From the NCBI GenBank assembly GCA_965230915.1, contig OZ246395.1, positions 600,935 to 664,934 of the forward strand: a stretch of DNA of 64,000 nt, read 5' to 3'. This document shows, piece by piece, positions 1 to 64,000 of the stretch; positions within the stretch are counted from its first letter, which is position 1, and every line of letters begins with the position of its first letter. A model generated the notes under the pieces. The model was not told where the DNA came from. It did no database searches and was given only the letters and a program-made list of their open reading frames with translations. This DNA is from an uncultured Candidatus Saccharibacteria bacterium (GTDB lineage Bacteria; Patescibacteriota; WWE3; 2-01-FULL-39-13). Both the position numbers and the translations under genes were made by a program.

Positions 1-564
1 TACAACGCTCCTTCGCATATCAACAGTAAAAAACAAGTAGTTAGCAACAGTCTTACGATACATGATGCATATTGGGTCGATAAAGACGAATATGAAAGTT
101 TAGGCACAGCAAGCCAGCAGGCATATACGATTGTTCAGCATGACAGTTTAGGATCGCTTATTGTTCACGAAGCTGCACACACCATATTTGCCAATCTATC
201 AACAGCCGAACAAATAGAGTGGATGAGAATTTATGAAAATGAGATTAAAGATAACCCTGAATTGGTTCCACTTCTAAGAAGATATAAAGATAGTGGCCAA
301 ACACCTGAGAATGAAGCATTCGCAAGACTTTACAATATGGTAGTGCGATATCCTTCAGAGGCTATGGCCCAATTTAGGGGAGCATCCGAATTCCTTAATA
401 ATTTAATTATAAATTACACCAGCGAAGAGCAGCTTCGATTGATAACTGATCAGCTGGCATCACATGTAGAACATAACCATCTTATTAATGAAATCAGAAC
501 TCGCTATGGTCCCCCGACTTCCCCTACCGGCAACACGTTAGCTAATCAAGATATACTAGGTTAG
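1..564 (+). CDS. putative zinc-metallopeptidase-like protein (HEXXH), 5' end truncated by the window edge
   Basis: Frame 1 is open from base 1 through the stop at 562-564. The listed 223..564 ORF is only the part after an internal Met. The translation contains VHEAAHTIFA (HEXXH motif) followed about 25 residues later by ENE, a possible third ligand. Confidence 0.5.
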   Translation, partial: YNAPSHINSKKQVVSNSLTIHDAYWVDKDEYESLGTASQQAYTIVQHDSLGSLIVHEAAHTIFANLSTAEQIEWMRIYENEIKDNPELVPLLRRYKDSGQTPENEAFARLYNMVVRYPSEAMAQFRGASEFLNNLIINYTSEEQLRLITDQLASHVEHNHLINEIRTRYGPPTSPTGNTLANQDILG

Positions 565-679
565 TATTGTGATTTTTATCACATACCACTCAGTATCGCT
601 AAATTAGAAAACACCACCATCAGAGAATAAATCTAACTGACGGCGGCCATTTTCTAAGAATAGATTTTCAAAGCTAAAA

Positions 680-3565
680 CTATAAGGCTATTTTAAATTC
701 CTTTCCAACATTCATTTCTGTCACGAGTGCTTTAGATTTGATATCCTCTGAAAATTTTTCTACTGCTTTTTTGTAAAGCTCATTTTCCGGATATTCAACC
801 GTAATTTTTGCATCCCAGGCGACGTTAGTTTCCTTTCTAAGTTTCTGAATTTCGCGAATCATTTCACGAGCAGCACCTTCTATTTCTAATTCTTCGCTTA
901 CTTCTTTGTTTAAAAATGCTTCTAAATGGCCTTCTTTCGCACTAAGCCAATTTTCTCCTTTTGGCATAGTTTCTGAGAATACAATTTCCTTAATATTGAG
1001 TTCATCCTTAATAATCTCTAAAAATTCATTTGGCAGCGTCAACTTTTCGCCTTTGACATACATTTCTGATAGCGGTTGTCGCACCGGGAGCTGGTTTTTC
1101 TTGCGAATCGCGTTGCCTAATGATGCGATGGTCCTTGCACTATTCATGTACTCAACGAGGTCTTTGTTATTTTCACCCGCGTCTTTATCGTACTCAGGAT
1201 AGAAAGTTAAGTGAACAGACTCTTCTTTTTCACCATTAGTGCTATCAGGTAAAACTACTAGTTGCTGGTACATACTTTCTGCCATAAATGGAATTAATGG
1301 AGCCGCACCCTTAGCAAACCTAACAAGCACTTGATATAAAGTTCTTAAAGACTCTAGGTCTCCGGATGAAATACGTTCGCGGGATCTTCTTACATACCAG
1401 TTTGATAGATCATCAACGAACTCTTCTACTGAACGAACAGCCGGAGGTATCAAATAGCTTTCCATACTGTTAGCAAACTCTGCCAAGAATTGATCAAGTC
1501 GAACTTTAATCCATTTGTCTAAAACGTTATCCGATTTCTCGTCACCAGAATTAAATTCAAAATTATTCAGTTCAGCGTAAATTAAGAAGAATACAACAGA
1601 ATTCCAAAGTGGATTTAGAACACCACGTGATTTATTTCTAAGCTCGTTGTCATCAAAATTTGCATTCTCACCTACCATTAAAGGCGATGCCATTAGGTAA
1701 AGACGTAAAGCATCTCCACCAATACTCTCTATAAGCTGTTTTGGATCTGCATAATTGCCATAGGTTTTGCTCATTTTTCGACCATCATTACCGGCTAAAA
1801 CCCCAGTACTGACAACGTTTTTGAACGAATTAGTACCAAAAAGCGCAGTTGATAGTACATGCATTACATAAAACCATGCCCGAACTTGCCCTATATACTC
1901 GACTATATAGTCTCCAGGGAAATTCTGTTCGAACTTATCTACATTTTCATATGGATAATGCAGCTGTGCGTAAGGCATCGAACCTGCTTCAAACCAAGAA
2001 TCTAAGACATCAGGTATACGTTTGTACTCTTTTCCATCAATTGAAAACTTTATTTGATCAATATATGGTCTATGCAAGTCTTTTACTTTTTGTCCAGACA
2101 ATCTCTCAATTTCTTCGACCGATGAAACAACCTTTATATCACCATCTTCAGATTTCCAAACAGGCATTGGAGTAGCCCAAAAGCGACTTCGGGAAATTCC
2201 CCAGTCTGGAGCCTGCTCGATTCCAATAGCAAAGCGCCCTTCTTTTAAATGTGATGGAACCCAATTTATATTTTCATTCTGCTTTAAAAGGTCTGCCTTC
2301 ATGTCTTTTACATTTACGAACCATGACTTTTGTGCACGCTGAATTAAATTGGTATTACATCTATCGTGATATGGAAACCTGTGCTTAATTTTCTCTTGCT
2401 TAAACATTAACCCGCGAGAAATTAAGTCTTCCATTATGAATTTATCGGCTTTTTTATAAAACATTCCCGCGAAGGGATTCTCGCCAGCATCACCAGCAAG
2501 CATGCTTCCATCATCTGAGACGGTTAACATAATTGTTAAACCATAATGTCTACCCATATCAGTATCGACCTCACCAAAACCAGGCGCTGAATGAACAGTA
2601 CCTGTACCTTCTTCCATATTAGCCATACCTTCGAAGTCATAGACCTTAAATTCGCCTTCTTTAGACTTATAGAATGTATAAGGTGGGGTGTAATCTAAAC
2701 CAATAAGATCAGAACCCTGAATGGTTTCTAATACTTTATATTCGCGGTCGCTAAAAACATTCTCTAAACGTGCAGCCGCTACTATAAATTTCTCGCCATC
2801 GCTCTCAACTAATAAATATTCGGCTGTGCCATCAACTACTAACGCTCTATTAGAAGGAAGAGTCCATGGAGTTGTAGTCCAAGCCAATATATTTGCACTT
2901 TTAAACTTACCTTCTGTCGTTATTGGAAACTTAACAGTTACCGCTGGATCTTCGACATCTTTATATGAGTTATCCATCGCAATTTCAAAATTGGATACAG
3001 GAGTTCCACAAGTTGTACAATAGAGGGAAGTTCGTACTCCTTCATATATATATCCCTTATCATAAAGAGTTTTGAATGCCCACATAACCGACTCCATATA
3101 GGCAGTATCTGTGGTTCTATATGCATTTTTCATATCAACCCATCGGCCAATACGATCTACGTACCATTCCCACTCTCCAGAAATTCTATCGGTATAGCTA
3201 TAGCAAGCTTGTATAAATTTATCCAAACCATACTTTTCTATGTCTTTTCGATTCTCGATACCGAGTTCCTTTTGAACTTTATTTTCAACAGTTATACCTC
3301 CGGCGTCCCAGCCCCATAATCTTTCGACTTTTTTACCTTTCATTGTCCAATAACGTGGAATTATGTCTTTAGCAATTGAACCCAGGATATGGCCATAGTG
3401 AGGCAATCCCGATATAAACGGCGGCCCGTCATAAAATACGTATCTATTATCGGCAGGTCTTGAATCTATTGATTTCTCAAAAATCTTATTTTCTTTCCAG
3501 AATTTGAGAACGTCGGCCTCCATTTGAGGTATTGTTTGTTCGTTTGGCTTTTTAAATTTCGCCAT
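680..3565 (-). CDS. ileS: isoleucyl-tRNA synthetase
   Basis: 961 aa. Class I aaRS motifs PHYGHILGS (HIGH-type) and KMSKTYGN (KMSKS). Long editing-domain insertion. An AAGGAG Shine-Dalgarno sequence lies 8 nt upstream of the ATG. Confidence 0.95.
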   Translation of the reverse strand: MAKFKKPNEQTIPQMEADVLKFWKENKIFEKSIDSRPADNRYVFYDGPPFISGLPHYGHILGSIAKDIIPRYWTMKGKKVERLWGWDAGGITVENKVQKELGIENRKDIEKYGLDKFIQACYSYTDRISGEWEWYVDRIGRWVDMKNAYRTTDTAYMESVMWAFKTLYDKGYIYEGVRTSLYCTTCGTPVSNFEIAMDNSYKDVEDPAVTVKFPITTEGKFKSANILAWTTTPWTLPSNRALVVDGTAEYLLVESDGEKFIVAAARLENVFSDREYKVLETIQGSDLIGLDYTPPYTFYKSKEGEFKVYDFEGMANMEEGTGTVHSAPGFGEVDTDMGRHYGLTIMLTVSDDGSMLAGDAGENPFAGMFYKKADKFIMEDLISRGLMFKQEKIKHRFPYHDRCNTNLIQRAQKSWFVNVKDMKADLLKQNENINWVPSHLKEGRFAIGIEQAPDWGISRSRFWATPMPVWKSEDGDIKVVSSVEEIERLSGQKVKDLHRPYIDQIKFSIDGKEYKRIPDVLDSWFEAGSMPYAQLHYPYENVDKFEQNFPGDYIVEYIGQVRAWFYVMHVLSTALFGTNSFKNVVSTGVLAGNDGRKMSKTYGNYADPKQLIESIGGDALRLYLMASPLMVGENANFDDNELRNKSRGVLNPLWNSVVFFLIYAELNNFEFNSGDEKSDNVLDKWIKVRLDQFLAEFANSMESYLIPPAVRSVEEFVDDLSNWYVRRSRERISSGDLESLRTLYQVLVRFAKGAAPLIPFMAESMYQQLVVLPDSTNGEKEESVHLTFYPEYDKDAGENNKDLVEYMNSARTIASLGNAIRKKNQLPVRQPLSEMYVKGEKLTLPNEFLEIIKDELNIKEIVFSETMPKGENWLSAKEGHLEAFLNKEVSEELEIEGAAREMIREIQKLRKETNVAWDAKITVEYPENELYKKAVEKFSEDIKSKALVTEMNVGKEFKIAL

Positions 3566-3936
3566 AAATCTCCTTAAAAAATAAATAAAAAAAGCCCTTG
3601 CACTTCAACCAATCAAAATTAGATTGATAAAAGTACAAGGGCCTAAATTGCTCTACGGCGGTACCACCTTGTTTTCCCTCTTAGAAAGAGGCTTAATTAC
3701 AACGATTTCGGGCTTAACCGGAAAGTTCTACTTGCAAATCCTAAAAGGAGATCGCTTTCTTCTTTCTGCTCGCAGCTGATAACTGCTCAAACGCAATACT
3801 ATAAGGATATAGGCTTAAATTAAAAGAGTCAAATAAAAAATAAAACCTGCGAAAGTTGAGAGTGGTCACCCACCGAATTGAGATGTAAACATCTCAAAAC
3901 TCAACTTCCACAGGTTTAGAACAGGAGAGCACTAGG
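3566..3936 (-). promoter_or_regulatory. T-box riboswitch leader upstream of ileS
   Basis: The minus strand carries AACAAGGTGGTACCGCCGTAG (plus-strand 3651-3676), matching the T-box consensus AGGGTGGNACCGCG. It sits immediately 5' of the terminator hairpin and overlaps its 5' arm (antiterminator/terminator arrangement). An F-box-like CGGTTAAG lies upstream. The 5' boundary is uncertain. Confidence 0.65.
3594..3642 (-). terminator. intrinsic terminator hairpin of the ileS T-box leader
   Basis: Minus strand reads GCCCTTGTAC...GTGCAAGGGC (10-bp stem), followed by a T-run (plus-strand A-run 3581-3593), then AAGGAG and the ileS ATG. Confidence 0.7.
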
Positions 3937-4329
3937 CTATTTTGTGTATGTGGCAAGTATTTTCGCCAACTCGATGTCTCTCTCAGTTACGACAACCGGC
4001 AAACCAAGCCCTTCTACCAGGCTCTCATATGAGCACACGAAAAGATTACTGGTCCTCCTTTCATAGAGATGAAGTGATCGGTGCGAAGCTGGCAACTTTG
4101 TTCTCTCTGGAGTTCCGCGGTAATTGACAACCGCTTTCACACCGAAACCCTCATCGTATATGCCTTTGGTTTGCAGTGCCTCCATCATCGCGCCAAGATC
4201 TTCGTTCACGGCAATACGCTCGCCATCACCCCAATGAAAATCAATCTTATCAGGGTAAATATATACCAACCCTGTATAACGGGGCGGATTGCACTGGATC
4301 AAAACCCTTGGATAAATAATGTTTCCCAC
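3937..4329 (-). CDS. hypothetical protein
   Basis: 130-aa ORF with a protein-like, non-repetitive composition. The competing plus-strand ORFs are short and overlapping. No family recognised. Confidence 0.4.
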   Translation of the reverse strand: MGNIIYPRVLIQCNPPRYTGLVYIYPDKIDFHWGDGERIAVNEDLGAMMEALQTKGIYDEGFGVKAVVNYRGTPERTKLPASHRSLHLYERRTSNLFVCSYESLVEGLGLPVVVTERDIELAKILATYTK

Positions 4330-4454
4330 AGCATTTTCCTCTCTTTATGAATGGCTTGATCAAAGAAACTGGCGAAATTATAACAGATCCTACGGGCACT
4401 TCAATACTATGGGATCATGTGCCTCAAATGCAAATCTTGTTATAATTTTTATTA

Positions 4455-5690
4455 ATGCCGCATGAAATCTTATCGAAAATTAACACGCCGATACATTCCC
4501 CAATCCTAAATGCCTCACACCGAGAATCACCTGCACTCTACGCAGCTCAAACAATAAAAACTTTCGCACAAGCCTTAACTGGGCTGTTTATACCTATATT
4601 TATTTTCACCTTACCCAATATACCCAAAATTACTGGTGATGCTGTTAAGGATGGCCTCATTTTAATTCTAATATTCTATTTAATAAGGTCGATTGCAGCT
4701 CTTTCGTTCATGAACCTTATTACAAACACAATTTTTGGGTTTTTGAACTTTAGAAAATCAATATTCATAGGCAATGTATTTTTGGCAATTTCTATGACTT
4801 TTTTAATGTTTTCGCCGTACTCTTTGGCTTTTCTATTTATGGCTTCAATAACCTATGCAATTGAAACTTGTATCTATTGGATTCCCTACCATTTATTCTT
4901 CATTAGGAAAGCCTCTAACGAGTCTGGGCAGTATGGCAAGGCGTTCGGAACTCGCTTACTTTTAGCGCAAGTAGCATCGGCCGCGGGGCCAATATTGGGC
5001 GGCTTTATTATCGCTTATTTTGGATTTACAGCCCTATTCATAATCGGTACAGTTCTAATAATTTCATCGGCAATACCAATTTTGTTTTCGGTAACGGAAC
5101 ATGACCATGGAAAACACAATGCACGCCACATATTTGAAAGACTGATTAAATCACGGTCACTTAGAAACGATACAATAGCAATTGCCTCGGTAGAAGGTGA
5201 CGCCTTACTTTATAGCGTATTCTGGCCGATTTTACTTTTTACTATAGCCGAATCAATTTCTAAGATTGGAGTTATTACATCAATATCGGTAACTATTTCT
5301 TGCTTGGCTGCATTAATAATTGGGAATCTCGTAGATAAACGTGGCGGTAAATTTATTCATAAAATTGGGTGTACGATAAATAGTATTTTATATCTACCTC
5401 GTATTTTTCTAACTAGCGTTCAAGCTTTCTTTATACTGGACATTGTAGATAAACTAAATGGAATTTTATATGCGGTACCGTTTAATGCTGCTATGTACGA
5501 ACATGCAAAATACCGTATGCACGAATCAGATTTCATAATTTATAGAGTGATAATAAGCCATTTGGCCCTAGTGGTCATATCAATAATAGCAATTGGATTA
5601 ATAGTCATTCTGGCTTCATGGCAATATATATTCATTTTCATGGCTATAGTATGCCCTTTTGCCTATTATGTGAATAAAAGCTCCAAATAA
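4455..5690 (+). CDS. polytopic membrane transporter (MFS-like)
   Basis: 411 aa with about 12 hydrophobic segments and two 6-TM halves separated by a charged loop (TEHDHGKHNARH). Confidence 0.55.
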   Translation: MPHEILSKINTPIHSPILNASHRESPALYAAQTIKTFAQALTGLFIPIFIFTLPNIPKITGDAVKDGLILILIFYLIRSIAALSFMNLITNTIFGFLNFRKSIFIGNVFLAISMTFLMFSPYSLAFLFMASITYAIETCIYWIPYHLFFIRKASNESGQYGKAFGTRLLLAQVASAAGPILGGFIIAYFGFTALFIIGTVLIISSAIPILFSVTEHDHGKHNARHIFERLIKSRSLRNDTIAIASVEGDALLYSVFWPILLFTIAESISKIGVITSISVTISCLAALIIGNLVDKRGGKFIHKIGCTINSILYLPRIFLTSVQAFFILDIVDKLNGILYAVPFNAAMYEHAKYRMHESDFIIYRVIISHLALVVISIIAIGLIVILASWQYIFIFMAIVCPFAYYVNKSSK

Positions 5691-5694
5691 AATG

Positions 5695-6096
5695 TTAGTC
5701 TATTAAATTCATTTTCCTGAGTATTTGAACATCGGGTAAATCCTTATAAGAATCTAATTCTGTCGCCAGAACCCATTTAAATTCCGAGTGATCATTTGTA
5801 TTCAAATTTATTTGGTCAATTTCAACACCTACTAAAAATGGAACGATAATCCATCTGGCTTCGGCATCTGTAACTGAATATACATTGCCGCTTTCAAGTA
5901 TTCTACCTTTGACGCCTAGTTCCTCTTGTAGTTCTCGAAGGATTATTTCTTCGGCTGAATCTTTTGTATCAATAAAGCCAGAAATAAATTCCCACTGGCC
6001 TGGAGAGAAATTCTTAGTCTCAGCTCGCTTCGCTATTAAATACTTATTGTTATGATTAATTATTCCAAGAGTTATCGCGTATGTTTTCACACTCAA
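5695..6096 (-). CDS. NUDIX hydrolase
   Basis: The Nudix box GFIDTKDSAEEIILRELQEELGV matches GX5EX7REUXEEXGU. Confidence 0.8.
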   Translation of the reverse strand: MSVKTYAITLGIINHNNKYLIAKRAETKNFSPGQWEFISGFIDTKDSAEEIILRELQEELGVKGRILESGNVYSVTDAEARWIIVPFLVGVEIDQINLNTNDHSEFKWVLATELDSYKDLPDVQILRKMNLID

Positions 6097-6242
6097 TCCC
6101 CTAAAGCAGACTTAGCTTCGTAATATGGATCAAAGCTGTTAGCTCTGTAAGTTAAGTACGCACTGGCAGAAATTGCCAGTAAGCATAAAAGTCCAAATAT
6201 AACGTATTCTTTAATATTCATATTTTTAGAACCAATACTTAA

Positions 6243-7601
6243 CTATTTCCTTCGTTTTATGAAGCTCCAAAGATCATTTCGGCCGGATGGTGATTCATCC
6301 TCATCTTCATCATAATCCTGAACCTGTGGTTGTGCTGGTTGAGGAGCGGGTGAAGGTGCATATGTTTGCGCAGACGAACTAGGTTTTATAGTATCTGTTT
6401 TCTGAGCATTTTGAGTTGCTTCGTATTCTGCTGCTTCTTGTTGTCTTTTTCGCTCAGCTTCTTCAGATTTTCTTATCTGCTCGCGCATTCTATCTATATC
6501 AAATTCGCCTACAGTTTCTTCATATTCAACAACTTCAATCTCTTCTACGGTTCCTGCATCGTATGTTTCGTTATCGAATCGAGTTTCTATTTGCTGTAAT
6601 ACTTCATCACTATTTGTTGAATAGCTTGGAAGCCCCACGGACCTAAAGTCTGAATCAAAACCAGTTGCTATAACAGTAACTTTAATGCCTTTAACTTCAG
6701 GATCAATGTTAGCTCCAAATATAATATTAGCAGCTTCATGGGCGGCTTCAGATACTATTTTTGCAGCTTTATTTACTTCAAACATAGAAAGTGAAGCATC
6801 TCCAACTATATTGATCAAGATACCGGTAGATCCCTTAATATCAACATCGAGTAATGGGGAATTTATTGCACGATTAGCAGCAACTTCTGCACGGTCGTCT
6901 CCATCGGCTTCACCAATTCCCATAAGCGCTGATCCAGCATTTTTCATTATTGTTTCGACATCTGCAAAGTCTACGTTAACTAGACCTGCTGATGTTATTA
7001 ATTCAGAAATTCCATCGACAGCTTGTCCAATAACTTGATCTGCGATTTTGAATGCGTCTAATAAAGATACGTTCTCGTCTACAACTTCTAGTAATTTTTC
7101 ATTTGGAATAACAATTAATGCATCTACTTTATCTTTTAATTCGCGAATTCCCTGTTCAGCCTGATTCATTCTGCGTTTCCCTTCAAAAATGAATGGCTTT
7201 GTGACGACTCCAACGGTCAAGGCGCCATTTTCTTTTGCAACTTGAGCAACAACTGGTGCTGCACCAGATCCTGTTCCTCCGCCCATACCAGCGGCAATAA
7301 AGACCATGTCTGCACCTTGAATGTGAGATTTTATTTCATTTATGGATTCTTGTGCTGCTTCGTATCCCCGTGTAGGGTCTGCACCAGAACCAAGTCCGTG
7401 TGTAGATTGAGGACCTAATTGAACTGTAACTTGTGCCGGAGTGTTTCTTAGAGCCTGTAAATCGGTATTCATTACAATAAATTCAACTCCTGCTCCTTCA
7501 CCCTGTTCGATCATCGAACCGATAGCGTTTTGACCACCACCGCCAACTCCAATAACTTTTATTTTTGCCATTGAATCTGGCTTTGCTTCTATAAAAGGCA
7601 T
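6243..7601 (-). CDS. ftsZ: cell division GTPase FtsZ
   Basis: Tubulin signature GGGTGSGAAPV. N-terminal IKVIGVGGGGQNA. Q/P/A-rich acidic linker and a C-terminal peptide DLWSFIKRRK resembling the FtsZ C-terminal peptide. Confidence 0.95.
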   Translation of the reverse strand: MPFIEAKPDSMAKIKVIGVGGGGQNAIGSMIEQGEGAGVEFIVMNTDLQALRNTPAQVTVQLGPQSTHGLGSGADPTRGYEAAQESINEIKSHIQGADMVFIAAGMGGGTGSGAAPVVAQVAKENGALTVGVVTKPFIFEGKRRMNQAEQGIRELKDKVDALIVIPNEKLLEVVDENVSLLDAFKIADQVIGQAVDGISELITSAGLVNVDFADVETIMKNAGSALMGIGEADGDDRAEVAANRAINSPLLDVDIKGSTGILINIVGDASLSMFEVNKAAKIVSEAAHEAANIIFGANIDPEVKGIKVTVIATGFDSDFRSVGLPSYSTNSDEVLQQIETRFDNETYDAGTVEEIEVVEYEETVGEFDIDRMREQIRKSEEAERKRQQEAAEYEATQNAQKTDTIKPSSSAQTYAPSPAPQPAQPQVQDYDEDEDESPSGRNDLWSFIKRRK

Positions 7602-7623
7602 AATTTTTTACCTGTCTATATAG

Positions 7624-7682
7624 GAAGATATTTTAAAAATATCTTCTATATAAAAAATTACTAGCGAATTCAGAGAATTCGC
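7624..7682. promoter_or_regulatory. two perfect palindromes in the ftsA-ftsZ intergenic region
   Basis: GAAGATATTTTAAAAATATCTTC (7624-7646, 11-bp arms) and GCGAATTCAGAGAATTCGC (7664-7682, 8-bp arms). Both lie upstream of ftsZ on the minus strand. Confidence 0.4.
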
Positions 7683-7743
7683 GTCTAATATTATTTATAA
7701 ACTAGAATCGAATTTACTAAAAAATTCGCTCTAATTCAATATT

Positions 7744-9015
7744 TTAAGGCAGGAAAGATTTAATAAAACTAACTACTCTGCCGCCTATTCCCCCTATATT
7801 AGCACCTCTTCTAGATGTTGTCCTTGTGTCTTCACGCATGGACTGAACAACTATTTTGAGTGCGCCAATACCAGCAGAATACGCCGGGCCTTGTATTTGT
7901 TCGACAAGGCCTGAAACGCCTGTTGGATAGCCAACGCGGACAGGAAGTTTGAATATATCACTAGCTACTTTTGTAATTCCACTTGTAAGTGCAGTTCCAC
8001 CTGTAATGACAACTCCTGCAGGTAATCGTTTATCATAACCTGCTTTTTTGATGTATATCTGAACAAATTTAAATGCTTCTTCTAATCTTCTATAAACAAT
8101 ATCATTTAACATATTTTTGGGAACTGTTTCCATTCCAATATGTAAATCGCCAACGAATAATTCGCCTTTTGGAACACGAGCTTCTTTGCCATGTTTATCC
8201 ATTAAGATGTCTCTATCGGCAAGCTCTTGTTCGGCGCTCAGTTTTAGTTTTACCCTTTCTGCATCATCAAGTAAAGAACGTAATCCAACTGCTAAATCAT
8301 TTGTAATATGTTGTCCTCCGATTGGTAAAACTGCAGAATAAGCTGGCGCACCTTCTGTATAGATTACCAGACTCATTGTGCCTCCGCCCATATCTATCAA
8401 AATGCATCCTAATTCTTTTTCTGTGTCAGTTAAAACTGATTCTGCTGATGCCAAACCTGTGTATACAAGCTGGTCGACTTCTACCCCAACCTGTTGAATA
8501 CATTTTGTGAGATTTTTTATGGCAGTTGCAGACCCATGAATAATATTCGCTTCAACTTCTAGGCGTTCTCCAGTCATGCTTGTTGGATCTGAAATACCTT
8601 TTTGTTTATCAACTATGTATTCGCGAGGAATCACATGCATAATTTCGCGTGACGAAGGAAGCGCAGTAGCACGAGCAGCTTCATTAACACGAGCAATATC
8701 ATCTGGGCTAATTTCTGAATCTGCCCCTGCAATCGCAACAACTCCATGTGAATTTAGTGATTCTATGTGGGTTCCATTTACTGTAACTGCAACACGAGAA
8801 ATTGGATGACCTGAAATCATTTCGGCCTTATTTAGAGTTTCTGCAATAGCCTCGACGGCTTTATCGATATTATTAACGACACCATCTTTAATTCCTTTTG
8901 ATGGATGAGAGTTCGCTCCAATAATGGAAATTTTCTGTTTATCCACTGCGGCAACTACACATGCTATTTTGGAAGTGCCTATATCAAGAGATACTAATAT
9001 TTGATCTTTGGGCAT
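7744..9015 (-). CDS. ftsA: cell division protein FtsA
   Basis: 423 aa. Actin/HSP70-fold motifs: N-terminal LDIGTSKIACVV, GGGTMSLVIY, and VVITGGTALTSG. Confidence 0.9.
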   Translation of the reverse strand: MPKDQILVSLDIGTSKIACVVAAVDKQKISIIGANSHPSKGIKDGVVNNIDKAVEAIAETLNKAEMISGHPISRVAVTVNGTHIESLNSHGVVAIAGADSEISPDDIARVNEAARATALPSSREIMHVIPREYIVDKQKGISDPTSMTGERLEVEANIIHGSATAIKNLTKCIQQVGVEVDQLVYTGLASAESVLTDTEKELGCILIDMGGGTMSLVIYTEGAPAYSAVLPIGGQHITNDLAVGLRSLLDDAERVKLKLSAEQELADRDILMDKHGKEARVPKGELFVGDLHIGMETVPKNMLNDIVYRRLEEAFKFVQIYIKKAGYDKRLPAGVVITGGTALTSGITKVASDIFKLPVRVGYPTGVSGLVEQIQGPAYSAGIGALKIVVQSMREDTRTTSRRGANIGGIGGRVVSFIKSFLP

Positions 9016-9027
9016 TTTGCTTATTCC

Positions 9028-9795
9028 TTAATTATATTTTATAACGGGCTTGTTAAAACGCAAATCGATATATTCTATTGGTCTGTTATCAATAGTATAT
9101 TTTTGAATTATCTTTTGCAACATTGTATAAAACTCGTTTACCTTTGAAACAGCTGCGTTCTGTGGCAAAATCACCTGACTGCCATTATCTAGACTTAAAT
9201 GAAGTTGATCATTTTCCACGCGAATGTTTTTACTGACTTCTGAATATGTAAATGCTGCTTGCAGACTTAAGTCCTGCACTCTTTGCCCAACTTCTAATGA
9301 CCTATCATAAATTACATCAAAACCTTCAGATGGAGAAGCCTCTGTCGCAGCTCCAAGAACCATACCTTCACCATCGACATCGAAAACTCCATTTGACGCT
9401 TGAACAGTGTATTTTTCTTCACGCTTACTTACATTCGCAGTGTATTTATTAGGAAAATTATATTTAATATCGATAAGCTTTAGATTTGGATATTTTTCGT
9501 TCAGCAGATTTGATAAATAACCTTTTTCGATAGTAAAAAGTTTTTGGTTTTGCACCGGACCAATTACAGAATTATAAATTTCAGTAGCATATGTAGAATC
9601 AACACCTGTAATTTGAATATCGGAAACTTTAAAAAGAGGTGAATTATAGAAGAAAATTCCGATACCTGCGAGAATAGCCAGCACTACCATGCAATTTAGG
9701 CAGCTTTTCGGTTTTTTTGCCCCAGTTCGATGACTGTTGCCTGATTTTGATGGCGAAGAGCTACGCCTGTTGTTTGACGATTTCGATAATAGCAT
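9028..9795 (-). CDS. ftsQ: cell division protein FtsQ/DivIB
   Basis: 255 aa with a basic N-terminus, a single TM segment, and then a POTRA-like region (VSDIQITGVD). Sits at the ftsQ position between murG and ftsA. Confidence 0.7.
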   Translation of the reverse strand: MLLSKSSNNRRSSSPSKSGNSHRTGAKKPKSCLNCMVVLAILAGIGIFFYNSPLFKVSDIQITGVDSTYATEIYNSVIGPVQNQKLFTIEKGYLSNLLNEKYPNLKLIDIKYNFPNKYTANVSKREEKYTVQASNGVFDVDGEGMVLGAATEASPSEGFDVIYDRSLEVGQRVQDLSLQAAFTYSEVSKNIRVENDQLHLSLDNGSQVILPQNAAVSKVNEFYTMLQKIIQKYTIDNRPIEYIDLRFNKPVIKYN

Positions 9796-10972
9796 TTCCT
9801 ACCTTTTCCTGTCCGTTTTTTGGAACAAAATCCATGTGAATTGTTTTCTCCTTTATATTATCAATTTCCTTAGAGAAATTCTCGATTTCTGATAAAAGTT
9901 TATATGGAGTTGCATCATCTTGGTTTAAAACTGTTGCAAGCCCGAACTCTTCGAGTATTTTACCGTTTTTGTATTGTTCATTTTTTGAAACAACCGGAAG
10001 CGGAATTACTATAGCTGGTTTTTTAAGTAGTGCTAATTCATATATAGTATGTGCACCACCACGGGTTATCAAAAAATCTGCTGTAGCAAATACTTTGCCA
10101 ATTTCCTGTTCTAAAAAGTATTCCTTAACATGTATATTTGCGCGCTTTGATTCTTCTAGCTGGTTAACTGCTTCGATTGCAGCATTGTAGTCAGCTTCGC
10201 CTACACGTCTTCCAGCTGACCAGATTAAATTAAAATTATCTGAAAGTTGATTTATTGTTTCAATTACAACTTTGTTAATAAAAAGAGAACCGGATTTTCC
10301 GCCTGTTATATATATTGTTTTGTAATTTTCTCGCGGGAAAGAAATTTTCTCGTGAGAAAGATGAACGAAATTTCTAATTGGAAGGCCGGTATATTCCATT
10401 TTTCTCTTTACGGAATTTTTCTCACTATCATAAAATTCTATAGGCCAAGTTGTGAAAATTTTCTCTGCAAACATTGATGAAATTTCATTTGCGAGACCTA
10501 TGGTTGAAGTTTGTTCATGTAAAACACTTTTGATTCCCATTAAATATCCTGCAAAAACAACCGGCACAGACATATACCCACCAAAAGATACTATAAGATC
10601 AGGTTTTATTTTGTTTAAATACTTCAATGCTTGAAAAAAACCAAATGGAACTAATAGTAAGTTATAAATGACTAAAGGAAGATATAAAATTGAATGAGTT
10701 CTATATAATTTTCCAGCTTTTAAATCAAAAAATGGGATTTTTTTCTCTGTAACTTCAGTGTATTCGGGTGAATATGTTTTTGAGTCGATATTTTTTTTGC
10801 CAATCCAAAAAAACTCAAGATTTTTTGAGTTATCACGAAGCCAATCGATTGTTGCCAGCGCCGAATTGTGATGTCCACCGATAAAAACTAAGGATTTTGT
10901 TTCGCCACGACTAGTATTTTGCTTCACAAAAGGTAATTTATTCATTCGAAAGTTTTGTTCTCCTGCTAACAT
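9761..10972 (-). CDS. murG: UDP-GlcNAc:lipid I N-acetylglucosaminyltransferase MurG (GT28)
   Basis: C-terminal ITRGGAHTIYELALLKKPAIVIPLP matches the MurG donor-binding motif. The N-terminal G-loop is divergent (FIGGHHNSALA). The true start is probably an internal Met (MNKLP). Confidence 0.75.
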   Translation of the reverse strand: MLAGEQNFRMNKLPFVKQNTSRGETKSLVFIGGHHNSALATIDWLRDNSKNLEFFWIGKKNIDSKTYSPEYTEVTEKKIPFFDLKAGKLYRTHSILYLPLVIYNLLLVPFGFFQALKYLNKIKPDLIVSFGGYMSVPVVFAGYLMGIKSVLHEQTSTIGLANEISSMFAEKIFTTWPIEFYDSEKNSVKRKMEYTGLPIRNFVHLSHEKISFPRENYKTIYITGGKSGSLFINKVVIETINQLSDNFNLIWSAGRRVGEADYNAAIEAVNQLEESKRANIHVKEYFLEQEIGKVFATADFLITRGGAHTIYELALLKKPAIVIPLPVVSKNEQYKNGKILEEFGLATVLNQDDATPYKLLSEIENFSKEIDNIKEKTIHMDFVPKNGQEKVGNAIIEIVKQQA

Positions 10973-12119
10973 TTAAAATAAGCCCCAGCGCCCATAACAT
11001 AAAAATCGTGGAACTTCCCCCATATGAAATTAATGGAAGAGGAATTCCCGTTAAGGGCATAATTCTGACCATTGCGCATAAATTAATCAATAATTGCACG
11101 CTTATCCATAATATTACACCAGAAACTAACAATGACGAGAACATATCGGGGGCTTTTTTAGCAATTAAAATACCTCGCCAAAGCAAAAATCCAAACAACG
11201 TAACCAAAAAAACTGTGCCAATAAATCCAAACTCTTCGCCGATAATTGCAAAAATAGAATCGGCGGTAACTTCAGGCAAATACGCATATTTTTGACGAGA
11301 TTTGCCCATTCCTAACCCCCAGAAACCACCAGATCCAAGAGCAATCATAATTTGGCGAATGTGATAACCTGCCCCGGATTTATCGACTTCTTCAGGAGAT
11401 AAAAGTGTTTGTATACGACTACGGCGATATGCCGATGAAAACGCATATAAGGCTGCGGCAGCCCCTAATATAGGCCCAGATATTATGAAATACCACAAAC
11501 TAGCATTTGATAAAAAGTAAATTCCAAGAATAATCGTTCCGACAATAAATGCAGTACTAAAATTTGGTTCTAAAAAAATTAACCCGCATACTAGCCCTAA
11601 ATATCCTGTAAATACTAAAGCGATTTTTTTAAATGGTAATTCTTTTATTTTTTCGGAACTTAAAAGCGACGCAAAAAATATTACACATGCTAATTTTGCA
11701 AATTCACTTGGCTGAAAACTTAGGCGGCCTAAACCAGGAATAGCTGGGAAAGGTTCGGGATTCAAAACAATCCAGCGTCTGGCACCATAAACTTCTGGGG
11801 CAAAAGGAGTTGGAAGTAATACAAATAATAAGAAGCCGCACGCAATAAAAAAGAGCATTGGCGCGTATTTTCGCAATAGGTTTATGTCAATCTTCGAAAT
11901 TATATACATACCCACAACGCCGATTATTGACCATCCAATTTGAAGTTTTACGAAATGAAATCTGTCATTAAAGACCACTTCGGCATATGCTAAAGATGCT
12001 TCGTAAACCATGAAAACTCCAAATAAAATTATTACAGCGAGAATTGATGTAAAAGCAAGGTCTATTCCGCCAATTGTATCTTTTTTGGCTAATCTTCTAA
12101 GCGAATTCAATTTGTTCAT
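10938..12119 (-). CDS. ftsW: SEDS-family peptidoglycan glycosyltransferase FtsW
   Basis: 393 aa with about 10 TM segments. SEDS-like motifs (RRWIVLNPEPFP...FQPSEFAKL, GSGGFWGLGMGKS). Sits at the ftsW position. Confidence 0.85.
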   Translation of the reverse strand: MNKLNSLRRLAKKDTIGGIDLAFTSILAVIILFGVFMVYEASLAYAEVVFNDRFHFVKLQIGWSIIGVVGMYIISKIDINLLRKYAPMLFFIACGFLLFVLLPTPFAPEVYGARRWIVLNPEPFPAIPGLGRLSFQPSEFAKLACVIFFASLLSSEKIKELPFKKIALVFTGYLGLVCGLIFLEPNFSTAFIVGTIILGIYFLSNASLWYFIISGPILGAAAALYAFSSAYRRSRIQTLLSPEEVDKSGAGYHIRQIMIALGSGGFWGLGMGKSRQKYAYLPEVTADSIFAIIGEEFGFIGTVFLVTLFGFLLWRGILIAKKAPDMFSSLLVSGVILWISVQLLINLCAMVRIMPLTGIPLPLISYGGSSTIFMLWALGLILNVSRRTKLSNE

Positions 12120-12204
12120 AAGTTAACTCATATAGTATACAAACTGCCTAATTAGAATTATAGTCAAATTAGGTAGCTACTTTTATATTATTTATATTTA
12201 GATC

Positions 12205-12756
12205 ATGGAATCAGACAAAAAGCTTGTTAGTGAAGCCCAGAAAGATATAAAAAACTTTGACAATATTTATGCAAGTTACTTTACTAAAATTAAGAATTAT
12301 TTTAAACCTAAAGTCAGCAATGATGAATTAATTGCAGAAGACTTAACTTCGCAAACTTTTGAAAAAGCTCTGAAAAATATAGACGGTTTTAAATGGCAAG
12401 GCGTTTCGTTTTCATCATGGCTTTATACAATTGCCAACAATACTCTTATCGACTTTTATAGAAAAAACAAAAAAACAATTAAAATCGATGACGAATTTTA
12501 CAACAATATAAAAGACGAATCGAAGTTAATCGAAGAAAGCGTGATAGAAGACGATACCGAAACAAGAATTAAAGAAATTTTAAGAGAATTATCAAGACGA
12601 GAACACACAATAATAATTCTTAAGTTTTATGACGGATTAAATAATAAAGAAATTGCAGAAAAGGTTGGCATTTCTGAATCAAATGTTGGAACTATAATAC
12701 ACAGAATAACAAAAAAACTAAAAGATAGAATTAAAGCCTCTCAACTAGTGGAATAA
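12205..12756 (+). CDS. ECF-type sigma-70 family RNA polymerase sigma factor
   Basis: Region 2 reads SSWLYTIANNTLIDFYRKNKK. Region 4 helix-turn-helix reads NKEIAEKVGISESNVGTIIHRITKKLK. Confidence 0.8.
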   Translation: MESDKKLVSEAQKDIKNFDNIYASYFTKIKNYFKPKVSNDELIAEDLTSQTFEKALKNIDGFKWQGVSFSSWLYTIANNTLIDFYRKNKKTIKIDDEFYNNIKDESKLIEESVIEDDTETRIKEILRELSRREHTIIILKFYDGLNNKEIAEKVGISESNVGTIIHRITKKLKDRIKASQLVE

Positions 12757-12758
12757 GT

Positions 12759-13937
12759 CTAAAGTGATAAATCCAAATTCAGGCTAGTTAAGTTATCAAT
12801 TAAATATTGGGTCTTATATGCGATGGCATTAAAATTGCTTACGCGGCTATATCCTCTTGATGCTACAGCCCCAAAAATTAAAACTCCGCCCCACTCTGCG
12901 TCGATAATTTCACTTTTAACAGATGATAAGTTATTCACAGGTCTTACAGTTACAACAACAATATCTGTGCCATCAGCGTAGCTAATTTTGCACCCCATAA
13001 TATTAAGCTCTGTTACTATATGAGAGAGCTCTTCGACATTTCTACAAATAACACTTACAGGTTTTTCTGCAATAAATGAAAGCATTAAAAATAGATATCC
13101 CAAAGCATCACACTTTAGCGTTAAAAATTCGTAAAGATCACTTAAATCCTTCTGGTGATGCCAAATTTTTAAACGCCCATCCATAACTTCATAATTTCCA
13201 GCTATTTCATCAAAAATCATTAAAAACTGAAGTGACTGAGATAAATCAAAATTTTCGATAATCACCTCTGATGATGGCAAAGCAGCCATAGCTACAAATA
13301 AATTAAATTCAAATTGGTTATATGGAACTTTTATGATATCTCCTTGTTCTAACTGTTGAATACTTGATAATCGGTAATCATTTTTATCGTAAACTACTGC
13401 TAAATTTTGCGTAAAATATGAACTAAAAATTCTTGACGCCGCCATATATAAATTCTCTCCCATTACACTTATCTGCAGTAAATCTTCGCTTCGATTTATG
13501 AAATTCCTACGAATTAATATGGAAGAATTATCGGGTTCGATATCAAATCCGATTTCGCGGTAGAATTTAGCTTCTTTTCGAAAAGTTAGAGGAACATAAC
13601 ACTCACCTCTTCTAAAAAGAATTGCCGGAATTAGAATTTGCGCAAATTTATAACTTATATTGGCTGATGATAGATCATTAGAGACCTCACCGGGAATTGT
13701 AACTGAAATACTAGTTTCATTTTCCCAAAATATATCAACGCCAAGTTCTTGAAGAATTGTAATAAAATCGAGAACCATTCCAGACCTTGGAACATTCTGC
13801 AAAATAACTTTTTTCTCCTTAAAAAAACTTTGGACAAGATAAAAAATTGTGATTTCAGAATCTCCGGATAACGAGACTGTTCCATAAGGGGTAACGCCAC
13901 CACGAACTTTTAATGTAGATTTAAGATTGTCATCCAT
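12759..13937 (-). CDS. divergent MurA-like (EPSP-synthase-fold UDP-GlcNAc enolpyruvyl transferase family) protein
   Basis: The N-terminus aligns by eye to MurA: LKVRGGVTPYGTVSLSGDSEITIF...VILQNVPRSGMVLDFITILQELGVDIFWEN against MurA I(I/F)VRGG..L.GTV...GAKNA.LP...VP.L.DV...L..LG. The Lys22 position (GAKNA) reads GDSEI. The Cys115 loop PGGC(A/T)IGxRP is not recognisable. Confidence 0.55.
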   Translation of the reverse strand: MDDNLKSTLKVRGGVTPYGTVSLSGDSEITIFYLVQSFFKEKKVILQNVPRSGMVLDFITILQELGVDIFWENETSISVTIPGEVSNDLSSANISYKFAQILIPAILFRRGECYVPLTFRKEAKFYREIGFDIEPDNSSILIRRNFINRSEDLLQISVMGENLYMAASRIFSSYFTQNLAVVYDKNDYRLSSIQQLEQGDIIKVPYNQFEFNLFVAMAALPSSEVIIENFDLSQSLQFLMIFDEIAGNYEVMDGRLKIWHHQKDLSDLYEFLTLKCDALGYLFLMLSFIAEKPVSVICRNVEELSHIVTELNIMGCKISYADGTDIVVVTVRPVNNLSSVKSEIIDAEWGGVLIFGAVASRGYSRVSNFNAIAYKTQYLIDNLTSLNLDLSL

Positions 13938-13975
13938 AAATAAAGCTTATTTAATATTATCATAGAGCCTTTCTC

Positions 13976-15691
13976 TTATTGTGGTTCTTGTTTATCGGCG
14001 GCTAATCCATAGTATGCTGCCAATTTTTCGGCAATAGACATCCAAAGCGGAACAGCCGTTTCTGCGGCATATCCACTTGGATAAGTTGGCTCTTCCAATT
14101 TTACATACAGAACAAAATTCTTATATGAAGGCATAAATCCGACAAAAGTTGCGTTAGTACGGTTGGGGTCGTATCCTCCAGGAACTGGAACTTGGGCGGT
14201 TCCTGTTTTTCCAGCTATATTATATTTTTTTGAAACAAAAAATTTGGCTTCTCCACCCGAAACTGCAGATGTTAATAAAGTGACCATTCTGTCAGCAGTA
14301 TTTGAAGTTATTGGACGTGAAATAGGATGGGGTTTGAATTCAACTTCTTTATCTTTGGTAACAATTTTCTTGACCACATATGGCTTCATTAATAGCCCAT
14401 CGTTGGCGACAGCTGCAAAAGACATTGTAACTTGAAGCGGAGTCATTGAAATTCCCTGTCCGAATGAAGCATTTGCGAGTTCGATATCTTTGAGATTTTC
14501 AGTTCCATACATTAAACCTCGTTCTTCGCCTTCTAAATCGACTCCAGTCGTTTGACCAAAACCAAAATCATGGAAGTATTCCATTAATGCATCGCCTCCT
14601 AATTGCTGTGCAACCCAAGCTGCACCCAAGTTATTCGATAATTGCAAAATTCGTGCAATATTAATTTCACCATGGTGCTTTCCATCCCAATTATCAACCA
14701 TGTAACCAGAAAATTCCTTCGGACCAGTATCATTATAAGTTGAATCTTCGTTAATCTTGCCAGCATCTAATGCACTGGCAACCGTTATAGCTTTTATAAC
14801 TGACCCTGGTTCGTATATTGATGAAATTGCGTCGTTACGAACGAGAGCTTCGTTTTCAAAAGCTTCTTTATAATTAGACGGGTCAAAATTCGGATAAGAT
14901 GCCATTGCAACAATTGCACCTGTTGATGGCTCAACAATAATTACAACACCTGATTTGGCGTTATAGTTATCTACAGCTGTTTTTAATTTATCTTCAATCA
15001 TAAACTGAATATTTCGATTTATTGTCAAATATAAATCGCTGCCATCGATTGGCGGAACTTTCTCAACGTCTCCCCATAAAATTGGATCACCACCTGCAGT
15101 ACGTTCTTGAAAAAGCCATCCATCTTGACCTTCAAGATCTCCGTTATAGTACTGTTCTAACCCGTAGTATCCGATATCTTTGGCATATTGGTCTTTCCCG
15201 ACGAAACCTAAGGTATTACTGAGCATTGTGGTTTCGGGATAATATCTCGAATAAGTTTCTTCGAAACCAACTCCAGGCATTTTTAGATCGTCGATTTTTT
15301 TGTATTGATCCCAATTTAAATTTTCCGAATACTTAATCCACTTTTTATTGGAATTAACTACTGCGTCTGAAGCTGGTTTATCCAGATCGGGTAAAATCGG
15401 CTTTAACTCGTGATATATATCCCGGGATTTGTCCATTTGTGTTGTATTCAGATACATCGTATATGCAACTTTATTAGTTGCGATAGGATAATCATCATTT
15501 GTATAAATTGTTCCTCGTTTTGCTTGAAGTGTATAACCGCTCCATTGCTGCTCACGCGCTTGTGCTTTATATTTTGATGAATTGATAACCTGAATCTGAA
15601 AAAGGCGAATACAAATAACTATAAGAAGAAATCCGACCCAATAAACTATTAAGTTATATCGCCACTCAGGATTTAAACGGGAGGCTTTCAT
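13976..15691 (-). CDS. ftsI: penicillin-binding protein 2B / FtsI transpeptidase
   Basis: 571 aa with an N-terminal TM anchor. Transpeptidase motifs SVIK (SXXK), SNN, and KTGT. Confidence 0.9.
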   Translation of the reverse strand: MKASRLNPEWRYNLIVYWVGFLLIVICIRLFQIQVINSSKYKAQAREQQWSGYTLQAKRGTIYTNDDYPIATNKVAYTMYLNTTQMDKSRDIYHELKPILPDLDKPASDAVVNSNKKWIKYSENLNWDQYKKIDDLKMPGVGFEETYSRYYPETTMLSNTLGFVGKDQYAKDIGYYGLEQYYNGDLEGQDGWLFQERTAGGDPILWGDVEKVPPIDGSDLYLTINRNIQFMIEDKLKTAVDNYNAKSGVVIIVEPSTGAIVAMASYPNFDPSNYKEAFENEALVRNDAISSIYEPGSVIKAITVASALDAGKINEDSTYNDTGPKEFSGYMVDNWDGKHHGEINIARILQLSNNLGAAWVAQQLGGDALMEYFHDFGFGQTTGVDLEGEERGLMYGTENLKDIELANASFGQGISMTPLQVTMSFAAVANDGLLMKPYVVKKIVTKDKEVEFKPHPISRPITSNTADRMVTLLTSAVSGGEAKFFVSKKYNIAGKTGTAQVPVPGGYDPNRTNATFVGFMPSYKNFVLYVKLEEPTYPSGYAAETAVPLWMSIAEKLAAYYGLAADKQEPQ

Positions 15692-15694
15692 ACT

Positions 15695-16344
15695 TTATTT
15701 AACAACTTTCACTATATAAATAAGCCATTTGGATCTTTCAGACATAGGTCTATAAATAAATTCTAAAATATCGAATCCATTTTCACTTAAAACTTGTCTA
15801 AATTCTGAATCTAAATAAAATGCCCAGAAACGGTTGTATGGGTTTCCATCACTACTCACTTCTTCACGAACTTCCTCACCTTCGCCTCTTTAATTGAAAT
15901 AAAGCCAACACCATTAGACCTAGTAATGTTATGCAAACGACTTAAACCTGATTCAATACGTCTTTTAGGTATATGTAACAGCATAGCCGATGCCCAAAAT
16001 CCATCAACAGAATTGCTTTCGAAAGGTAACTCATGCAAATTGCTTACTTGAAACATACCACCGGGATTTCGGGCTTGAGCAACCTCAATAAAGTTTGGGG
16101 CAGGGTCTGTACCTATATAAGAATACCCTCTACTAATAAGATCTTCTGCATCTCTTCCACCACCACAGCCAACTTCTAAGATAGTTCCTGATGGTAAATG
16201 AGTTTGAAAAACTGTCATTTCTTCCTGCCAAAAGCCGCGCCCAGCATGCGCTTCCGCCCAATTTTGCGCAGTTGAGTTGTATGCATCAATCGTTAACGCT
16301 TCTTCTGGAGTCAGAGACTTCTCGGTATCAGTTTCAATTTCCAT
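15695..16344 (-). pseudogene. class I SAM-dependent methyltransferase interrupted by a -1 frameshift
   Basis: Frame A (15856..16344) encodes 162 aa with LEVGCGGGRDAEDL and ends at TGA. A second frame, shifted by -1, is open across 15695..15889. It encodes EEVSSDGNPYNRFWAFYLDSEFRQVLSENGFDILEFIYRPMSERSKWLIYIVKVVK, a typical methyltransferase C-terminus. Its stop lies 3 nt before the ftsI ATG. The two frames overlap in 15857-15889. Confidence 0.6.
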
Positions 16345-16369
16345 TAATGAAATATATCACTTCTAAAGT

Positions 16370-16735
16370 TTATCTAGCAGCCAGCTCCGGAGATGTGTAA
16401 TACTCAACATTTGCCTCAACATAGCCATTTTCTAATGCCAGCGGCTTTATAACTGATAAAGAGGTTAATGTTAAATACTGATTTTTCAGATACTCGTTTT
16501 GCTGATGATATGCAGTAATTTCGTTTTCGATCTTTGATAAATTGCTTCCGGCAATTGAAGCTTTATCAGAATAATAAAATCTAGCGCCAAGTGTGATTAA
16601 TAGTGCAAATGTCAAAAATATATTTAAGAAAGTTACAAATTTGAATTTACCGTGATTATGAGTTGATTTTTCAACATTTGGTTTGTCGAAATGGATTGAG
16701 GTTATTGATTTTCTTACGTTATTAAATTTTTTCAT
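16370..16735 (-). CDS. ftsL: FtsL-like cell division protein
   Basis: 121 aa with one TM segment followed by a coiled-coil-like stretch (KIENEITAYHQQNEYLKNQYLTL). Sits immediately downstream of rsmH. Confidence 0.6.
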   Translation of the reverse strand: MKKFNNVRKSITSIHFDKPNVEKSTHNHGKFKFVTFLNIFLTFALLITLGARFYYSDKASIAGSNLSKIENEITAYHQQNEYLKNQYLTLTSLSVIKPLALENGYVEANVEYYTSPELAAR

Positions 16736-17600
16736 AGATTCTTAATTTTGCACTTCTCGAAGCGGAATTATTTTCAATTTCGACTTCAGAAGGAACAATT
16801 GGTTCCTTATTAACTTTTTTAAGGTCGCCTCTGGTATTTAAATTTTTAGCGATTTTGTCTTCCAGCGAATGAAAAGTTATTATCGAAAGCCTTCCACCAA
16901 CTTTTAATAAGTCGGCAGCATCTTGCGATGATGTTTCAAAATTTGATAATTCGCTATTAACAGCAATTCTTAAAGCTTGAAAAACGCGTGTTGCAGGATG
17001 ATTTCGGCTTACCTGATACCTCGAAGTATTCTTGATAACTTCGGCGAGTTCATTTGCCTTTACATTTGCCCCTCGCTGTTTAATTAGTTTCTTAATTGCT
17101 TTTGCATAAAGCTTTGCTTGAGGTTCTTCTCCATAATCTAAAATCAGAGAAGCAATTTCGTCTTCGGATAAAACTACGAGTAGATCGATTGCACGAACTC
17201 CTAGTTCGTGGTCCATTCTCATATCGAGTTCTGTTGAGTCTTCGAAGCTGAACCCTCTTGCAGCTTGCTTAATTTGAAATGTGCTAAGCCCTAAGTCGTA
17301 TAAAATCCCATCTATTTGTGATTCTTTCCAGCCGATTTCTTTTACTGCACGCTTAATATCTTTAAAGTTAGTTTTTAATATTTTTAGATGGCCATTGTGG
17401 ATTTCTTCGTGAAATCTATGCTCGCAGTGCTCAATTGCTGCGACATCAATGTCTAGCGCTAAAACATTTCCACCTAACTCTAAAATCTTCGCGGTATGCC
17501 CTCCACCGCCAAGATTGCAATCAATATAATTGCCACCTTTTTTAATATTCAAACCTTCAATTGCTTCGGTTAATAAAACAGATGTATGTTGAAATTCCAT
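16722..17600 (-). CDS. rsmH: 16S rRNA m4C1402 methyltransferase RsmH (MraW)
   Basis: N-terminus HTSVLLTEAIEGL...YIDCNLGGGGHTAKILE is diagnostic for RsmH. Confidence 0.95.
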   Translation of the reverse strand: MEFQHTSVLLTEAIEGLNIKKGGNYIDCNLGGGGHTAKILELGGNVLALDIDVAAIEHCEHRFHEEIHNGHLKILKTNFKDIKRAVKEIGWKESQIDGILYDLGLSTFQIKQAARGFSFEDSTELDMRMDHELGVRAIDLLVVLSEDEIASLILDYGEEPQAKLYAKAIKKLIKQRGANVKANELAEVIKNTSRYQVSRNHPATRVFQALRIAVNSELSNFETSSQDAADLLKVGGRLSIITFHSLEDKIAKNLNTRGDLKKVNKEPIVPSEVEIENNSASRSAKLRIYEKI

Positions 17601-17602
17601 TT

Positions 17603-18037
17603 TTACTTGTTAGATTTGTCGGCTAACTTTTGGCCGATAGAAGAACTATCTGATTCTAATTTCTTTCTTTTTTCTTCCCACTTATCGCTGGACCAAAGTT
17701 CGACCCAATCGCCTAGACCTAAGAAAGTTCCCTCTAGCTTGATTTGCGAATATTCAACAAGATATGGAGGAACAACAAATCTTCCTTGAGCATCTAGTTC
17801 GATTTCTGATGCCGATGCTAGTAAAAAGCGTCTAGTGTCACGAATTTCTTCTGAGACGAAAGGACCTGAAATTGATTCAGAAATCATTTCCTCCCACTGG
17901 GCAGGTGACATTAAAATAGCGCAGCCTTCGTAGCCTCTGGTGATAATAAGCTTATTTCCTAGCTCTTCGCGGAATCGTTTCGGGAAGGCTATTCGGTTTT
18001 TATCACCAAGTTTTTGTCTGTGTTCTCCAATGATCAT
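17603..18037 (-). CDS. mraZ: transcriptional regulator MraZ
   Basis: 144 aa. GEHRQKLGDKNRIAFPKRFRE...LIITRGYEGC and a second repeat of the MraZ fold. First gene of the cluster. Confidence 0.9.
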   Translation of the reverse strand: MIIGEHRQKLGDKNRIAFPKRFREELGNKLIITRGYEGCAILMSPAQWEEMISESISGPFVSEEIRDTRRFLLASASEIELDAQGRFVVPPYLVEYSQIKLEGTFLGLGDWVELWSSDKWEEKRKKLESDSSSIGQKLADKSNK

Positions 18038-18078
18038 ATTTAATTGCTATAAAGTGCAGGAAACAGTAGATTAGATCT

Positions 18079-18108
18079 AGCCAACATCAATCACCACTAA
18101 TCACCACT
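18079..18108 (-). promoter_or_regulatory. 10-bp-phased direct repeats upstream of mraZ (candidate MraZ boxes)
   Basis: The plus strand reads CAACATCAAT CACCACTAAT CACCACT. The minus strand reads GTGGTGATTA GTGGTGATTG ATGTTG. Two exact 10-mer repeats plus a degenerate third, about 50-70 nt upstream of the mraZ start. Confidence 0.45.
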
Positions 18109-18231
18109 GTATTACATATTATGGTATGACAAAGGGGGAAGTTAGGGAACACGAAGAATACCCGAAAGCAGCAACGTTTAAAAACCTAGGTGCTTTCATA
18201 TAGTGCTAAAAATAGTAATATTACGATTAAT

Positions 18232-19038
18232 ATGAATAAGTGGAAAATTCTGTCTATATTCCTTATAGTTACACAAATAACGTCTATAATAGCTTTCACT
18301 TATTTTTACTATCCTCAATTAACCAGGTTTACAACTAACACACCTAAAATAGATGACCCTAAAGAACAACTTTTAACATGGGCTGAAAAGTATAACAGCG
18401 AACAATGGCAGAAATATTTGCAAAATTGGCAAAAAATAAAGGGTGATGAAAGTATGAAACAGGTTATAAAATGTAGAATCGATATTGACAATAAAATCTC
18501 GCAGCTAGAACCAATATATCTAAAAGCCTTAAGGGAAAATGAGACGGGCAATGCTACTGTAGAGAGTCGGTATTCCGAAGGTATTTATAAAACACTTAAA
18601 AATATTTCAGATAAACTTTGGGATATCACTTATCCGTACGATAGAGACGAACCTGATTTCCAAGGAGGACTGTTTATCTATACAAAATTTGATAACAACT
18701 TGGATGTTTTTAATCAGGCTTATATTGATAAAAATATAGTAGGCACTAAGCAAACACTTGAATACTACAACACGCAATTTAATAATGATCTAATAGAAGC
18801 AGAAAATGTATATTGTCCCAAATTGGATTCCATCGGGGCTAAACCTCCTATGACTTCAGCACAGTGCATTGAGATTGCCAAATTTATAAATAGCACAGCT
18901 GTACCTGAAGGGAGAGAGTCTTTTGAATTACAAGGAGAATACGAAATATCATTAGAAAAATTTGAGAAGGCAAAAATTAGTAGATTAGAATTATGCAATT
19001 CAACTTCGGAATTAAATTCACCCTATTTCAGATTCTAA
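18232..19038 (+). CDS. hypothetical membrane-anchored protein
   Basis: The ATG at 18232 gives MNKWKILSIFLIVTQITSIIAFTYFYY (one TM segment) followed by a hydrophilic 240-aa domain containing several Cys. The listed GTG at 18190 is probably a spurious upstream start. No family recognised. Confidence 0.5.
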   Translation: MNKWKILSIFLIVTQITSIIAFTYFYYPQLTRFTTNTPKIDDPKEQLLTWAEKYNSEQWQKYLQNWQKIKGDESMKQVIKCRIDIDNKISQLEPIYLKALRENETGNATVESRYSEGIYKTLKNISDKLWDITYPYDRDEPDFQGGLFIYTKFDNNLDVFNQAYIDKNIVGTKQTLEYYNTQFNNDLIEAENVYCPKLDSIGAKPPMTSAQCIEIAKFINSTAVPEGRESFELQGEYEISLEKFEKAKISRLELCNSTSELNSPYFRF

Positions 19039-19048
19039 AATACACTCT

Positions 19049-19378
19049 TTATCTATTATCCCCACTACCCTGCAAAACGCCTCGGGTTTTGCGGTCTAAA
19101 AGCTTTTGAATATTAAGTTCAGCCACATCATTCAGTTCAAATCCAAATTCGCTAGAAAGTTGAGAAACGTACCAGAGTACGTCTCCCAATTCTTTTTTTA
19201 TAAGTTCGCGAGTTTCGTCAGAAACAACGCCGTTTGAATCCCTTAAGACTTTTTTCACTTTTTCGGCAATTTCCCCGGATTCGCCAGATAATCCGAGTGT
19301 CGGATAAACAAAGTTTTTGCCTAAGTCAGGATACATTGCTGTTTCGCGAGATTTTGTTTGGTATTCTTTAAAGTCCAT
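19049..19378 (-). CDS. MazG-like nucleoside triphosphate pyrophosphohydrolase
   Basis: GLSGESGEIAEKVKK...ELGDVLWYV is the MazG/HisE-type EEXXE/D signature. Confidence 0.75.
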   Translation of the reverse strand: MDFKEYQTKSRETAMYPDLGKNFVYPTLGLSGESGEIAEKVKKVLRDSNGVVSDETRELIKKELGDVLWYVSQLSSEFGFELNDVAELNIQKLLDRKTRGVLQGSGDNR

Positions 19379-19686
19379 CAGGCTTTTTCCTTAAATTTAG
19401 AAATAACAAATTCGATAGTATATCCAAAGAAATAAATAAGTGCGGTATGTATAGCAAAAAGAGTTAAATAATAAATAAAAGGCCAATCTGAAAAAGTTAC
19501 TTGCTCCAATATATCTTCATTCAAAAATACAAGTGGCATCACAATCAATATAGATATGGAACAGAACGAATTACCTAATATCGATCCACTTGAAAGCATT
19601 ATGCAGAGCGAAAATAATAAAAGAGAGATGAACAAAATAACAAAGTATATTCTTGCAAACAACCATCCAAGCTTAGATCTTTTCAT
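19378..19686 (-). CDS. small hypothetical membrane protein
   Basis: 102 aa with 3 hydrophobic segments. Its stop overlaps the MazG-like start. Confidence 0.4.
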   Translation of the reverse strand: MKRSKLGWLFARIYFVILFISLLLFSLCIMLSSGSILGNSFCSISILIVMPLVFLNEDILEQVTFSDWPFIYYLTLFAIHTALIYFFGYTIEFVISKFKEKA

Positions 19687-19723
19687 AAATATATCCTATT
19701 TGATTTAAGCACAAAGACCAAGA

Positions 19724-21082
19724 TCAAATATTCTTAGCTAAATCACTGATATTCACTCTAATCTGTTCTGTAGTATCGCGATCGCGAATTGTTACAGTGT
19801 TATCTTCTAAAGTCTGGTAATCAATTGTGATACCTTTTGGAGTTCCAATCTCATCTTGTGAATAATAGCGTTTTCCGACATTTCCACGGTCATCCCATGC
19901 AACTCTAAAACCCTGATCGACCAATTGTGCAAAAACTTCTTTGGCTTTGTTAACGATTTCAGGTTTATTTTTTACTAATGGGAACACTGCAACATTATAT
20001 GGAGCAATATTCTTGTGTAATTTTAAAACCACACGGTCTCCGTCTTCGGAATACGCATTGTCTAAAAGCGCGTACATAGTTCGGTTTATTCCGATCGAAA
20101 TTTCGATAACATTTGGAATAAATTTGGCTCCAGTTTCAGGATCTGTGTATGTAAAATCGACCCCGCTAAATTGCATATGGCGGCTTAAGTCCCAGTCTCC
20201 ACGATGATTAAGTGGTGAAAGTTCAAACCATTTTCCTGATGACGATTCAAATTCAAAATCATTTTGAATTTTTGCATAGTGAGACATTTCCTCTTTTGGA
20301 ATTTCGCGATATCGAAATTTCTCGCGAGGCATTCCAAGTTTTTCGACGAACCATGTGAGCATGAATTCTTTCCAATAATTATAGAATTTCTCAGCTTCTT
20401 CGGGAGATGTGAAAAATTCCATCTCCATCTGTTCAAATTCGCGAGTTCGATAAATAAAGTCTTTTGTAGTAATTTCGTTTCTAAATGCCTTTCCCATTTG
20501 GGCAATTCCAAAAGGAACTTTCATACGCATAGACTGAAGCACATTTAAATACTGTAAGAAAATAACCTGGCAGGTTTCTCCGCGTAAAAAGGCTTTTACT
20601 TTGTTGCCGTCGGTGCTTCCGAGCTCAGCTTCTACCATTAAGTTAAATGATTGAAGCTTAGTTAATTCATTACCTTCTGGGCTTTTTATGCCATTTTCTT
20701 CGATGATTTTTTGCATTTCATCAAAAGACATTTTTGCTGTATCGATTCCTAATTTTTCTTCAATTAAATGGTCGGCTCTATATCGAACATGAGTTTTCTT
20801 GTCTTCAACTAAAGGATCATTAAAGGCAGAAACATGACCGCTGGCTTCCCATGTTTTTGGATGGCTGAATATAGCCCCATCTAAACCTACTACGTCTAAA
20901 CGGCTTTCGACGAATGACTTCCACCAAAGGTCTTTAATGTTTTTGAGCATTTGGGCTCCCAAAGGGCCATAGTCATAAGTGGCTGAAAATCCTCCATAAA
21001 TTTCTGACGAAGGATATACAAACCCTCTTCTTTTGGTTAACGATATAACTTTTTGTGAGATTGATTGATCTTTTTGATCCAT
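19724..21082 (-). CDS. glyQS: glycyl-tRNA synthetase (alpha2 type)
   Basis: 452 aa. N-terminus RRGFVYPSSEIYGGFSATYDYGPLGAQMLKNIKDLWW is diagnostic for class II GlyRS. Confidence 0.95.
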   Translation of the reverse strand: MDQKDQSISQKVISLTKRRGFVYPSSEIYGGFSATYDYGPLGAQMLKNIKDLWWKSFVESRLDVVGLDGAIFSHPKTWEASGHVSAFNDPLVEDKKTHVRYRADHLIEEKLGIDTAKMSFDEMQKIIEENGIKSPEGNELTKLQSFNLMVEAELGSTDGNKVKAFLRGETCQVIFLQYLNVLQSMRMKVPFGIAQMGKAFRNEITTKDFIYRTREFEQMEMEFFTSPEEAEKFYNYWKEFMLTWFVEKLGMPREKFRYREIPKEEMSHYAKIQNDFEFESSSGKWFELSPLNHRGDWDLSRHMQFSGVDFTYTDPETGAKFIPNVIEISIGINRTMYALLDNAYSEDGDRVVLKLHKNIAPYNVAVFPLVKNKPEIVNKAKEVFAQLVDQGFRVAWDDRGNVGKRYYSQDEIGTPKGITIDYQTLEDNTVTIRDRDTTEQIRVNISDLAKNI

Positions 21083-21240
21083 TTTTGTCTCCTAAACAAT
21101 TAAATAAATAACTGTCAGGGACGAAAGGATATCTTCCGCGGTTCCACCCTAGTTCCTGATTTTGCCCAGGCGCTTTTAGTATAAAAACTCAGAGGTTTCC
21201 AGGCCTCTTCAACGTTCTTACCGAAATTATACTATATAAT
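21083..21240 (-). promoter_or_regulatory. T-box riboswitch leader upstream of glyQS
   Basis: The minus strand carries GAACTAGGGTGGAACCGCGGAAG (plus-strand 21136-21158), a canonical T-box sequence. An upstream loop reads GCGCCUGGGCAAAAUC, containing GGC (a Gly codon) followed by a run of As. The leader is compact (about 160 nt), as glyQS leaders are. No clear terminator hairpin was found. Confidence 0.6.
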
Positions 21241-21256
21241 CTATCTGTTCAATAAT

Positions 21257-21886
21257 ATGGAAAAACACTTAAAAACAAAGGCAATTGTCCTAAAACGATC
21301 AAATTATAAAGAAGCCGACCGTTTAGTTACTTTATATACCGAAGACAAAGGCAAAATAACGACTATCGCCAAAGGCATTAGAAAAACTACCTCTAGCAAA
21401 CGTGGCCATTTAGAGCTATTTAATCTAGTGGATATCGAGGCCATTGACCACAAGGGGTGGTATATTTTGACCCAAGCACAATCTATAGAGACTTTTTCTA
21501 AAATTAAAGAAGATTTGACGGTAACTGCTTATGCCTATTATATTAGTGAAATTTTCGAAAAGCTTGTTACTGAAGATGAGCCAAACGATGTTTTATTTAG
21601 ACTACTCAGAAAGACTTTAACTTTTATAGATAAATTCCCAACTCTAACCTTGGTAAATGCATTCAACCTAAAACTCTTAAAATTATTAGGGTTTTATTCG
21701 AGATCTCAAACTAAAAATCTGGCTCAATATATAGTTCAATATTTGAATGAAATTGAGATGAGTAGATATGAGTTTTTATCTACTAGAGCGTACGAGCCTA
21801 CAATAGAAAAACAGGCCCACAGTTTTTTAAAAAACTTCACGGAAAGTGTTTTGGAACGGGGTATTAAAACTAAATTAGATCCTTAA
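21257..21886 (+). CDS. recO: DNA repair protein RecO
   Basis: N-terminal OB-fold signature KAIVLKRSNYKEADRLVTLYTEDKGKITTIAKGIRK. Confidence 0.8.
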   Translation: MEKHLKTKAIVLKRSNYKEADRLVTLYTEDKGKITTIAKGIRKTTSSKRGHLELFNLVDIEAIDHKGWYILTQAQSIETFSKIKEDLTVTAYAYYISEIFEKLVTEDEPNDVLFRLLRKTLTFIDKFPTLTLVNAFNLKLLKLLGFYSRSQTKNLAQYIVQYLNEIEMSRYEFLSTRAYEPTIEKQAHSFLKNFTESVLERGIKTKLDP

Positions 21887-21890
21887 TAGA

Positions 21891-23984
21891 TTACTTAATT
21901 TCTAGAGTTTTATCTGCATTTAGAAGAACATCCTGACTGACCCCATCTAGACCAATTTTATAGCTATCGGTACTCGATCCGGATTGTCTTTGAATCAAGA
22001 TTTTGTAGTCATCTGTGTTTACTGTAGCTGGTAACTCGTATGTAAATGTAACATCCAAGTCAGTTTCTTTCATTTGAGTAGTGAATGATTCGAAGTAGGT
22101 CTTTCCAACTGTATCATCTTGGTACTCTGCTCCATGTGCGTCTTGGCCGTCTGATGCGGTTACAGAGATCATCTTTGATCCAGAAGGGGCATAGACTCTT
22201 AAATAACCTTTATAGAAACAGCAAGGATCAATATTGTACCAGTCAGGTCTCTTTGGATTATGAATTGTTACCTTAACAGTGCTAATTTTCTTTCCGTCTT
22301 TGACTTCAACGTTTTTAGTAACAGTTTGTGTGACAAAACCTTCTTTAGTCCAATCAGCCTTACCTGAACCAAAGTTACTACGATTTACATGAAGATAATC
22401 ATAACCTTCTGGTGTTGGAGATATTCTTCCTCCATATCCCAAGTCTTCAAATGCTTTTTGCACAGCTGGATCGAAAGAATATAAAACAATATCTTTCTTA
22501 CTCATTGAATCGAGCATAACTTTTGTAATATTTACCAAGTTAGTAGCTTCTGAAGTGAATACTTTTTCTAGAATTGATTGACCTAGGAATTTGATAATTT
22601 CTTTTCTTCCAATAGTTTCAGCAAGTTTTCCGCCGGCAATGTCTTCTAAGTTTTCGATAACATTGTCAGCATTAAATTCGGTTACTGGAATAGTGATGTA
22701 AGAACCTGTGTCAGTTCTGATTGAATATTTTTCAGTATTAACTGGGCCAACAGCTCTAAGTAAATCTACGGCAATGTCGTTATTAATTTGGATAACTCCA
22801 TCAATTTGCTGTGGAAGAGATCGGTCTTTATTCCAGAATTCGGTTAGCAACATATTTGCAGCCTGTGGGAAGTCAGCGTTTGTGCTGGTAGCATCACGAG
22901 CGTACAAACGGGCTCCACGATCTTGAATATACAAGTATCGGCCTAAGAAATAAGGTACATTTCGGCTAACCAAGTTTGAGGAACCTGTTCTATCTCCTTC
23001 ATCAATAAAGTATGTATCGATTGAATAAGTAATTTGTGGAATACCCTGGTTGAACTCAGCAACAATAATATATGTATTGAATCCACCGGACATACGAAGC
23101 TCGTAGTTATTAGCCATTAAAATAAGATAGCGTTTTGGAGCATTTAGTCCCATAAATTCTGGAACGGCATTAAAGAATGATTCAAATTGTGGAGCTTTGT
23201 CTGCAAGTTCTGATGAAATTGCCTGCATTCCTAGAATTTGTTCTCTAACATTTATATTTGGGTCAACTCCAAAGTATGAAACGAAGCCTGGAAGACTTCT
23301 TGGATATCTCGATGCATCGATTTGTGCGAGTTCGCTATCTATTTTCTGCATTTTATCTGAAATCTCGCTAACCTTGCTCGAGAATTGAGGCATAAGTCTA
23401 ATTAGTTTGATAACACGTTCCTGTGCCGGAATACTTGTTGCATCTTTACCTTCTGTAGCAAATCCTAAATCTGCCGCATGTGGTTCTAATATAGATATTG
23501 TAAGTTCACCTAGTTCTATACCCTGCTCTGCAACTGAAAGCATTCTCTGTGAATCTTGATAATAAGCTTCTGTACCCGGAATATGTCTAATCATAGACAT
23601 GTTACTTTCATATACACTTTCGAATTCTGCTAATTCACTCTTGGTTTTTTCTAGTCCGTTTTTAACTTCATCAAAATCCTGTTCATGTAACCCCTGGTTT
23701 ATTGAAGCGGTACTGTCTTTAAGTTCTTGAGCTTTGGCCATAATATTTAGCATCGGCCTAACTACAAAGAAATAAGCTGCAATTAGCAATACAACTAAAA
23801 TAGCGGCAAGTACTCCTAATACTCTTAAAACTATCTTCATATTTATATTGATTTTGGGCATTTTAAAACCCTTTGAAGGGGTACTATTAAAGCTAGAAGT
23901 CGTGTTAGCTCCAAATCCAGATTTCGCTGGTTGAGAAAAAGTTGGGGTTAATCGTTTCATATATGAATTTTGATACTTGATCAA
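21891..23984 (-). CDS. DUF4012-family membrane-anchored extracytoplasmic protein
   Basis: 697 aa with an N-terminal TM segment. The motif PKRYLILMANNYELRMSGGFNTY matches the DUF4012 signature (KRYL.L.QNN.E.R.TGG). Sits adjacent to the PglC-like gene, as is typical for this family. Confidence 0.6.
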   Translation of the reverse strand: MIKYQNSYMKRLTPTFSQPAKSGFGANTTSSFNSTPSKGFKMPKININMKIVLRVLGVLAAILVVLLIAAYFFVVRPMLNIMAKAQELKDSTASINQGLHEQDFDEVKNGLEKTKSELAEFESVYESNMSMIRHIPGTEAYYQDSQRMLSVAEQGIELGELTISILEPHAADLGFATEGKDATSIPAQERVIKLIRLMPQFSSKVSEISDKMQKIDSELAQIDASRYPRSLPGFVSYFGVDPNINVREQILGMQAISSELADKAPQFESFFNAVPEFMGLNAPKRYLILMANNYELRMSGGFNTYIIVAEFNQGIPQITYSIDTYFIDEGDRTGSSNLVSRNVPYFLGRYLYIQDRGARLYARDATSTNADFPQAANMLLTEFWNKDRSLPQQIDGVIQINNDIAVDLLRAVGPVNTEKYSIRTDTGSYITIPVTEFNADNVIENLEDIAGGKLAETIGRKEIIKFLGQSILEKVFTSEATNLVNITKVMLDSMSKKDIVLYSFDPAVQKAFEDLGYGGRISPTPEGYDYLHVNRSNFGSGKADWTKEGFVTQTVTKNVEVKDGKKISTVKVTIHNPKRPDWYNIDPCCFYKGYLRVYAPSGSKMISVTASDGQDAHGAEYQDDTVGKTYFESFTTQMKETDLDVTFTYELPATVNTDDYKILIQRQSGSSTDSYKIGLDGVSQDVLLNADKTLEIK

Positions 23985-24007
23985 TTTACCATTTCAAATT
24001 TTATTTT

Positions 24008-24661
24008 TCAATATGCCCCTTCGCCCTTAATTATCGCGAACGGAGTCTTTATTAATAACTTTAAATCAAATTGCAATGAATGATGGTCAGCATAATAAAC
24101 ATCCATATCTATTCTTTGATCAAAAGTAATATTTGAACGACCATAAACCTGCCAGTACCCTGTAATACCGGGAACAACGGAAGTGATCTTTTTTAATTTT
24201 TCAGCATTTTCTGGGCTTTTAGCAGCATATAATTCAAACTCGTCTGGTCTTAAGGCTCGTGGACCAACAATACTCATATCTCCTTTTATTACATTTAGCA
24301 TCTGTGGAAATTCATCAATTGAATATTTACGGATAAACCTTCCGAATTTAGTTATACGTGGGTCATTAACAATCTTGTTGTTTCCACTTCTTATTTGTTT
24401 ATACAGTTCTGGATCTTTAAATAGCAATTCGTCGGCATTCATGATCATCGATCTGAATTTATAGAATTCAAAAAGCTTGCCCCCGAGCCCAACGCGTTTC
24501 TGATGATAAAAAGGTGTGTATTTATCCTGAAACCAGATTATTAGCATTGTGGCTATATATATAGGTGAAAAAACAATAATAAAAGCTATAGCCATAACGA
24601 TATCTAGAAGTCTTTTAAGTGGGTTAATTGGGCTTATGCTATTTTGAGCTTCGTTTTCCAT
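24008..24661 (-). CDS. small monotopic phosphoglycosyl transferase (PglC/WbaP C-domain-like sugar transferase)
   Basis: 217 aa. Bac_transf motifs KRVGLGGKLFEFYKFRSM, DEFPQMLNVIKGDMSIVGPR, and PGITGYWQVYGRS. Confidence 0.85.
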   Translation of the reverse strand: MENEAQNSISPINPLKRLLDIVMAIAFIIVFSPIYIATMLIIWFQDKYTPFYHQKRVGLGGKLFEFYKFRSMIMNADELLFKDPELYKQIRSGNNKIVNDPRITKFGRFIRKYSIDEFPQMLNVIKGDMSIVGPRALRPDEFELYAAKSPENAEKLKKITSVVPGITGYWQVYGRSNITFDQRIDMDVYYADHHSLQFDLKLLIKTPFAIIKGEGAY

Positions 24662-24719
24662 ATTTAGTTGCAGTATGACTCTATTTTCGCAAGCGATTTA
24701 TATCACGAAGTGAAAAAGA

Positions 24720-25805
24720 TCATGTATATGATCTTATATTACGTGTAAATTCGTCTTTCGTAAATTTATTTGCCTGAATTATACAGTTTTTAGCCTCAAT
24801 CTCAATTTCATCAAATTTAGATAAAGCCGATTTTAAGCTATCTGTCGTTTGGTTATCAAAAAACAAACCAGTCTTTTTTTCGATAATTGTTTCAAGTGCA
24901 CCACCAGCCTTGTACGCAATAACAGGCACTCCAAAAGATTGCGCCTCAACAGATGTAATTCCAAAGTCTTCTTTTTGAGTCATGATAATTGCCTTTGAGC
25001 CTAAATAATTTTGTATCAAATCGGAATCATTCAGTCGACCCATAAATTTTACGTAATTTTTGTCGGCCATATTTTCTAAAGCTTCTTTATATCTTCCTTG
25101 ACCTACTATTCTTAAATTTTGTTTTAGTTCACTACAAGCTTTTACGGCTAGCTCTATTCGCTTCCACTTTTCTAATCGTGAAACCAAAATGTAATAGTCA
25201 CCTTTGGGTGCCTTTACTTGATTCGATATATTCAGATCGTGATATGGATAAACAACATCCGACTCACGATTCCAATATTTCTTTATCCTTTTTTGTATAG
25301 TTTTTGAATTGGCTAAAAGAATATCCGGATATTTTGAAACATGTTTATCCCATGCTCGCATCAATAATAAAAAAGGATAAAGCAAAATTACTGCGTACTT
25401 ATTAAAGTAAGAATGTGGTTCCCAAACCATACGCGCGGGAGAGTTTATATAAGCAATATGTTTAGCTTCCGATTTGGTGCGAACACCATGCGCAAAGCGG
25501 GCCGATGATGAAATTACTAAATCATATTGGTTTAAATTAAAAAGCCAAAAAGCAGGCTGATAAAAAATGGCGAGAGCTTTATAAAACTTTTCCTTTTTAG
25601 GAATTTTATTTAGAAAACTTGTATGAATTTTTAAATTGGGATTTTTTGCTAATAGCCGATCGATCCATTCTTTAGAAATTATTGAAGTATACAAATCTGC
25701 ATTCGGGAAAATCTCTAATAAACATTCAACAAGCTTTTCTGCTCCGCCCTTTTGAATGAAATCATCGTGAACAATTGCAATTTTTTTATCAGAAAGCTTG
25801 CTCAT
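24720..25805 (-). CDS. GT4 glycosyltransferase
   Basis: EDFGITSVEAQSFGVPVIAYKAGGALETI (GT4 EX7E region). N-terminus IAIVHDDFIQKGGAEK. Confidence 0.8.
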   Translation of the reverse strand: MSKLSDKKIAIVHDDFIQKGGAEKLVECLLEIFPNADLYTSIISKEWIDRLLAKNPNLKIHTSFLNKIPKKEKFYKALAIFYQPAFWLFNLNQYDLVISSSARFAHGVRTKSEAKHIAYINSPARMVWEPHSYFNKYAVILLYPFLLLMRAWDKHVSKYPDILLANSKTIQKRIKKYWNRESDVVYPYHDLNISNQVKAPKGDYYILVSRLEKWKRIELAVKACSELKQNLRIVGQGRYKEALENMADKNYVKFMGRLNDSDLIQNYLGSKAIIMTQKEDFGITSVEAQSFGVPVIAYKAGGALETIIEKKTGLFFDNQTTDSLKSALSKFDEIEIEAKNCIIQANKFTKDEFTRNIRSYT

Positions 25806-26943
25806 AGACCTTTAGAGTTTCTTGGGCCATTTTGCTCCACGAATAGTTTTTAATATTCTCAAAGCCTTTTCTTATTAAATCATTTCGCAAATTTTCATCC
25901 GAGACAATTTGATTTAATTTTTCAGTTATATCGATATTACTATTCGGATCAAAATATAAAACAGAATCCCCAAAAATTTCACGGTGTGTCGGAATATCTG
26001 ATAAAACGACCGGCGCTCCAAATGCTTGAGCTTCTAATGGCGTTATACTAAAACCTTCTTTTAAAGATGGAAATACATAAGCCAATGCGCCCCTATATAA
26101 ATAAGCTAAATCTTTATCAGAAACATATTTTGCACCTTCGGAAAATTTTGCAGCATAAATTACTTTTCCGTCTAAATTTAGTGCGTGACTAAATGCAGCT
26201 GTTCTTTGTGAAAAGTCATCGATTTTTCCGGCGATTATTAATTGGTTATTTAATCTTGTTCGATCTAAAAATTCTTTATACGAAACTATTAATGTATTTA
26301 AATTTTTATGTGGATATGCACTGCCTACATATAGAAAATATCTCGATTTGATTCCCATCTCTTCGATGCGTGTTAGTAAGACTCGTTCGTCTCTCGGAGC
26401 TTGGGCCTTAAGTGAATCATCAACACCTTCGTTACTAACAATAATTTTTTCTGGTTTAATTTTGAGTTTTTGAATAACTTCGTCACGAACTGTTGCAGAT
26501 GGCGTAATTATTTTTTTAGCATGATGTGCAGCAGTATTAATTACAAACTTATATGCAGCCTTTTTCGCCTGGTACATTGGACCAGGAAGTGTTGTTGCTG
26601 ATTTCGAATCGAATTCATGCATTGTTAAATCATGAATTGTGATTACGGTTTTGCCGCGATATAAAACTGGCACATTAAAGTGTGGAACATGCAATAAATC
26701 TAAATTCGCACGCATGTATTCTGTTAGTAAAAGTGTTTGCTCTTCGAGTGAGTACCAAGGAATATCAGCAATCCATTTTTTAAAATTTGGATTTTTTGGT
26801 TTGTACTGTTCACTTCCCTTTTTTGTTAGAAAAATTACGTATTGGTTTTTATTGTCGATTTTTTCGAGTTCAGTAATAAGGTTTGAGACGTAACGGCCTG
26901 GGCCGGCGACTCCATAAAAACGTGCATCGATTCCGATTTTCAT
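25789..26943 (-). CDS. GT4 glycosyltransferase
   Basis: KEGFSITPLEAQAFGAPVVLSDIPTHREIFGDS (GT4 EX7E). Confidence 0.8.
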   Translation of the reverse strand: MKIGIDARFYGVAGPGRYVSNLITELEKIDNKNQYVIFLTKKGSEQYKPKNPNFKKWIADIPWYSLEEQTLLLTEYMRANLDLLHVPHFNVPVLYRGKTVITIHDLTMHEFDSKSATTLPGPMYQAKKAAYKFVINTAAHHAKKIITPSATVRDEVIQKLKIKPEKIIVSNEGVDDSLKAQAPRDERVLLTRIEEMGIKSRYFLYVGSAYPHKNLNTLIVSYKEFLDRTRLNNQLIIAGKIDDFSQRTAAFSHALNLDGKVIYAAKFSEGAKYVSDKDLAYLYRGALAYVFPSLKEGFSITPLEAQAFGAPVVLSDIPTHREIFGDSVLYFDPNSNIDITEKLNQIVSDENLRNDLIRKGFENIKNYSWSKMAQETLKVYEQAF

Positions 26944-26957
26944 ATGTAGATTATAGC

Positions 26958-27845
26958 CTATTTAATTCGAGAGGTACGAATTTTTTCTAAAATATTAATT
27001 GCAAATAGAATGAATCCTGTAGCGAATTTAGGATATTTCTTAGAATAATGCTTCTCATAAAAGAGCCTCATGGCTTGGGTTCTGGCTTTGCTCATTTTTA
27101 GACGCGTTTCTTTTGATGCTTTAGAAACATCTCCGGTTTCTTTGCGAATTCCGACAGAAACACCTTTATAATGTAATGATTCAAATTGTGGCAAATACAT
27201 TAATTTATAACCGGCCTGTTTAATTCGATAACACATGTCGACGTCTTCTCCATATACAAAGTAGTCTTCGTCCCATAAGCCAATTTTGTCTAAGATTTCG
27301 CGGCGCATGAGCATAAAATGCGAAATGCATAGATCAATTTCATGTGGAATATCCATATTTTCGTATCCCATAAAGTATTGGTTAAAAGTTTTTGATTTTG
27401 GAAATACTTTGTTTAGTTTTGAGAAATGTGTGAGCGCCGCCCAAGGGGTAGGAAAACCTCGGTGTGCATCAGGATCTAAAGTGCCATCTCTCAAAATAAG
27501 TTTACAGGTTGCGGCGCCGACATCTTTATTAGCTTCGAAATAGTCGACCATTCCTGAAATCGTGCTCTCTTTCGGAAAAGCATCGCTTCCCATATACAAA
27601 AGATAATCACCTTTCGAATTTTTTATTCCGAGGTTGTACCCGGCAGAAATTCCTCTATTCTCAGCCTTAATTGCAATTACATATGAGAAATTTTCTTTTA
27701 CTGCATCATAAGAGCCATCGCTGGAACCATTATCGACAACAATAATTTCTAAATTTTTATAGTCGGATTTATGTAAATTGCGAATGCAATCTAATAAAAC
27801 ATCTCTGGTGTTGTAATTTACGATAATGACTGAAACGAGTTTCAT
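26958..27845 (-). CDS. GT2 glycosyltransferase
   Basis: VSVIIVNYNTRDVLLDCIRNL...LEIIVVDNGSSDGS (GT2-A fold DXD region). Confidence 0.85.
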   Translation of the reverse strand: MKLVSVIIVNYNTRDVLLDCIRNLHKSDYKNLEIIVVDNGSSDGSYDAVKENFSYVIAIKAENRGISAGYNLGIKNSKGDYLLYMGSDAFPKESTISGMVDYFEANKDVGAATCKLILRDGTLDPDAHRGFPTPWAALTHFSKLNKVFPKSKTFNQYFMGYENMDIPHEIDLCISHFMLMRREILDKIGLWDEDYFVYGEDVDMCYRIKQAGYKLMYLPQFESLHYKGVSVGIRKETGDVSKASKETRLKMSKARTQAMRLFYEKHYSKKYPKFATGFILFAINILEKIRTSRIK

Positions 27846-27952
27846 TTATTTGAGTATAATGTTTTGAATAACTTCTGCAATTACTACTATGTTTTTCTTT
27901 ATCTCTGGTATATTTGGTATATTAAGAAGCAGACAACTTTTTAACGATTTTC

Positions 27953-29233
27953 ATGGATATAATCAAAAAATTAAGCGCATTTTCAAGCAAACAATTTATA
28001 CTGAGCCGATCTTTGATGGTTATTATAGCTTCTTTTACCGCTAACATTTTCTCATATTTATTTCAGCTAGTTTCCGGACGATATTTTTCAAAAGAAGAAT
28101 ATGGAGTATTGGTAGCACTTTTTTCATTAAGTGGAATTATTCCTTTAGTAGCGCAGTTTTTTGTAAGTGGAATCCCTAAAATTGTCGCAGAAATTAAAGA
28201 TGTCGATTATCCGAATCGTATTTCAAGCCTTTTTTACGCAATTTTTAAAATTAATACTTTTATAACGTTAGGCACGTTAGTCTTAATGTTTTTGTTTAAA
28301 GACAATATCGCTGACTTTCTGAATATCACCGACAAAAGCGTTTTAGTTCCATTTACCTTTGCTGTTGCAGCGGGAACTTTTACTTTGTTTTTTATTCCAT
28401 TCATTCAAGGTTTAACACGGTTTAAAGCTTATTCTTTTGTAACACTTTTAACAGCAATTGCGAAACTTTCGGTTGCTATCGTTGTTTTATACTTAGGCCT
28501 TGCAGTAAAAGACATTTTTTGGGGATTAACATTTACAACTTTAGGCATCGGAATAATTTGCTACAAAATATTACTTAAAAATATAAACCTAAATTGGAGG
28601 TTAACCGACCGCGAAGATATAGATATCCTAATTAAATACTCTTTAGGTGGAGCACTGTCACTAATCGGTTTAAATCTTTTAAATTTAACCGATGTTATTT
28701 TAGTAAAACATTTTTTCTCACCAGAAATGGCCGGGGTTTACGGATCGATCTCGGTTATTGGCCGAATAGTCTTTTATGCAGCATCACCAGTTGCAATCGT
28801 TATGCTTCCGATATGTACTGAAAAATTTAAAAAAGGTGAAGACTTTATTAAACCATTTTTATCAGCGCTCGCAATTTCTGGGACAATTTGTATAACAGCT
28901 GCATTTTTCTATTCGGAATTTCCACATTTCGTAATCACCACCCTATTTGGATCATCTTACTTAAGTGCCGAACCATATTTGGGCCTATTTGCTTTTTTTA
29001 TGCTTGGTTATACATTCATTTTTATTTTCTCTACATTCTTTATTGCAATTTCAAAGTTTTTCCTAAGTTCACTGGTAATTATTTCTGCTATTGTTCAAGC
29101 TGCTGGAATTTATTTTTTCTGGCATGAAAACATCTATCAGGTTATTTATGTATCTATATTCTCCGTTTCACTTGTATTAATTGCTTATTTATTTGCTTTC
29201 TTTATTTTATTGAGAAAACCCTCTACTGCTTAG
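27953..29233 (+). CDS. Wzx-like oligosaccharide flippase / polysaccharide biosynthesis protein (MOP superfamily)
   Basis: 426 aa with about 12 TM segments. Located within the glycan locus. Confidence 0.55.
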   Translation: MDIIKKLSAFSSKQFILSRSLMVIIASFTANIFSYLFQLVSGRYFSKEEYGVLVALFSLSGIIPLVAQFFVSGIPKIVAEIKDVDYPNRISSLFYAIFKINTFITLGTLVLMFLFKDNIADFLNITDKSVLVPFTFAVAAGTFTLFFIPFIQGLTRFKAYSFVTLLTAIAKLSVAIVVLYLGLAVKDIFWGLTFTTLGIGIICYKILLKNINLNWRLTDREDIDILIKYSLGGALSLIGLNLLNLTDVILVKHFFSPEMAGVYGSISVIGRIVFYAASPVAIVMLPICTEKFKKGEDFIKPFLSALAISGTICITAAFFYSEFPHFVITTLFGSSYLSAEPYLGLFAFFMLGYTFIFIFSTFFIAISKFFLSSLVIISAIVQAAGIYFFWHENIYQVIYVSIFSVSLVLIAYLFAFFILLRKPSTA

Positions 29234-31004
29234 CGGGTTGATCGAGTTTTTCTGGGTTAGCTTTGAAATCTAAAACTTGATTTAAAATACTTTGGAATTG
29301 AGCATTTGTAGGATCAAGGCTTAATAGATATTGAGCAGTTTTTTCCGCTTCATCGAAATTTTTTAACTGAACATTTAGGCTTATATATTGACCGATTAAA
29401 TTTAGGTTGTTAGGGCTAATTTGCATCGCAGTTTGATATTCTTTATACCCACTCTCATTATCTCCAACTTGAAAATATAAGATTGCCAAATTTTGGTGTG
29501 ACTGCCAAATAATTGGACTATATTTTATTGCATTTAAATATCCTTCTTCAGCTTTTTTAAAATATTCTTGTCGCTTAGCTGGGTCGGTCTCGGTTTGGAA
29601 AAGTGTCTGATATGTGTACGCCAGATTGTGATATGCATCGGCATAATTCGGCTTTAATTTTGTTGCGTAGTCGAATTCTTGAATTGCTCGCTGATAATCG
29701 CCATGTCTCGCATAATAGTCTCCTAAATTATTATGATTATTGGGGCTCGATGGTGAATATTTTGCTGCTGAAAGCCAAAGGGTATCCTCATTTTTCCAAT
29801 CTAAATTACGGTAAACAGTGCGAATTCCAAGTGCCATTATAATTACGATAAATACACATAAGACAGCTATTTTTATGCTCTCATTATTAAGTAATTTATA
29901 TATTAAATGCGCGACTATCGCGGCAAACCCCAAAATGCCCAGATATGCATATCTTTCGGCTACAAGCCAGGAAAGTTTTAATGGGGTCATAGTTGGAAGC
30001 ATTACGATCATAAAAAAGAAAAACCAGAATGTTAAATATTTATAATCGAGAATTCTTAAGTATTTTTCATTTTTCTCAAAATGTATATTCTTCCAAAACA
30101 TTAGTGTATTCTTGAATCCTTTTCTTAATTTGATAATAAGTACAATTAACGAAATTATTATGACAAGAAAAACTCCTAAGCGAATAAAGTAATTTGCGAA
30201 TGAATAGACTGTTTCAGAATGATATAAAGTCAGACCTTGTGGCCACAAAAATAACTGAATATATTCGGTAACAGCTATTGGAATTTGATAAAGCGGATTA
30301 ATATACCCCGCTTCTTGGTAGTATTCTGTCGCTAAAATTTCAGTACGCTTGCCAACAAGCCCGGCTAGCATTAAAACGAATGGGATAGAAATTAACATGT
30401 ATGAAGCTGATTTTAAGAAAGATGATTTTGATTCCTGTGAATAAATAAATTTATAAAGAATATAAATTGCGGCTAATGATACTGCTTTTTCGGAAGTTAG
30501 AACTGCAAATAAATATAAAAGCAGGGATAAAAAATATTTCCAATTATATTTATCTTCTGATTCAAGAAAGAATATAAAGCTTACTAAAAAGAATAGCGAA
30601 TAATAAGCGTAAACTCCGCCGGCTATCCATGTAATAGATTCTGCAAGAATCGGATGGACAATAAATAATGAAGTTACTAATATTCCGAGCCTTTTATCGT
30701 AAAGATTTCTAAATAAGTAATAGATTGAACAACCAACAGCTGCATGAAAGATTATATTAATTAATCTAAATGCCCAGGCTTGCATTCCGAATGCATGAAA
30801 GGTTAAAAGTTGTATTACTGCTGTCCCAAAACCTATGAAGGATCGAAATACATAACTCCACTTTCCAAATTCTGGATTTAATAAAATTCCACTTCGATCA
30901 TCAGATACAAAATCATTCCCTAGATTATTTGCGTATACTACAAATGCAGCAATGCAGATAATAATATAAATGTATTTATCTTTTAATAAAAAATTTTTAA
31001 ACAA
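29223..31004 (-). CDS. GT-C-type polytopic membrane glycosyltransferase (PMT/ArnT-like) with C-terminal TPR repeats
   Basis: The N-terminus has about 10 TM segments, with an FVSDDRSG acidic loop after TM1. The C-terminal ~200 aa carries TPR-like repeats (AYHNLAYTY, WQSHQNLAILYFQVGD). Confidence 0.6.
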   Translation of the reverse strand: MFKNFLLKDKYIYIIICIAAFVVYANNLGNDFVSDDRSGILLNPEFGKWSYVFRSFIGFGTAVIQLLTFHAFGMQAWAFRLINIIFHAAVGCSIYYLFRNLYDKRLGILVTSLFIVHPILAESITWIAGGVYAYYSLFFLVSFIFFLESEDKYNWKYFLSLLLYLFAVLTSEKAVSLAAIYILYKFIYSQESKSSFLKSASYMLISIPFVLMLAGLVGKRTEILATEYYQEAGYINPLYQIPIAVTEYIQLFLWPQGLTLYHSETVYSFANYFIRLGVFLVIIISLIVLIIKLRKGFKNTLMFWKNIHFEKNEKYLRILDYKYLTFWFFFFMIVMLPTMTPLKLSWLVAERYAYLGILGFAAIVAHLIYKLLNNESIKIAVLCVFIVIIMALGIRTVYRNLDWKNEDTLWLSAAKYSPSSPNNHNNLGDYYARHGDYQRAIQEFDYATKLKPNYADAYHNLAYTYQTLFQTETDPAKRQEYFKKAEEGYLNAIKYSPIIWQSHQNLAILYFQVGDNESGYKEYQTAMQISPNNLNLIGQYISLNVQLKNFDEAEKTAQYLLSLDPTNAQFQSILNQVLDFKANPEKLDQPAKQ

Positions 31005-31061
31005 GATGAATTAATAATAAATGTTTTAATTTAAGTTAGCCATATCAAATTATTTGCTAAA

Positions 31062-31970
31062 ATGAGTCAGATGGAAATCGAACTATTGTCAGTCATTGTT
31101 CCAATTTATAAAAAGGAAGCAACAATCCGAAAGGAGCTGATAAAAATATATAACATACTTAAGCAGACTCCATATAATTTTGAAATTATCGGAGTCGTAG
31201 ACGGTACCTCACTTGATAATTCACTAGCTGAAGCAAAGTCAGTAAATAAGCATCGTGTAAAAATATATGGATATAAAAATAACTATGGAAAAGGACAAGC
31301 TGTTCGATATGGCATGCAAAAATCTATTGGCGATGTAATTTGCTTTATAGACTCCGGCGGAGATATCAACCCACAAGGAATTGTAATGCTACTCGAACAT
31401 ATGAAATGGTATAAAGCCGACATTATAGTCGGAAATAAGCTACATTCAGCTAGCAAGGTTAACTATCCTACAAGCCGAAAACTTTTTAGCTGGGTTTATT
31501 CTAAATTTGTAAAATTGCTTTTCGGGCTTAAAATAATGGACACTCAAACAGGTCTAAAAGCTTATAAGAGAAAGGTTCTAGACAAAGTACTAGATGTTTT
31601 GGTGGTGAAGCGCTTTGCATTCGATATTGAAATTTTAGCCGTAGCACACTCTCTTGGTTTCAAAAAAATTTATGATGCACCAGTTGATGTAAATCTTGAT
31701 TACGAAGGCAGCAGTATTATGGGGATTTTCACCAAAAATGGGTTGTGGCTTTTTATTTACGATACACTTGCAGTTTGGTACCGATTAAGAATATTACGGT
31801 ACTACAGACCTGAAAAAGAGAATATACGCGAGAGAAAATTTAATAATGACCTAGAAATGTATGTAAATACAGGGAAAATGTCAGATAAAAATCAAGCGAT
31901 AGTAGAAAAATTCGATAAAATTCTTACTTCTCTAAGGAATTTCTTGGGACTACGCAGTGACCCAAACTAA
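31062..31970 (+). CDS. GT2 polyprenyl-phosphate sugar synthase (DPM1/GtrB-like)
   Basis: LSVIVPIYKKEATIRK...FEIIGVVDGTSLDNS...ICFIDSGGDI. Soluble GT2 of about 300 aa. Confidence 0.7.
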   Translation: MSQMEIELLSVIVPIYKKEATIRKELIKIYNILKQTPYNFEIIGVVDGTSLDNSLAEAKSVNKHRVKIYGYKNNYGKGQAVRYGMQKSIGDVICFIDSGGDINPQGIVMLLEHMKWYKADIIVGNKLHSASKVNYPTSRKLFSWVYSKFVKLLFGLKIMDTQTGLKAYKRKVLDKVLDVLVVKRFAFDIEILAVAHSLGFKKIYDAPVDVNLDYEGSSIMGIFTKNGLWLFIYDTLAVWYRLRILRYYRPEKENIRERKFNNDLEMYVNTGKMSDKNQAIVEKFDKILTSLRNFLGLRSDPN

Positions 31971-34189
31971 TTTTCATAAAAATTTTTAATTATATAATTA
32001 TCTCTCGTACTCCAAATTACAATTGGGCTTTTAACTAGCTTTAGCTTTATTAGGGAATTTACAAACTCCGATAAATCGGCCGAATCACCATTCCGTTTAA
32101 AGGTTATTGTTTCGCCTTGGCCAAAATAATACGCTGTTAGTTCGCCATTTAAGTTAATATAATTTTCCGCAAAAATTTTGCTATTTCTGTCATAGCTTAT
32201 TGGGATCATAATAACTTCCGAATTATTTTTGAAAATCTTTATTTGTGCATCAATCCCTGACACTTCTTCAACATCCTGAATATCACCAGTAATGAAATTC
32301 AACAAAACAGTCCCTTCTGGAGCAGCCCTAAAACTAACTGGGACCCTTACATTTATTACCTGACCCTTATCACACGATGGATTATTAAATATTTCAATAT
32401 TTTCGAATGGCTCTTCTTTTGACAAATAGCTAGTATGAAAAACTTTTATTAAAAATTTATTATATCCAAGATCTCTCTCACACTTATAATTTAACTCTAC
32501 CTCAAACGTATCTCTTTCTGATGAATTGGTATTTTCAAATAGGAAAAATTTACTTTTACTATCCCCTTTAAATTTTCCCATATACCACGATCTGAACGGA
32601 ATATTTTGTATAAACTCTTGGGCAAATTCGTCAGAACTTGAATTAACAACTACAAAGTTGTTAGTGGAATTAAAATTGCTTAGAGGTGTACTAACGATTT
32701 CATTATATTGGGAATTAGCAACCATATATTTGTTTATGAATATTGCATCCGTAACTTTTACAAAATATTTGTCGAAAATATCTCCGTCCTTATAAATCTT
32801 GGTATATGGCAAGATAATTATTCTGTCACCATCATTTATCAGTTTCTGGTTTGGCCATTTTATATTATTATTTATACTTCCATACCTTAAATAAACTCCG
32901 AAAGTTAAGGCCATACTTACGAAAATAAGAATTATCCTTTTTTGGTTCCTAGAATATTCAACCATACCTACACCACTCTTTTCGCTTGTTATCAACATGA
33001 AAACATAGATTACTCCGAGAACTAAAATTACAAGTATAAACTTATCTATGCTAAATGCGAAAACAGAAAATAATAACGCAATCGGAAGAAAGGCCAGTGA
33101 AAATTTGTAAACAGGCAATCTTAGGTTTACTTTACCAATTTTATTCATTCCGATTTTAATAAAGCCAGTAATTAGGGGAACACAAATAAGAATTCCAAGA
33201 AAAATGATCAAAATACCCAAAGGGAACAAAACCAACCTAGAAGCACTTAACGATAAAATATTTTCTCCTACAAGAACAGAATAAGTTCCGCCAATATAAT
33301 TAGCTATATACTCGAGCGAAATAGACCCCACATCTTTTATAGATATAGACATCAGACTTACTATGTAGACAATCAACAGAGGGACAAAAAAGCCTAAATA
33401 TAGTTTACTGGTGCCCATAAAGAAATTTTCTATGCTTACAAGAATAGATTCATATGTTTTCGATTCTATAAATATCTTGGGTTTATCTATAATTGCCACA
33501 AATAAATATCTAAGTACCGCAATTAGTATCAATATATATATTGCCTGTTGTGCAAGTTTCAAAAGTCCTTCATTTAAATATTTTAATTCGATAATTTTAT
33601 CTAGCTCATCTTTGGGATATACAGATCTATCATATGCACGCATATAATTTCCAAAAATTGAATAATATTCTGGGGTCAATAAATATAAAGCTGGAATCGT
33701 TATTAAAGTTTTCCCTAAAAATTTTTTTTCAGAGATATTAACACCATTTATACTATAATCGGCTGAGGTATCTGATCCTAATTCTGAAAAATTGCAGCTT
33801 ATATTGTCAGACATCCTAAATTCAGAATCACAAATGAGTATTATTGTCTTAGCGTTAACTGTGCCTAAAACACTTAAAATATCTTTTTTATTTTCAGAAT
33901 TAATATCGGAAGATAGAATTACGAAATATTGCCTATCTAATAAGGCAGCGCTTTGAATTTTGTTATAAAAAAGCCCCAAAAAGGATGGCTGACTTTGTTG
34001 ACTATTATTTTCGATAGTATTCCTATAATCGAATAGGCTTAATGCATCGATTCCAAAATCTGAAAATTTATCTGTATAGTACCTATATTCGTTTATTGCT
34101 AGCACTTCTTTCGCAAAGGCCGTAGACACGGCTAAAGCAATAAACATCGTTGTGAGTATGAATAATTTATTTTTCAAATAATTTTTCAT
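31967..34189 (-). CDS. hypothetical large membrane protein
   Basis: 740 aa. Signal-peptide-like N-terminus, a ~220-aa hydrophilic domain, about 8 TM segments, then a ~300-aa C-terminal hydrophilic domain. No family recognised. Confidence 0.5.
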   Translation of the reverse strand: MKNYLKNKLFILTTMFIALAVSTAFAKEVLAINEYRYYTDKFSDFGIDALSLFDYRNTIENNSQQSQPSFLGLFYNKIQSAALLDRQYFVILSSDINSENKKDILSVLGTVNAKTIILICDSEFRMSDNISCNFSELGSDTSADYSINGVNISEKKFLGKTLITIPALYLLTPEYYSIFGNYMRAYDRSVYPKDELDKIIELKYLNEGLLKLAQQAIYILILIAVLRYLFVAIIDKPKIFIESKTYESILVSIENFFMGTSKLYLGFFVPLLIVYIVSLMSISIKDVGSISLEYIANYIGGTYSVLVGENILSLSASRLVLFPLGILIIFLGILICVPLITGFIKIGMNKIGKVNLRLPVYKFSLAFLPIALLFSVFAFSIDKFILVILVLGVIYVFMLITSEKSGVGMVEYSRNQKRIILIFVSMALTFGVYLRYGSINNNIKWPNQKLINDGDRIIILPYTKIYKDGDIFDKYFVKVTDAIFINKYMVANSQYNEIVSTPLSNFNSTNNFVVVNSSSDEFAQEFIQNIPFRSWYMGKFKGDSKSKFFLFENTNSSERDTFEVELNYKCERDLGYNKFLIKVFHTSYLSKEEPFENIEIFNNPSCDKGQVINVRVPVSFRAAPEGTVLLNFITGDIQDVEEVSGIDAQIKIFKNNSEVIMIPISYDRNSKIFAENYINLNGELTAYYFGQGETITFKRNGDSADLSEFVNSLIKLKLVKSPIVIWSTRDNYIIKNFYEN

Positions 34190-34574
34190 AAAAAATATCT
34201 TTTAGTACTCCAATTATCAAAATTCCAAATCCAATTAAAGAGAAATATTCTGCTAACTTCGAATATCCTAAAAGTAATGCGATAACACCCAGACATATCA
34301 TAATGATAGAAAAACCATATGAGTATTTTCTATCAACAATAAAGGTAAAAAATAGACACCAAAGAATTATAAGTATGAATATCAAATTTAAAATTATTGA
34401 AAATCCGAAATAACTTGTAAGAGTAATAAAAAAAATTATGGCAAGTATTGCATTTAAGAACTTTTTATCTAGCCCATAAACTTTATCTATATTATTTATA
34501 TTTACATAAAAAGTTATTCCTATTATTAGCGCAAGAACAAATCTTATAATGTCAAATTGACTTTCAATAATCAT
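34167..34574 (-). CDS. small hypothetical 4-TM membrane protein
   Basis: 135 aa, 4 hydrophobic segments. Overlaps both flanking genes by a few nt (operonic). Confidence 0.4.
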   Translation of the reverse strand: MIIESQFDIIRFVLALIIGITFYVNINNIDKVYGLDKKFLNAILAIIFFITLTSYFGFSIILNLIFILIILWCLFFTFIVDRKYSYGFSIIMICLGVIALLLGYSKLAEYFSLIGFGILIIGVLKDIFYEKLFEK

Positions 34575-36886
34575 TTTTTGATAGACCTATATCGAACTAT
34601 AAACATCATAGTAATTAGTACAATAACTGTTGTAATCGCGATATATGTAAAAATCTCATTAGTTTTTTGTATCGTTAAAATTATCCTGACTCTATATAAA
34701 CCAGCTTCTGGAATATCTGCAAACCATACATTTCCGAATCCGTTACCGATTGAATGTTTTATTCCTTCAATCGGTTCGCCATTTTCTTTTGCCAATTCTA
34801 ATTTCCAACTTGGGCTAAATTTTTGCGAAAAGTATATTGGAATTTCTCCTGGGCCTTGCGCACTTAAATTAAATTCATATTCAGTAGAAGATATCTTTTT
34901 AATATCGGTAATTTTAGCAATATTATTTCTTAGTTGAATTTTAAAATCATCATCCGAAATATATAGATCAGTCGTGTCGAGTATATTTTGATTTTCGGCA
35001 AGTGATGTATTTGCAGATACTTTATTTGGGATATACACAATCTGGTCAGTATGATTAATAAATTCATAAATATAGAAATTATCAGTCTCGGCAACCATCT
35101 TTAGTGCTGGCTGGCTAGATAGTCGTCTATTCACAGATTCTGGTCTGCCCCAAAGCCATATCGATCCAAACTCACGAACCTTAATTGATTCTGTGTAGTT
35201 CCACAGATAGTAGGGCCCCTTACGATCTACTACAACATATTTAATATTCCCTATTTTTAATATGTTACTAAAATCACTCATGGCTACTATATCGTTATAT
35301 AAAACAGAAATAAGCGAGCTATTCACATCTCCTCCACTTAATATGTTTGCATTCGCTGGAATGTGAAAAAGTGGAAACTCATATCTTAAAAACGACTCAT
35401 ATAAAGTTTGTGAATTATTGGGAATAACAATAATTCTTTCGGTAGAAGAAAGATTATGTTTTGAAGTAAATTCTTTTAATTCACTAAAATACTTCGGATA
35501 TGAAGATTCATTTACAAAGACAGTATGATAAGAATCAATGGAAGTTATTTTGTTTGTTTCATATTGCAAATCTTTTCCTAGATAGCCCGAAGTCAGGAAT
35601 TGGAATTTCGCCAGAAAATTTGCCAAAACTAAGAACAATAGAACAACAAGATATTTTTTCTTATTTTTGAATTTAATAAAAAATAAAATATATATCATCA
35701 GCAAAGACATAAATTCTGACAACATAAACTTCTTGGGATTTCGGTAAATACTTATAAATGGCAAATTTTCTATTATAGAACTCCCTTTTTGAAGATAAAA
35801 AACATACGAGACTAAAATTATTCCAAGGAAATAAATGAAATATGTGTAAATTAAAAAATCTATGTTTTTTATTTTCTTGTGTCGATTTTTGTAAAAATAA
35901 AGGAAACAAAAAATTATAACTAGCACATTCGATATTCCCAAAATTGTATATACCGTATAATCAACATCCAAAAACCTAGACTGATAATCGAAATAAATAT
36001 TGGTAATGTCTCCCTTATTACCTGTGTTATATAAAGAATTCAGCACCGTTGAATTTGCATACATATAGTTGATTTCATTTTTTATTCCACTATCCAAACT
36101 GGATAAAGTGGCTGCAGTAAAATTAACGGCAGAAAATAAATTGAAATAGAGTTGATAAATAATATTTAAGTTTGCTAAAAGAAAAAGGCCAGCAAATATT
36201 AAAATAGCTAATAGGTACTCTTTTATTTTTAACCGCCCTTGGTAAAACCCCCGGATGCTTAATACTAAAAACTCAGGAAAGAGGAATAAACCAATATAGA
36301 AGATAGAAAGCCAGTTATACCAAGTCGATATCAATAATAGAAAGAAAAGCACCAATAAGTCCGAAAACCTTTTGTCTCTAAACAAAAAATACAGGTAAAA
36401 ACCCATTAGCATCGCAAATGTATATACTATAGAAGTCTCGAATTGCCCTTGAGAATAATTTGCGATATTCACACTAGAAAAAGTGTAAAGAAGAGAAAAT
36501 AAAAGTGTCGCATATGTCTTAGCTTTTAAACTTTTAATATTGAATCTCGTTAAAACCGAATAAATACCCCAGTACAAAACTAGATAATTAAAATTTATGT
36601 ATATAAGTTGCAAAATATGCGGAGAAACGAATCGTGTAAATTGAGACAAAATAAATTGTGGGATATTCACCATTCCAAATGACCCAGAGAATTGCTCAAA
36701 CCATAAAAGCAGAATATTTTTAAAAGGAATGGGCTCAAGAGGAATCGAAACCATATCACCCCAAGATGGGTTCCATAGATCGAACACATAATGATACTGA
36801 ACTATTGTTAGTATGATTAGGTAGACTAAAAGCCCAGCAATTTTATAGAGGATTTCACTGCTAACCTTAAGTTTTTCTTTTAACAT
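34571..36886 (-). CDS. large polytopic membrane protein, putative GT-C-type glycosyltransferase
   Basis: 771 aa. More than 12 N-terminal TM segments with an acidic loop LWNPSWGDMVSIP after TM1, a ~300-aa extracytoplasmic domain, and a C-terminal TM anchor. Same architecture as the products of 49885..52137 and 52140..53876. Confidence 0.45.
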   Translation of the reverse strand: MLKEKLKVSSEILYKIAGLLVYLIILTIVQYHYVFDLWNPSWGDMVSIPLEPIPFKNILLLWFEQFSGSFGMVNIPQFILSQFTRFVSPHILQLIYINFNYLVLYWGIYSVLTRFNIKSLKAKTYATLLFSLLYTFSSVNIANYSQGQFETSIVYTFAMLMGFYLYFLFRDKRFSDLLVLFFLLLISTWYNWLSIFYIGLFLFPEFLVLSIRGFYQGRLKIKEYLLAILIFAGLFLLANLNIIYQLYFNLFSAVNFTAATLSSLDSGIKNEINYMYANSTVLNSLYNTGNKGDITNIYFDYQSRFLDVDYTVYTILGISNVLVIIFCFLYFYKNRHKKIKNIDFLIYTYFIYFLGIILVSYVFYLQKGSSIIENLPFISIYRNPKKFMLSEFMSLLMIYILFFIKFKNKKKYLVVLLFLVLANFLAKFQFLTSGYLGKDLQYETNKITSIDSYHTVFVNESSYPKYFSELKEFTSKHNLSSTERIIVIPNNSQTLYESFLRYEFPLFHIPANANILSGGDVNSSLISVLYNDIVAMSDFSNILKIGNIKYVVVDRKGPYYLWNYTESIKVREFGSIWLWGRPESVNRRLSSQPALKMVAETDNFYIYEFINHTDQIVYIPNKVSANTSLAENQNILDTTDLYISDDDFKIQLRNNIAKITDIKKISSTEYEFNLSAQGPGEIPIYFSQKFSPSWKLELAKENGEPIEGIKHSIGNGFGNVWFADIPEAGLYRVRIILTIQKTNEIFTYIAITTVIVLITMMFIVRYRSIKK

Positions 36887-38426
36887 TTTTCATATGGCAG
36901 ACTATATCGTTAGAAGTATTAAAAGGTGACAGAACTAAAGTTGTATAAAATATAGGTAATATCAAAATATTTAAGATCCTGCGTAATAGCGTATTCTTTA
37001 GAATACTAATCCATGGATAGGGCTCAATAAATGTTAGATACCCATCTATCGGCAGAATGTGACTAGAAGTAGATTCACAGTGTTCTACTTCAAAAAATTC
37101 ACTTAACCTATCTACAGTATTTGATGGTGTTTCTAAGCCAATGTGTCCGTGATAGTCTATCCAATATTTCTGATACAAATTATTCTTTTTTAGGTGCTTT
37201 GTTAAGATATTTTCTCCATCAGTTTCGATTGAGAAAAATAATTGACCATTTTGTTTTAGTACTCTTCGTAATTCCTTCAATAACTTATTCTTATCTTCTT
37301 TATATATGTGACCAAAAACTTCTGAACAATAAACAACATCAAAAAAATTATCCGGATATGGGATTCCTTTAGATGCATCAACTACTTTAGCTTCATGATA
37401 AATCTTCTTTGCATTTTCTATACTACCTTCTGAAACATCAATTCCATATACGTCGCCGTATTTATTAAGCCCAGCAAAACCGCCGCCGCAACCAACATCT
37501 AAAATTTTATTATTTGTGCCTGCATATTTATCCAGCATCTTAAAAATAGTTTTTTCATTATGTGTTGAAGGCGAAATATCAAAGTACAATTTTTCTAAGC
37601 TAGACATTTTTCTATCAAATGTACGTGTAAACCTTCCCTCGAATAAATCCTTATACGACTCTTGATTACTATCTACCTTTTGTGCAAGGTAATATCGTTC
37701 CCAATTTAAGGCGCTTCGTATAAATGTTTCGAATAAATTACGATATTGATCAACTATTCTTGTATCAGCAATCATTTTAAGATCAACATCTGATAATTCT
37801 TTTTCAATAAATTCTTTTGAGGCATAAAAAAGATCCACCACATCTCCGTTATCCATTTGCTCTTTGTAATATCCATGATCTGGATTATCTACATAGTCGG
37901 CGATATTCCTTGCAACATTTTTTAAAACAGTGAAATTAAATGGAATAACATTAAAAACGTGTGACGAGAAAATATAAAATCCTTTTGGTTTTAATACACG
38001 GGAAATTTCTTTTAACGCATCAACTCTTTTTTCATATGGATACAAACAATCAATACTATTATGACTAAAAATAACAATATCAAAACTATGGTCGGCAAAA
38101 TCCAATTTGCATGCATCGCCTACAACAGCTTTTACGTCCGGATATTTTTCATGCATTAAATCTATTAAGTTTTTTGCGATATCTAATCCAGTAACATCAA
38201 ATCCCATATTATGAAGAGGAACTGTAGTTCGTCCTCCTCCACAACCAAGGTCTAATACTTTAATATCTGAAACTTTTTTATTTAACTTTTGTACAGCTGA
38301 AAATAATAATGACGATTCAGAATCCCACAAACTAACATCCATATTAAAATATCTTGTTATTGATTCTTCGGTGTTCCAGAAGTCTATATCTTGTTGTGTT
38401 TTGTTTGATTCCATTGCTCTGTCCAT
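36867..38426 (-). CDS. tandem-domain class I SAM-dependent methyltransferase
   Basis: Two complete methyltransferase cores: VLDLGCGGGRTTVP...GLDIA and ILDVGCGGGFAGLN...GIDVS. Confidence 0.8.
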   Translation of the reverse strand: MDRAMESNKTQQDIDFWNTEESITRYFNMDVSLWDSESSLLFSAVQKLNKKVSDIKVLDLGCGGGRTTVPLHNMGFDVTGLDIAKNLIDLMHEKYPDVKAVVGDACKLDFADHSFDIVIFSHNSIDCLYPYEKRVDALKEISRVLKPKGFYIFSSHVFNVIPFNFTVLKNVARNIADYVDNPDHGYYKEQMDNGDVVDLFYASKEFIEKELSDVDLKMIADTRIVDQYRNLFETFIRSALNWERYYLAQKVDSNQESYKDLFEGRFTRTFDRKMSSLEKLYFDISPSTHNEKTIFKMLDKYAGTNNKILDVGCGGGFAGLNKYGDVYGIDVSEGSIENAKKIYHEAKVVDASKGIPYPDNFFDVVYCSEVFGHIYKEDKNKLLKELRRVLKQNGQLFFSIETDGENILTKHLKKNNLYQKYWIDYHGHIGLETPSNTVDRLSEFFEVEHCESTSSHILPIDGYLTFIEPYPWISILKNTLLRRILNILILPIFYTTLVLSPFNTSNDIVCHMKNVKRKT

Positions 38427-38500
38427 AGCATTGAATTTTACTTATTTTTATTTGCAAATCATTTTAAATTGCAAACAAAAAAATTACCTACTTAGGCAAA

Positions 38501-39562
38501 TCACTTTCCTAAAATTTGCAATTTTAATTTTTGAATAAATTGCATAAGTGTATTTAACTTGCTAATTGTAATTCCGTAAAGGACATATCCTCCCCACTTT
38601 AATTTATATTGATTAATATTTTGAATCTTTTCACTAGATTCATCATTAACATTAATCATGCTCAAATCCATAAAGTCATAACCCTTGATATTGCCAACCT
38701 TCAAAAGATGCCACTTTAGCGCATCTCCACCGGGAATTTTAGCTTCACGACTATACTTTGTCGCAAACATACTGAATTCAGACATCGTTTTGCCACAATA
38801 CATTATGGCTGAGCCAGCTAATACTTTTCCATCTGAATATGCCAGATAATATTTTATCTCGCCGTGTGATTCGTTTACCAATGTAACATAATACCCAACC
38901 GGATTCATACTCAAACCGTATGATTTCCAGCTAATTTTTAGATATTCATAAAAGTCTTTAGCCTCGGCTTCTTTAACTTCAATTCCAAATTGTTCAGACC
39001 TTCTGATTTGTCTTCTTAAATCACCAGGCAATGACTCCAATTTATTATCAATGTCAAAATCTAACGGAATTCTAACTGTTGCTATTAAATCTGAACCATA
39101 AATTTTACTCTTTAAGTTTTTTGCATTATCTAAACTTCTAAAACAAACAAAATCTGCAGGCATTATATTTACATTACGGCTTTCTGCCAAAGAATTAATA
39201 TACTTTAGAATATCTACTGATATATCTACAAAAGTTTCTTCGTCGAAGTTTTTGTCTAAAATTACTGGCTGCAAATGCATATTCATACTTCTTAAAAAAT
39301 TTATTTTAGAAATTGCTTGTAGAAATACTTTTGGAAAGTTTAATAGAAGCACGCCGCCAATAAGTACTTCATAAATTAGAACCAAAATAGATCTTTTATT
39401 GTCTATTAAGATCTCAAGGTATAGACCTTTACCTATCCCCATTTGTTCGTATGACTTCGCCCATTTTGATGTAGATGTATATACACCATAATTTTCTTCT
39501 ATAGTTTTGTCCCACCATTCTGGTGCAATGGTATGCAATTTAAAATCAATTTTTCTCGGCAT
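38501..39562 (-). CDS. FemAB/BioF2-like GNAT-fold aminoacyl/acyl transferase
   Basis: The C-terminus GDALKWHLLKVGNIKGYDFMDLSMIN...NINQYKLKWGG resembles the FemABX-family end (..YDFgG..........FKrgFGG). Confidence 0.5.
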   Translation of the reverse strand: MPRKIDFKLHTIAPEWWDKTIEENYGVYTSTSKWAKSYEQMGIGKGLYLEILIDNKRSILVLIYEVLIGGVLLLNFPKVFLQAISKINFLRSMNMHLQPVILDKNFDEETFVDISVDILKYINSLAESRNVNIMPADFVCFRSLDNAKNLKSKIYGSDLIATVRIPLDFDIDNKLESLPGDLRRQIRRSEQFGIEVKEAEAKDFYEYLKISWKSYGLSMNPVGYYVTLVNESHGEIKYYLAYSDGKVLAGSAIMYCGKTMSEFSMFATKYSREAKIPGGDALKWHLLKVGNIKGYDFMDLSMINVNDESSEKIQNINQYKLKWGGYVLYGITISKLNTLMQFIQKLKLQILGK

Positions 39563-40475
39563 AATGATTGAGTAGCGTTCCGGTCAACATATAAATGTAT
39601 CCGTCCCGAATACCATACAAACCTGAAATTATCATTTGTTTTTCTTTAAGTCTAATTAAATGTCCAATATAATAAATTGTATATAAGTGGGAAAATACTA
39701 AAGTGAAAGTTAATTTCTGCCAAAAGGTCGCCCATTTTTTTATAAAAACAAAACGGTTTCGCATTAAATAATAAAATCTCCAAGGAGACCCACCCATATG
39801 TCTAACAGACATTTTAGAAAAATCCATTTTCGGAGATTTGTGATAAACCTTTAATTCGGTACATTGGAAAACTTCGTATTCTGCCTTTCGAACTTTTTCG
39901 GCATAATCAGCTTCTGAAAATGTTTGAACTATTTCATCAGAGAAACCACCTGTTTCTTTTAAAACTTTTAAGCGGGTAAAAAATGCATTTGGAACATCAT
40001 GTGTCTTCACTAAACCATTCTCCGATTCTATTTCATGCGAATTAACGCCTATAAAAGTTGTCTTGCCCGTATATTTATTAAAAATTGTCGGACCAAACTG
40101 AATTAAACTTGGATCATCAAAGTAGTAAGTAATACATCCTAAAATTCCGGTTTTTTCATTTTTGTTAAATTGAGTAATTGCTTTATCAAAGAAATCTGAA
40201 TCTTTTATTTCATTATCATCATCTATAAACAAAACAATTTCATGTTTTGCAGCACGCCAGCCTGCATTCCTACTTTTTATTAAACCTGATCGCCGCGGAT
40301 TTTTTATAAAATTTACTTTGTACTTTGAAAGAAGTTCATCTTTAAAATCTTCCTCTGAAAAATCATCTATTACAATAATTTCATATTCAGACTTAGGTGG
40401 ATTTATTTTAATACTTGCTAGTAAATCGAAGAGATTTTGCCTTCGATCTCGGGTTGTAATGACTATAGATATCAT
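39546..40475 (-). CDS. GT2 glycosyltransferase
   Basis: ISIVITTRDRRQNL...YEIIVIDDFSEED. Confidence 0.8.
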   Translation of the reverse strand: MISIVITTRDRRQNLFDLLASIKINPPKSEYEIIVIDDFSEEDFKDELLSKYKVNFIKNPRRSGLIKSRNAGWRAAKHEIVLFIDDDNEIKDSDFFDKAITQFNKNEKTGILGCITYYFDDPSLIQFGPTIFNKYTGKTTFIGVNSHEIESENGLVKTHDVPNAFFTRLKVLKETGGFSDEIVQTFSEADYAEKVRKAEYEVFQCTELKVYHKSPKMDFSKMSVRHMGGSPWRFYYLMRNRFVFIKKWATFWQKLTFTLVFSHLYTIYYIGHLIRLKEKQMIISGLYGIRDGYIYMLTGTLLNHYAEKN

Positions 40476-41308
40476 TTGCTTTGGATCTTATTAACATAAA
40501 ACCCTAGTTTATACGGCACCCCTTTTATAATAAGAAGCATAATAGAGCCCAAACTTGCTGTAACCAAGCCTTTTTTGAATAACCCAGTTCTGAAATGCTC
40601 TTTTTTATTTAGAAGTTCATCGTATTTGCCATATCTTGCACCTGTGCTGGTTTTCCCCCACCTATAAAACTTTTTCATCATTGGAAAAAGTTCATTAGGC
40701 TCTATGTGTCGAACGCACAAATCGGCATAACCTACTTTTTTAGAAATACTCCATGCCTCGTAATAAATAATTGCGTGGTCTTGCCCCCCAACTTTTTCTA
40801 AAATTTCATTTGGAATATTTTCGAATGCTCTTAATAGCAATTCTTTTTTATAAAAACGTGGCAAAACAACCCCTGTATAAGGGCTCAAATCTTTTATAGA
40901 GTTTATAAGCTGCCGATCATATTCAAATAATTTCTCTAAAAATTTTTTATTGCTATAGACAGTCTCTTCTAAAATTACCATGTCGAAACCTTGATTTACT
41001 TGATCAACACATTTTTCTAATGCATCTGGATCTAAAATCTGATCGCTATCTAGCATTAATACATATTCGCCATTAGCAGCCTTAGCACCTTCATATCTTG
41101 AAGCTAAAAGAGAACGCTTGTCGTGAATAATATTTTTGTACCCGAGGCTTTCAATTATTTCTACAGTTTTATCTTTAGATCCTCCGTCAATAAAATTTAA
41201 CTCAACATTTTTGTATGTCTGATTTTTAATCGCATCGAGACATAGTTTTATGAATTTTTCACTATTATAAGTAGGTATTGAAATCGTAATTAATGGCTGG
41301 TTATTCAT
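40472..41308 (-). CDS. GT2 glycosyltransferase
   Basis: ITISIPTYNSEKFIKLCLDAIKNQTY...FIDGGSKDKT...MLDSDQ. Confidence 0.85.
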   Translation of the reverse strand: MNNQPLITISIPTYNSEKFIKLCLDAIKNQTYKNVELNFIDGGSKDKTVEIIESLGYKNIIHDKRSLLASRYEGAKAANGEYVLMLDSDQILDPDALEKCVDQVNQGFDMVILEETVYSNKKFLEKLFEYDRQLINSIKDLSPYTGVVLPRFYKKELLLRAFENIPNEILEKVGGQDHAIIYYEAWSISKKVGYADLCVRHIEPNELFPMMKKFYRWGKTSTGARYGKYDELLNKKEHFRTGLFKKGLVTASLGSIMLLIIKGVPYKLGFYVNKIQSK

Positions 41309-41309
41309 A

Positions 41310-42434
41310 TTATTTAATAATATTATAAAACTTTTCCGAGTTTACATCCCAATCGAACTGTTTCGAATATTCAATTGAACTTTTACACATTTTTTCGTAA
41401 TCACCATTTAGAATTTTCTCGATTTTTGCTGACATGTCATCTACTGAATCGCTTTCGCACAAATAACCGCTAACACCATCTTTTACTGAGTCAACATTTC
41501 CGGGAACCCTAAATGCGACTACCGGAGTTCCTTGGCTATTTGCTTCAACATTAACCATTCCCCACCCTTCTTTATAGGAAGCATTTATTAATACATGTGA
41601 TGTTCTTAATAAATCTATTTTTTGCTCCTCTGTTATAAATCCTAAAAAAATTACTGAGCCTTCAATTTTTAGTGATTTACATTTTCCTTTTAGGAATTCT
41701 ATATATTCCGGTTCTCCTTTACCCGCAATTTGTAAAATTGCATCAGGGTTAGTTTCTTTAAACTTTTTAAAGACTTCGAGTGTAATTTCAATACCTTTCA
41801 TTTTTACGACCCTATTTAGAAAAACTAATGTTGTTCGCTTTTCTTTTTCGCACGGTTTATCTACAGGCTTTAAGTTCAAACAGTTTCTTACCAAGTTTAT
41901 ATTTTTCTCAGGAATTCCCAATTTAATTAATTCATCTACAATACTTTCTGCTCCAGTTACAACCTGTTTGTTTTTATATGGAATAAATATGAATTTTTCA
42001 GAAAGTGGACCTAGCACATTCGCCGGAAACTTAAACATCTGTCTCCAGATCACGCCAGCTACTTCATGAATATATAAAATTATCTTTGAGCTTGAAAAAA
42101 GTGGCGTAAAATAAGGCAAACCATGTACTTCGTCTATAACAACATCAAATTTGCCTAGTTTAAATAGATACTGATATAAGACTGAAAACCAGAATATCGG
42201 ATATGAATAAAATAATTGAAATTGGCTGCTTCTTTTTAGCGGAATACCGAGGTAAATAAACTTAATGCCTTCGGATTCTTCAGACTTGATGTGCTTATTA
42301 TATGTGGCTGAAACCCATACTATCTCAGCACCATGGTTCTTAACCCATCGCTTTGCATGCTGAAATGTTGCTATTTCAGCTCCGCCCGAGAGCGGATCAT
42401 TTATTGATCTCCAATTCAAAATTAAAATTCGCAC
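41310..42434 (-). CDS. GT4 glycosyltransferase
   Basis: KEGWGMVNVEANSQGTPVVAFRVPGNVDSVKDGVSG (EX7E). Confidence 0.8.
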   Translation of the reverse strand: MRILILNWRSINDPLSGGAEIATFQHAKRWVKNHGAEIVWVSATYNKHIKSEESEGIKFIYLGIPLKRSSQFQLFYSYPIFWFSVLYQYLFKLGKFDVVIDEVHGLPYFTPLFSSSKIILYIHEVAGVIWRQMFKFPANVLGPLSEKFIFIPYKNKQVVTGAESIVDELIKLGIPEKNINLVRNCLNLKPVDKPCEKEKRTTLVFLNRVVKMKGIEITLEVFKKFKETNPDAILQIAGKGEPEYIEFLKGKCKSLKIEGSVIFLGFITEEQKIDLLRTSHVLINASYKEGWGMVNVEANSQGTPVVAFRVPGNVDSVKDGVSGYLCESDSVDDMSAKIEKILNGDYEKMCKSSIEYSKQFDWDVNSEKFYNIIK

Positions 42435-42522
42435 GAGCTAATTTTACGGGATAACTGTGATTCTGCATAATATACTTTTATGTTTAATCTGTGTTATAAA
42501 AATATTATTATCCTGCCACAAA

Positions 42523-44598
42523 TATATGAAGTATAAAATTGAAAGATATCCATTCAATAAGGATTGCGTTGTTGCAATTACTATTGATGACCTACACCCC
42601 GAAAATAAAAATAATAAAAACAACCTAGACTTCGGATATGATTTCAATGAAAAATTTTGGAATCAAATTAAGAAAACAAAGCAATCAATTAGCGAAATAA
42701 AGTTTACAATTTTCACCGTAGCAAATTGGATCGATATTTCAGACTATCCATCTGGAATTCTTTTTCCTCTTCGTAAAATTTATCGAAAAAGACAATCATA
42801 CAAACAAAACACTTTTAACATCGAAGATGAAAAGTATAAAAACTGGATCGATACTTTAAATGAATTAAGTTCTGATGGGTCAATCGAATATGCCCTTCAT
42901 GGTTTGCATCACCATAATCCAAGTTTGGACGGAGCTCACAGCCAGGAATTCCTTAATCTAGATAAAAATACTTTCATCAAAACAATCGAAGACATGATTA
43001 AAAGCTTCAAGAAAAGCGGACTAAACTTTGCAAAAGGTTTTCGCCCACCAGGATGGGGATTAAATATTGAGAAAATAAAGTGGTTAGAAGACACAAAAAT
43101 AAATTATATTGCTGCATCATCAGACTTTAAAACTCCAATTAAAGAAACCCTAACAAATGCCACAGGTTTAAAGAATGTAAATTTATATGAACCTACAGAA
43201 TATAATAAAATCCTGAACTTTAATGCAAATTGTTACCCGAATCAATATAAGCGAGCTATAGAAATTGCAAGACAAAACGGAATTATTATAATTCACTGCC
43301 ATATAGCCCCGACAGAATTTGGTCTAAAATACGTTGATAAAAATTTCACAAAAAACATTTCTAAAGTAGTCAGAGAGATCAAATATCAAACTGGAAAATC
43401 TATATGGTTCGCAACATTATCAGAAATCTATAACCATTTTGAAAATCTAAAAAACATAAGACACAGTGTTACTAATAATAGAATTAGAATTGAAAACTTA
43501 TCAGACAAAGAAATAAGCGGACTAACTTTAACAATAAATAACCGAAAGCACGTAATTAATAAAATAGCACCTCGACAAGAAATCGAAATCGACCCAGCAT
43601 CTTATCGGCTAGAGCCCATAAAAGTTTCTGCAATTCTTACTGTTTATAATGGGGCCCAAAATGTGATTCCATCTCTTCAAAGCTTATGTGACCAAAACTA
43701 TAAGAATCTCGAAATAATTGTTGTAAATGACGGATCGACCGACAACACCGCCTCGGTTTTAAGCGACTATGTAAGAACGAGTGGCGACACAAGAATAAAA
43801 CTAATTACCCAACAAAATGGCGGTCGATCAAAGGCCCGCAATACAGGATTTAATATGTCTTCTGGCGAAATTATTACATTTTGTGAAGATGACGCGCTTT
43901 ATACAAAAGACTATATAAAACGCGGTATATCCCATTTTAGGCAGCCTAATCGAAAACTCGGAGGTGTTATCGGCCCGCACTATGTCTGGAACCGAGATGA
44001 TAGCCTTAATACCATCGCAAAAGACATAGAACGCCGTCGAAATTTCGACAATTATAAGCCAAAATCATGCTGGTTCTACCGACGAGAAGTTTTTGAAAGT
44101 ATAGGTCTGTTTAATGAAAGCTTAGAGCTAGTAGAAGATGTCGAACCAGCCATTAAGCTTGCAAAAGAAGGCTATTTTTTCGAATTTGAGCCAGCCTCAA
44201 TCTGGCTTCATAGGGAACCTGCAGACCTTTTAAAATACCTTCGTAGAAAATATCGGGGAGGAGTCGGAATGGCTTTAATGCAGAAAGTAGGCATGCGTGA
44301 CACAATCGTTCCGGTTGAGTATATTGCAATAGCCATTGCAGCAGCTGCGGTGGTTTTTATAACATTATTAACCTCGCCCTTTCTATTTGCATTGTTATTA
44401 AGTTTTGCCCCGGCTGTATTACTTTTAATCAGATTCAAAGATTACGTTAAAGCAATCAGGCTTTCACCCGATCCAATATACATAACGTTATTATCCATAT
44501 ATATAGAATATATATGGTGGGTAGCAACATTATCTGGATATGTTCGAGGACTTTTCATGACTCCGAATCAAATTAATAAATATCTTAAAGGCCGTTAA
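42523..44598 (+). CDS. fusion protein: N-terminal polysaccharide-deacetylase-like domain, a GT2 domain, and a C-terminal TM region
   Basis: The ATG at 42523 (MKYKIERYPF) is preferred over the listed GTG at 42457. Residues ~370-600 read VSAILTVYNGAQNVIPSLQSLCDQNYKNLEIIVVNDGSTDNT...FCEDDALY (GT2). The C-terminal 110 aa are hydrophobic. Confidence 0.6.
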   Translation, partial: YMKYKIERYPFNKDCVVAITIDDLHPENKNNKNNLDFGYDFNEKFWNQIKKTKQSISEIKFTIFTVANWIDISDYPSGILFPLRKIYRKRQSYKQNTFNIEDEKYKNWIDTLNELSSDGSIEYALHGLHHHNPSLDGAHSQEFLNLDKNTFIKTIEDMIKSFKKSGLNFAKGFRPPGWGLNIEKIKWLEDTKINYIAASSDFKTPIKETLTNATGLKNVNLYEPTEYNKILNFNANCYPNQYKRAIEIARQNGIIIIHCHIAPTEFGLKYVDKNFTKNISKVVREIKYQTGKSIWFATLSEIYNHFENLKNIRHSVTNNRIRIENLSDKEISGLTLTINNRKHVINKIAPRQEIEIDPASYRLEPIKVSAILTVYNGAQNVIPSLQSLCDQNYKNLEIIVVNDGSTDNTASVLSDYVRTSGDTRIKLITQQNGGRSKARNTGFNMSSGEIITFCEDDALYTKDYIKRGISHFRQPNRKLGGVIGPHYVWNRDDSLNTIAKDIERRRNFDNYKPKSCWFYRREVFESIGLFNESLELVEDVEPAIKLAKEGYFFEFEPASIWLHREPADLLKYLRRKYRGGVGMALMQKVGMRDTIVPVEYIAIAIAAAAVVFITLLTSPFLFALLLSFAPAVLLLIRFKDYVKAIRLSPDPIYITLLSIYIEYIWWVATLSGYVRGLFMTPNQINKYLKGR

Positions 44599-44628
44599 GG
44601 CAAAATATTTTGATAGAATGAATCAAGA

Positions 44629-45438
44629 ATGGATAATCCAAAAGTAAGTGTAATAATTCCGGTTTATAACGCAGAAAAATACATTGGGGAGGCCGTTGAT
44701 AGCATTTTAAGACAGACTTTTAAAGATTTTGAAATTATTATTCTTGACGACGCTTCAACAGATAAAACACCCGAAATAATTTCATCATATAAAGACGACC
44801 GAATAAAAGTTTATAGAAACGAAAAGAATTTATATATTGCGGGCAATCGAAATAAAGGTGTTGCATTGTCAAAAGGCAAATACATCATGTGGCAAGATGC
44901 CGACGATATTTCAATGCCAGATCGAATGGAAGTTCAATATAATTTAATGGAATCCAACCCCAAAATTGGCATCTGCGGATCATACTTAGAGATTTTTGAT
45001 GAAGGAGGAACTTCCCATATAAGAAAATATAAAACTAACGATAAAGAAGTCAGGCGAACAATCTTTAGATACTCACCGGTCGCACAACCTTCGGCAATGA
45101 TTCGCAAAGAGTGTTTTGATAAGTTTGGGTTATATAGTTTAGATATGCCGCCTGCTGAAGATATAGAAATGTCATTCAGAATTGGACAAGAATATGAATT
45201 TGCAAATATACCACGTCCACTTATCAGATATAGAGTCCATAATAAGTCAGCTACTTTTGCAAAATTAAAACAAACTGAAAACAATACACTAATAACCCGC
45301 CAAAGATTTAAGAATAATCTTGCTTACAATTATACATTCAATGATTCTGTCTATAACTTAATACAAAAAATCACACTAGATTTAATGCCGTCTGAATTTC
45401 GAATTCATTTATTTAATTTTATTAGGAGATTTATATGA
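44629..45438 (+). CDS. GT2 glycosyltransferase
   Basis: VSVIIPVYNAEKYIGEAVDSILRQTFKDFEIIILDDASTDKT...WQDADD. Confidence 0.85.
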   Translation: MDNPKVSVIIPVYNAEKYIGEAVDSILRQTFKDFEIIILDDASTDKTPEIISSYKDDRIKVYRNEKNLYIAGNRNKGVALSKGKYIMWQDADDISMPDRMEVQYNLMESNPKIGICGSYLEIFDEGGTSHIRKYKTNDKEVRRTIFRYSPVAQPSAMIRKECFDKFGLYSLDMPPAEDIEMSFRIGQEYEFANIPRPLIRYRVHNKSATFAKLKQTENNTLITRQRFKNNLAYNYTFNDSVYNLIQKITLDLMPSEFRIHLFNFIRRFI

Positions 45439-46310
45439 TACGCGTAATACTTATGGGCGGACTCGGCAATCAAATGTTTCAGTATGCAGCTGCAAAATCC
45501 TTGGCTATAAAGAATAATACTGATTTATATTTAGACTTAAGTTTTTTAAATACACGCCTTCCAATTAAAGGTTTTACAATTAGAAATTATGAACTTGACC
45601 TCTTTAAAGTACAAGATCAAACAGGTACGTTTTTTGGCGTTAACTTTTTGGATAAATATTTTTCTTACGCAACGGAACACTTTATAAATAAATACTTAAA
45701 CCCCGGCTACTATATAGAAGGGCCTAACCCATATGAATTTAATGAAAAATTTTTTAGTCTTGGACCGGAAACAACATTAAACGGCTATTTCAATAATCCA
45801 AAATATTTTGAACCATACGAAAATGAGATTAGAAGAGTATTCGATTTAGGCAAATTCTATGATGCCAAATACAACAAAATCGAAAGCAAAATTAAGGACA
45901 CCGAGTCAGTCTCGATAAATATCCGGCGCGGAGATTATCTAAATAGCAAACATAAAGATATTTTCGCATTCCTTGATGAAAACTATTATAAGCAAGCTAT
46001 AGATGAAATTCGAAAAAGAATAAAAAGCCCACATTTTTTTGTGTTTTCGTACGATGATCCTGAATGGTTTGAAAAGACATTTAAAATGGATAACTCAGAA
46101 TATACAATGATGGGTAAAGAGTATGTCGGTGATAAGTTTAAGACATATCTACGGCTTATTTCTCTTTGTAAAAATAATATTATAAGCAATAGCACCTTTG
46201 CTTGGTGGGGAGCTTACCTTAATAAAAATGACGATAAATTTGTTGTATCTCCGGTTAGATGGATGAATAAATATGATTTTGATGTTCCTAATAATTGGAT
46301 AAAAATATAA
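45435..46310 (+). CDS. GT11 alpha-1,2-fucosyltransferase
   Basis: All three GT11 motifs are present: N-terminal GGLGNQMFQYA, SINIRRGDY (HxRRxD), and SNSTFAWWGAYL. Confidence 0.85.
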   Translation: MIRVILMGGLGNQMFQYAAAKSLAIKNNTDLYLDLSFLNTRLPIKGFTIRNYELDLFKVQDQTGTFFGVNFLDKYFSYATEHFINKYLNPGYYIEGPNPYEFNEKFFSLGPETTLNGYFNNPKYFEPYENEIRRVFDLGKFYDAKYNKIESKIKDTESVSINIRRGDYLNSKHKDIFAFLDENYYKQAIDEIRKRIKSPHFFVFSYDDPEWFEKTFKMDNSEYTMMGKEYVGDKFKTYLRLISLCKNNIISNSTFAWWGAYLNKNDDKFVVSPVRWMNKYDFDVPNNWIKI

Positions 46311-46311
46311 G

Positions 46312-47172
46312 ATGAATCCGAACGAAATAATAAATACTTCCTTAGCTCATCCTGACAAAAATGGCATCTGGGTTTCTAAATCCAGTTTACAAAAAACCGA
46401 CCTTAATACTCTCGAAACTTGGCAGGGAATTTATGGATTTGATGATACAAAATTTATAGAGGATCGAGAAAATTTCTTTAAAAATAAACTAGACGACCAT
46501 TTAAAATACATACTTCCAACTTATAAATTTAATTCAAATACTGTTTATCTTGAAATCGGATGTGGCCCTTCATATATAGCGGAATATCTCATGAAAAATT
46601 TCGATGTGACTTTTGTCGGAATTGATTTTAACTACAATATTTTATTAGAAATAAAAAAATATTTCGAAAAAGTTGGCTTAAAAAAATTTATTTTAATTCA
46701 AGCAGATATAAATGAAATGCCGTTAAATAAAAATTCAATAGATTTTATTTATGGTGCCGGCGTAATTGAGCATATCTCAAATACATCGGGAATTTTAAAA
46801 GATATACACAAAATTCTGAAACCAAACGGAGTTAGTTTTAATACAGTTCCTGCATTTAATTTATGGTGGATATTAAGGTTTTACAATAATATTCCATTTA
46901 CACCAGTTTTAAGAAGCTTTTTTGAGTTTTTTCATATAAAGCTTCTCAACTATTCGATTCTAAAAAAATTTTATGGATACGAATTGAGTTATACTAAAGA
47001 TTTACTATTAAAGCTTCACAGTAATGCAGGATTTAAGAACATACATACAGATCAATTCGCAATAAGTCCTTCAAAAAAATTCTCAAAGAATAAACTTTTT
47101 GTTGATATCTATATGAAATTATCGAATAATAGCTTAACTAGTCCCGTATATTGTGTTTATGGTACAAAATGA
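46312..47172 (+). CDS. class I SAM-dependent methyltransferase
   Basis: LEIGCGPSYIAEYL...GIDF...FIYGAGVIEHI. Confidence 0.7.
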   Translation: MNPNEIINTSLAHPDKNGIWVSKSSLQKTDLNTLETWQGIYGFDDTKFIEDRENFFKNKLDDHLKYILPTYKFNSNTVYLEIGCGPSYIAEYLMKNFDVTFVGIDFNYNILLEIKKYFEKVGLKKFILIQADINEMPLNKNSIDFIYGAGVIEHISNTSGILKDIHKILKPNGVSFNTVPAFNLWWILRFYNNIPFTPVLRSFFEFFHIKLLNYSILKKFYGYELSYTKDLLLKLHSNAGFKNIHTDQFAISPSKKFSKNKLFVDIYMKLSNNSLTSPVYCVYGTK

Positions 47173-48221
47173 AAATTGCCTATTTTATTCCTCACACAAA
47201 TACAATTTATGCCGGAAGAACAATAAATGCTGGTTACAGAAATGCGTTCAAAGACCTCGGCCATGAATTCGAATTCCTAACAGCTGACCACAATCAAAAA
47301 GAATTTTACGATGATTTTTCTCCGGATATTTTATTTACAGGACTAAACTCATACGTACTCAAATTTTTAGACCTAAATTTACTAAAAAAACAGAAATCAA
47401 AAGGTACAAAGGTATTTGTAAGCATGCCTTTATGGATTTCGCCAATGGCATCATCAAGAATAAATGAAACTCCCGGGATGAGCACTAAAAGTGAGTGGAT
47501 AGACCTAATTAAATCAGATAACTTTGGAGATGTTTACTTCAATGCAATCGAAGAAAACGATGAAAGAATGCAGGGGTTCGAAAAAACTACGGGATATAAG
47601 CATTATACGATTCCACTGGCCGCCGATAAATTAAATATATACCCCGAATACTCAGAAAAATTCAAATCTGATATTTCGTACATCGGCACGTACCTTCCGG
47701 AGAAAAGGAATTTCATACAAAATCAGGTTTTTCCACTAAAAAACAAATATGATCTACAGTTATATGGCCAAGATTGGACGTTCTCAGACCGGTCATTCGG
47801 CTTTATCAGTAAGATAGGAAAATATTTTAACTTACCAATAATAAAAGACATACAAAAGCCAAAGCTTAATCTCGATGATGAAAGAAAAATTTATACTTCT
47901 TCACAGATTTCTATAAATATTCATGAAGACTATCAAAAAAAATACGGCGGTGATTGTAATGAACGAACATTTAAAATTCCGCTTGCTAGAGGATTTCAAA
48001 TCTCAGACGATGTAGCTTGCATTAAAAAATATTTCGAAGACGGTAAAGAAATCATAATTGCAAAAGATAAAAAAGAATGGTTTGATAAGATAGATTATTA
48101 TATGAAAAACCCCGATAAAAGGGACTTAATAATAGAAGCGGGACATAAAAAAGTTATGGAACACCACACATATCATAATCGGGTTCAAAGCTTATTAAAT
48201 ATATATGGAAGACTCAAATAA
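47169..48221 (+). CDS. CgeB-like (DUF3880 / GT1-like C-terminal domain) protein
   Basis: The start is probably MKIAYFIP (an ATGA overlap with the upstream stop). The C-terminus IIIAKDKKEWFDKIDYYMKNPDKRDLIIEAGHKKVMEHHTYHNRVQSL matches the CgeB-family tail. Confidence 0.5.
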   Translation: MKIAYFIPHTNTIYAGRTINAGYRNAFKDLGHEFEFLTADHNQKEFYDDFSPDILFTGLNSYVLKFLDLNLLKKQKSKGTKVFVSMPLWISPMASSRINETPGMSTKSEWIDLIKSDNFGDVYFNAIEENDERMQGFEKTTGYKHYTIPLAADKLNIYPEYSEKFKSDISYIGTYLPEKRNFIQNQVFPLKNKYDLQLYGQDWTFSDRSFGFISKIGKYFNLPIIKDIQKPKLNLDDERKIYTSSQISINIHEDYQKKYGGDCNERTFKIPLARGFQISDDVACIKKYFEDGKEIIIAKDKKEWFDKIDYYMKNPDKRDLIIEAGHKKVMEHHTYHNRVQSLLNIYGRLK

Positions 48222-48810
48222 AGTAATACTAAATCTGGGCTGTGGAACCACACGTATCCCCGGCACAATAGGTGTTGATAAATTCAAAATTGGCGATTTT
48301 GTAGATGTTATACACGACCTGAACATTACGCCCTACCCTTTCGAAGATAATTCTATAGATAAGATACATATGTACCATGTTTTAGAACACCTTAATAATC
48401 CCCTAGAAAAGATGGAAGAATTACATCGTATTTTAAAGCCAGGTGGGAAGCTTTATATAAGAGTTCCACATTTTTCATCAATGGGAGCATTTTCAGATAT
48501 TACACATATAAGGCCATTTGGCTACACAAGCTTCGACTACTTTCAACCACATACATATCATAATTTCTATACTAAAAAGCGCTTCAGTATATTAAAAAAG
48601 GAAATAAAATACTTTGGCCTCTATCCGAATTCAGGAACTTATGAAAAATATGTTCACAATAATAAGTGTCACCCGGTAGCTCGTCCTTTTGTTTTAGCAA
48701 TAAATTTTCTAGTAAAGCTTTCCCCCATACTATTTGAAAGATTCTGGTGCTACTGGGTCGGTGGAGCAACCGAGATAGTCATTAACCTACAAAAAAATGA
48801 ACAATCATAA
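48205..48810 (+). CDS. class I SAM-dependent methyltransferase (Methyltransf_11-like)
   Basis: ILNLGCGTTRIPGTIGVDKF...HMYHVLEHL...ILKPGGKLYIRVP. Confidence 0.8.
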   Translation: MEDSNKVILNLGCGTTRIPGTIGVDKFKIGDFVDVIHDLNITPYPFEDNSIDKIHMYHVLEHLNNPLEKMEELHRILKPGGKLYIRVPHFSSMGAFSDITHIRPFGYTSFDYFQPHTYHNFYTKKRFSILKKEIKYFGLYPNSGTYEKYVHNNKCHPVARPFVLAINFLVKLSPILFERFWCYWVGGATEIVINLQKNEQS

Positions 48811-49852
48811 TGATAAGAAAATATTAACCATAGCGATTCCAGCATATGGACGGCCAAATACTCTGGAGACAATAATCAAACAATTCCAAAATGAAGATGT
48901 ATCAAAGTTTAATTTGTTGATTTGCGATGATGCTTCTCCTAATGACCTTACAGATACAGTTAAAAAATATCTTTCACAAATGCCGAATCTAAAGTTTATT
49001 AGAAACGAAAAAAACTTGGGCTTTAGCGGCAATGTTTGCAAGCTATACGACTTAGCCGAAACTGACTTTATTTGGTTTGTATGTGACGATGATACGATCA
49101 TTCCTGGTTGTGTTACAAAGATAGTAGAATCCCTAATAAAATATAATCCAACAGTCGCTGTTTATAACCATATTTGGACAAACCCATATGGAATTGAAGG
49201 AACCGCCGGAGTTAAGGCTGATGTTATTTATCACAACGAAAACGAAGTAAAAGACTATAACGATATAATGCGTATGACATTTTTGTCGACCTTAGTTTTA
49301 AAAAAACTCCTAACGTCTGAAGAAATAAGAAAGACAGAATATACTTCTAATGTCTTTATTCAAATCTCACTAGCATTGATTTTATTAAGCAATAAATTCG
49401 TGTACGCCCAAATTGCTACCCCAGTTATATATAGACATGTTGGTTATAAATATGGGGAATTCTTTAAATTCTCAACCGTCGACCATTTACGATCTATTTT
49501 CGCAATAAATCACACACTGGATAATAAAAAGTTTCTAGAATGGGCAAGGAAACAAATTCCTACAAATTTTAAATTATATATGTCCCAAAAACTGGGAATG
49601 TTTAAATATAGCCCAGTTCCGCCTTCAAAACGAACAATAAAAGAAATCGTAAAATATTATGGACTAGCAAGTTTCTTTATCTTTATGTATATACCAATAT
49701 ATTTTCTTACTCCGACATTTATTCTTAAGCGAATTTATAAATTATTTTTAAATGAATATCATGATAAAGAAACAGCAAAGAAAATATATGAACAAAATAT
49801 AAATCGTGCTTTTAAAGATAATAGAGAAACTGGCTTTACAGAATATAGATAG
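48797..49852 (+). CDS. GT2-like glycosyltransferase
   Basis: ILTIAIPAYGRPNTLETIIKQFQNEDVSKFNLLICDDASPND...FVCDDD. Confidence 0.6.
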   Translation: MNNHNDKKILTIAIPAYGRPNTLETIIKQFQNEDVSKFNLLICDDASPNDLTDTVKKYLSQMPNLKFIRNEKNLGFSGNVCKLYDLAETDFIWFVCDDDTIIPGCVTKIVESLIKYNPTVAVYNHIWTNPYGIEGTAGVKADVIYHNENEVKDYNDIMRMTFLSTLVLKKLLTSEEIRKTEYTSNVFIQISLALILLSNKFVYAQIATPVIYRHVGYKYGEFFKFSTVDHLRSIFAINHTLDNKKFLEWARKQIPTNFKLYMSQKLGMFKYSPVPPSKRTIKEIVKYYGLASFFIFMYIPIYFLTPTFILKRIYKLFLNEYHDKETAKKIYEQNINRAFKDNRETGFTEYR

Positions 49853-49884
49853 ATTTTATGATAAACTGATTTTATTCCTCTGCC

Positions 49885-52137
49885 ATGATTAAGAAATATA
49901 TAATCTACATAGCTTTTTTAGTTTTCGCAGTCTCATATTCATTCTTTTTATTCTCAAAATTTCCTAACGACAAATTTTTATTTATTGGCGATCAATTTTT
50001 CCGCTTTTCTAAGGAAGAAATAAACGAGAATGCATTTTACATTCGAAAATTAGAAAACTTTGGGGTTTTTAATGCATGGCAATTAACTGTTCAAACTCCC
50101 GAAATATTATATTACACAACTGTATATAATATTGGATTAACACCCCGACAGGCAGAACAACTACTATTCGCATTAATAATCTTTATAACGCTGTCTCTAT
50201 CCTATTATTCTTTTAATAGGTTAAAGGAAATTTTTTCCCCAAGAGCAAATGATTGGCTGGTGCTGGCAATAGCTGTTTGGTATTCGATGAATCCATATTT
50301 AATGGTTTTGTGGCACGGGGCTACTTATAACTTCGGGTCATCACTTACATATTCGCTGGCGCCGCTAATTTTATATTACTTTCATAAGTCGATCATCGAC
50401 TTCACCGCATCCAAAAGTCGACTTATATGCGCCGTTTTAATGTTTCTGGCATCTTTTACCTTTTGGATGTTTGCGGCATATATATTTTTCCTTGCGATGT
50501 ATTTTGTTTTGTATCTTTGTTTCAACAGAAAAATGATAGGTGTCGCAGTCATAAATCTATTAAAACTTGGGCTTTTGTATCTTCCACTATGCGCAATAAT
50601 GATTTATCCATTACTGCATGAAAACTTTAATAATAATGCAGATGTAAATGGTGCTTTTGCACCTATGTTTACTCAAATTAAAGGTGGAATGCTCTATCAG
50701 TTTTTAATGTATTTTTCTTGGGGCATTTATAACTATTGGACCCCAAGATCTATTTATCCCGAAAGTATTACGAATTTTTATTTCTCCCCTTTTTATATAG
50801 GGTCTACTGTTTCCTTGTATGCTTTACTTTTAATTCCAATAGTTAATAAATTTAGAAATAAATCAGATGAAAAACTCTCGAGAATTGTAAATCGTAACTT
50901 TTTTATTGCTATTTTTGCTCTTATTTTTATAGTTTCTATCTTCTTAGGAAAAGGACCAACAAATCCATTTGGACAAATTTTTATATTTCTATACAATCAT
51001 TTCCCATTTTTTAATGTATTTAGAAGCTCAGATTATAGATTTGGATTTACATCAGTTTTAGCATTGTCATTATTATTTTTAATAGTTCTGCCACATATAA
51101 AGAAGGTAAAATACGCGGCAATCTTACTCTTCTTATTAACTTTTATACAAAATTACATATTCTTTGACACCTCGCTTATAATCGGACAGAATAAACAGCC
51201 GGATTTCACTGACCGCGTTGTTACAATTCCGCAAGACTATAAAGAATTAAAAGACTTTTTTGATAATGATAAGGAGACATCTTATATTTATGCTGATCCA
51301 TCTGTTGAATTCGGAACTTATAACTTAGGCGTTGATGAAAAGCACACAGGACAAGACTTACTACCCAAAATAATCGACCAACCAATGGCATATATACCTG
51401 TAACGACAGGCATGTCTATTCCTACTGCACAGGTTTTGTATACAGCTTTAGTAAATAAGCAATTTGAACTATTGAAACTACTTCCGCTTAAATACATTGT
51501 TTTGCGTAATGATACAGTTTGCGTTGACTGCGCACTCATAGAATCGGAAGATATAAAAGATGGTTTTACTGAATTGTTCTCAAATAACACTTTTAAAGTT
51601 TTGGGCATCTACGATCATACTCCACTTATAAGATCTAGCGACACATCAGTTGTAACATACGATATCGTGTCACCAGTAGAATATAAAGTAAGCATGGTAG
51701 GCATGACCGGCCCAGCAATCCTAAGTTTACTGCAAAGTAACAGCAGTAATTGGTCAGTTTATCTAAATAAATATGAAGAACCACTGTGTGAAAATATTGT
51801 TAGGGTTAATGGCACTACTTACCAATGCGAAAGAACCAAACATCTTCTAAATTTAAGAAATTTACAATTACCTTCAAATGTAAAAATAAGCGGTAAAACA
51901 TATTCGCAGAATCTAAACCATATGAATTCATGGGAAATTGACCCGGCATATATATCTACCTCATATGACCAAAGTTACTCCCAAAAAAATGAAAATGGCA
52001 CTTATGATCTTTTACTCACCATATATTACAATCCACAAACTTCTTATATGAGATATGCCGCACTATCAATTATTCTACTTATCTCTTATATTGTACTTAT
52101 AGCTTTTAATGATAAGTATTTTAAAATCAGACTCTAA
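49885..52137 (+). CDS. large polytopic membrane protein, putative GT-C-type glycosyltransferase
   Basis: 750 aa. An FLFIGDQFFRF loop after TM1, more than 12 TM segments, a ~300-aa extracytoplasmic C-domain, and a C-terminal TM anchor. Confidence 0.4.
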   Translation: MIKKYIIYIAFLVFAVSYSFFLFSKFPNDKFLFIGDQFFRFSKEEINENAFYIRKLENFGVFNAWQLTVQTPEILYYTTVYNIGLTPRQAEQLLFALIIFITLSLSYYSFNRLKEIFSPRANDWLVLAIAVWYSMNPYLMVLWHGATYNFGSSLTYSLAPLILYYFHKSIIDFTASKSRLICAVLMFLASFTFWMFAAYIFFLAMYFVLYLCFNRKMIGVAVINLLKLGLLYLPLCAIMIYPLLHENFNNNADVNGAFAPMFTQIKGGMLYQFLMYFSWGIYNYWTPRSIYPESITNFYFSPFYIGSTVSLYALLLIPIVNKFRNKSDEKLSRIVNRNFFIAIFALIFIVSIFLGKGPTNPFGQIFIFLYNHFPFFNVFRSSDYRFGFTSVLALSLLFLIVLPHIKKVKYAAILLFLLTFIQNYIFFDTSLIIGQNKQPDFTDRVVTIPQDYKELKDFFDNDKETSYIYADPSVEFGTYNLGVDEKHTGQDLLPKIIDQPMAYIPVTTGMSIPTAQVLYTALVNKQFELLKLLPLKYIVLRNDTVCVDCALIESEDIKDGFTELFSNNTFKVLGIYDHTPLIRSSDTSVVTYDIVSPVEYKVSMVGMTGPAILSLLQSNSSNWSVYLNKYEEPLCENIVRVNGTTYQCERTKHLLNLRNLQLPSNVKISGKTYSQNLNHMNSWEIDPAYISTSYDQSYSQKNENGTYDLLLTIYYNPQTSYMRYAALSIILLISYIVLIAFNDKYFKIRL

Positions 52138-52139
52138 CT

Positions 52140-53876
52140 ATGATCGAATCTATACTTTCCAATTATTGGGGAGATTCTGCCGCAAGCTTATATTCAAGCA
52201 ATGTATCTCCCGAATCATTTTCTAGCACAATTGTTTACCTTTTCCGGGGAATGTTTGGTGTTCCAGGAATATATAATTTTTTAATTATATTAGGTTTTTT
52301 TACAACATGGATTATCGGATTTTTAATTATAAGAAAGGAATTTAGAAATAATTTAGTAGGTATATTCTTCGCAACTCTTATTACTTTTGCACCGCTAAGA
52401 ATTCGTTATTCGATGGAATGGCCAACATTAATTTCCTGGGGCTTCTGCTTTGCAATGGTATACTTCAGCTATAAATACATAACACGGTCAAAAATCTCAT
52501 ATGCGATACTAGCTGGACTGTTCTTCTGCTTAGCTTTTACAGAGCACCCATATTCCGGAATAATTTTGCCTTCGGTTACAGGAATCTCCACATTTATTTT
52601 TTTACTAATTCAAAAACAAAAGAAGTATTGGATAAACGCAATAATCCTCCTTATTATACTTGGCGCATTTTCCGCCCCAGGTTTTTATAACATCTTTAAA
52701 ACGCGTGAGTATATTAGCGGCGAATCAAATTATTTATCATTAAGCCGGAGTGAGGCTGACAGATGGGCTTATTCCGCGAAACCATGGAATTACTTCGTGC
52801 CCGATATCGATAACCCCATTCTTGGCGATACTGCGGTGAAAATTAACTACTGGATATGGGGACAAACACCCTACTATCTAACAGAGCCGTTCTTTCCTAA
52901 AGAACATACTTTATATGTAGGAATAACTCTATTTATTTTAGCTTGTTTTACTTTATATAAAACATATATAAAGAAGGATCAAGCAATACTAAAGTATAAA
53001 GAGCTAACCCTATTCTTCGCATTAATAGGTTTGACTGCTTTTATATTCAGCATGCCACCTCATGCACCAATTAATGGAGTAAAAATATATTTTCCGTCGG
53101 CTATTATTTACCAAATAGCACCACAGTTAAGGGCATTTGCACGCTTCGGCATTCTAGTATTTATTGCGAATGCTGCTCTGGCCACAATCGGATTTAATTA
53201 TCTTCTTAACCTAGAGATAAATAGAAAAATAAAATATACTCTTATATTGTTGATCTCGATACTTGTTATAGTCGAATTCTCAACAAACTTCTTCTCTAAA
53301 AGTATTTCTTCTATCCCAACCACTCCATATAAGTGGCTCGCACAGCAACCCGGAAATTTTACACATTTAGAAATTCCAAGGCGGACTGATTATACTGACT
53401 CACTTTATAATGTGTACTACGATAGACCAATAATTAACCGATACCTAAATACATCTAAGCAAGTTAAAGAAATTGAAGATTCGATTATATATGATATCGG
53501 GGACTCAAAGGAATTGATCTGCAATCACTTTGTAAACTCATTAAATGGGAAATATATCGTATATCATAACGAAGATCTTATAAAGCGCACTATAGTAGAG
53601 GATTTTGTTAAAACTGGAAAGGTAACACCTGCGTTAAAAATAGCTCTAAGCGAAAGCTGGGGCCAACCGATATGGGGCAATCATCTTGAGAAATCTGAAA
53701 ATGATAAACAGAAGGACGAATTGAGAAAGAATCTACTAACCAAATTCAAAAATGATCCTAGATTAAAACAAGTTGCCGAATTTAAACAGGGAGAATTAGA
53801 CTCAGATCCGCACTACAATACAAATGACCTAGATGCAATTACAATCTTTGAAATTAACTCCGACTATTGCAAATAA
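52140..53876 (+). CDS. polytopic membrane protein, putative GT-C-type glycosyltransferase (paralog family)
   Basis: 578 aa. An N-terminal SNYWGDSAAS loop (compare SWGD in the 34571..36886 product), more than 10 TM segments, and a hydrophilic C-domain. Confidence 0.4.
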   Translation: MIESILSNYWGDSAASLYSSNVSPESFSSTIVYLFRGMFGVPGIYNFLIILGFFTTWIIGFLIIRKEFRNNLVGIFFATLITFAPLRIRYSMEWPTLISWGFCFAMVYFSYKYITRSKISYAILAGLFFCLAFTEHPYSGIILPSVTGISTFIFLLIQKQKKYWINAIILLIILGAFSAPGFYNIFKTREYISGESNYLSLSRSEADRWAYSAKPWNYFVPDIDNPILGDTAVKINYWIWGQTPYYLTEPFFPKEHTLYVGITLFILACFTLYKTYIKKDQAILKYKELTLFFALIGLTAFIFSMPPHAPINGVKIYFPSAIIYQIAPQLRAFARFGILVFIANAALATIGFNYLLNLEINRKIKYTLILLISILVIVEFSTNFFSKSISSIPTTPYKWLAQQPGNFTHLEIPRRTDYTDSLYNVYYDRPIINRYLNTSKQVKEIEDSIIYDIGDSKELICNHFVNSLNGKYIVYHNEDLIKRTIVEDFVKTGKVTPALKIALSESWGQPIWGNHLEKSENDKQKDELRKNLLTKFKNDPRLKQVAEFKQGELDSDPHYNTNDLDAITIFEINSDYCK

Positions 53877-56089
53877 ACGAAAGGAACTGATTTCTTTTCG
53901 ATAAATATTAAATAATAGTTTCCTTGCTTTAGTTCTACAAAATCGACACTACGATCCTCTTTTATATTTCCAAGAATTTTATAAATATTATCCTTTTCAT
54001 CTTCTGAAAAAATAAAGAGGTTTTTATCATAATAATCTATTGCTAATAATTGTGCTGGCATAACATCCCCTTCAATATTGTAAAAATTGTGCCCATCGCG
54101 AACTGTATTATCTGCAAAATAATAAACTGGCATTAAATCAATGTCATCACTTACTTGAATAAGCGCCTTATCCATTAAATGTCGATTATAAGCTAGTTCC
54201 AGTAGAAAGGTTAAGTTAACGTCGTATGATTTCTTAAAATAGAGATTATTAGAAATTAAACCTAAAATTATTGTTACAGAAAGTAATGCTATAAGTATTA
54301 AATTCGAAACCTTTTTGCCTAAATTGAAAATATATGTCTCTCTAATAAAAGACATAATTAACAAGAAGAACCCTGCGATAGCTAAAACAACAAAAACTAG
54401 ATAAAGCTTTATCGAAACAATTAAATTAGGCTCTATTATGTTTGCGATTCCAAATATTAAGCTTGTAAACGCAAGTGAATAAAAGCCCCCAATATAACGC
54501 TTTAGGATCAAAAATAATAAAGCAATTGACCCTACATAAAACATGCCGGCTAAAATACGACCAGTATAAACATAATTCCCAATTACATATTTAAAGACAG
54601 ATAAAAGCCAAGAGTATTGATCTACTATAAAATTAGGCTTAAATGCCTGGCTGAACATACTTAATTCTAGTCCATTTAATGGATGAGTTAAGAAAATAAC
54701 TGGAACTATAAGTGTGGCTATCGAAAGTGCGACTACAATAATTCTTTTTAAATCACATTTCTCAGGACACAGTATATTTCTGATTGTATTAATAAGATTT
54801 TGTGTAATATAAAACTTAGCAACATATGCTGATGCAATTAATACAAACATCCAAAAGAATTCTGATTTGTATGAATACATGAACCCAGCCGTTAAGAACG
54901 AAACAATCGCACCCAAAAAGCCCAAAGCTGTAAAGTCATTTTTCATGAGATAGATTCGATATAAACCGGTAATTAAAACTGCCCAAAATGCTGCAAATAC
55001 AATAAAAGACACCAGTCCAGTTTCGGCTAAAACCTCAAGCCAGAGATTGTGTAACGGTAATTTTAAGTCAAGTGCGGCCTTATCGATATAGTAGTAAACG
55101 TTTGCCCATTCTGTATTTCTAAAATATGCGTGAAATGAATTGGCCCCAATACCTAATAAGAAATTTTGAATTCCAACAATTATTCCAACCTTTAGCAAGA
55201 ATAAATGTGAGAAAAATGAAACCGACCGATATAAAAGCGATTCGCGAATGGAATCTGCTTTCCAATAAAACAATGATAAAAATCCAAGAATTCCGGCTAT
55301 TGTTGAAAGGTAGTAAATTCCGAATTGATATTTGCTGGCTGTCTTAAACTTTAAGTTTTTAAAGGACAAGACTCCGAATACTAATAGTCCAAATATAAAT
55401 CCTATTAAGGAGCTCCTTGAACTTGTTAAATGCAAAGCTGTTAAAGCCCCAATAGCTAAAAGACCAAAGAAGATCCTTGTAGCTGTCCCTACTCTATCTT
55501 TTGCAATAATAAATCCAAGTAGAATCAGAATAAGGGCTGAACAAAAAGCTCCAAAATGATTTATATCCCAAAAAGTTGAGCCATAACGAGTCGGATATTC
55601 TGGCACCGGCCAAACTCCGCCAATTGCAATTTTATAATTTGTTTGAAGATATATTTGTATTCCTAAAAATACTAGAACTGCAATAAAAGTCAAACCATAT
55701 AATGTAACTAAATCTTTAACACCATCTTTACGTTCAAAAATAAAATTTCTTACGGGAATATAAGTAAATGTAATCGCTAACTGAAAAGCTATTAATCGCA
55801 ACGAACTAACTACATCACCTGTTTGTAATAAGCTTAATGACTGAAATCCGACAAATGAAATCAAAAACCAGAAAAATATATCTTTAGAATAATCTTTGAA
55901 GTTCTTAATAAACAAAAATAGCCCAATTACAGCCAAAGATATTAGAGCATATTTAGACCAGACTAAATCAGGGTCGTAAATCGAAAACGCCTCTTTATGG
56001 TTAAATGGGATCGCAATTACTAATAAGTAAATAAGAGCGTAGTACCATTTAAAAACATCTTTTGTTGGCTTGAATAGTTTATTTAGCAT
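53864..56089 (-). CDS. Wzy_C (O-antigen ligase / PglL-like) domain membrane protein with an additional C-terminal membrane and soluble region
   Basis: 741 aa. GVWPVPEYPTRYGSTFWDINHFG and LHNLWLEVLAETGLVSF (the H-N...E-G motif of the O-antigen ligase family). The N-terminal half is paralogous to that of 56079..59150. The second half has a VDQYSW loop and further TM segments. Confidence 0.55.
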   Translation of the reverse strand: MLNKLFKPTKDVFKWYYALIYLLVIAIPFNHKEAFSIYDPDLVWSKYALISLAVIGLFLFIKNFKDYSKDIFFWFLISFVGFQSLSLLQTGDVVSSLRLIAFQLAITFTYIPVRNFIFERKDGVKDLVTLYGLTFIAVLVFLGIQIYLQTNYKIAIGGVWPVPEYPTRYGSTFWDINHFGAFCSALILILLGFIIAKDRVGTATRIFFGLLAIGALTALHLTSSRSSLIGFIFGLLVFGVLSFKNLKFKTASKYQFGIYYLSTIAGILGFLSLFYWKADSIRESLLYRSVSFFSHLFLLKVGIIVGIQNFLLGIGANSFHAYFRNTEWANVYYYIDKAALDLKLPLHNLWLEVLAETGLVSFIVFAAFWAVLITGLYRIYLMKNDFTALGFLGAIVSFLTAGFMYSYKSEFFWMFVLIASAYVAKFYITQNLINTIRNILCPEKCDLKRIIVVALSIATLIVPVIFLTHPLNGLELSMFSQAFKPNFIVDQYSWLLSVFKYVIGNYVYTGRILAGMFYVGSIALLFLILKRYIGGFYSLAFTSLIFGIANIIEPNLIVSIKLYLVFVVLAIAGFFLLIMSFIRETYIFNLGKKVSNLILIALLSVTIILGLISNNLYFKKSYDVNLTFLLELAYNRHLMDKALIQVSDDIDLMPVYYFADNTVRDGHNFYNIEGDVMPAQLLAIDYYDKNLFIFSEDEKDNIYKILGNIKEDRSVDFVELKQGNYYLIFIEKKSVPFVYLQ

Positions 56090-59000
56090 TTTCTATTTGT
56101 TCTGGCTGTTCAGGCGGGAATCCATAATCAGTTAATTGTTTAATAACATCGGCTTCTTGTGGCTCTAAAACTCTAAGTCTCATGCGTTCTATTGCTGTTA
56201 ATGGCTGTTTTAAGCGTTGTTTCTCACGAATACCTTGCAATGCAAGTTGCAATTCATTGTATTTATTATGCAATACATCAACTCTAGATAATGATTTCAT
56301 CAAAACCCAGTCGCCTGCAGAACCCTTAACATCTAAAACTAACGGGGCGTCAATCTTGTCCTGATCATCATTTACACTATAGTAAATATCAGTTGGGACT
56401 AAGAAATCTCTATTTTCATCAGGTTGAGCATCTTCGATTAAAGACAATATTTCATCTTCTTTAATGGCTTTAATCTTATGTTCGCTATAGAAAAGTAATA
56501 CCGGCGGAGCAATATTTACATAGTAAAGTTTTCGTTCAGGATATAAATCCTTCGGATATGTATCATTGAATATTTGGACAAGAGCAACTTTATCCTTGTT
56601 AAAGTCTGGATAATAAATCTTGTCGCGAATTATCACAACATAAAATGCTGAAATTAAAAACATTGCAAACAGCGCAACAGATCTTACATATATTGGATTA
56701 AATTTGGCATCAGCCTTCAAATTCGTATTTACGACATAGATAAATCTGTCAATGAATCTTGCAGCAATTAAAGCCATAAATGGATAAATCGGCATTATGT
56801 ACCATTGCAATTTGTCTTTCGAAATTGAGAAGAACAATAAAACAAAAGCTGTGCTTAGCATTAATAGCATATATTCTTTACGGTATTTTTTGTCTATAAA
56901 GAAAAGTGAAACTACCCCAAGAGCAAAAGGTAATATCCAAATTCTAAAAGCCACCTTAATAACTTCTAAAAACCACCAAATCGGTTGCTCATGCCCTAAT
57001 CCTTCGGCTCCTCTACTTATGATATGTTCGAATAAATATTTATCTATAAATTCTTGACCATGAATCATATACGAATAAATATGCCATGGTAATGCGACTA
57101 ACAAGGAAGCAAGGATAAAAGGTAAAAATCTCTTAAATGAAACTTTGTCTTTTTGTACAAAGATTAAATATAGCCAATATAACCCAAGTACAGGAACAGG
57201 AATTAATCCAATAATCGCTTTAGTCATTACACCAAGGCCAAGCATTACTCCAGCTGCAGCAGATATCCACATAGCATTTTTCTTTGTAGAAAATGCCCAA
57301 TACATTAAGTAAATCGTTGCAACAATAAAAACGGTGGCAGTTACATCAAGCATTCCATTTCTTGAATAATATAAGTAGTGTGAAGTCGAAATTAAAATAA
57401 GTGCGGCAAAAACTCCAGTTAATTTGTTATAAAGCTTATTTCCAAACTTATAAATTAAAATTACGCCTAAAATTCCAAAAGTAGTTGAAACAATTCTTGC
57501 TCCGAATGAATTGAAGTTTGTGACCTTAAATACTAAAGCAGTAAGCCACATATAAAGTGGAGGTTTTTCAAACCACATATCGTTAAGGTCTTTCCAATAT
57601 AAAGTTATCCAGTTACCACCTTCTACAATATTTCTAGCTACTTTTGCATAAATAGCTTCATCCCAATCAATTAAGGTAGTACTTCCTAAATTTAATAAGA
57701 AATAGAAAAGCGCCATTGGAACAATAATCAGATAAGGAGTTATTTTAGCTTTATACCACCAGCTCAAAACATATCCGAAATTAAAGTTAACATCAAAATT
57801 TATGAAAATGTAGCCTATCGCTAAAAACAAAGTCACCCAATAAAACTCGATATTGTATGAATAAAAGAGTCCGCCTGCAAAAAGTGCTAGCACACTACCT
57901 AAAAGCCCAATACCTAAATATTTCAAACTATCTTTTTTACTCTTAAAGACTGTAGTAATAAGCGAAGCCAAAATTAATATAGCAAACGAGGCGTAAGTAA
58001 CAATTCCAAGTCCGCCTGTTTCACCTAAGACTTCTCCCCATACGCTATGTGGAGGAACCTTAAGATCTCTTAATTTAGGTTCGCGGTCAAAATAATCAGT
58101 AGCCGTTTCGGTCTTTCTAAATGCTGGGTCAAATCCGCCATAGCCTGATCCTACTAATAAATTGTTAAAAAAGACCTCAGCAGCACCCTCTAAAAGCATA
58201 AAATGTGTATCAGTTGAATCTAAACGATAGTGCATGTAACTCGCGATCTTATCCCGAATAGAAATACCTTTATATGTTGTATAACCAATAAGCCCGGAGA
58301 ATGCTAGAACGACCACAACTAGGCTAATAGCAAGCGGCTTTCTTAAATGATTCCAATAATAGATGACAAAAGAAAGAGACATTCCGACAGATAAGCCGAT
58401 CCAAGCGCTTCGCGACTGGGTCATAAAAAGAAGCAAACACATAAAAGCTGCGCCTAAAGCTGAAATTATTTTCCATTGAACCTTTTTAACTGCAAAGATA
58501 TATGCAAATAAGATAGGAATAATAGTTATTAAAAATCCGCCATAATGGTTTACATCCCAGAAAGTTGAACCTAAGCGTGGAGGGTTACCTGGAACAACCC
58601 AAACTCCTCCGACTGAATATCTGCAACAACTTCTCAAATAATATTGGACTACAGCAAAAATACCTGCAAGCCAGGCGATACCAATATATAAATGTAAAAA
58701 ATTTCGATAGAATGATTCACCCGATTTTAAAATTTGTTGTTTAAATACAACATAAAAAGAAAGAATGATTGTATAGAAAGCAAAGAGCGAAAGACTGTAG
58801 TCTTGAACTTCTGATTTAAAAATTGATAATCCCCTAATTACCCATAATGTTAACAATAAGATTAAAAATGGATCTGTTTTTATGAAATTAACTAACAGGT
58901 CACTAAATTTTTTCCATCCATTATTTTTTATCCAGATTAGAAGTTTTACAAAAGCGACAAGTGATACTGATAAAATTGCGATTCTTATCGGAAGTAAATC

Positions 59001-59150
59001 CCATACAATAAAGCTAAATAGCTCTTTATGCATTAATGGGGTAAGTGCCAGAACATAAAAAAGACCCCATTTGAGGTTTTTTATTGAAAGTCCAAGCCCG
59101 ATTAAAAATGTCGCGACAATAATCGCTATATCTATACTTTGCGAGATCAT
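56079..59150 (-). CDS. fusion of a Wzy_C (O-antigen ligase/PglL-like) domain and an ArnT/PMT_2-like GT-C glycosyltransferase domain
   Basis: 1023 aa. The N-terminal half reads GVWVVPGNPPRLGSTFWDVNHYG...PPHSVWGEVLGETGGLG (Wzy_C). The second half reads IDWDEAIYAKVARNIVEGGNWITLY...FEKPPLYMWL (the DE..Y...A / KPPL motifs of GT39/GT83). The ~250-aa C-terminus is hydrophilic. Confidence 0.65.
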   Translation of the reverse strand: MISQSIDIAIIVATFLIGLGLSIKNLKWGLFYVLALTPLMHKELFSFIVWDLLPIRIAILSVSLVAFVKLLIWIKNNGWKKFSDLLVNFIKTDPFLILLLTLWVIRGLSIFKSEVQDYSLSLFAFYTIILSFYVVFKQQILKSGESFYRNFLHLYIGIAWLAGIFAVVQYYLRSCCRYSVGGVWVVPGNPPRLGSTFWDVNHYGGFLITIIPILFAYIFAVKKVQWKIISALGAAFMCLLLFMTQSRSAWIGLSVGMSLSFVIYYWNHLRKPLAISLVVVVLAFSGLIGYTTYKGISIRDKIASYMHYRLDSTDTHFMLLEGAAEVFFNNLLVGSGYGGFDPAFRKTETATDYFDREPKLRDLKVPPHSVWGEVLGETGGLGIVTYASFAILILASLITTVFKSKKDSLKYLGIGLLGSVLALFAGGLFYSYNIEFYWVTLFLAIGYIFINFDVNFNFGYVLSWWYKAKITPYLIIVPMALFYFLLNLGSTTLIDWDEAIYAKVARNIVEGGNWITLYWKDLNDMWFEKPPLYMWLTALVFKVTNFNSFGARIVSTTFGILGVILIYKFGNKLYNKLTGVFAALILISTSHYLYYSRNGMLDVTATVFIVATIYLMYWAFSTKKNAMWISAAAGVMLGLGVMTKAIIGLIPVPVLGLYWLYLIFVQKDKVSFKRFLPFILASLLVALPWHIYSYMIHGQEFIDKYLFEHIISRGAEGLGHEQPIWWFLEVIKVAFRIWILPFALGVVSLFFIDKKYRKEYMLLMLSTAFVLLFFSISKDKLQWYIMPIYPFMALIAARFIDRFIYVVNTNLKADAKFNPIYVRSVALFAMFLISAFYVVIIRDKIYYPDFNKDKVALVQIFNDTYPKDLYPERKLYYVNIAPPVLLFYSEHKIKAIKEDEILSLIEDAQPDENRDFLVPTDIYYSVNDDQDKIDAPLVLDVKGSAGDWVLMKSLSRVDVLHNKYNELQLALQGIREKQRLKQPLTAIERMRLRVLEPQEADVIKQLTDYGFPPEQPEQIENAK

Positions 59151-59155
59151 AAATA

Positions 59156-60343
59156 CTATAAGCTATTGGGGTTGTATAAATTTTTATAAACCTCGATAGT
59201 TTGTTTTGCTGTGTTTTCCCAGCTATACTGCGCTTTTATCTCATTACGCATATTTTCAAGCATTTTAGGCTTAAATATTGCACTAAGTATAGCATTTTTG
59301 ATGCTTTCTACGCTGTCAGGCTCGCAATAATAAGCATAATCTTTTAAGTATTCTTTTGTGCGTTCGCCAGTTGCAACTACATTCATTCCCGAAAAGGCTG
59401 CCTCTAAAGTTACAAGACCGGTTGTTTCGAACCAACTGGTATGAACAAAAATTCCATCGTGATGCATTGCAGAAGCAACAATTTCAGGTGGCTGTATCTT
59501 AATGTATATTATTTGTTTATTTTTTGAGATCTTGTCTCTAAATCTACTCGCATATTCATAGCTGTTTTTTGTCATAGCTCCAATAAATACTAAATAAAAA
59601 TCATTTAGATGACCTGATTTTTGTAATTCTTCAAATGCCTGAATTAAAGCTAATTGATTTTTACGTGGCTCGATTCGCCCAACAGCCAAAATTATTTTTT
59701 TATCAGAAATATCTATATCGAAATTTTCACTTATTAATTGGTTGAATTTTTGGGTATCTGTGTCTTCGAAAACTTTTAAATCAACACCATTAACAATTTT
59801 TTTATATTTAAACTCTGAAAAATTAAAATCGGTTTTAATATCTTCAGCCTCTTTTTCTGTTTGCACAAGAACAATATCAGACATTTTTAAAACTTCGCGC
59901 TGCTGATTTCTAAATCCACTAATTAGTTGGCTAAAAGTTGGAATAAATTTTTTAGGATAGTACATGCTTCGATAGAAGTTCTTTCCTACATCACGTAAAA
60001 CCTGCGACCTGAATATAAAATTATAAAGTTTTCGAATATCATAGGCAGCGTTTTCCTCATACTTTATAACTTCTTTTTCTGAATGGTGAATTGCAGATAA
60101 AACTACTTTTTTGCCATGTCCTTTCGCCCATTTCGCCTGTGAATATGTTTCAGGAATCCAATCAAGATTAAATAAATGAACAATATCGTAATTATTGATA
60201 TCTTCCGGCTTAATTTTTGTTTTAATATCTATTTGAATTGTTGAGTCGGCTTTTTCAATAGCAGATTTAGTATTTTCCATCTGTGCGGTATCTCCACCTC
60301 TTGGATTGTATAAGTCAATGCGTGACTGAAAGAGTACTTTCAT
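59156..60343 (-). CDS. GT4 glycosyltransferase
   Basis: ILAVGRIEPRKNQLALIQAF...TSWFETTGLVTLEAAFSGMNVVAT. Confidence 0.8.
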   Translation of the reverse strand: MKVLFQSRIDLYNPRGGDTAQMENTKSAIEKADSTIQIDIKTKIKPEDINNYDIVHLFNLDWIPETYSQAKWAKGHGKKVVLSAIHHSEKEVIKYEENAAYDIRKLYNFIFRSQVLRDVGKNFYRSMYYPKKFIPTFSQLISGFRNQQREVLKMSDIVLVQTEKEAEDIKTDFNFSEFKYKKIVNGVDLKVFEDTDTQKFNQLISENFDIDISDKKIILAVGRIEPRKNQLALIQAFEELQKSGHLNDFYLVFIGAMTKNSYEYASRFRDKISKNKQIIYIKIQPPEIVASAMHHDGIFVHTSWFETTGLVTLEAAFSGMNVVATGERTKEYLKDYAYYCEPDSVESIKNAILSAIFKPKMLENMRNEIKAQYSWENTAKQTIEVYKNLYNPNSL

Positions 60344-61446
60344 TATGAGTTGTATAAATTAGTATACGCCTCCCAGAACTTTTCTATCGAGAACTTTTTT
60401 CCCTGATCTTTTTCTGCTTCTACATTAATATCTGAAAAATTTATTATTCTATCTTTTAAACTTATTGAATCCCCAACTTTAAAATAGGCAATCGCATCTT
60501 CACCAACATCTTTTAGCACATCAATATCGGAAGCAATAACTGGAACTCCAACTGACATTGCCTCTACTAAAGCAATTCCAAAACCTTCGGCAAATGATGG
60601 AAATACAAAACAATCGAACGAACTTAATATTTTGTTTTTGTCCGATTCTTGAAAATTGCCTAAAAAATGAACCCGATCTTGTATTCCATATTCTTGAGCC
60701 TTTAGCTGAATATCATTTTGCAGTGCCCCACTTCCGGCTAAAACCAAGACATATTTATCGTCACTAATTGATTTAAAAGCTTCTAATAAAACCATATGGC
60801 CTTTTTCTTCTGTGAATCTGGCAATATTACCAATTACTATTTTATTTTCATCAATGTTTAATCTAGTACGAATTACGTTTCGACCATCTTGATCAAATTT
60901 AAACTGTTTTAAATGAATTCCATTTGGAATAACTCTAATTTTATCTTGATTAATAAACTCTGCTTTTGCACGAATTGATTTTACGGACCGAGTTAATGCA
61001 ATAACATCTGTTGCAAAAACATTTCCAACCACTGCATTTGCAAATGTATTTATAGGTAATGCAAAATATTTTTTAACCTTTGAATATCTCCATTGTGTAA
61101 ATGAAGTATGCACATGATAAATTCTCTTTTTGCATTGAGATTTCGCAAGCCATCCACCGAATGTTGCAAGTGAACCTGTAAGAAGTTCGTGTGCATGCAA
61201 AATATCTATTTTCTCATCTTCAATTATTTTTCTGATTTTGTTTGAATATGTAAAATCGGCTTCAAACTTTGGAGATAAATTATAATGTTTCTTTGCCCCA
61301 GCTTTTAAATACTCTTCAACGAGTGGACCATTTGGGCACACTACATAAAATTCAAATCTATGTGAGAGACCTTCTATTATATCTAAAATATGTTTTTCAA
61401 CTCCCCCATATTGAGATGAGTGGTAACACATTAAAACCTTTTTCAT
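60343..61446 (-). CDS. GT4 glycosyltransferase
   Basis: PSFAEGFGIALVEAMSVGVPVIASDIDVLKDVGED (EX7E). N-terminus LMCYHSSQYGGVEKH. Confidence 0.85.
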   Translation of the reverse strand: MKKVLMCYHSSQYGGVEKHILDIIEGLSHRFEFYVVCPNGPLVEEYLKAGAKKHYNLSPKFEADFTYSNKIRKIIEDEKIDILHAHELLTGSLATFGGWLAKSQCKKRIYHVHTSFTQWRYSKVKKYFALPINTFANAVVGNVFATDVIALTRSVKSIRAKAEFINQDKIRVIPNGIHLKQFKFDQDGRNVIRTRLNIDENKIVIGNIARFTEEKGHMVLLEAFKSISDDKYVLVLAGSGALQNDIQLKAQEYGIQDRVHFLGNFQESDKNKILSSFDCFVFPSFAEGFGIALVEAMSVGVPVIASDIDVLKDVGEDAIAYFKVGDSISLKDRIINFSDINVEAEKDQGKKFSIEKFWEAYTNLYNS

Positions 61447-62696
61447 TTGCTAAGTTCTTCGGTAATTAATTTAAGCTGCCTATCGACTTTGCCACTCCAG
61501 CTGTTTTGCGCTGCCATTTTTTTACGCGCATTTTGCTTATCAATATTATCTTCTTCATACGCTCGCTTTATCATTGCTACAAATTCATCGTCGTTTTTTG
61601 CGATATATCCATCTGGATCAAAACCCTGATAAGCCGGCATATTCGTGACAATCGTCGGTAAACCAGCGGCTAGGCCTTCAAAATATTTAATCGGGAAACA
61701 TCCGCCTACCGTATATTTATTTAAATTATATGGAATAAAAAACACATCAAAATTATTAAAATATTCCGGAGTCTCAGCCCAAGGCTTCAAACCCAAAAAA
61801 TGAACATTTCCCATGCTTTTTAATTTCGTTAAATCTAAATCGGGATCAGAAACTTTTTCAGGTCCGATCATTACAAAATGAAAATCAGGCAATTCTTTGG
61901 CACATTTTTCAATTAATGGAATATTATTTTTGTAAGTATCTATAGCGCCGGTGAATCCCACGCGAGGATGTTTAATATTTTTTAAATCAGCCGGCTCTTC
62001 AAGTGTTCCACGAACAAAATCGAATTTTTCACTGACCGCAGCATTGGGCAAATAAGAAACAACCGGCTTCCATTTCATTAATTTAGTAACAAGCCCGGGA
62101 GCACTAGCAAAAACTAAATTTGCTTTTTTTGTTAGCCATTCTTCGCGATGCAAAACCCAGTCAACGCCTTGTAAACCATGTTGATTCAGTCTGATTTTTA
62201 GTTCATCATCAATATATTGAATCCATGAAATTACCGACGGATTAACTTTTTTTCGTTCAGAATATTCTGGAAATTCGGTATATTCATCGACGCAATCATA
62301 AACCATTAAATCGTGGCTAAGTTTATCTGAAAAATTTTCAAGATCAGGAAAATCAAAGTGATATATATACAGAATTCTTTTATAGACTTCCCCTTCGGCT
62401 TGAGTTTTTAAAATATTGTTTAAAACCAACGAATGATATGCTGTATTAACTATTGAAAATGGCCAAAAATTAAAAATATTCATTCCGCGATAAATCGTTA
62501 AATTATCGTTTTTCTTTTCGCCAAAAATAAATTTGTAATTTTTAAAAATATTCTTGAGTGCTTTAAACCTCAAAGGTGGATCAACGAAAATAACTTTGTG
62601 ACCTTTCTCTACTAATTGAGTTGCTACATGCCACTTGTTAGTTTTAAGTTCAAAATCAAATGGTTGGTTGGATAAAATAACAAATTGATATTTCAT
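61443..62696 (-). CDS. GT1/GT4-like glycosyltransferase
   Basis: 417 aa. The C-terminal region FFIPYNLNKYTVGGCFPIKYFEGLAAGLPTIVTNMP has a GT-B donor-binding fold pattern. Confidence 0.55.
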   Translation of the reverse strand: MKYQFVILSNQPFDFELKTNKWHVATQLVEKGHKVIFVDPPLRFKALKNIFKNYKFIFGEKKNDNLTIYRGMNIFNFWPFSIVNTAYHSLVLNNILKTQAEGEVYKRILYIYHFDFPDLENFSDKLSHDLMVYDCVDEYTEFPEYSERKKVNPSVISWIQYIDDELKIRLNQHGLQGVDWVLHREEWLTKKANLVFASAPGLVTKLMKWKPVVSYLPNAAVSEKFDFVRGTLEEPADLKNIKHPRVGFTGAIDTYKNNIPLIEKCAKELPDFHFVMIGPEKVSDPDLDLTKLKSMGNVHFLGLKPWAETPEYFNNFDVFFIPYNLNKYTVGGCFPIKYFEGLAAGLPTIVTNMPAYQGFDPDGYIAKNDDEFVAMIKRAYEEDNIDKQNARKKMAAQNSWSGKVDRQLKLITEELSK

Positions 62697-62697
62697 A

Positions 62698-64000
62698 TTA
62701 TTTAGCTTTGTTTAGTTTAAAAATATAATAGTAGTTAACTCCTGCAATTTTAATCGTATCATCTGGAGTCTTTAATGAGTATAAATTCTTATAATACTCA
62801 TTTCTTTCTGGCCTAAAGGCGGGCAATACAAGATAATCAGCCTGATTTCTTTCCTGTTCATTCTTAATATTTAGCACTTCGAATTCTGCAAATGGCCTTA
62901 GGTAATCAAAATCTGCGATTGCGATTTTAATAGTTTTATCTTTTCCAACTTGCTTTTCATTAAAATATTCTGCTACTTTATCATATCCGATTAACCATTT
63001 GGGCTCGATTATATATCTACCGTCTTCGACACCTCCAACTAATGGACTGTAGTATGCGAGATAATTTGGATGTAATCCATAAAACAATAACCCTCTAAAA
63101 ATTATTAACCCGATTATAAAAGCAATTAGTATTTTCCTTTTTATCATCTCAGAATAGAACCAGGCAGAGAGAATGCCCATCGAAAAAACAATCGGCAAAG
63201 AATATCTATCTAGCTTCTTAGAAACTACTGTAACCATTAATAAATAGAAAAATGCATATAGGCCGAGCGTAATATAAAACCCAATTTTTTTATCGTTGAA
63301 ATATTTTGTACGATTTTTGAATAGTAAATATATTGACCCAAGAAAGCCAATAACAAAAACAATCGAATACCTAGCAAAAAAAACAATCGGATAAAATAAT
63401 GGGCCTGGATCATCTGTTAATTGTCCAAACCAATAATGCTCATGGCCTTCTTCAATTGCAATTCCTTGAACACCTTTAAATAAGTATAAATTTATAGAGT
63501 CAATTGGAATCACCCACATTGCTGGCCAAAAAATAAAAAATGCCAAAATAGAAAAACCAAATGTTACGATAACTTTATAAATTGTCGTGAGATCTCTAAA
63601 TCTATAAAAATAGATTGCACTTATTAGTGCAAAAAATGGAATTAAGAATAGTGCCGAGCTTTTCGTAAGAAAAGCGAGGCCTGCAAATCCTCCTGCAAAT
63701 ACTGAATCAAATGTAATCAGCTTTTTATTTTCGCTCGTTATCAGACTATAAAAATATAAAACCGAAATAAACATAAACAGTGAAATCATTGCATCTGTAT
63801 GCAACGCGCGAGCTAATGCCAAATAAAATGGCTCAATCGAAACTAACAACACCGCAAATAATGCTAGCTTTATACCTACGATTTTTCTTAGTTTATGATA
63901 AGCAATTGTTATTAAAACGGAAGTTAACACAACTACTACAGTTGCTTGGATCTGATTATTTATTAAAAATTCGTGCCTCGAATCAGGTGTTGCTAAAATG
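62698..64000 (-). CDS. GT-C-type (ArnT/PMT-like) polytopic membrane glycosyltransferase, N-terminus beyond the window edge
   Basis: The frame stays open past the listed GTG at 63930 through to base 64000. Multiple TM segments, then a ~120-aa C-terminal soluble domain. Confidence 0.5.
   Translation of the reverse strand, partial: ILATPDSRHEFLINNQIQATVVVVLTSVLITIAYHKLRKIVGIKLALFAVLLVSIEPFYLALARALHTDAMISLFMFISVLYFYSLITSENKKLITFDSVFAGGFAGLAFLTKSSALFLIPFFALISAIYFYRFRDLTTIYKVIVTFGFSILAFFIFWPAMWVIPIDSINLYLFKGVQGIAIEEGHEHYWFGQLTDDPGPLFYPIVFFARYSIVFVIGFLGSIYLLFKNRTKYFNDKKIGFYITLGLYAFFYLLMVTVVSKKLDRYSLPIVFSMGILSAWFYSEMIKRKILIAFIIGLIIFRGLLFYGLHPNYLAYYSPLVGGVEDGRYIIEPKWLIGYDKVAEYFNEKQVGKDKTIKIAIADFDYLRPFAEFEVLNIKNEQERNQADYLVLPAFRPERNEYYKNLYSLKTPDDTIKIAGVNYYYIFKLNKAK

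Follow-up and report, generated by a model that had tools for sequence, protein, structure and literature searches.

A probable recent frameshift pseudogene of an accessory methyltransferase between ftsL and ftsI in the dcw cluster of a Patescibacteria-type bacterium

Within the 64-kb stretch of DNA analysed here, referred to as the window, a methyltransferase gene lying between ftsL and ftsI is divided over two reading frames. Overall, the evidence leads us to regard it, with a probability of roughly three in four, as a genuine and recent pseudogene of an accessory methyltransferase, produced by the deletion of one base. The initial annotation had left the choice between a recent pseudogene, a sequencing error and programmed recoding, and among these three the evidence favours the recent pseudogene; most probably the gene was inactivated very recently and in an ordinary way, and no recoding signal is involved. 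In the course of events that we propose, a stand-alone accessory methyltransferase gene, placed in this lineage alone between ftsL and ftsI, would have lost one base in its Glu153-Gly154 codons. Ribosomes starting from the ATG at 16344 would then read the conserved frame as far as Glu153 and incorporate nine unrelated residues before they reach the TGA at 15856-15858, yielding a product that lacks a β-hairpin, a helix and strands β6 and β7 and is most likely inactive. The gene would accordingly be a young pseudogene, the 3' part of which has suffered no further damage so far. It is an ordinary finding with little weight beyond annotation, and its main value lies there: the public 162-aa and 54-aa gene calls should be merged and flagged as one frameshifted class I SAM methyltransferase pseudogene. 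On a small scale it may also illustrate how an accessory gene, once taken up into the otherwise conserved mraZ-rsmH-ftsL-ftsI operon of a reduced-genome (CPR/Patescibacteria-type) bacterium, is now being lost again.

The two reading frames and the site of the deletion

The features on which the analysis rests are the following.

16370..16735, reverse strand: FtsL-like ORF of 121 aa, the upstream neighbour, with its stop 25 nt before the methyltransferase ATG
15856..16344, reverse strand: N-terminal methyltransferase fragment, the 162-aa ORF (from the ORF list and translation)
15695..15889, reverse strand: C-terminal part in the -1 frame, 64 sense codons (RGEGEEVREEVSSDGNPYNRFWAFY...VKVVK) and TAA (from translation)
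15884..15888, reverse strand: position of the one-base deletion, with GAGGC in place of the GAR GGN of homologues (Glu/Gln153-Gly154)
15856..15859, reverse strand: GTGA overlap, in which the GTG at 15859-15857 opening the 54-codon ORF overlaps the TGA of the 162-aa ORF
13976..15691, reverse strand: ftsI, class B penicillin-binding protein of 571 aa, the downstream neighbour (Pfam Transpeptidase 220 bits, PBP_dimer 75 bits)

The methyltransferase ORF begins with the ATG at 16344 and ends with the TGA at 15858-15856, as the initial annotation had placed it. Its authentic residues are 1-153, after which come nine out-of-frame residues (AKVRKFVKK) and the stop. The -1 frame is closed upstream by a TAA at 15892-15890, is open over 15889-15698 and ends with a TAA at 15697-15695; translation confirms that the two open frames overlap in 15857-15889 and only there, as had been reported. 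The -1 frame had been described as open for 54 codons down to the TAA at 15695-15697, 3 nt before the ftsI ATG. Both the TAA and its distance from this ATG, which lies at 15691, are correct, whereas the full open length is 64 codons, the number 54 being counted from the GTG at 15859. This GTG, originally the codon of Val164, is the start of the 54-codon ORF as called by gene finders, and four-base stop/start overlaps like the one it forms are found at five other gene junctions in the window.

A family profile of 207 positions was built from intact homologues only (n = 109). Frame 0 accounts for its positions 2 to about 145 with 213 bits and the -1 frame for positions 145-206 with 55.8 bits (E = 1e-18), and the third frame has no match to this profile of 109 intact homologues. 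The second frame is therefore the real C-terminus of the protein, which substantiates the earlier claim that it encodes a methyltransferase C-terminus; it had also been considered that this frame might not be conserved in homologues, and over profile positions 145-206 it is. The repaired protein of 216 aa matches positions 2-206 of the 207 at 283 bits, in line with the proposal that a single-nucleotide change within 15857-15889 restores a protein of about 216 aa. In addition, the match to the Pfam family Methyltransf_23 widens to residues 46-194 once the frames are fused, and only after this fusion is it found at 29 bits (cut-off 27).

The conserved motif GFISIKEGxGE narrows down the position of the change. 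In alignment A1, in which 18 of 19 homologue rows span the junction (the remaining one, P0105, lies on a 931-bp contig and stops shortly after it), K152 and G154 show no variation and G156 and E157 hardly any. Since K152 (AAA, 15891-15889) is read in frame 0 and G154 (GGC, 15886-15884) in the -1 frame, the switch of frame is confined to the Glu153 codon. The comparison with orthologues that had been recommended for locating the indel thus places it in the Glu153/Gly154 codons at 15884-15888, a narrower range than first given. At the DNA level, blastn against the closest homologue (L040) opens a single-base gap at this site, with AAAG-AGGCGAAGG in the window and AAAGAAGGTCAAGG in the homologue. 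The sequences thus point to an ancestral GAR GGC that has lost one base and left GAGGC (15888-15884). With the deletion the junction reads AAAGAGGCGAAGG, and with the base restored it would read AAAGAGGGCGAAGG or AAAGAAGGCGAAGG (GAGGGC or GAAGGC); the protein spanning the repaired junction would read ...FISIKEGEGEEVR... or ISIKEGEGEEVR.

The part behind the lesion is well preserved. Against the family profile the C-terminal segment reaches 59.4 bits, which places it at the 77th percentile of 94 intact homologues (mean 53.8 ± 7.3), and its identity to the closest homologue is 73%, as against 65% for the N-terminal part. No stop is found in the 64 codons of the -1 frame, and in the one strain at hand no decay is detectable. 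This leaves two readings, a very recent event or continued expression of the region, and the undecayed 3' frame fits both equally well.

Homologues and genomic context

On the whole, 123 relatives of the repaired protein are retrieved at E <= 0.001, almost all of them single proteins of 200-217 aa from metagenome bins of Patescibacteria/CPR. Most of the best 120 of these 123 have identities of 33-68% over nearly the full length, and among the matches listed the best intact homologue reaches 68% identity to the repaired protein. They make up an unnamed family of methyltransferases of about 200-215 aa in Patescibacteria/CPR (WWE3, Woesebacteria, Daviesbacteria, Dojkabacteria, Microgenomates and others), with which the window copy has the C-terminal motif ...SExTxWLxYFV in common. 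The other family members examined are single ORFs with variable and unrelated neighbours, whereas the window copy is the only one located in a dcw cluster and, among the members examined, the only one broken at codon 153/154. The translated BLAST search for an intact protein that the initial annotation had suggested gives one uninterrupted tblastn segment in one frame across the site for 34 of 34 loci from species-representative genomes, and three further contigs carrying the closest homologues (L037, L039 and L040) have single ORFs of 206-214 aa. Hence no frameshift at the site occurs at the DNA level in the 37 homologue loci, nor in the full-length proteins aligned across the junction, and a two-ORF arrangement at codon 153/154 is absent both from the homologues aligned in A1 and from the 34 tblastn loci. 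As a clue to function, a shared gene neighbour was looked for as well, and no neighbour is common to more than 4 of the 34 loci. Among the records retrieved, several of L006, L007, L012, L013, L015 and L023 are titled 'uncultured Gammaproteobacteria', 'Woesearchaeota' or 'Binatia', and these titles look inconsistent with the otherwise Patescibacteria-restricted distribution of the methyltransferase.

Two relatives carry damage at other places. The locus L042 (2299-2926), from a groundwater metagenome and encoding P0109 with the close variant P0108, is frameshifted as well, near residue 70 and in the opposite direction: profile positions 2-63 are matched by one frame and 63-205 by the following one, and P0109-type sequence is found on at least three contigs. 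At L043 (2380-2995), P0106 is called as a protein of 164 aa, while in the upstream part of that frame the match to the family profile already starts at position 5; this part is closed by an in-frame TAA at the third codon after an ATG, representing a nonsense mutation or an unusual start. Damage at sites other than that of the window copy is the pattern expected of a dispensable gene, and these independent breaks suggest that the methyltransferase family may be dispensable.

The genes around the window copy are those of a dcw cluster, in the order MraZ, RsmH, FtsL-like ORF, methyltransferase, FtsI, MurA-like ORF, ECF-type sigma factor (on the opposite strand), FtsW, MurG, FtsQ, FtsA and FtsZ. 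The placement of the methyltransferase between ftsL and ftsI is as first described, with the caveat that the 121-aa FtsL-like ORF has no Pfam match; its name would follow from its position after rsmH, its size, a predicted TM segment and a coiled-coil-like or heptad-like stretch. That a methyltransferase is unusual in a division and cell-wall cluster, as had been remarked, agrees with the homologues, since 0 of 37 loci lie in a dcw context. No dcw genes are found in the flanks of these 37 loci (the 34 genome loci with L037, L039 and L040), the sole dcw-type gene recorded being a distant FtsW fragment, about 4.8 kb away in L024. The placement between ftsL and ftsI is therefore specific to this lineage. 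Recent horizontal acquisition is not supported by composition: the G+C content of the gene is 38.6%, compared with 33.9 ± 3.8% for the mean of the window ORFs (z = +1.2). A scan for promoters and terminators over 15500-16800 reveals nothing beyond chance, and no terminator is seen between the methyltransferase and ftsI.

Some further observations concern the cluster as a whole. Between ftsW and the MurA-like ORF lies the sigma-70 family gene of ECF type (12205-12756, forward strand; Sigma70_r2 and r4_2), which represents a second lineage-specific insertion in the cluster. The MurA-like ORF itself, between ftsI and ftsW, encodes 392 aa (12759-13937, reverse strand) and has a weak, partial match of EPSP_synthase/MurA type (26 bits, residues 9-82). 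The genes murE, murF, mraY and murD are absent from this stretch of the cluster, and the start codons of the dcw region have no obvious Shine-Dalgarno sequences. Divergent from mraZ is an ORF of 282 aa (18190-19038, forward strand) belonging to no Pfam family, which is called as 268 aa in a Logan contig.

Enzyme class and the predicted effect of the truncation

In its sequence features the 162-aa ORF is a member of the class I SAM-dependent methyltransferases. It matches Methyltransf_11 at 57.7 bits (cut-off 21.2) and Methyltransf_25 at 57.6 bits (cut-off 27) in Pfam, and it has the SAM-binding motif I (GxGxG) as EVGCGGGRD, that is E57-V-G59-C-G61-G62-G63-R-D65, together with the acidic residue at the end of β2 in G78-T79-D80 (GTD). 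The columns of motif I and of GTD are invariant or nearly so in alignments A1 and A2. No NCBIfam equivalog reaches its cut-off for the methyltransferase, and all matches appear to be with generic class I methyltransferases of the small-molecule type (Methyltransf_11/25/23 type).

Comparison of structures gives the same picture. The AlphaFold model of the repaired protein (pLDDT 95.5, pTM 0.91) has a seven-stranded Rossmann-like fold, and Foldseek aligns it with RPA2492 (PDB 3e23), cg3271 (3h2b) and 5ufm at E = 1e-15 to 1e-13 and a TM of about 0.7; the sequence profile also matches 3e23 at E = 1e-17. The closest solved relatives, RPA2492 and cg3271, are uncharacterised structural-genomics proteins, and the top fold match is 1,6-didemethyltoxoflavin N1-methyltransferase (5ufm) of the toxoflavin pathway, while the identity of the repaired protein to any characterised enzyme is only 15-24%. 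For the best matches, 3e23, 3h2b and the toxoflavin-pathway enzyme, the identity is 18-24%. Unlike these class I methyltransferases, the window copy is interrupted by a frameshift.

In the model, the break falls at the end of β5 (strand 141-153). The 162-aa product is predicted to lack strands 157-163 and 169-175, which form the hairpin 157-175, as well as the helix 179-188 and the core strands 191-200 and 206-214 (β6 and β7). A complete seven-stranded sheet in one polypeptide is thus present in the repaired model and missing from the gene as encoded. With the last two core strands lost, the encoded product is most likely inactive, and on the model the truncation would be expected to abolish folding or activity.

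Artefact, residual function and recoding as alternative explanations

The alternative to be weighed first is that the gene is intact in the organism and that sequencing or the consensus dropped one base, a G of GGG or an A of AA. Errors of this kind typically take the form of a single-base indel, and the 3' frame is perfectly preserved, as if the gene were intact. The site has been recovered independently, however. An exact look-up of the 162-aa product finds it on two contigs from different runs, L001 (6,035 bp, SRR14271365) and L002 (1,900 bp, SRR14271372), and from end to end, across the junction too, both contigs show 100% identity to the window; an NCBI contig of 945,287 bp is likewise recorded with the 162-aa and the 54-aa product. 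The agreement is exact between three assemblies produced by different programs, two of them being de Bruijn-graph assemblies of separate runs. That each of the two per-run assemblies, built independently, gives exactly this sequence makes a plain assembly error unlikely. Moreover, there is no long homopolymer at the site, the nearby runs being AAA and GG. In the 64 kb, of which 96.8% is coding, the ORFs are long and no second gene is obviously interrupted, which indicates that errors are not frequent in this sequence. The accession numbers of the two runs are neighbours, and both runs may stem from the project or community that also yielded the deposited genome. With assemblies and not reads as the evidence, and with runs that probably share a project with the genome, some doubt about an artefact is left; a systematic read error is unlikely, and a mutation in the organism itself is what the assemblies point to. 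On balance we consider an artefact unlikely.

The searches made for an intact allele of the same species found none. The exact look-up of the neighbouring FtsL returns the same two contigs only, a junction pattern with room for one additional base or none has no match in the JGI metagenomes, retrieval of the locus through FtsI brings up no relative in the JGI metagenomes, and the protein search has no match between 68% and 99% identity.

A second alternative accepts the mutation and holds that the broken gene still matters, either because the 54-codon ORF is re-initiated at GTGA and the fragments complement each other, or because its translation is kept for coupling to ftsI. The arrangement looks suitable at first sight: stop and start overlap as GTGA, a type of overlap used at the other junctions counted above, just 3 nt separate the TAA from the ftsI ATG, nothing resembling a Shine-Dalgarno sequence is seen ahead of ftsI, and the 3' frame is undecayed. 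But the GTG is the ancestral Val164 codon, which makes the overlap a by-product of the shift, and recency explains the missing decay equally well. According to the model, moreover, the fragments would be without strand 157-163 and would carry nine wrong residues, and no homologue is arranged as two ORFs here. This makes a residual role quite unlikely in our estimate. More specifically, the split might be tolerated or even used, with re-initiation at GTGA delivering ribosomes to the ftsI start or the fragments reassembling as an active split methyltransferase, for which we see a very small chance. If the split were used, an accessory gene captured in the dcw operon would have become a translational 'leader' for ftsI. 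If the region is still expressed, translational coupling could also run through a dead gene, and nothing in the present data requires such coupling.

The least probable explanation, to which we give almost no weight, is that the complete enzyme of 216 aa is made after all, by programmed -1 ribosomal frameshifting or by transcriptional slippage. In its favour are the -1 relation of the two frames and the intact, conserved state of the downstream one, but programmed frameshifting fails all defining tests applied. None of the 13 frame-0 heptamers across 15861-15898 is of the form X XXY YYZ. Conservation allows a shift at the Glu153 codon only, where re-pairing from GAG to AGA is impossible (AUUAAAGAGGCGAAGG), and no homopolymer for slippage of RNA polymerase is present, the longest runs nearby being AAA and GG. 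For a segment of 111 nt that takes in the site and its downstream flank, the MFE is -15.7 kcal/mol, while shuffled sequences average -18.6 (z = +0.94), and 169 of 200 shuffles fold at least as well. Nor is the shift conserved: none of the 37 homologue loci has one at this site, and the other frameshift in the family lies elsewhere and runs in the opposite direction. The window copy resembles dnaX and the transposases of IS elements in having two overlapping, -1-related ORFs that jointly encode one homologous protein, and differs from them in having no slippery sequence, no stimulatory structure and no conserved shift.

A changed genetic code is rejected as well. UGA as a sense codon (code 4 or 25) is incompatible with the 13 of 53 ORFs that end with TGA, and the standard code therefore applies; readthrough of the TGA in frame 0 would add only 15 unrelated codons before a TAG.

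In the 64 kb of the window, which has a G+C content of 33.9%, no tRNA or other Rfam family is detected at the gathering threshold. The longest non-coding gap, of 371 nt at 3566-3936, likewise gives nothing with Rfam. It adjoins an ORF of 130 aa (3937-4329, reverse strand), which has no Pfam match and the highest G+C content in the window, 46.6% compared with the mean of 33.9%.

Follow-up and report, generated by a model that had tools for sequence, protein, structure and literature searches.

A probable two-compartment surface-glycan assembly locus with AftD-like GT-C proteins in a small-genome Patescibacteria bacterium

Gene content and organization of the locus

The stretch of DNA analyzed here (64,000 nucleotides, referred to as the window) contains, at positions 21891 to 64000, 31 glycan-assembly genes that follow one another without interruption and that probably constitute the main, two-compartment locus for cell-surface glycan assembly of a small-genome Patescibacteria (CPR) bacterium. 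In the genome of this uncultured organism, which measures approximately 0.95 Mb, the block spans at least 42 kb. The open reading frame map revealed no unrelated genes between the glycan genes, which form five divergently oriented transcription blocks with close-packed or overlapping neighbors. Every gene named in a first-pass annotation made from the sequence alone was recovered as an open reading frame of the proposed position and family (Table 1); its gene list had omitted two membrane protein genes, those for the orphan 740- and 135-residue proteins. RecO directly adjoins the locus on the left, beyond the DUF4012 gene. The DUF4012 family is reported to be common to CPR and Gram-positive bacteria and is present in a Bifidobacterium CPS/EPS cluster (PMC6744442).

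Table 1. Predicted genes of the glycan locus (window coordinates)
Position	Strand	Assignment	Basis
21891..23984	-	DUF4012 protein, left edge of locus	Pfam DUF4012 E 1.3e-13; one TM helix
24008..24661	-	PglC/WbaP-C-terminal-type initiating phosphoglycosyltransferase, small	Pfam Bac_transf E 1e-60; NCBIfam EPS_sugtrans E 4e-74, under full-length cut-off
24720..25805	-	GT4	Glycos_transf_1 E 8e-29
25789..26943	-	GT4	Glycos_transf_1 E 5e-28
26958..27845	-	GT2	Glycos_transf_2 E 1.3e-28
27953..29233	+	Wzx-type flippase	Polysacc_synt 38.4 bits (cut-off 28.2); ~10 TM helices
29223..31004	-	Probable PMT_2-superfamily GT-C, C-terminal TPR domain	TPR matches; PMT_2 under cut-off (E 0.0044 full length, 0.002 N-terminal 400 aa; profile positions 8-154 of 160); at least 9 TM helices
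31062..31970	+	Polyprenyl-phosphate monosaccharide synthase-like GT2 (DPMS/ArnC/GtrB type)	Nearest solved structures DPM synthase 5MLZ (E 1e-8), ArnC, GtrB
31967..34189	-	Orphan polytopic membrane protein, 740 aa	Probable start 34147; weak CBM-like matches only, beta domains
34167..34574	-	Orphan protein, 135 aa	Four hydrophobic segments (four TM helices); no match in family searches
34571..36886	-	AftD-like GT-C paralogue, 771 aa	hhalign to 750-aa family; no match in Pfam
36867..38426	-	Double SAM-methyltransferase	Methyltransf_11 E 2e-43, two stretches
38501..39562	-	FemAB/GNAT-like transferase, weak assignment	Pfam Acetyltransf_6 E 4e-5; NCBIfam TIGR03019 femAB E 9.5e-7, under cut-off
39546..40475	-	GT2	Glycos_transf_2 E 2e-23
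40472..41308	-	GT2	Glycos_transf_2 E 3e-27
41310..42434	-	GT4	Glycos_transf_1 E 2e-37
42457..44598	+	DUF2334/polysaccharide-deacetylase-like and GT2 fusion	DUF2334 E 1e-8; Polysacc_deac_1 E 6.5e-4; Glycos_transf_2 E 4e-29
44629..45438	+	GT2	Glycos_transf_2 E 1.6e-42
45435..46310	+	GT11	Glyco_transf_11 E 3.3e-28
46312..47172	+	Methyltransferase	Pfam match; within conserved cassette
47151..48221	+	Glyco_trans_1_2 protein	Pfam match; within conserved cassette
48205..48810	+	Methyltransferase	Pfam match; within conserved cassette
48797..49852	+	GT2 upstream of AftD-like gene	Glycos_transf_2 E 1e-18; generic GT2 matches only
49885..52137	+	AftD-like GT-C, 750 aa	Predicted fold
52140..53876	+	Divergent GT-C-like protein without TM1, 578 aa	hhalign to AftD-like profile; no match in family searches
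53864..56089	-	Wzy_C protein (O-antigen ligase/polymerase class)	Wzy_C E 1.7e-10, residues 211-366; ~15 TM helices
56079..59150	-	Wzy_C (N-half) and ArnT/PMT-like GT-C (C-half) fusion, 1023 aa	Wzy_C E 8e-16, residues 233-386; PMT_2 E 3e-22 and PMT E 4e-16, residues 480-694
59156..60343	-	GT4	Glycos_transf_1
60343..61446	-	GT4	Glycos_transf_1
61443..62696	-	GT4	Glycos_transf_1
62698..64000	-	PMT_2-family GT-C, cut by window end	PMT_2 E 3.7e-9, 37.4 bits (cut-off 26.1)

The gene content fits the cytoplasmic polyprenyl-PP-oligosaccharide stage proposed earlier. Besides the initiating transferase and the Wzx-type flippase, each found once in the window by Pfam, it comprises exactly the twelve GT2/GT4 enzymes claimed (six Glycos_transf_1 or GT4 proteins, one Glyco_trans_1_2 protein, and five plain GT2 proteins), the GT11 enzyme, three methyltransferase genes, one with a double domain, the deacetylase-GT2 fusion, and the weakly assigned FemAB-like transferase. 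Sugar-nucleotide synthesis genes were not found within the window, nor were a chain-length regulator or an LCP-type wall ligase. The missing genes include those for GDP-fucose, although GT11 is present and a fucose-containing glycan had been proposed earlier. Likewise, no lipid-P-sugar flippase was recognized in the window, GtrA, MATE, and ArnEF all being without match.

PMT_2/ArnT-type GT-C and Wzy_C proteins

The extracytoplasmic stage is matched by the DPMS/ArnC/GtrB-like synthase, six putative GT-C modules, and the two Wzy_C modules already noted in the first-pass annotation. The top NCBIfam matches of the synthase candidate, whose earlier assignment is in accordance with its structural neighbors, were AglJ, PgfS, ArnC, and PpgS, each under the cut-off. 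Among 38 related loci that were tallied, 12 have a homologue of it next to an AftD-like gene. Seven large proteins had been proposed as GT-C enzymes; profile and fold searches sustained all of them at differing strength, i.e., four as solid and two as probable GT-C candidates, and the seventh (53864..56089) as a Wzy_C protein. As a GT-C enzyme of the lipid-P-sugar class the latter was rejected, Wzy_C alone indicating the ligase/polymerase class, and it had thus been counted twice, as GT-C and as Wzy_C module. Wzy_C enzymes use lipid-PP-oligosaccharide donors and represent a second GT-C structural class (PMC10920833). The protein shares 31% identity with the N-half of the fusion; its C-terminal 312 residues, a membrane extension, had no match in family searches, and neither Wzy_C module matched a solved structure by sequence.

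The proposed catalytic acid of GT-C enzymes sits right after TM1 (PMC11127046), where a conserved Asp or Asp-Glu was observed in GT-C candidates of the locus. For the C-half of the fusion, which carries a WDE motif, matches to the ArnT family of NCBIfam (E 1e-35) and to the ArnT structure 5EZM (E 1e-19) solidly argue for a GT-C module; its ArnT-like and PMT_2 profile matches lie above the curated cut-offs. The same assignment appears solid for the partial PMT_2 protein at the window end, which aligned with ArnT-like halves at 92.6% in hhalign and matched the Agl23 family under the cut-off (E 1e-5). The TPR protein is a probable GT-C enzyme judging from its PMT_2 match under the cut-off, its FVSDD motif after TM1, its hhalign match to ArnT-like halves (P 7e-4), and its orthologue in related locus L016, which matched PMT_2 (E 4e-5) and GtrII (E 0.0016).

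An AftD-like family and its partners

The 750-residue protein yielded no sequence matches in Pfam, NCBIfam, and the PDB. None of its 36 homologues contains a Pfam domain, and all named ones belong to CPR/Patescibacteria. Together they form an unannotated family, seen in no other group, of which this protein is here the founding member. AlphaFold2 produced a model with a pLDDT of 85.6 and a pTM of 0.88, for which Foldseek returned mycobacterial AftD as the top match (E 1.2e-8), followed by STT3, AglB, PglB, AftA, and AftB. The best 12 matches were all GT-C enzymes (probability 0.91 to 1.00; 1.00 for the top nine), whereas transporters appeared only at E > 0.08; the best TM-score was a modest 0.49. 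A G-D-Q motif after TM1 is near-invariant in the family, which also features other invariant Arg, Asp, and Lys residues, and the predicted fold makes a solid case for a GT-C enzyme. The likeness to the mycobacterial arabinan machinery suggested earlier is therefore real at the level of the fold.

Two further proteins appear to be related to this family. The 771-residue protein, with only two database homologues and a WGD motif after TM1, aligned with it in hhalign over 583 columns (probability 98.8%, E 6.6e-17), and profile similarity thus solidly supports its classification as GT-C. The 578-residue protein, at first aligned with the AftD-like profile at 72%, reached 95.8 to 96.7% with enriched alignments (E 7e-9 to 5e-10, approximately 400 columns) and is probably a GT-C remotely homologous to the AftD-like superfamily; an [FYW]-G-D motif is conserved at its N terminus. 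Since it lacks TM1, its putative activity is uncertain. Its gene is a conserved partner of the AftD-like gene, syntenic in 12 loci. The 740- and 135-residue proteins are conserved partners of AftD-like genes as well; in L007, L024, and L030, the 135-residue gene is flanked by a 578-like and a 740-like gene. The 740-residue protein was rejected as a GT-C candidate, having only its CBM-like matches. Several putative membrane sugar-transferases of the locus represent families unrecognized by any database.

Conservation in related loci

The AftD-like cassette is repeated in 40 related loci of WWE3, Levybacteria, Roizmanbacteria, and other Patescibacteria contigs, surveyed with 10-kb flanks that bound what is visible of each, and in all of them its AftD-like genes lie amid glycosyltransferase genes. 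The cluster is therefore lineage-typical, and the cassette is a feature of Patescibacteria rather than a one-off. Two to four tandem copies of it occur in Patescibacteria, with at least two in 27 of the 40 loci; the earlier statement that the GT-C complement lies far beyond a typical cluster is fair against O-antigen and capsule loci and needs qualification within this lineage. Of the 30 tallied loci with an identified gene upstream of an AftD-like gene, 28 have the GT2 gene (48797..49852 here) immediately ahead of it, an adjacency also present in L042 and L043. The Glyco_trans_1_2 gene occurs in 23 of 38 tallied loci and the second methyltransferase gene (48205..48810) in 21. L005, L024, and an independent JGI contig likewise carry the Wzy_C-ArnT fusion. 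The succession of GT4 trio and fusion recurs in L010 and L024; the fetched sequence of L008 ends at the trio, and in L005 one GT4 gene adjoins the fusion.

Alternative explanations

That the locus is an assembly chimera is extremely improbable and effectively refuted by this conservation. The GC content of the locus (0.28 to 0.34) is lower than that of the window's first 10 kb (0.37 to 0.39), but glycan loci usually have a low GC content. Moreover, the genes of the JGI contig follow in the same order for at least 22 kb, L005 is collinear at 46 to 74% identity, a Logan contig matches 5.2 kb of the locus and encodes three proteins, each 100% identical to its counterpart here, and start and stop codons overlap all along the locus. 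It is also unlikely, if less remotely so, that the 750-, 771-, and 578-residue proteins are transporters or structural membrane proteins with a GT-C-like appearance: curated GT-C families show no sequence match to them, the TM-scores are modest, and one of them lacks TM1, but the uniformly GT-C best fold matches, the near-invariant Asp after TM1 with its accompanying invariant residues, and the location of the genes in the 40 loci argue for enzymes.

Two other readings concern the product. Possibly, the block is a supercluster of at least two independent glycan pathways lying side by side instead of one sequential pathway, e.g., a Wzx/Wzy_C heteropolysaccharide next to a separate polymer or decoration from the Glyco_trans_1_2/methyltransferase/GT2/AftD-like cassette. 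The five divergent transcription blocks, the two Wzy_C proteins, and the several GT-C families are consistent with this; in many loci the AftD-like cassette occurs with neither the fusion nor an initiating transferase inside 10 kb, and the GT4 trio plus fusion is a separable cassette. Because these sub-cassettes separate in other genomes, the block could contribute to two or more products. However, the window has a single initiating transferase and a single Wzx, both cassettes adjoin here and in L005, L008, L009, L010, L024, and the JGI contig, and the 10-kb flanks limit the view of the other loci. We are rather doubtful that the locus serves mainly protein O-glycosylation, with the Wzy_C proteins as PglL-type oligosaccharyltransferases and the PMT_2/ArnT-like proteins, including the TPR protein, acting on envelope proteins such as S-layer proteins or pilins. 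Wzy_C is a domain of PglL/PilO as well as of WaaL, the PMT/PMT_2 matches fall in the protein-mannosyltransferase superfamily, the combination of PMT_2 and TPR is also that of eukaryotic TMTC protein O-mannosyltransferases, and the synthase candidate is weakly similar to the protein glycosylation enzymes PgfS and AglJ. Nevertheless, the C-half of the fusion matches best ArnT, a lipid A modifier, the largest family has as its top fold match AftD, an enzyme that extends polysaccharides, the weak CBM-like matches of the 740-residue protein hint at a glycan rather than a protein acceptor, and evidence for a target protein or sequon was not found.

Proposed mechanism

The two-compartment reading, which we consider the best one and of which we found no description in the searchable literature, builds on the observed gene content, family and fold assignments, conserved acidic motifs after TM1, and conserved synteny; from these we infer in which order the steps proceed, which donors and sugars are used, and what acceptor (a wall polysaccharide or lipoglycan, or else a protein) receives the glycan. 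At the cytoplasmic face, the PglC-type transferase would place a sugar-phosphate on polyprenyl phosphate, on which GT2, GT4, and GT11 enzymes would build an oligosaccharide that may be modified by the methyltransferases, the FemAB/GNAT-like enzyme, and the deacetylase domain before Wzx flips it over the membrane. At the outer face, the Wzy_C modules, proposed earlier to be PglL/WaaL-type ligases acting ahead of extension, would polymerize the lipid-PP-linked unit and/or pass it to the final acceptor. The DPMS/ArnC/GtrB-like GT2 would make polyprenyl-P-monosaccharide donors which, once flipped, may feed the six lipid-P-sugar-class GT-C modules (the two AftD-like paralogues with their divergent 578-residue relative, the fusion's ArnT-like half, and the two PMT_2-type proteins, one with TPR) for glycan priming, branching, or extension. 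As accessories to the AftD-like enzymes, the 740-residue protein may hold the glycan, and the 135-residue protein, hypothetically a small flippase or subunit, may flip the donor. The locus is a variant of known glycan pathways and not a new kind of system.

Layout and genomic context of the glycan locus

The region 21891..64000 of the window comprises 31 contiguous ORFs, which are arranged in five strand-alternating blocks with many start/stop overlaps and without unrelated genes between them. To the left of the locus lie RecO, a class II aminoacyl-tRNA synthetase, a division/cell wall cluster (mraZ-rsmH-ftsI-ftsW-murG-ftsQ-ftsA-ftsZ), and IleRS. Because RecO, the tRNA synthetase genes, and the division/cell wall cluster adjoin the locus, the DNA is chromosomal. 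The GC content, 0.37 to 0.39 over the window's initial 10 kb, is 0.28 to 0.34 in the locus, and neither tRNA genes nor signs of mobile elements were found in the window. The division/cell wall cluster is broken by a sigma-70/ECF-like gene in the opposite orientation, beside which lies a 392-aa ORF, and a 282-aa ORF is located between mraZ and the tRNA synthetase gene.

The first-pass annotation had described a large glycan assembly locus, and the Pfam scan reproduced its list of components almost item by item; its count of twelve GT2/GT4 glycosyltransferases proved exact when one Glyco_trans_1_2 protein is included with the GT4 and plain GT2 enzymes (table). The observation is thus confirmed, and its interpretation, a two-compartment system with at least seven extracytoplasmic GT-C proteins, is supported in part. 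It was not the case that most of these candidates lacked a GT-C family or fold match, and the net result in seven proteins is six GT-C modules of the lipid-P-sugar class, four solid and two probable, plus two Wzy_C modules. One protein, 53864..56089, had been entered both as GT-C and as Wzy_C and carries Wzy_C only, and the 740-aa and 135-aa ORFs had been overlooked. A DUF4012 protein at the left edge is a candidate for an uncharacterized auxiliary protein; the family is reported to be common to CPR and Gram-positive bacteria and to occur within a Bifidobacterium CPS/EPS cluster (PMC6744442). No sugar-nucleotide genes and no LCP ligase were found in the window.

Features of the glycan locus and its surroundings (nt positions in the window)
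Feature	Position	Match
Sigma-70/ECF-like gene	12205..12756	
392-aa ORF	12759..13937	MurA/EPSP synthase, weak and partial
282-aa ORF	18190..19038	None in Pfam or NCBIfam
Initiating transferase	24008..24661	Bac_transf, Pfam E 1e-60
Six GT4 glycosyltransferases	Starts 24720, 25789, 41310, 59156, 60343, 61443	Glycos_transf_1, Pfam
Five plain GT2 glycosyltransferases	Starts 26958, 39546, 40472, 44629, 48797	Pfam
Wzx	Start 27953	Polysacc_synt, 38.4 bits, above cut-off
TPR protein	29223..31004	PMT_2, 17.7 to 18.8 bits (cut-off 26.1)
DPMS-like GT2	31062..31970	
740-aa protein	31967..34189, minus strand	
135-aa protein	34167..34574, minus strand	
771-aa protein	34571..36886, minus strand	
Methyltransferases	Starts 36867 (double domain), 46312, 48205	Pfam
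FemAB/GNAT-like protein	Start 38501	Weak
DUF2334/deacetylase-GT2 fusion	Start 42457	Pfam
GT11	45435..46310	E 3e-28
Glyco_trans_1_2 protein	Start 47151	E 8e-24
750-aa protein	49885..52137, plus strand	
578-aa protein	52140..53876, plus strand	
741-aa Wzy_C protein	53864..56089	Wzy_C, 41.3 bits (cut-off 31.7)
Its C-terminal 312 aa	53864..54802	
Wzy_C-ArnT-like fusion, 1023 aa	56079..59150	Wzy_C, 58.7 bits, residues 233 to 386 (cut-off 31.7); C-terminal half, PMT_2 80 bits and PMT 59.9 bits, both above cut-off
ArnT/PMT-like protein, running past the window end	62698..64000	PMT_2, 37.4 bits, above cut-off

Wzx/Wzy-type components and the Wzy_C modules

With an initiating phosphoglycosyltransferase, many GT2/GT4 enzymes, Wzx, and Wzy_C membrane proteins, the locus resembles Wzx/Wzy loci for O-antigen, capsule, or EPS, and the set of initiating transferase, Wzx, and Wzy-type polymerase is complete if the Wzy_C proteins act as polymerases, the role that we infer for them. 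Both Wzy_C modules fall within their class by Pfam score and are 31% identical to one another over approximately 430 residues; neither matched a solved structure, WaaL or other, at the sequence level. As the 741-aa protein carries Wzy_C only, it belongs to the ligase/polymerase class, the second structural class of GT-C enzymes, which uses lipid-PP-oligosaccharide donors (PMC10920833). In contrast to known Wzx/Wzy loci and to WaaL/PglL ligases, one of the modules is fused to an ArnT-like GT-C half and the other is followed by a membrane extension of approximately 310 aa. This extension consists of several transmembrane (TM) helices and a soluble tail; it gave no family match and is unlike the ArnT-like half of the paralogue. 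A further difference from Wzx/Wzy loci is that no chain-length regulator (PCP/Wzz) and no export or attachment component was recognized in the Pfam scan of the 31 ORFs. The organism, as a member of the CPR, is also expected to have neither an outer membrane nor LPS.

ArnT/PMT-type GT-C proteins and a GT-C candidate with TPR repeats

The C-terminal half of the fusion and the protein at the window end resemble ArnT (GT83) and the protein O-mannosyltransferases (PMT; GT39) in that they pass the respective PMT/PMT_2 cut-offs. For the fusion half, ArnT was also matched in NCBIfam (E 1e-35) and as a solved structure (5EZM; E 1.1e-19), and a W-D-E motif follows its first helix, another shared feature. 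Since it scored 123 bits against an ArnT equivalog cut-off of 567 bits, this half is not an ArnT orthologue, and the similarity is at the family level only. The TPR protein, by comparison, remains under the PMT_2 cut-off, in which it differs from PMT and TMTC enzymes; its TM core followed by TPR repeats is the architecture of TMTC-type enzymes, and both this architecture and an FVSDD motif fit GT-C. One of its orthologues reached 24.3 bits with PMT_2 and matched GtrII (E 0.0016), two others gave no match, and an hhalign comparison with the ArnT-like halves yielded a P value of 7e-4. Judged by these sequence features, the TPR protein is a probable, not a proven, GT-C enzyme.

AftD-like GT-C proteins

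Four orphan membrane proteins of the locus gave nothing in Pfam and NCBIfam scans, also at E values of up to 5, and profile searches of the 750-aa family and of two other orphan families (A2 and A4) against PDB sequences returned nothing meaningful. Specifically, the 750-aa protein had no Pfam, NCBIfam, or PDB sequence match, and relaxing the thresholds or searching with a profile of 32 sequences did not change this; none of its 36 homologues (0/36) contains a Pfam domain. Its AlphaFold2 model, computed from a 32-sequence alignment, reached a pLDDT of 85.6 and a pTM of 0.88. In a Foldseek search of the PDB with this model, ranks 1 to 12 were all GT-C enzymes, with AftD first (E 1.2e-8), followed by STT3, AglB, PglB, AftA, and AftB, and transporters appeared at E values above 0.08 only. 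The polytopic core of the 750-aa protein thus matches solved GT-C enzymes in fold.

The closest structural counterpart, the mycobacterial arabinofuranosyltransferase AftD (PDB 6W98), resembles the 750-aa protein in its domain order, with the polytopic GT-C core at the N terminus and a beta-rich extracytoplasmic domain behind it, and in having an acidic residue after TM1. It differs in size, the 750 residues here being about half of the 1,312 residues of the AftD entry with a much smaller soluble part, and in sequence: neither a curated AftD HMM nor detectable homology connects the two. A near-invariant G-D-Q motif, within F-x-G-D-Q, follows straight after TM1 in the 750-aa family, with D36 conserved in at least 90% of sequences; the corresponding acidic motifs are H-D-E in tandem paralogues, W-G-D in the 771-aa group, and [FYW]-G-D in the 578-aa family. 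In several GT-C structures that have been solved, the Asp proposed as catalytic sits directly after TM1 (PMC11127046), and an acidic residue occupies the equivalent position in the 750-aa, 771-aa, and 578-aa proteins, where its extracytoplasmic placement is predicted from the positive-inside rule only.

The 771-aa protein has only two database homologues. Comparison of its family with the 750-aa family by hhalign gave a probability of 98.8% (E 6.6e-17, 583 aligned columns), and by this measure of sequence it is clearly homologous to the latter. Its only homologues (P0002; contigs L002 and L003) reside in a different glycan locus, which encodes an asparagine-synthase-like protein, a DegT-type aminotransferase, an epimerase, and a DUF2079 membrane protein, a gene set that points to a different, amino-sugar-containing product.

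A TM1-less relative

The 578-aa protein was related to the AftD-like profile with a probability of 72% (E 3.4e-5) when the first alignments were used; with alignments enriched from related loci, the values rose to 95.8 to 96.7% (E 7e-9 to 5e-10) over approximately 400 columns. The same protein family tested against the three-sequence 771-aa family alone gave a negative result, so the link to the AftD-like proteins, and with it the GT-C homology, holds through the larger profile only. Proteins of the 578-aa clade open with the conserved [FYW]-G-D motif, TM1 being absent, whereas more distant members retain a TM1 of their own. The 578-aa gene starts 3 nt past the stop of the 750-aa gene, and the last approximately 25 residues of the 750-aa protein form a TM helix. 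The missing TM1 and the neighboring C-terminal helix may mean that the two proteins can function only as a complex, or else that a gene was split long ago.

The 740-aa and 135-aa partners

The 740-aa family has 73 representative homologues, and a Pfam scan of all 52 tested members gave no match (0/52). In the model of the polytopic 740-aa protein (pLDDT 80.6, pTM 0.63), TM1 is accompanied by an alpha/beta domain and a bundle of membrane helices, and the C-terminal region is rich in beta structure. Because hhalign comparisons with the AftD-like and 578-aa families were negative, this protein, for which neither fold nor profile indicated GT-C, is not filed as a GT-C enzyme. Four cysteines of the family (C120, C132, C570, and C606) are nearly invariant, a pattern that suggests extracytoplasmic disulfides. 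As the deposited homologue P0069 begins at ORF residue 15, translation probably starts at 34147, and with that start the two ORFs, 740-aa and 135-aa, would no longer overlap. The 135-aa protein has four TM helices and no family match, and its gene is kept between the 578-like and 740-like genes in three related loci (L007, L024, and L030). That it is the missing flippase for lipid-P-sugar donors is only a guess.

The AftD-like/partner set is divided here over two operons, one encoding the 771-aa, 135-aa, and 740-aa proteins and the other the 750-aa and 578-aa proteins.

Polyprenyl-P-sugar synthase and three-component systems

The best solved relatives of the GT2 enzyme 31062..31970 among PDB sequences are DPM synthase (5MLZ), ArnC, and GtrB, and its top NCBIfam matches are AglJ, PgfS, ArnC, and PpgS, all under the equivalog cut-offs. 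The earlier label of a DPM1-like polyprenyl-P-sugar synthase is therefore reasonable at the family level, and the enzyme is predicted to belong to the GT2 family of polyprenyl-P-monosaccharide synthases. A second GT2 enzyme (48797..49852) was considered for the same role and rejected, its matches being generic GT2 only.

The combination of a DPMS/ArnC/GtrB-like GT2 with GT-C enzymes in one locus, and the proposed catalytic Asp after TM1, are shared with the three-component systems GtrA/GtrB/GtrC, ArnC/ArnEF/ArnT, CsbB/GtcA/YfhO, and PPPRS/MATE/GT136. In the last of these, the GT136 enzyme has a C-terminal carbohydrate-binding domain, which is a further likeness to the locus described here (Kelly et al. 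2024, PMC11127046). The three-component systems differ, however, in having a recognized flippase component, whereas no GtrA, ArnE/F, MATE, or EamA-type flippase was found in the locus; in having one GT-C module versus six here; and in lacking counterparts of the conserved 578-aa and 740-aa partners.

Conservation and lineage

All named homologues, on whose names the lineage assignment rests, belong to Patescibacteria, i.e., WWE3, Paceibacterota, Levybacteria, Roizmanbacteria, and MAGs labeled Saccharibacteria. Forty related loci (L004 to L043), some of them near-duplicates, were fetched, and 38 (L004 to L041) were tallied. The core order across them is Glyco_trans_1_2, methyltransferase, GT2, AftD-like gene. 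Of the 30 tallied loci in which the upstream gene was identified, 28 have the GT2 gene directly upstream of an AftD-like gene, and L042 and L043, which were not tallied, agree. Of the 40 loci, 27 carry at least two AftD-like copies. A 578-like gene comes next in 12 loci and a 740-like gene in 10, a DPMS-like GT2 gene is found nearby in 12, and several loci continue with the GT4 trio and the Wzy_C-ArnT fusion. One 5-kb contig encoding an AftD-like protein of the Patescibacteria family (L013, CAYZUJ010000103.1) is titled "uncultured Neisseria sp." and is probably mis-binned.

An independent JGI contig from a close relative (sample 3300050046) encodes a 70%-identical orthologue of the 750-aa protein and keeps the gene order of the window over at least 22 kb. 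This collinearity, together with the conservation in related loci, indicates that the locus is real and lineage-typical, and an origin as an assembly chimera was rejected, e.g., on the shared gene order of this contig. In the JGI contig, an RMNT_CmcI-type methyltransferase gene stands in place of the Methyltransf_11 gene (46312..47172), and this exchange in the closest relative suggests strain-level variation in glycan methylation.

Discussion

The best-supported reading of the locus is a two-compartment pathway. In the cytoplasm, a polyprenyl-PP-oligosaccharide would be built and methylated or otherwise modified; the modified oligosaccharide would be flipped by Wzx and then polymerized or ligated by the Wzy_C modules. 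The DPMS-like GT2 would make polyprenyl-P-monosaccharides, from which the GT-C enzymes would draw their sugars outside the membrane. Read in this manner, the system works like a Wzx/Wzy pathway combined with Gtr/Arn-type three-component extracytoplasmic glycosylation, and the fusion of Wzy_C to an ArnT-like half hints that a single acceptor undergoes two reactions in succession.

By analogy, the presence of so many GT-C paralogues calls to mind arabinan synthesis in mycobacteria, where the Aft/Emb enzymes of arabinogalactan and LAM likewise occur as several paralogues per locus beside a polyprenyl-P-sugar synthase. Unlike in mycobacteria, no decaprenyl-P-arabinose pathway genes were found in the window, and the host is a low-GC, small-genome member of the Patescibacteria and not an actinobacterium. 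New here are the family of AftD-like proteins, the relative without TM1, the 740-aa partner, and the conserved Patescibacteria cassette to which these belong, whose members are the Glyco_trans_1_2, methyltransferase, and GT2 proteins, between one and four AftD-like GT-C enzymes, and the 578-aa, 135-aa, and 740-aa proteins (the last with weakly CBM-like domains). In the partially covered literature on CPR/Patescibacteria with GT-C, AftD, or glycosylation, no description of such a cassette was found, and its novelty is in this sense unproven. A more far-reaching reading, which we regard as rather unlikely, joins these elements into a new extracytoplasmic machine, to date seen in Patescibacteria only. 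It would use polyprenyl-P-sugars to build, one sugar at a time, a wall polymer or lipoglycan resembling an arabinan, mannan, or galactofuranan, and would be a LAM/arabinan analogue of independent origin in ultra-small episymbionts; the 750-aa and 578-aa proteins would then be obligate partners in a heteromer, one supplying its C-terminal helix in place of the TM1 that the other lacks.

Patescibacteria (CPR) account for a large share of bacterial diversity. To our knowledge, every member in culture is found attached to other microbes, and their surface chemistry is essentially unknown. The glycan locus takes up at least 4.5% of a genome of approximately 0.95 Mb (945,287-bp contig), and, given this share and the retention of the core cassette across several CPR classes, its product is probably central to the envelope or to host contact. 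Three membrane families invisible to databases have been identified, namely, the AftD-like GT-C proteins, their TM1-less relative, and a partner outside GT-C whose domains are weakly CBM-like, and the concrete residues and gene pairs make the composition and assembly of the CPR coat a question open to experiment. If the AftD-like enzymes do build a polymer from lipid-P-sugars, arabinan/LAM-style extracytoplasmic synthesis would reach beyond the Actinobacteria.

Follow-up and report, generated by a model that had tools for sequence, protein, structure and literature searches.

A fused O-antigen-ligase-type and ArnT-type protein

Two adjacent genes lie on the minus strand of the window (the whole 64,000-nucleotide stretch of DNA analysed), at exactly the positions given in the original prediction (56079-59150 and 53864-56089), and the peptides quoted there all occur in the translations: GVWVVPGNPPRLGSTFWDVNHYG, HSVWGEVLGETG, IDWDEAIYAKVARNI and FEKPPLYMWL in the 1023-aa protein, GVWPVPEYPTRYGSTFWDINHFG and HNLWLEVLAETG in the 741-aa protein. 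Their parts are listed here, with the evidence in brackets where it is specific to the feature.

56079-59150, minus strand: fusion gene, 1023 aa, with a WaaL/Wzy_C-like module, a linker, an ArnT/PMT_2-like GT-C module and a soluble C-terminal domain (ORF list, Pfam, NCBIfam, AF2 model, Logan assembly)
57798-59150, minus strand: N-terminal module, residues 1-451, about 12 TM helices, WaaL-like (GT-C class B) fold
58044-58268, minus strand: large external loop, residues 295-369, with R299, R309, H316 and the catalytic-type H368 (CmWaaL alignment; predicted topology)
57741-57797, minus strand: inter-module linker, residues 452-470, predicted cytoplasmic, with a short helix at 458-467 (model DSSP; frame continuous)
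56631-57740, minus strand: ArnT/PMT_2-like GT-C class A membrane module, residues 471-840
57657-57662, minus strand: D497-E498, the DE motif of external loop 1, with the catalytic Asp of GT-C enzymes (conservation; ArnT alignment)
57558-57569, minus strand: E528-K529-P530-P531, aligned with ArnT E84-K85, the lipid-phosphate binding region (alignment to 5ezm; conservation)
57345-57362, minus strand: R597-x4-D602, the Rx4-6D motif of external loop 2 (invariance in 48/48)
56082-56630, minus strand: soluble C-terminal domain, residues 841-1023, predicted extracytoplasmic, an alpha/beta part plus a long helical hairpin (DSSP; topology; ArnT analogy)
53864-56089, minus strand: tandem paralog, 741 aa, with a WaaL/Wzy_C-like module (1-429), about 6 further TM helices and a small beta-rich domain (ORF list, Pfam, BLASTP)

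The 1023-aa protein is a real fusion of O-antigen-ligase-type and ArnT-type modules. Pfam matches to both families fall within the one ORF, as had been predicted: Wzy_C (PF04932) at residues 233-386 (E 7.6e-16, 58.7 bits against a cut-off of 31.7), PMT (PF02366) at 480-694 (E 3.7e-16) and PMT_2 (PF13231) at 529-689 (E 2.9e-22, above the gathering score and accompanied by an ArnT-like fold). The PMT_2/ArnT-like match spans 474-847, in the same frame as Wzy_C, and the Wzy_C match removes the concern that the N-terminal half might belong to an unrelated family. The reading frame runs continuously through the domain junction, which lies at about 57.74-57.80 kb (residues ~452-470) rather than at the 57.4-57.6 kb first proposed. 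An assembly or annotation artefact, in which two genes were joined by a frameshift or a chimeric contig, is exceedingly improbable: the ORF is uninterrupted, a contig of an independent Logan assembly contains the identical ORF, both Pfam domains occur together in at least 120 protein clusters of 900-1070 aa from NCBI, JGI, ENA and Logan, and all 79 species-level loci inspected, including that of the closed RAAC2_WWE3_1 chromosome, encode the protein as a single ORF, with no split versions.

The proposed survey of related genomes found the same fusion in at least 203 species-representative genomes, nearly all of candidate division WWE3/Patescibacteria. The architecture is thus not rare; it defines a lineage-wide family of at least 203 species, and is neither unique to the window nor new to databases, where it has been public since the 2013 RAAC2_WWE3_1 genome under the generic, automatically assigned name 'glycosyltransferase family 39 protein'. 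The family is uncharacterised. In the literature searched we found nothing relevant on the fusion or on O-antigen-ligase-like proteins of CPR/WWE3 bacteria, and both halves come from well-studied enzyme classes that are joined in no characterised system found there, in line with the original remark that the architecture was not recognisable from such systems.

The WaaL-like and ArnT-like modules

The N-terminal module has the WaaL-like polytopic fold, with about 12 TM helices and a large external loop. It is only ~15% identical to WaaL of Cupriavidus metallidurans (CmWaaL; PDB 7TPG/7TPJ; Wzy_C PF04932, GT-C class B), to which H368 of the fusion aligns at H313, R247 at R191, R299 at R242 and H316 at R265. 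We take CmWaaL H313 to be the equivalent of E. coli WaaL H338 and PglL H349, and CmWaaL R191 that of E. coli R215; the WaaL and ArnT residue numbers were re-derived from HMMER alignments. Conservation was assessed in an alignment of 48 fusion sequences that are 30-81% identical, in all of which H368 and R247 are present. The pairing of H368 with the WaaL catalytic His upholds the predicted loop-His signature of the O-antigen ligase family, and the His of this loop, together with an Arg at TM7/8, is essential in WaaL and PglL (PMC3643930). Other features are the family's own: the second essential Arg of WaaL (E. coli R288 / CmWaaL R265) is replaced, in a part of the alignment that is of moderate confidence, by an invariant His (H316 in the fusion, H295 in the paralog), seven residues upstream of which stands an invariant Arg (R309 and R288, respectively), and the motifs H41-K42-E43 and R192-x-G-S-T-F-W-D-x-N-H, the latter on a beta-hairpin, are invariant and family-specific. 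As an observation in its own right, the substitution of His for CmWaaL R265 speaks against en bloc glycan transfer by this module.

The predicted family of the N-terminal half therefore stands, although its more specific descriptions do not all follow. PF15864, the PglL_A motif model that separates PglL from WaaL (PMC3643930), has no match in either protein (E <= 0.01), so that 'PglL-type' is not supported. Likewise, ligase activity is not readable from the domain, because Wzy_C also covers beta-linking Wzy polymerases; it was found in 82% of the Wzy proteins that make beta-linked O antigens, a figure cited in PMC12502699. One alternative, which we consider possible though rather unlikely, is consequently that the Wzy_C module acts as a Wzy-type polymerase of an undecaprenyl-diphosphate-linked repeat, while the ArnT-like module adds a side-branch sugar from a polyprenyl-phosphate donor to each repeat, as polymerisation proceeds or once it is complete, and another enzyme attaches the product to the surface. 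Such a protein would correspond to the extracytoplasmic 'three-component' systems of glycan modification, with components fused. Against a polymerase, the only relative of the module detected among solved structures is the ligase WaaL, with RodA a distant second, and both the TM7/8 Arg and the loop His that are essential in WaaL and PglL (PMC3643930) are invariant. The module also keeps more than 20 residues invariant across the lineage. Wzy polymerases are usually highly divergent, and this contrast too argues against one; the point is a weak one, because the whole locus is conserved.

In the second module the DE loop and the EKPP motif align with ArnT D55-E56 and E84-K85, which substantiates their predicted assignment to PMT/ArnT GT-C enzymes. 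D497 is found in 48/48 sequences and E498 in 47/48; E528, K529 and P530 occur in all 48 and P531 in 47, and R597 and D602 are invariant (48/48). In the ArnT structure, K85 belongs to the lipid-phosphate binding region. GT-C enzymes of this type are marked by a catalytic Asp within the DE/DxD motif of their first external loop and by an Rx4-6D motif within the second (PMC12331936). Orthology to ArnT itself was considered and rejected, because a score of 123.1 bits is far under the 567-bit equivalog cut-off (NCBIfam NF009784), nor is the fusion a protein O-mannosyltransferase proper (GT39), which would combine a PMT N-terminal domain with a C-terminal 4-TM module and, in eukaryotes, MIR domains. 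The 'processive addition' originally suggested for this module has no basis; its closest relative, ArnT, acts as a single-sugar transferase. The fusion further differs from ArnT (undecaprenyl-phosphate-L-Ara4N:lipid A transferase; PDB 5EZM/5F15; GT83; PMT_2) in the WaaL-like module of ~450 aa that precedes the GT-C module and in its soluble C-terminal domain (841-1023), which has no detectable relatives (no sequence match in PDB and none in Pfam). The side-branch alternative gains some ground here, in that GT-C enzymes with a C-terminal glycan-binding domain glycosylate after polymerisation (PMC11127046) and the fusion has a C-terminal domain predicted to be extracytoplasmic.

The full-chain AF2 model of the fusion (pLDDT 89.3, pTM 0.86) was combined with manual helix assignment to predict topology. 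The N-terminal module is assigned 12 TM helices. The density of K+R is 0.20 inside and 0.08 outside, and the modelled topology puts every one of the 32 invariant polar residues on the outside. H368, D497/E498, R597 and D602 are on the outer face of the predicted model; whether the His loop and the DE loop both face outward was a check proposed originally, and in this model they do. A simple alternating count of TM helices would put the C-terminal domain inside, contradicting ArnT; the count becomes consistent once the helix at 532-544 is taken as juxtamembrane, and we place the domain outside on the basis of topology and ArnT analogy.

Both modules keep catalytic-type residues across the 48 fusions, and because these are invariant neither module looks dead, although the activity of either can only be suggested from such conservation. 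This bears on a further alternative, quite improbable in our estimate, that the two halves have independent activities on different substrates or in different pathways and merely share one chain (for example a glycan ligase and an ArnT-like modifier of lipids or teichoic-acid-type polymers), or that one of them is dead and serves as a scaffold or membrane anchor. Fusion in streamlined small genomes may mean co-regulation and not channelling, the linker varies in sequence in the family consensus, and the operon already contains a separate PMT_2 protein, all of which would fit independent activities. On the other hand, the residues in question are invariant down to 30% identity, the fusion is kept in 79/79 loci and split in none, and the full-chain pTM of 0.86 suggests, at the level of a model, a defined packing and fixed arrangement of the two modules.

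The tandem paralog and the glycan locus

The start of the 741-aa gene overlaps the stop of the fusion gene by 11 nt. Its product matches Wzy_C at residues 211-366 (E 1.7e-10, 41.3 bits against a cut-off of 31.7) and no other Pfam family. That the adjacent genes share an N-terminal polytopic domain, as predicted, is far above chance (BLASTP E 4e-41, 31% identity between residues 28-448 of the fusion and 17-423 of the paralog; HHalign E 7e-77), and the homology is restricted to the N-terminal ~430 aa. The AF2 model of the paralog (pLDDT 86.7) has WaaL as its only Foldseek match (E 1.3e-3). A family of about 30 such proteins, all with PF04932 only, shares the invariants R168, W174, D175, N177, H178, R225, R288, H295 and H347; H347 and R225 occur in 31/31 paralogs. 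The C-terminal 310 aa could conceivably be a degenerate GT-C remnant, but they have no Pfam match even at E <= 5, and the confident model of the paralog has no ArnT-like Foldseek match. A weak match does exist between residues 490-545 of the paralog and 531-586 of the fusion (HHalign probability 42%, E 2.7e-4, 56 columns), and the invariant E475 of the paralog is possibly equivalent to E498 of the fusion.

A tandem pair is indeed present in the window, as the original prediction had it, but it is no general feature, the paralog being found only in the closest sub-clade. Paralog N-modules group together in a separate clade that is congruent with the sub-clade of the fusions. Recent tandem duplication is not indicated: paralog N-modules are 26.5% identical to near and 26.8% to far fusion N-modules, and because they are equally distant from both, the duplication must be old or have been followed by fast divergence. 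The paralog is probably a second WaaL-like enzyme peculiar to this sub-clade, whose translation is coupled to that of the fusion and which would serve the extra glycan genes inserted in these genomes.

The following genes of the window belong to the surrounding locus.

59156-62696, minus strand: three GT4 (Glycos_transf_1) genes directly upstream in the same operon, at 59156-60343, 60343-61446 and 61443-62696 (Pfam)
62698-64000, minus strand: separate PMT_2-type GT-C gene at the operon head, running off the window edge (PMT_2 E 2e-8; frame open to 64000)
21891-29233: other half of the core locus, with DUF4012 (21891-23984), a Bac_transf initiating phosphoglycosyltransferase (24008-24661), two GT4s (24720-26943), a GT2 (26958-27845) and a Wzx-like flippase (27953-29233) (Pfam)

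Nearly all of the 79 loci have the same block of three GT4 genes ahead of the fusion, and the PMT_2 gene at the edge, which aligns with a 529-aa ortholog, occupies the place of the conserved cluster c3. The families of the other half (c2, c4, c5 and the GT4s) lie within 6 kb of the fusion in 34-52 of 79 other genomes; in the window, this half and the fusion are parted by ~25 kb of extra glycan genes. The conserved core thus comprises an initiating phosphoglycosyltransferase (PGT), five GT4s, a Wzx-like flippase, a second PMT_2 protein and DUF4012, with the fusion as its only Wzy_C protein, and the recurring neighbours are limited to GT4, flippase, PMT_2, PGT, DUF4012, GT2 and RecO. No GtrB-like donor synthase is found in the conserved core within 6 kb of the fusion, and no small flippase in the core around it; a candidate GtrB/ArnC-like GT2 polyprenyl-phosphate sugar synthase, scoring below all curated cut-offs, is present in the island. 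Large polytopic neighbours had no family match, and Rfam gave no match in the window. Among the annotated neighbours (ORFs of at least 100 aa) we noted neither a pilin gene nor any other evident target, and among the annotated ORFs of the window no LPS genes.

This gene content also bears on whether the N-terminal module is a polymerase. A locus with a PGT, a Wzx-like flippase and multiple glycosyltransferases is typical of Wzx/Wzy pathways, in which the fusion, as sole Wzy_C protein of the core, could fill the polymerase position, and its conserved neighbour DUF4012, which occurs in a Bifidobacterium CPS/EPS cluster (PMC6744442), could be a co-polymerase. Set against this, a Wzz/PCP, BY-kinase or LCP ligase could be recognised neither as a recurring gene of the 79 loci nor anywhere in the window. 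Separately, the locus holds the Wzx and PGT partners that a polymerase would need, an observation that speaks against an en bloc reading.

Proposed function of the fusion

We lean, at somewhat under even confidence, towards the fusion being a conserved bifunctional membrane glycosyltransferase that would work on the outer face of the cytoplasmic membrane in WWE3-type Patescibacteria, as the last assembly enzyme of a surface-glycan pathway dependent on Wzx; the core gene set corresponds to a minimal pathway for en bloc transfer, which supports this reading. The candidate sugar synthase of the island also favours it, and the lack of a GtrB-like synthase in the core and of a recognisable acceptor gene counts against it. 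At the cytoplasmic face, the PGT and GT4s would assemble an undecaprenyl-diphosphate-linked oligosaccharide of about six sugars, which the flippase would then export. In the WaaL-like module, the Arg/His cluster (R247, R299, R309, H316) may bind the diphosphate and H368 may promote en bloc transfer of the glycan onto an acceptor hydroxyl, by chemistry resembling that of a ligase or O-oligosaccharyltransferase. The ArnT-like module (D497/E498, E528/K529, R597/D602) would transfer one sugar from a polyprenyl-monophosphate donor to the same acceptor or glycan, either priming the acceptor before ligation or decorating it afterwards, and the fusion would impose 1:1 coupling of both transfers. The specific 'prime-and-ligate' or 'ligate-and-cap' scheme, in which one polypeptide makes two consecutive outer-face transfers onto one acceptor, the ArnT-like site using a polyprenyl-monophosphate sugar and the WaaL-like site an undecaprenyl-diphosphate oligosaccharide, is put forward more tentatively still, as a possibility that we rather doubt. 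If it held, it would amount to a lineage-specific glycoconjugate pathway (S-layer, pilin or glycolipid) at the core of WWE3/Patescibacteria envelopes and without a characterised counterpart.

For a cell that presumably has no LPS, the plausible acceptors would be a membrane glycolipid or a protein of the surface, such as an S-layer protein or a pilin. Patescibacteria are generally described as lacking LPS, and a lipid A-core acceptor is for that reason unlikely. More than 200 species have retained the fusion, a strong 'Rosetta-stone' hint that one molecule is the target both of the ligation or polymerisation of a lipid-diphosphate glycan and of sugar transfer from a lipid monophosphate. The locus seems to be the principal conserved one for surface glycans in an uncultivated, ultra-small and probably episymbiotic lineage, and a single protein of this kind offers a concrete and testable entry to the envelope chemistry of these cells. 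It could reveal how WWE3 cells build the surface that contacts hosts and phages, and may interest glycoengineers as a natural two-step conjugating enzyme.

Several known systems resemble parts of the fusion. Relative to WaaL, the fusion has the invariant H316 at R265 (E. coli R288), its own invariant motifs and a second GT-C module attached. WsaB/WsfB act in Gram-positive S-layer glycosylation and TacL is a teichoic-acid ligase; none of these is known to have a fused ArnT-like module. The O-oligosaccharyltransferases PglL, PglS and PilO are Wzy_C proteins with the same essential Arg and His as the fusion (PMC3643930, PMC12800693), and the core locus shares their pathway layout, in which a PGT, cytoplasmic glycosyltransferases, a flippase and a Wzy_C enzyme operate with no polymerase; the fusion differs in that it lacks a PF15864 match, and none of those enzymes is known to have a fused ArnT-like module. 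In three-component systems of the GtrA/B/C type, and in GT136 of Citrobacter youngae (PMC11127046), an outer-face GT-C enzyme with a C-terminal extracytoplasmic domain uses a polyprenyl-phosphate sugar to modify a Wzx/Wzy glycan, and the GtrB/ArnC-like GT2 candidate in the fusion's island is a further likeness. Unlike the fusion, the GT-C enzyme of these systems is a separate protein, not joined to a ligase or polymerase. Finally, TfpW of Pseudomonas aeruginosa (bioRxiv 10.1101/2020.04.19.049825) is a GT-C enzyme proposed both to add or polymerise sugar from a polyprenyl-phosphate donor and to transfer it to pilin; it is a conceptual precedent only, having a single GT-C module where the fusion has two modules.

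The fusion ORF and its distribution

Two tandem minus-strand genes lie where they were originally predicted, at 56079-59150 (1023 aa, the fusion) and 53864-56089 (741 aa, the paralog), and every peptide string cited for them occurs in their translations; the ORF ends overlap by 11 nt. The claim that two domains share one polypeptide also held, given that Wzy_C (PF04932; residues 233-386, E 7.6e-16), PMT_2 (PF13231; residues 529-689, E 2.9e-22) and PMT (PF02366; residues 480-694, E 3.7e-16) were all matched by Pfam in the 1023-aa protein. The linker between the modules (residues ~452-470) was located at 57.74-57.80 kb, a little further right than predicted. The paralog matched Wzy_C alone (residues 211-366, E 1.7e-10). 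Its homology with the fusion is confined to the first ~430 residues (BLASTP, 31% identity, E 4e-41; profile-profile comparison, E 7e-77).

An NCBI contig encodes exactly the same 1023-aa protein, as does a Logan contig from an independent assembly (run SRR14271372), where the same GT4 gene precedes it; this speaks against the assembly join considered at the module junction. A protein database search returned 184 significant relatives; all 120 among the matches listed carried both PF04932 and PF13231, with lengths of 901-1073 aa. Those that were named ("glycosyltransferase family 39 protein," "4-amino-4-deoxy-L-arabinose transferase-like," "phospholipid carrier-dependent glycosyltransferase") come from candidate division WWE3/Patescibacteria. 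The survey of related genomes proposed with the original prediction found a relative in 203 genomes when one genome per GTDB species was scanned. We fetched 79 loci, one of them on a closed chromosome (WWE3 bacterium RAAC2_WWE3_1), and both modules were in a single ORF in 79/79 (930-1060 aa where the contig permits). Together with the Logan assembly, this excludes an assembly or annotation artefact. A few records are labeled Woesearchaeota, Gammaproteobacteria, or "Saccharibacteria," probably through errors of binning or labeling. Two fetched fusion contigs, L007 and L062, bear the labels "Candidatus Woesearchaeota archaeon" and "uncultured Gammaproteobacteria"; these are probably mis-binned or mislabeled Patescibacteria contigs rather than true occurrences beyond the lineage. 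The labels of the homologs, together with a GC content of ~33%, point to a WWE3-related patescibacterium as the source of the window.

The fusion is thus an uncharacterized, lineage-wide joining of two known GT-C classes, abundant in public data since the first WWE3 genomes under generic GT39 annotations. Literature searches found no paper on the combination of Wzy_C and ArnT-like modules, in agreement with the earlier remark that the architecture is not recognized from characterized systems. It is neither categorically new chemistry nor confined to the window, but it strongly hints at functional coupling and gives a good, concrete starting point for work on the envelope glycobiology of CPR bacteria.

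Two GT-C modules with active sites predicted to face outside

The N-terminal module belongs to Wzy_C/GT-C class B: the Pfam match, the fold, the loop His and one Arg are present, while the second essential Arg is replaced. A profile of this module alone retrieved WaaL by sequence (E 4.3e-6), with R247 aligning on R191 of CmWaaL, R299 on R242 and H368 on H313, as anticipated for an O-antigen-ligase-superfamily module with a loop His. R247 and H368 are the counterparts of R215 and H338 in E. coli WaaL and of R224 and H349 in PglL, all reported to be functionally essential (PMC3643930; PMC12800693). The fusion shares with WaaL the Wzy_C domain, a 12-helix N module, the loop His and R247. At the other essential Arg position (E. 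coli R288, CmWaaL R265), where the alignment is of moderate confidence, its family invariably has a His, H316; the Arg seven residues before it, R309, is invariant too. The PglL motif (PF15864) is absent, so the "PglL-type" label is not supported. Two further invariant motifs are family-specific: H41-K42-E43 lies in the first external loop, and R192-x-G-S-T-F-W-D-x-N-H forms part of a beta-hairpin preceding TM6.

An AlphaFold2 model of the fusion, built with a 48-sequence alignment of the family, was confident (pLDDT 89.3, pTM 0.86). Its C-terminal membrane module matched ArnT by Foldseek (E 3.4e-14), as did the family profile against the ArnT sequence (E 1.1e-42). D497-E498 aligned on the ArnT D-E, Y501 on Y59, E528-K529-P-P on E84-K85-P-P, and the K780-x-x-W783-Y784 loop on "KLPGY," where the ArnT numbers are derived from the alignment offset. 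A study of mycobacterial PMT described two GT-C hallmarks, the catalytic Asp in the DE/DxD motif of external loop 1 and the Rx4-6D motif of external loop 2 (PMC12331936). Both are present in the fusion family (D497 48/48, E498 47/48, R597 48/48, D602 48/48). By all features compared, including the PMT_2 match, the C module belongs to PMT_2/ArnT-like GT-C class A, as the GT-C assignment of the second domain had proposed. It is not an ArnT ortholog: despite the shared fold and the DE and EKPP positions, residues 474-847 align to the NCBIfam ArnT model with 123 bits, far below its equivalog cut-off of 567 bits. Nor is it a canonical PMT, as the C-terminal PMT module is lacking. Neither module is assignable to a specific characterized enzyme. 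Beyond the last TM helix, ~180 residues form a soluble domain with an alpha/beta part and a long helical hairpin, for which Pfam, PDB sequence and structure searches detected no relatives.

TM helices, assigned from model helices together with hydropathy, number 12 in the N module, as in WaaL, and a short variable linker leads to the first ArnT-like helix. Naive alternation of all helices would leave the C-terminal domain inside, in conflict with ArnT. The two agree once helix 532-544 is read, by analogy with ArnT, as lying juxtamembrane in external loop 1; this reading places the C-terminal domain outside and gives a K+R density in short loops of 0.20 per residue inside vs 0.08 outside. With this domain placed outside, and with 32/32 invariant polar residues of both modules mapping to predicted outer loops or outer helix ends, an outward orientation is predicted for each active site. 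To the proposed topology check, model and homology thus give the predicted answer that the catalytic His loop and the DE loop both face out. That the modules are independent or partly inactive seems improbable, given that both catalytic residue sets are invariant and that no split version occurs among the 79 loci.

The core locus and possible reactions

Clustering of ORFs from the 79 loci, with Pfam annotation, defined a conserved core in which the fusion is the sole Wzy_C protein:

PMT_2-type GT-C protein, ~457 aa (42 loci)
Three GT4 genes, between the PMT_2 gene and the fusion
Fusion, after the three GT4 genes
Polysacc_synt/MurJ-like flippase, opposite strand (52 loci)
Two further GT4 genes, after the flippase
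Bac_transf initiating phosphoglycosyltransferase (PGT), 211 aa (40 loci)
DUF4012 protein (cluster c5), ~600-700 aa, adjoining the PGT (34 loci; 21891-23984, minus strand, in the window)
RecO, often after DUF4012

A Bifidobacterium CPS/EPS cluster is reported to contain DUF4012, which is described as enriched in CPR and Gram-positive bacteria (PMC6744442); the protein could be a co-polymerase analog, an export component or an acceptor.

The PGT, cytoplasmic GTs, flippase and Wzy_C enzyme are the parts of an en-bloc lipid-linked-oligosaccharide pathway. Wzz/PCP, BY-kinase and LCP were absent both from the recurring neighbors in the 79 loci and from the whole window. Because the pathway parts occur without these usual polymerization accessories, we tentatively favor a ligase or O-oligosaccharyltransferase-like N module with an ArnT-like module that adds one sugar. 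The N module would pass the flipped Und-PP-oligosaccharide on to a hydroxyl group of an acceptor. Acting on that acceptor or on the glycan, the ArnT-like module would add a single sugar taken from a polyprenyl-phosphate donor, as a priming step ahead of ligation or as decoration afterwards. Patescibacteria are generally described as lacking LPS and as having Gram-positive-like envelopes with S-layers and pili, which makes surface proteins or a membrane glycolipid the plausible acceptors. Precedents are the S-layer glycosylation enzymes WsaB/WsfB and TacL, which ligates lipoteichoic acid.

In the main alternative, which is on balance unlikely but is the strongest competitor, the N module would serve the locus as its Wzy polymerase and the C module would decorate the product. 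Separate GT-C proteins in three-component systems provide a precedent for decoration (PMC11127046), whereas the GT-C module here is joined to the Wzy_C module. Wzy polymerases that form beta linkages commonly carry Wzy_C (PMC12502699), so the domain itself cannot decide between ligase and polymerase; the absence of polymerization accessories from the core locus speaks against a polymerase.

The split locus and the paralog

Most WWE3 genomes differ from the window, where two halves of the core, at 21.3-29.2 kb (RecO, DUF4012, PGT, two GT4s, GT2, flippase) and 56.1-64.0 kb (PMT_2 gene, three GT4s, fusion), are set apart by ~25 kb of extra glycan genes (29200-56000). This suggests a hypervariable insertion site inside a conserved locus. 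The PMT_2 gene at the operon head (62698-64000, minus strand) gave an impression of N-terminal truncation in the ORF list, but is merely cut off by the window edge: its frame is open to the edge and aligns with a 529-aa ortholog in a related locus (L002). Besides GT2s, the insertion holds:

29223-31004, TPR protein
31967-34189, minus strand, polytopic membrane protein, 740 aa
34571-36886, minus strand, polytopic membrane protein, 771 aa
36867-38426, double methyltransferase
42457-44598, DUF2334/deacetylase-GT2 fusion
45435-46310, GT11 fucosyltransferase-like gene
49885-52137, plus strand, polytopic membrane protein, 750 aa
52140-53876, plus strand, polytopic membrane protein, 578 aa (neighbor cluster c8)

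The four large polytopic proteins had no Pfam or NCBIfam match even at E <= 5, and may be unrecognized GT-C-like or polymerase-like enzymes. The four best NCBIfam matches of a GT2 at 31062-31970 (plus strand), AglJ, PgfS, ArnC and PpgS, each below cut-off, are all models of polyprenyl-phosphate sugar synthases, making it a candidate supplier of the donor needed by ArnT-like modules, and so for the several GT-C enzymes of the glycan island. Such a synthase gene was not part of the conserved core in the 79 loci. Its neighbors include a membrane ORF of 135 aa (34167-34574) and two of the four polytopic proteins listed above; here the neighbors are those of the GT2 gene.

The paralog has ~30 full-length relatives (680-780 aa, PF04932 only). 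Among the 79 loci, only those of the closest sub-clade (L002-L010, with fusions at least 40% identical) have it directly downstream of the fusion, where it overlaps the fusion stop codon by 11-20 nt. The conserved c8 protein often faces it and co-occurs with it in related genomes; in the window the two converge with overlapping 3' ends. The paralog is probably active, since its Wzy_C module keeps the invariant residues of the fusion's. Near and far fusion N modules are about the same distance from that of the paralog (26.5% and 26.8% identity), and the paralog tree is congruent with the tree of the fusions in the same genomes; these sequence comparisons therefore indicate co-inheritance since the base of the sub-clade. 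In a confident model (pLDDT 86.7), the WaaL-like module is followed by ~six additional TM helices and a small domain rich in beta structure. Foldseek of this model found no ArnT-like similarity; in the profile comparison, a weak match to the fusion helix following EKPP (probability 42%) hints that the C-terminal part may be a truncated GT-C remnant without the catalytic Asp.

Directly upstream of the glycan island, the opening 18 kb of the window hold a compact dcw cell-division/cell-wall cluster (6243-18037) with MraZ, MraW, a PBP transpeptidase, an EPSP-synthase-like MurA candidate, FtsW, MurG, FtsQ, FtsA and FtsZ, into which an ECF-type sigma factor gene is inserted (12205-12756, plus strand).
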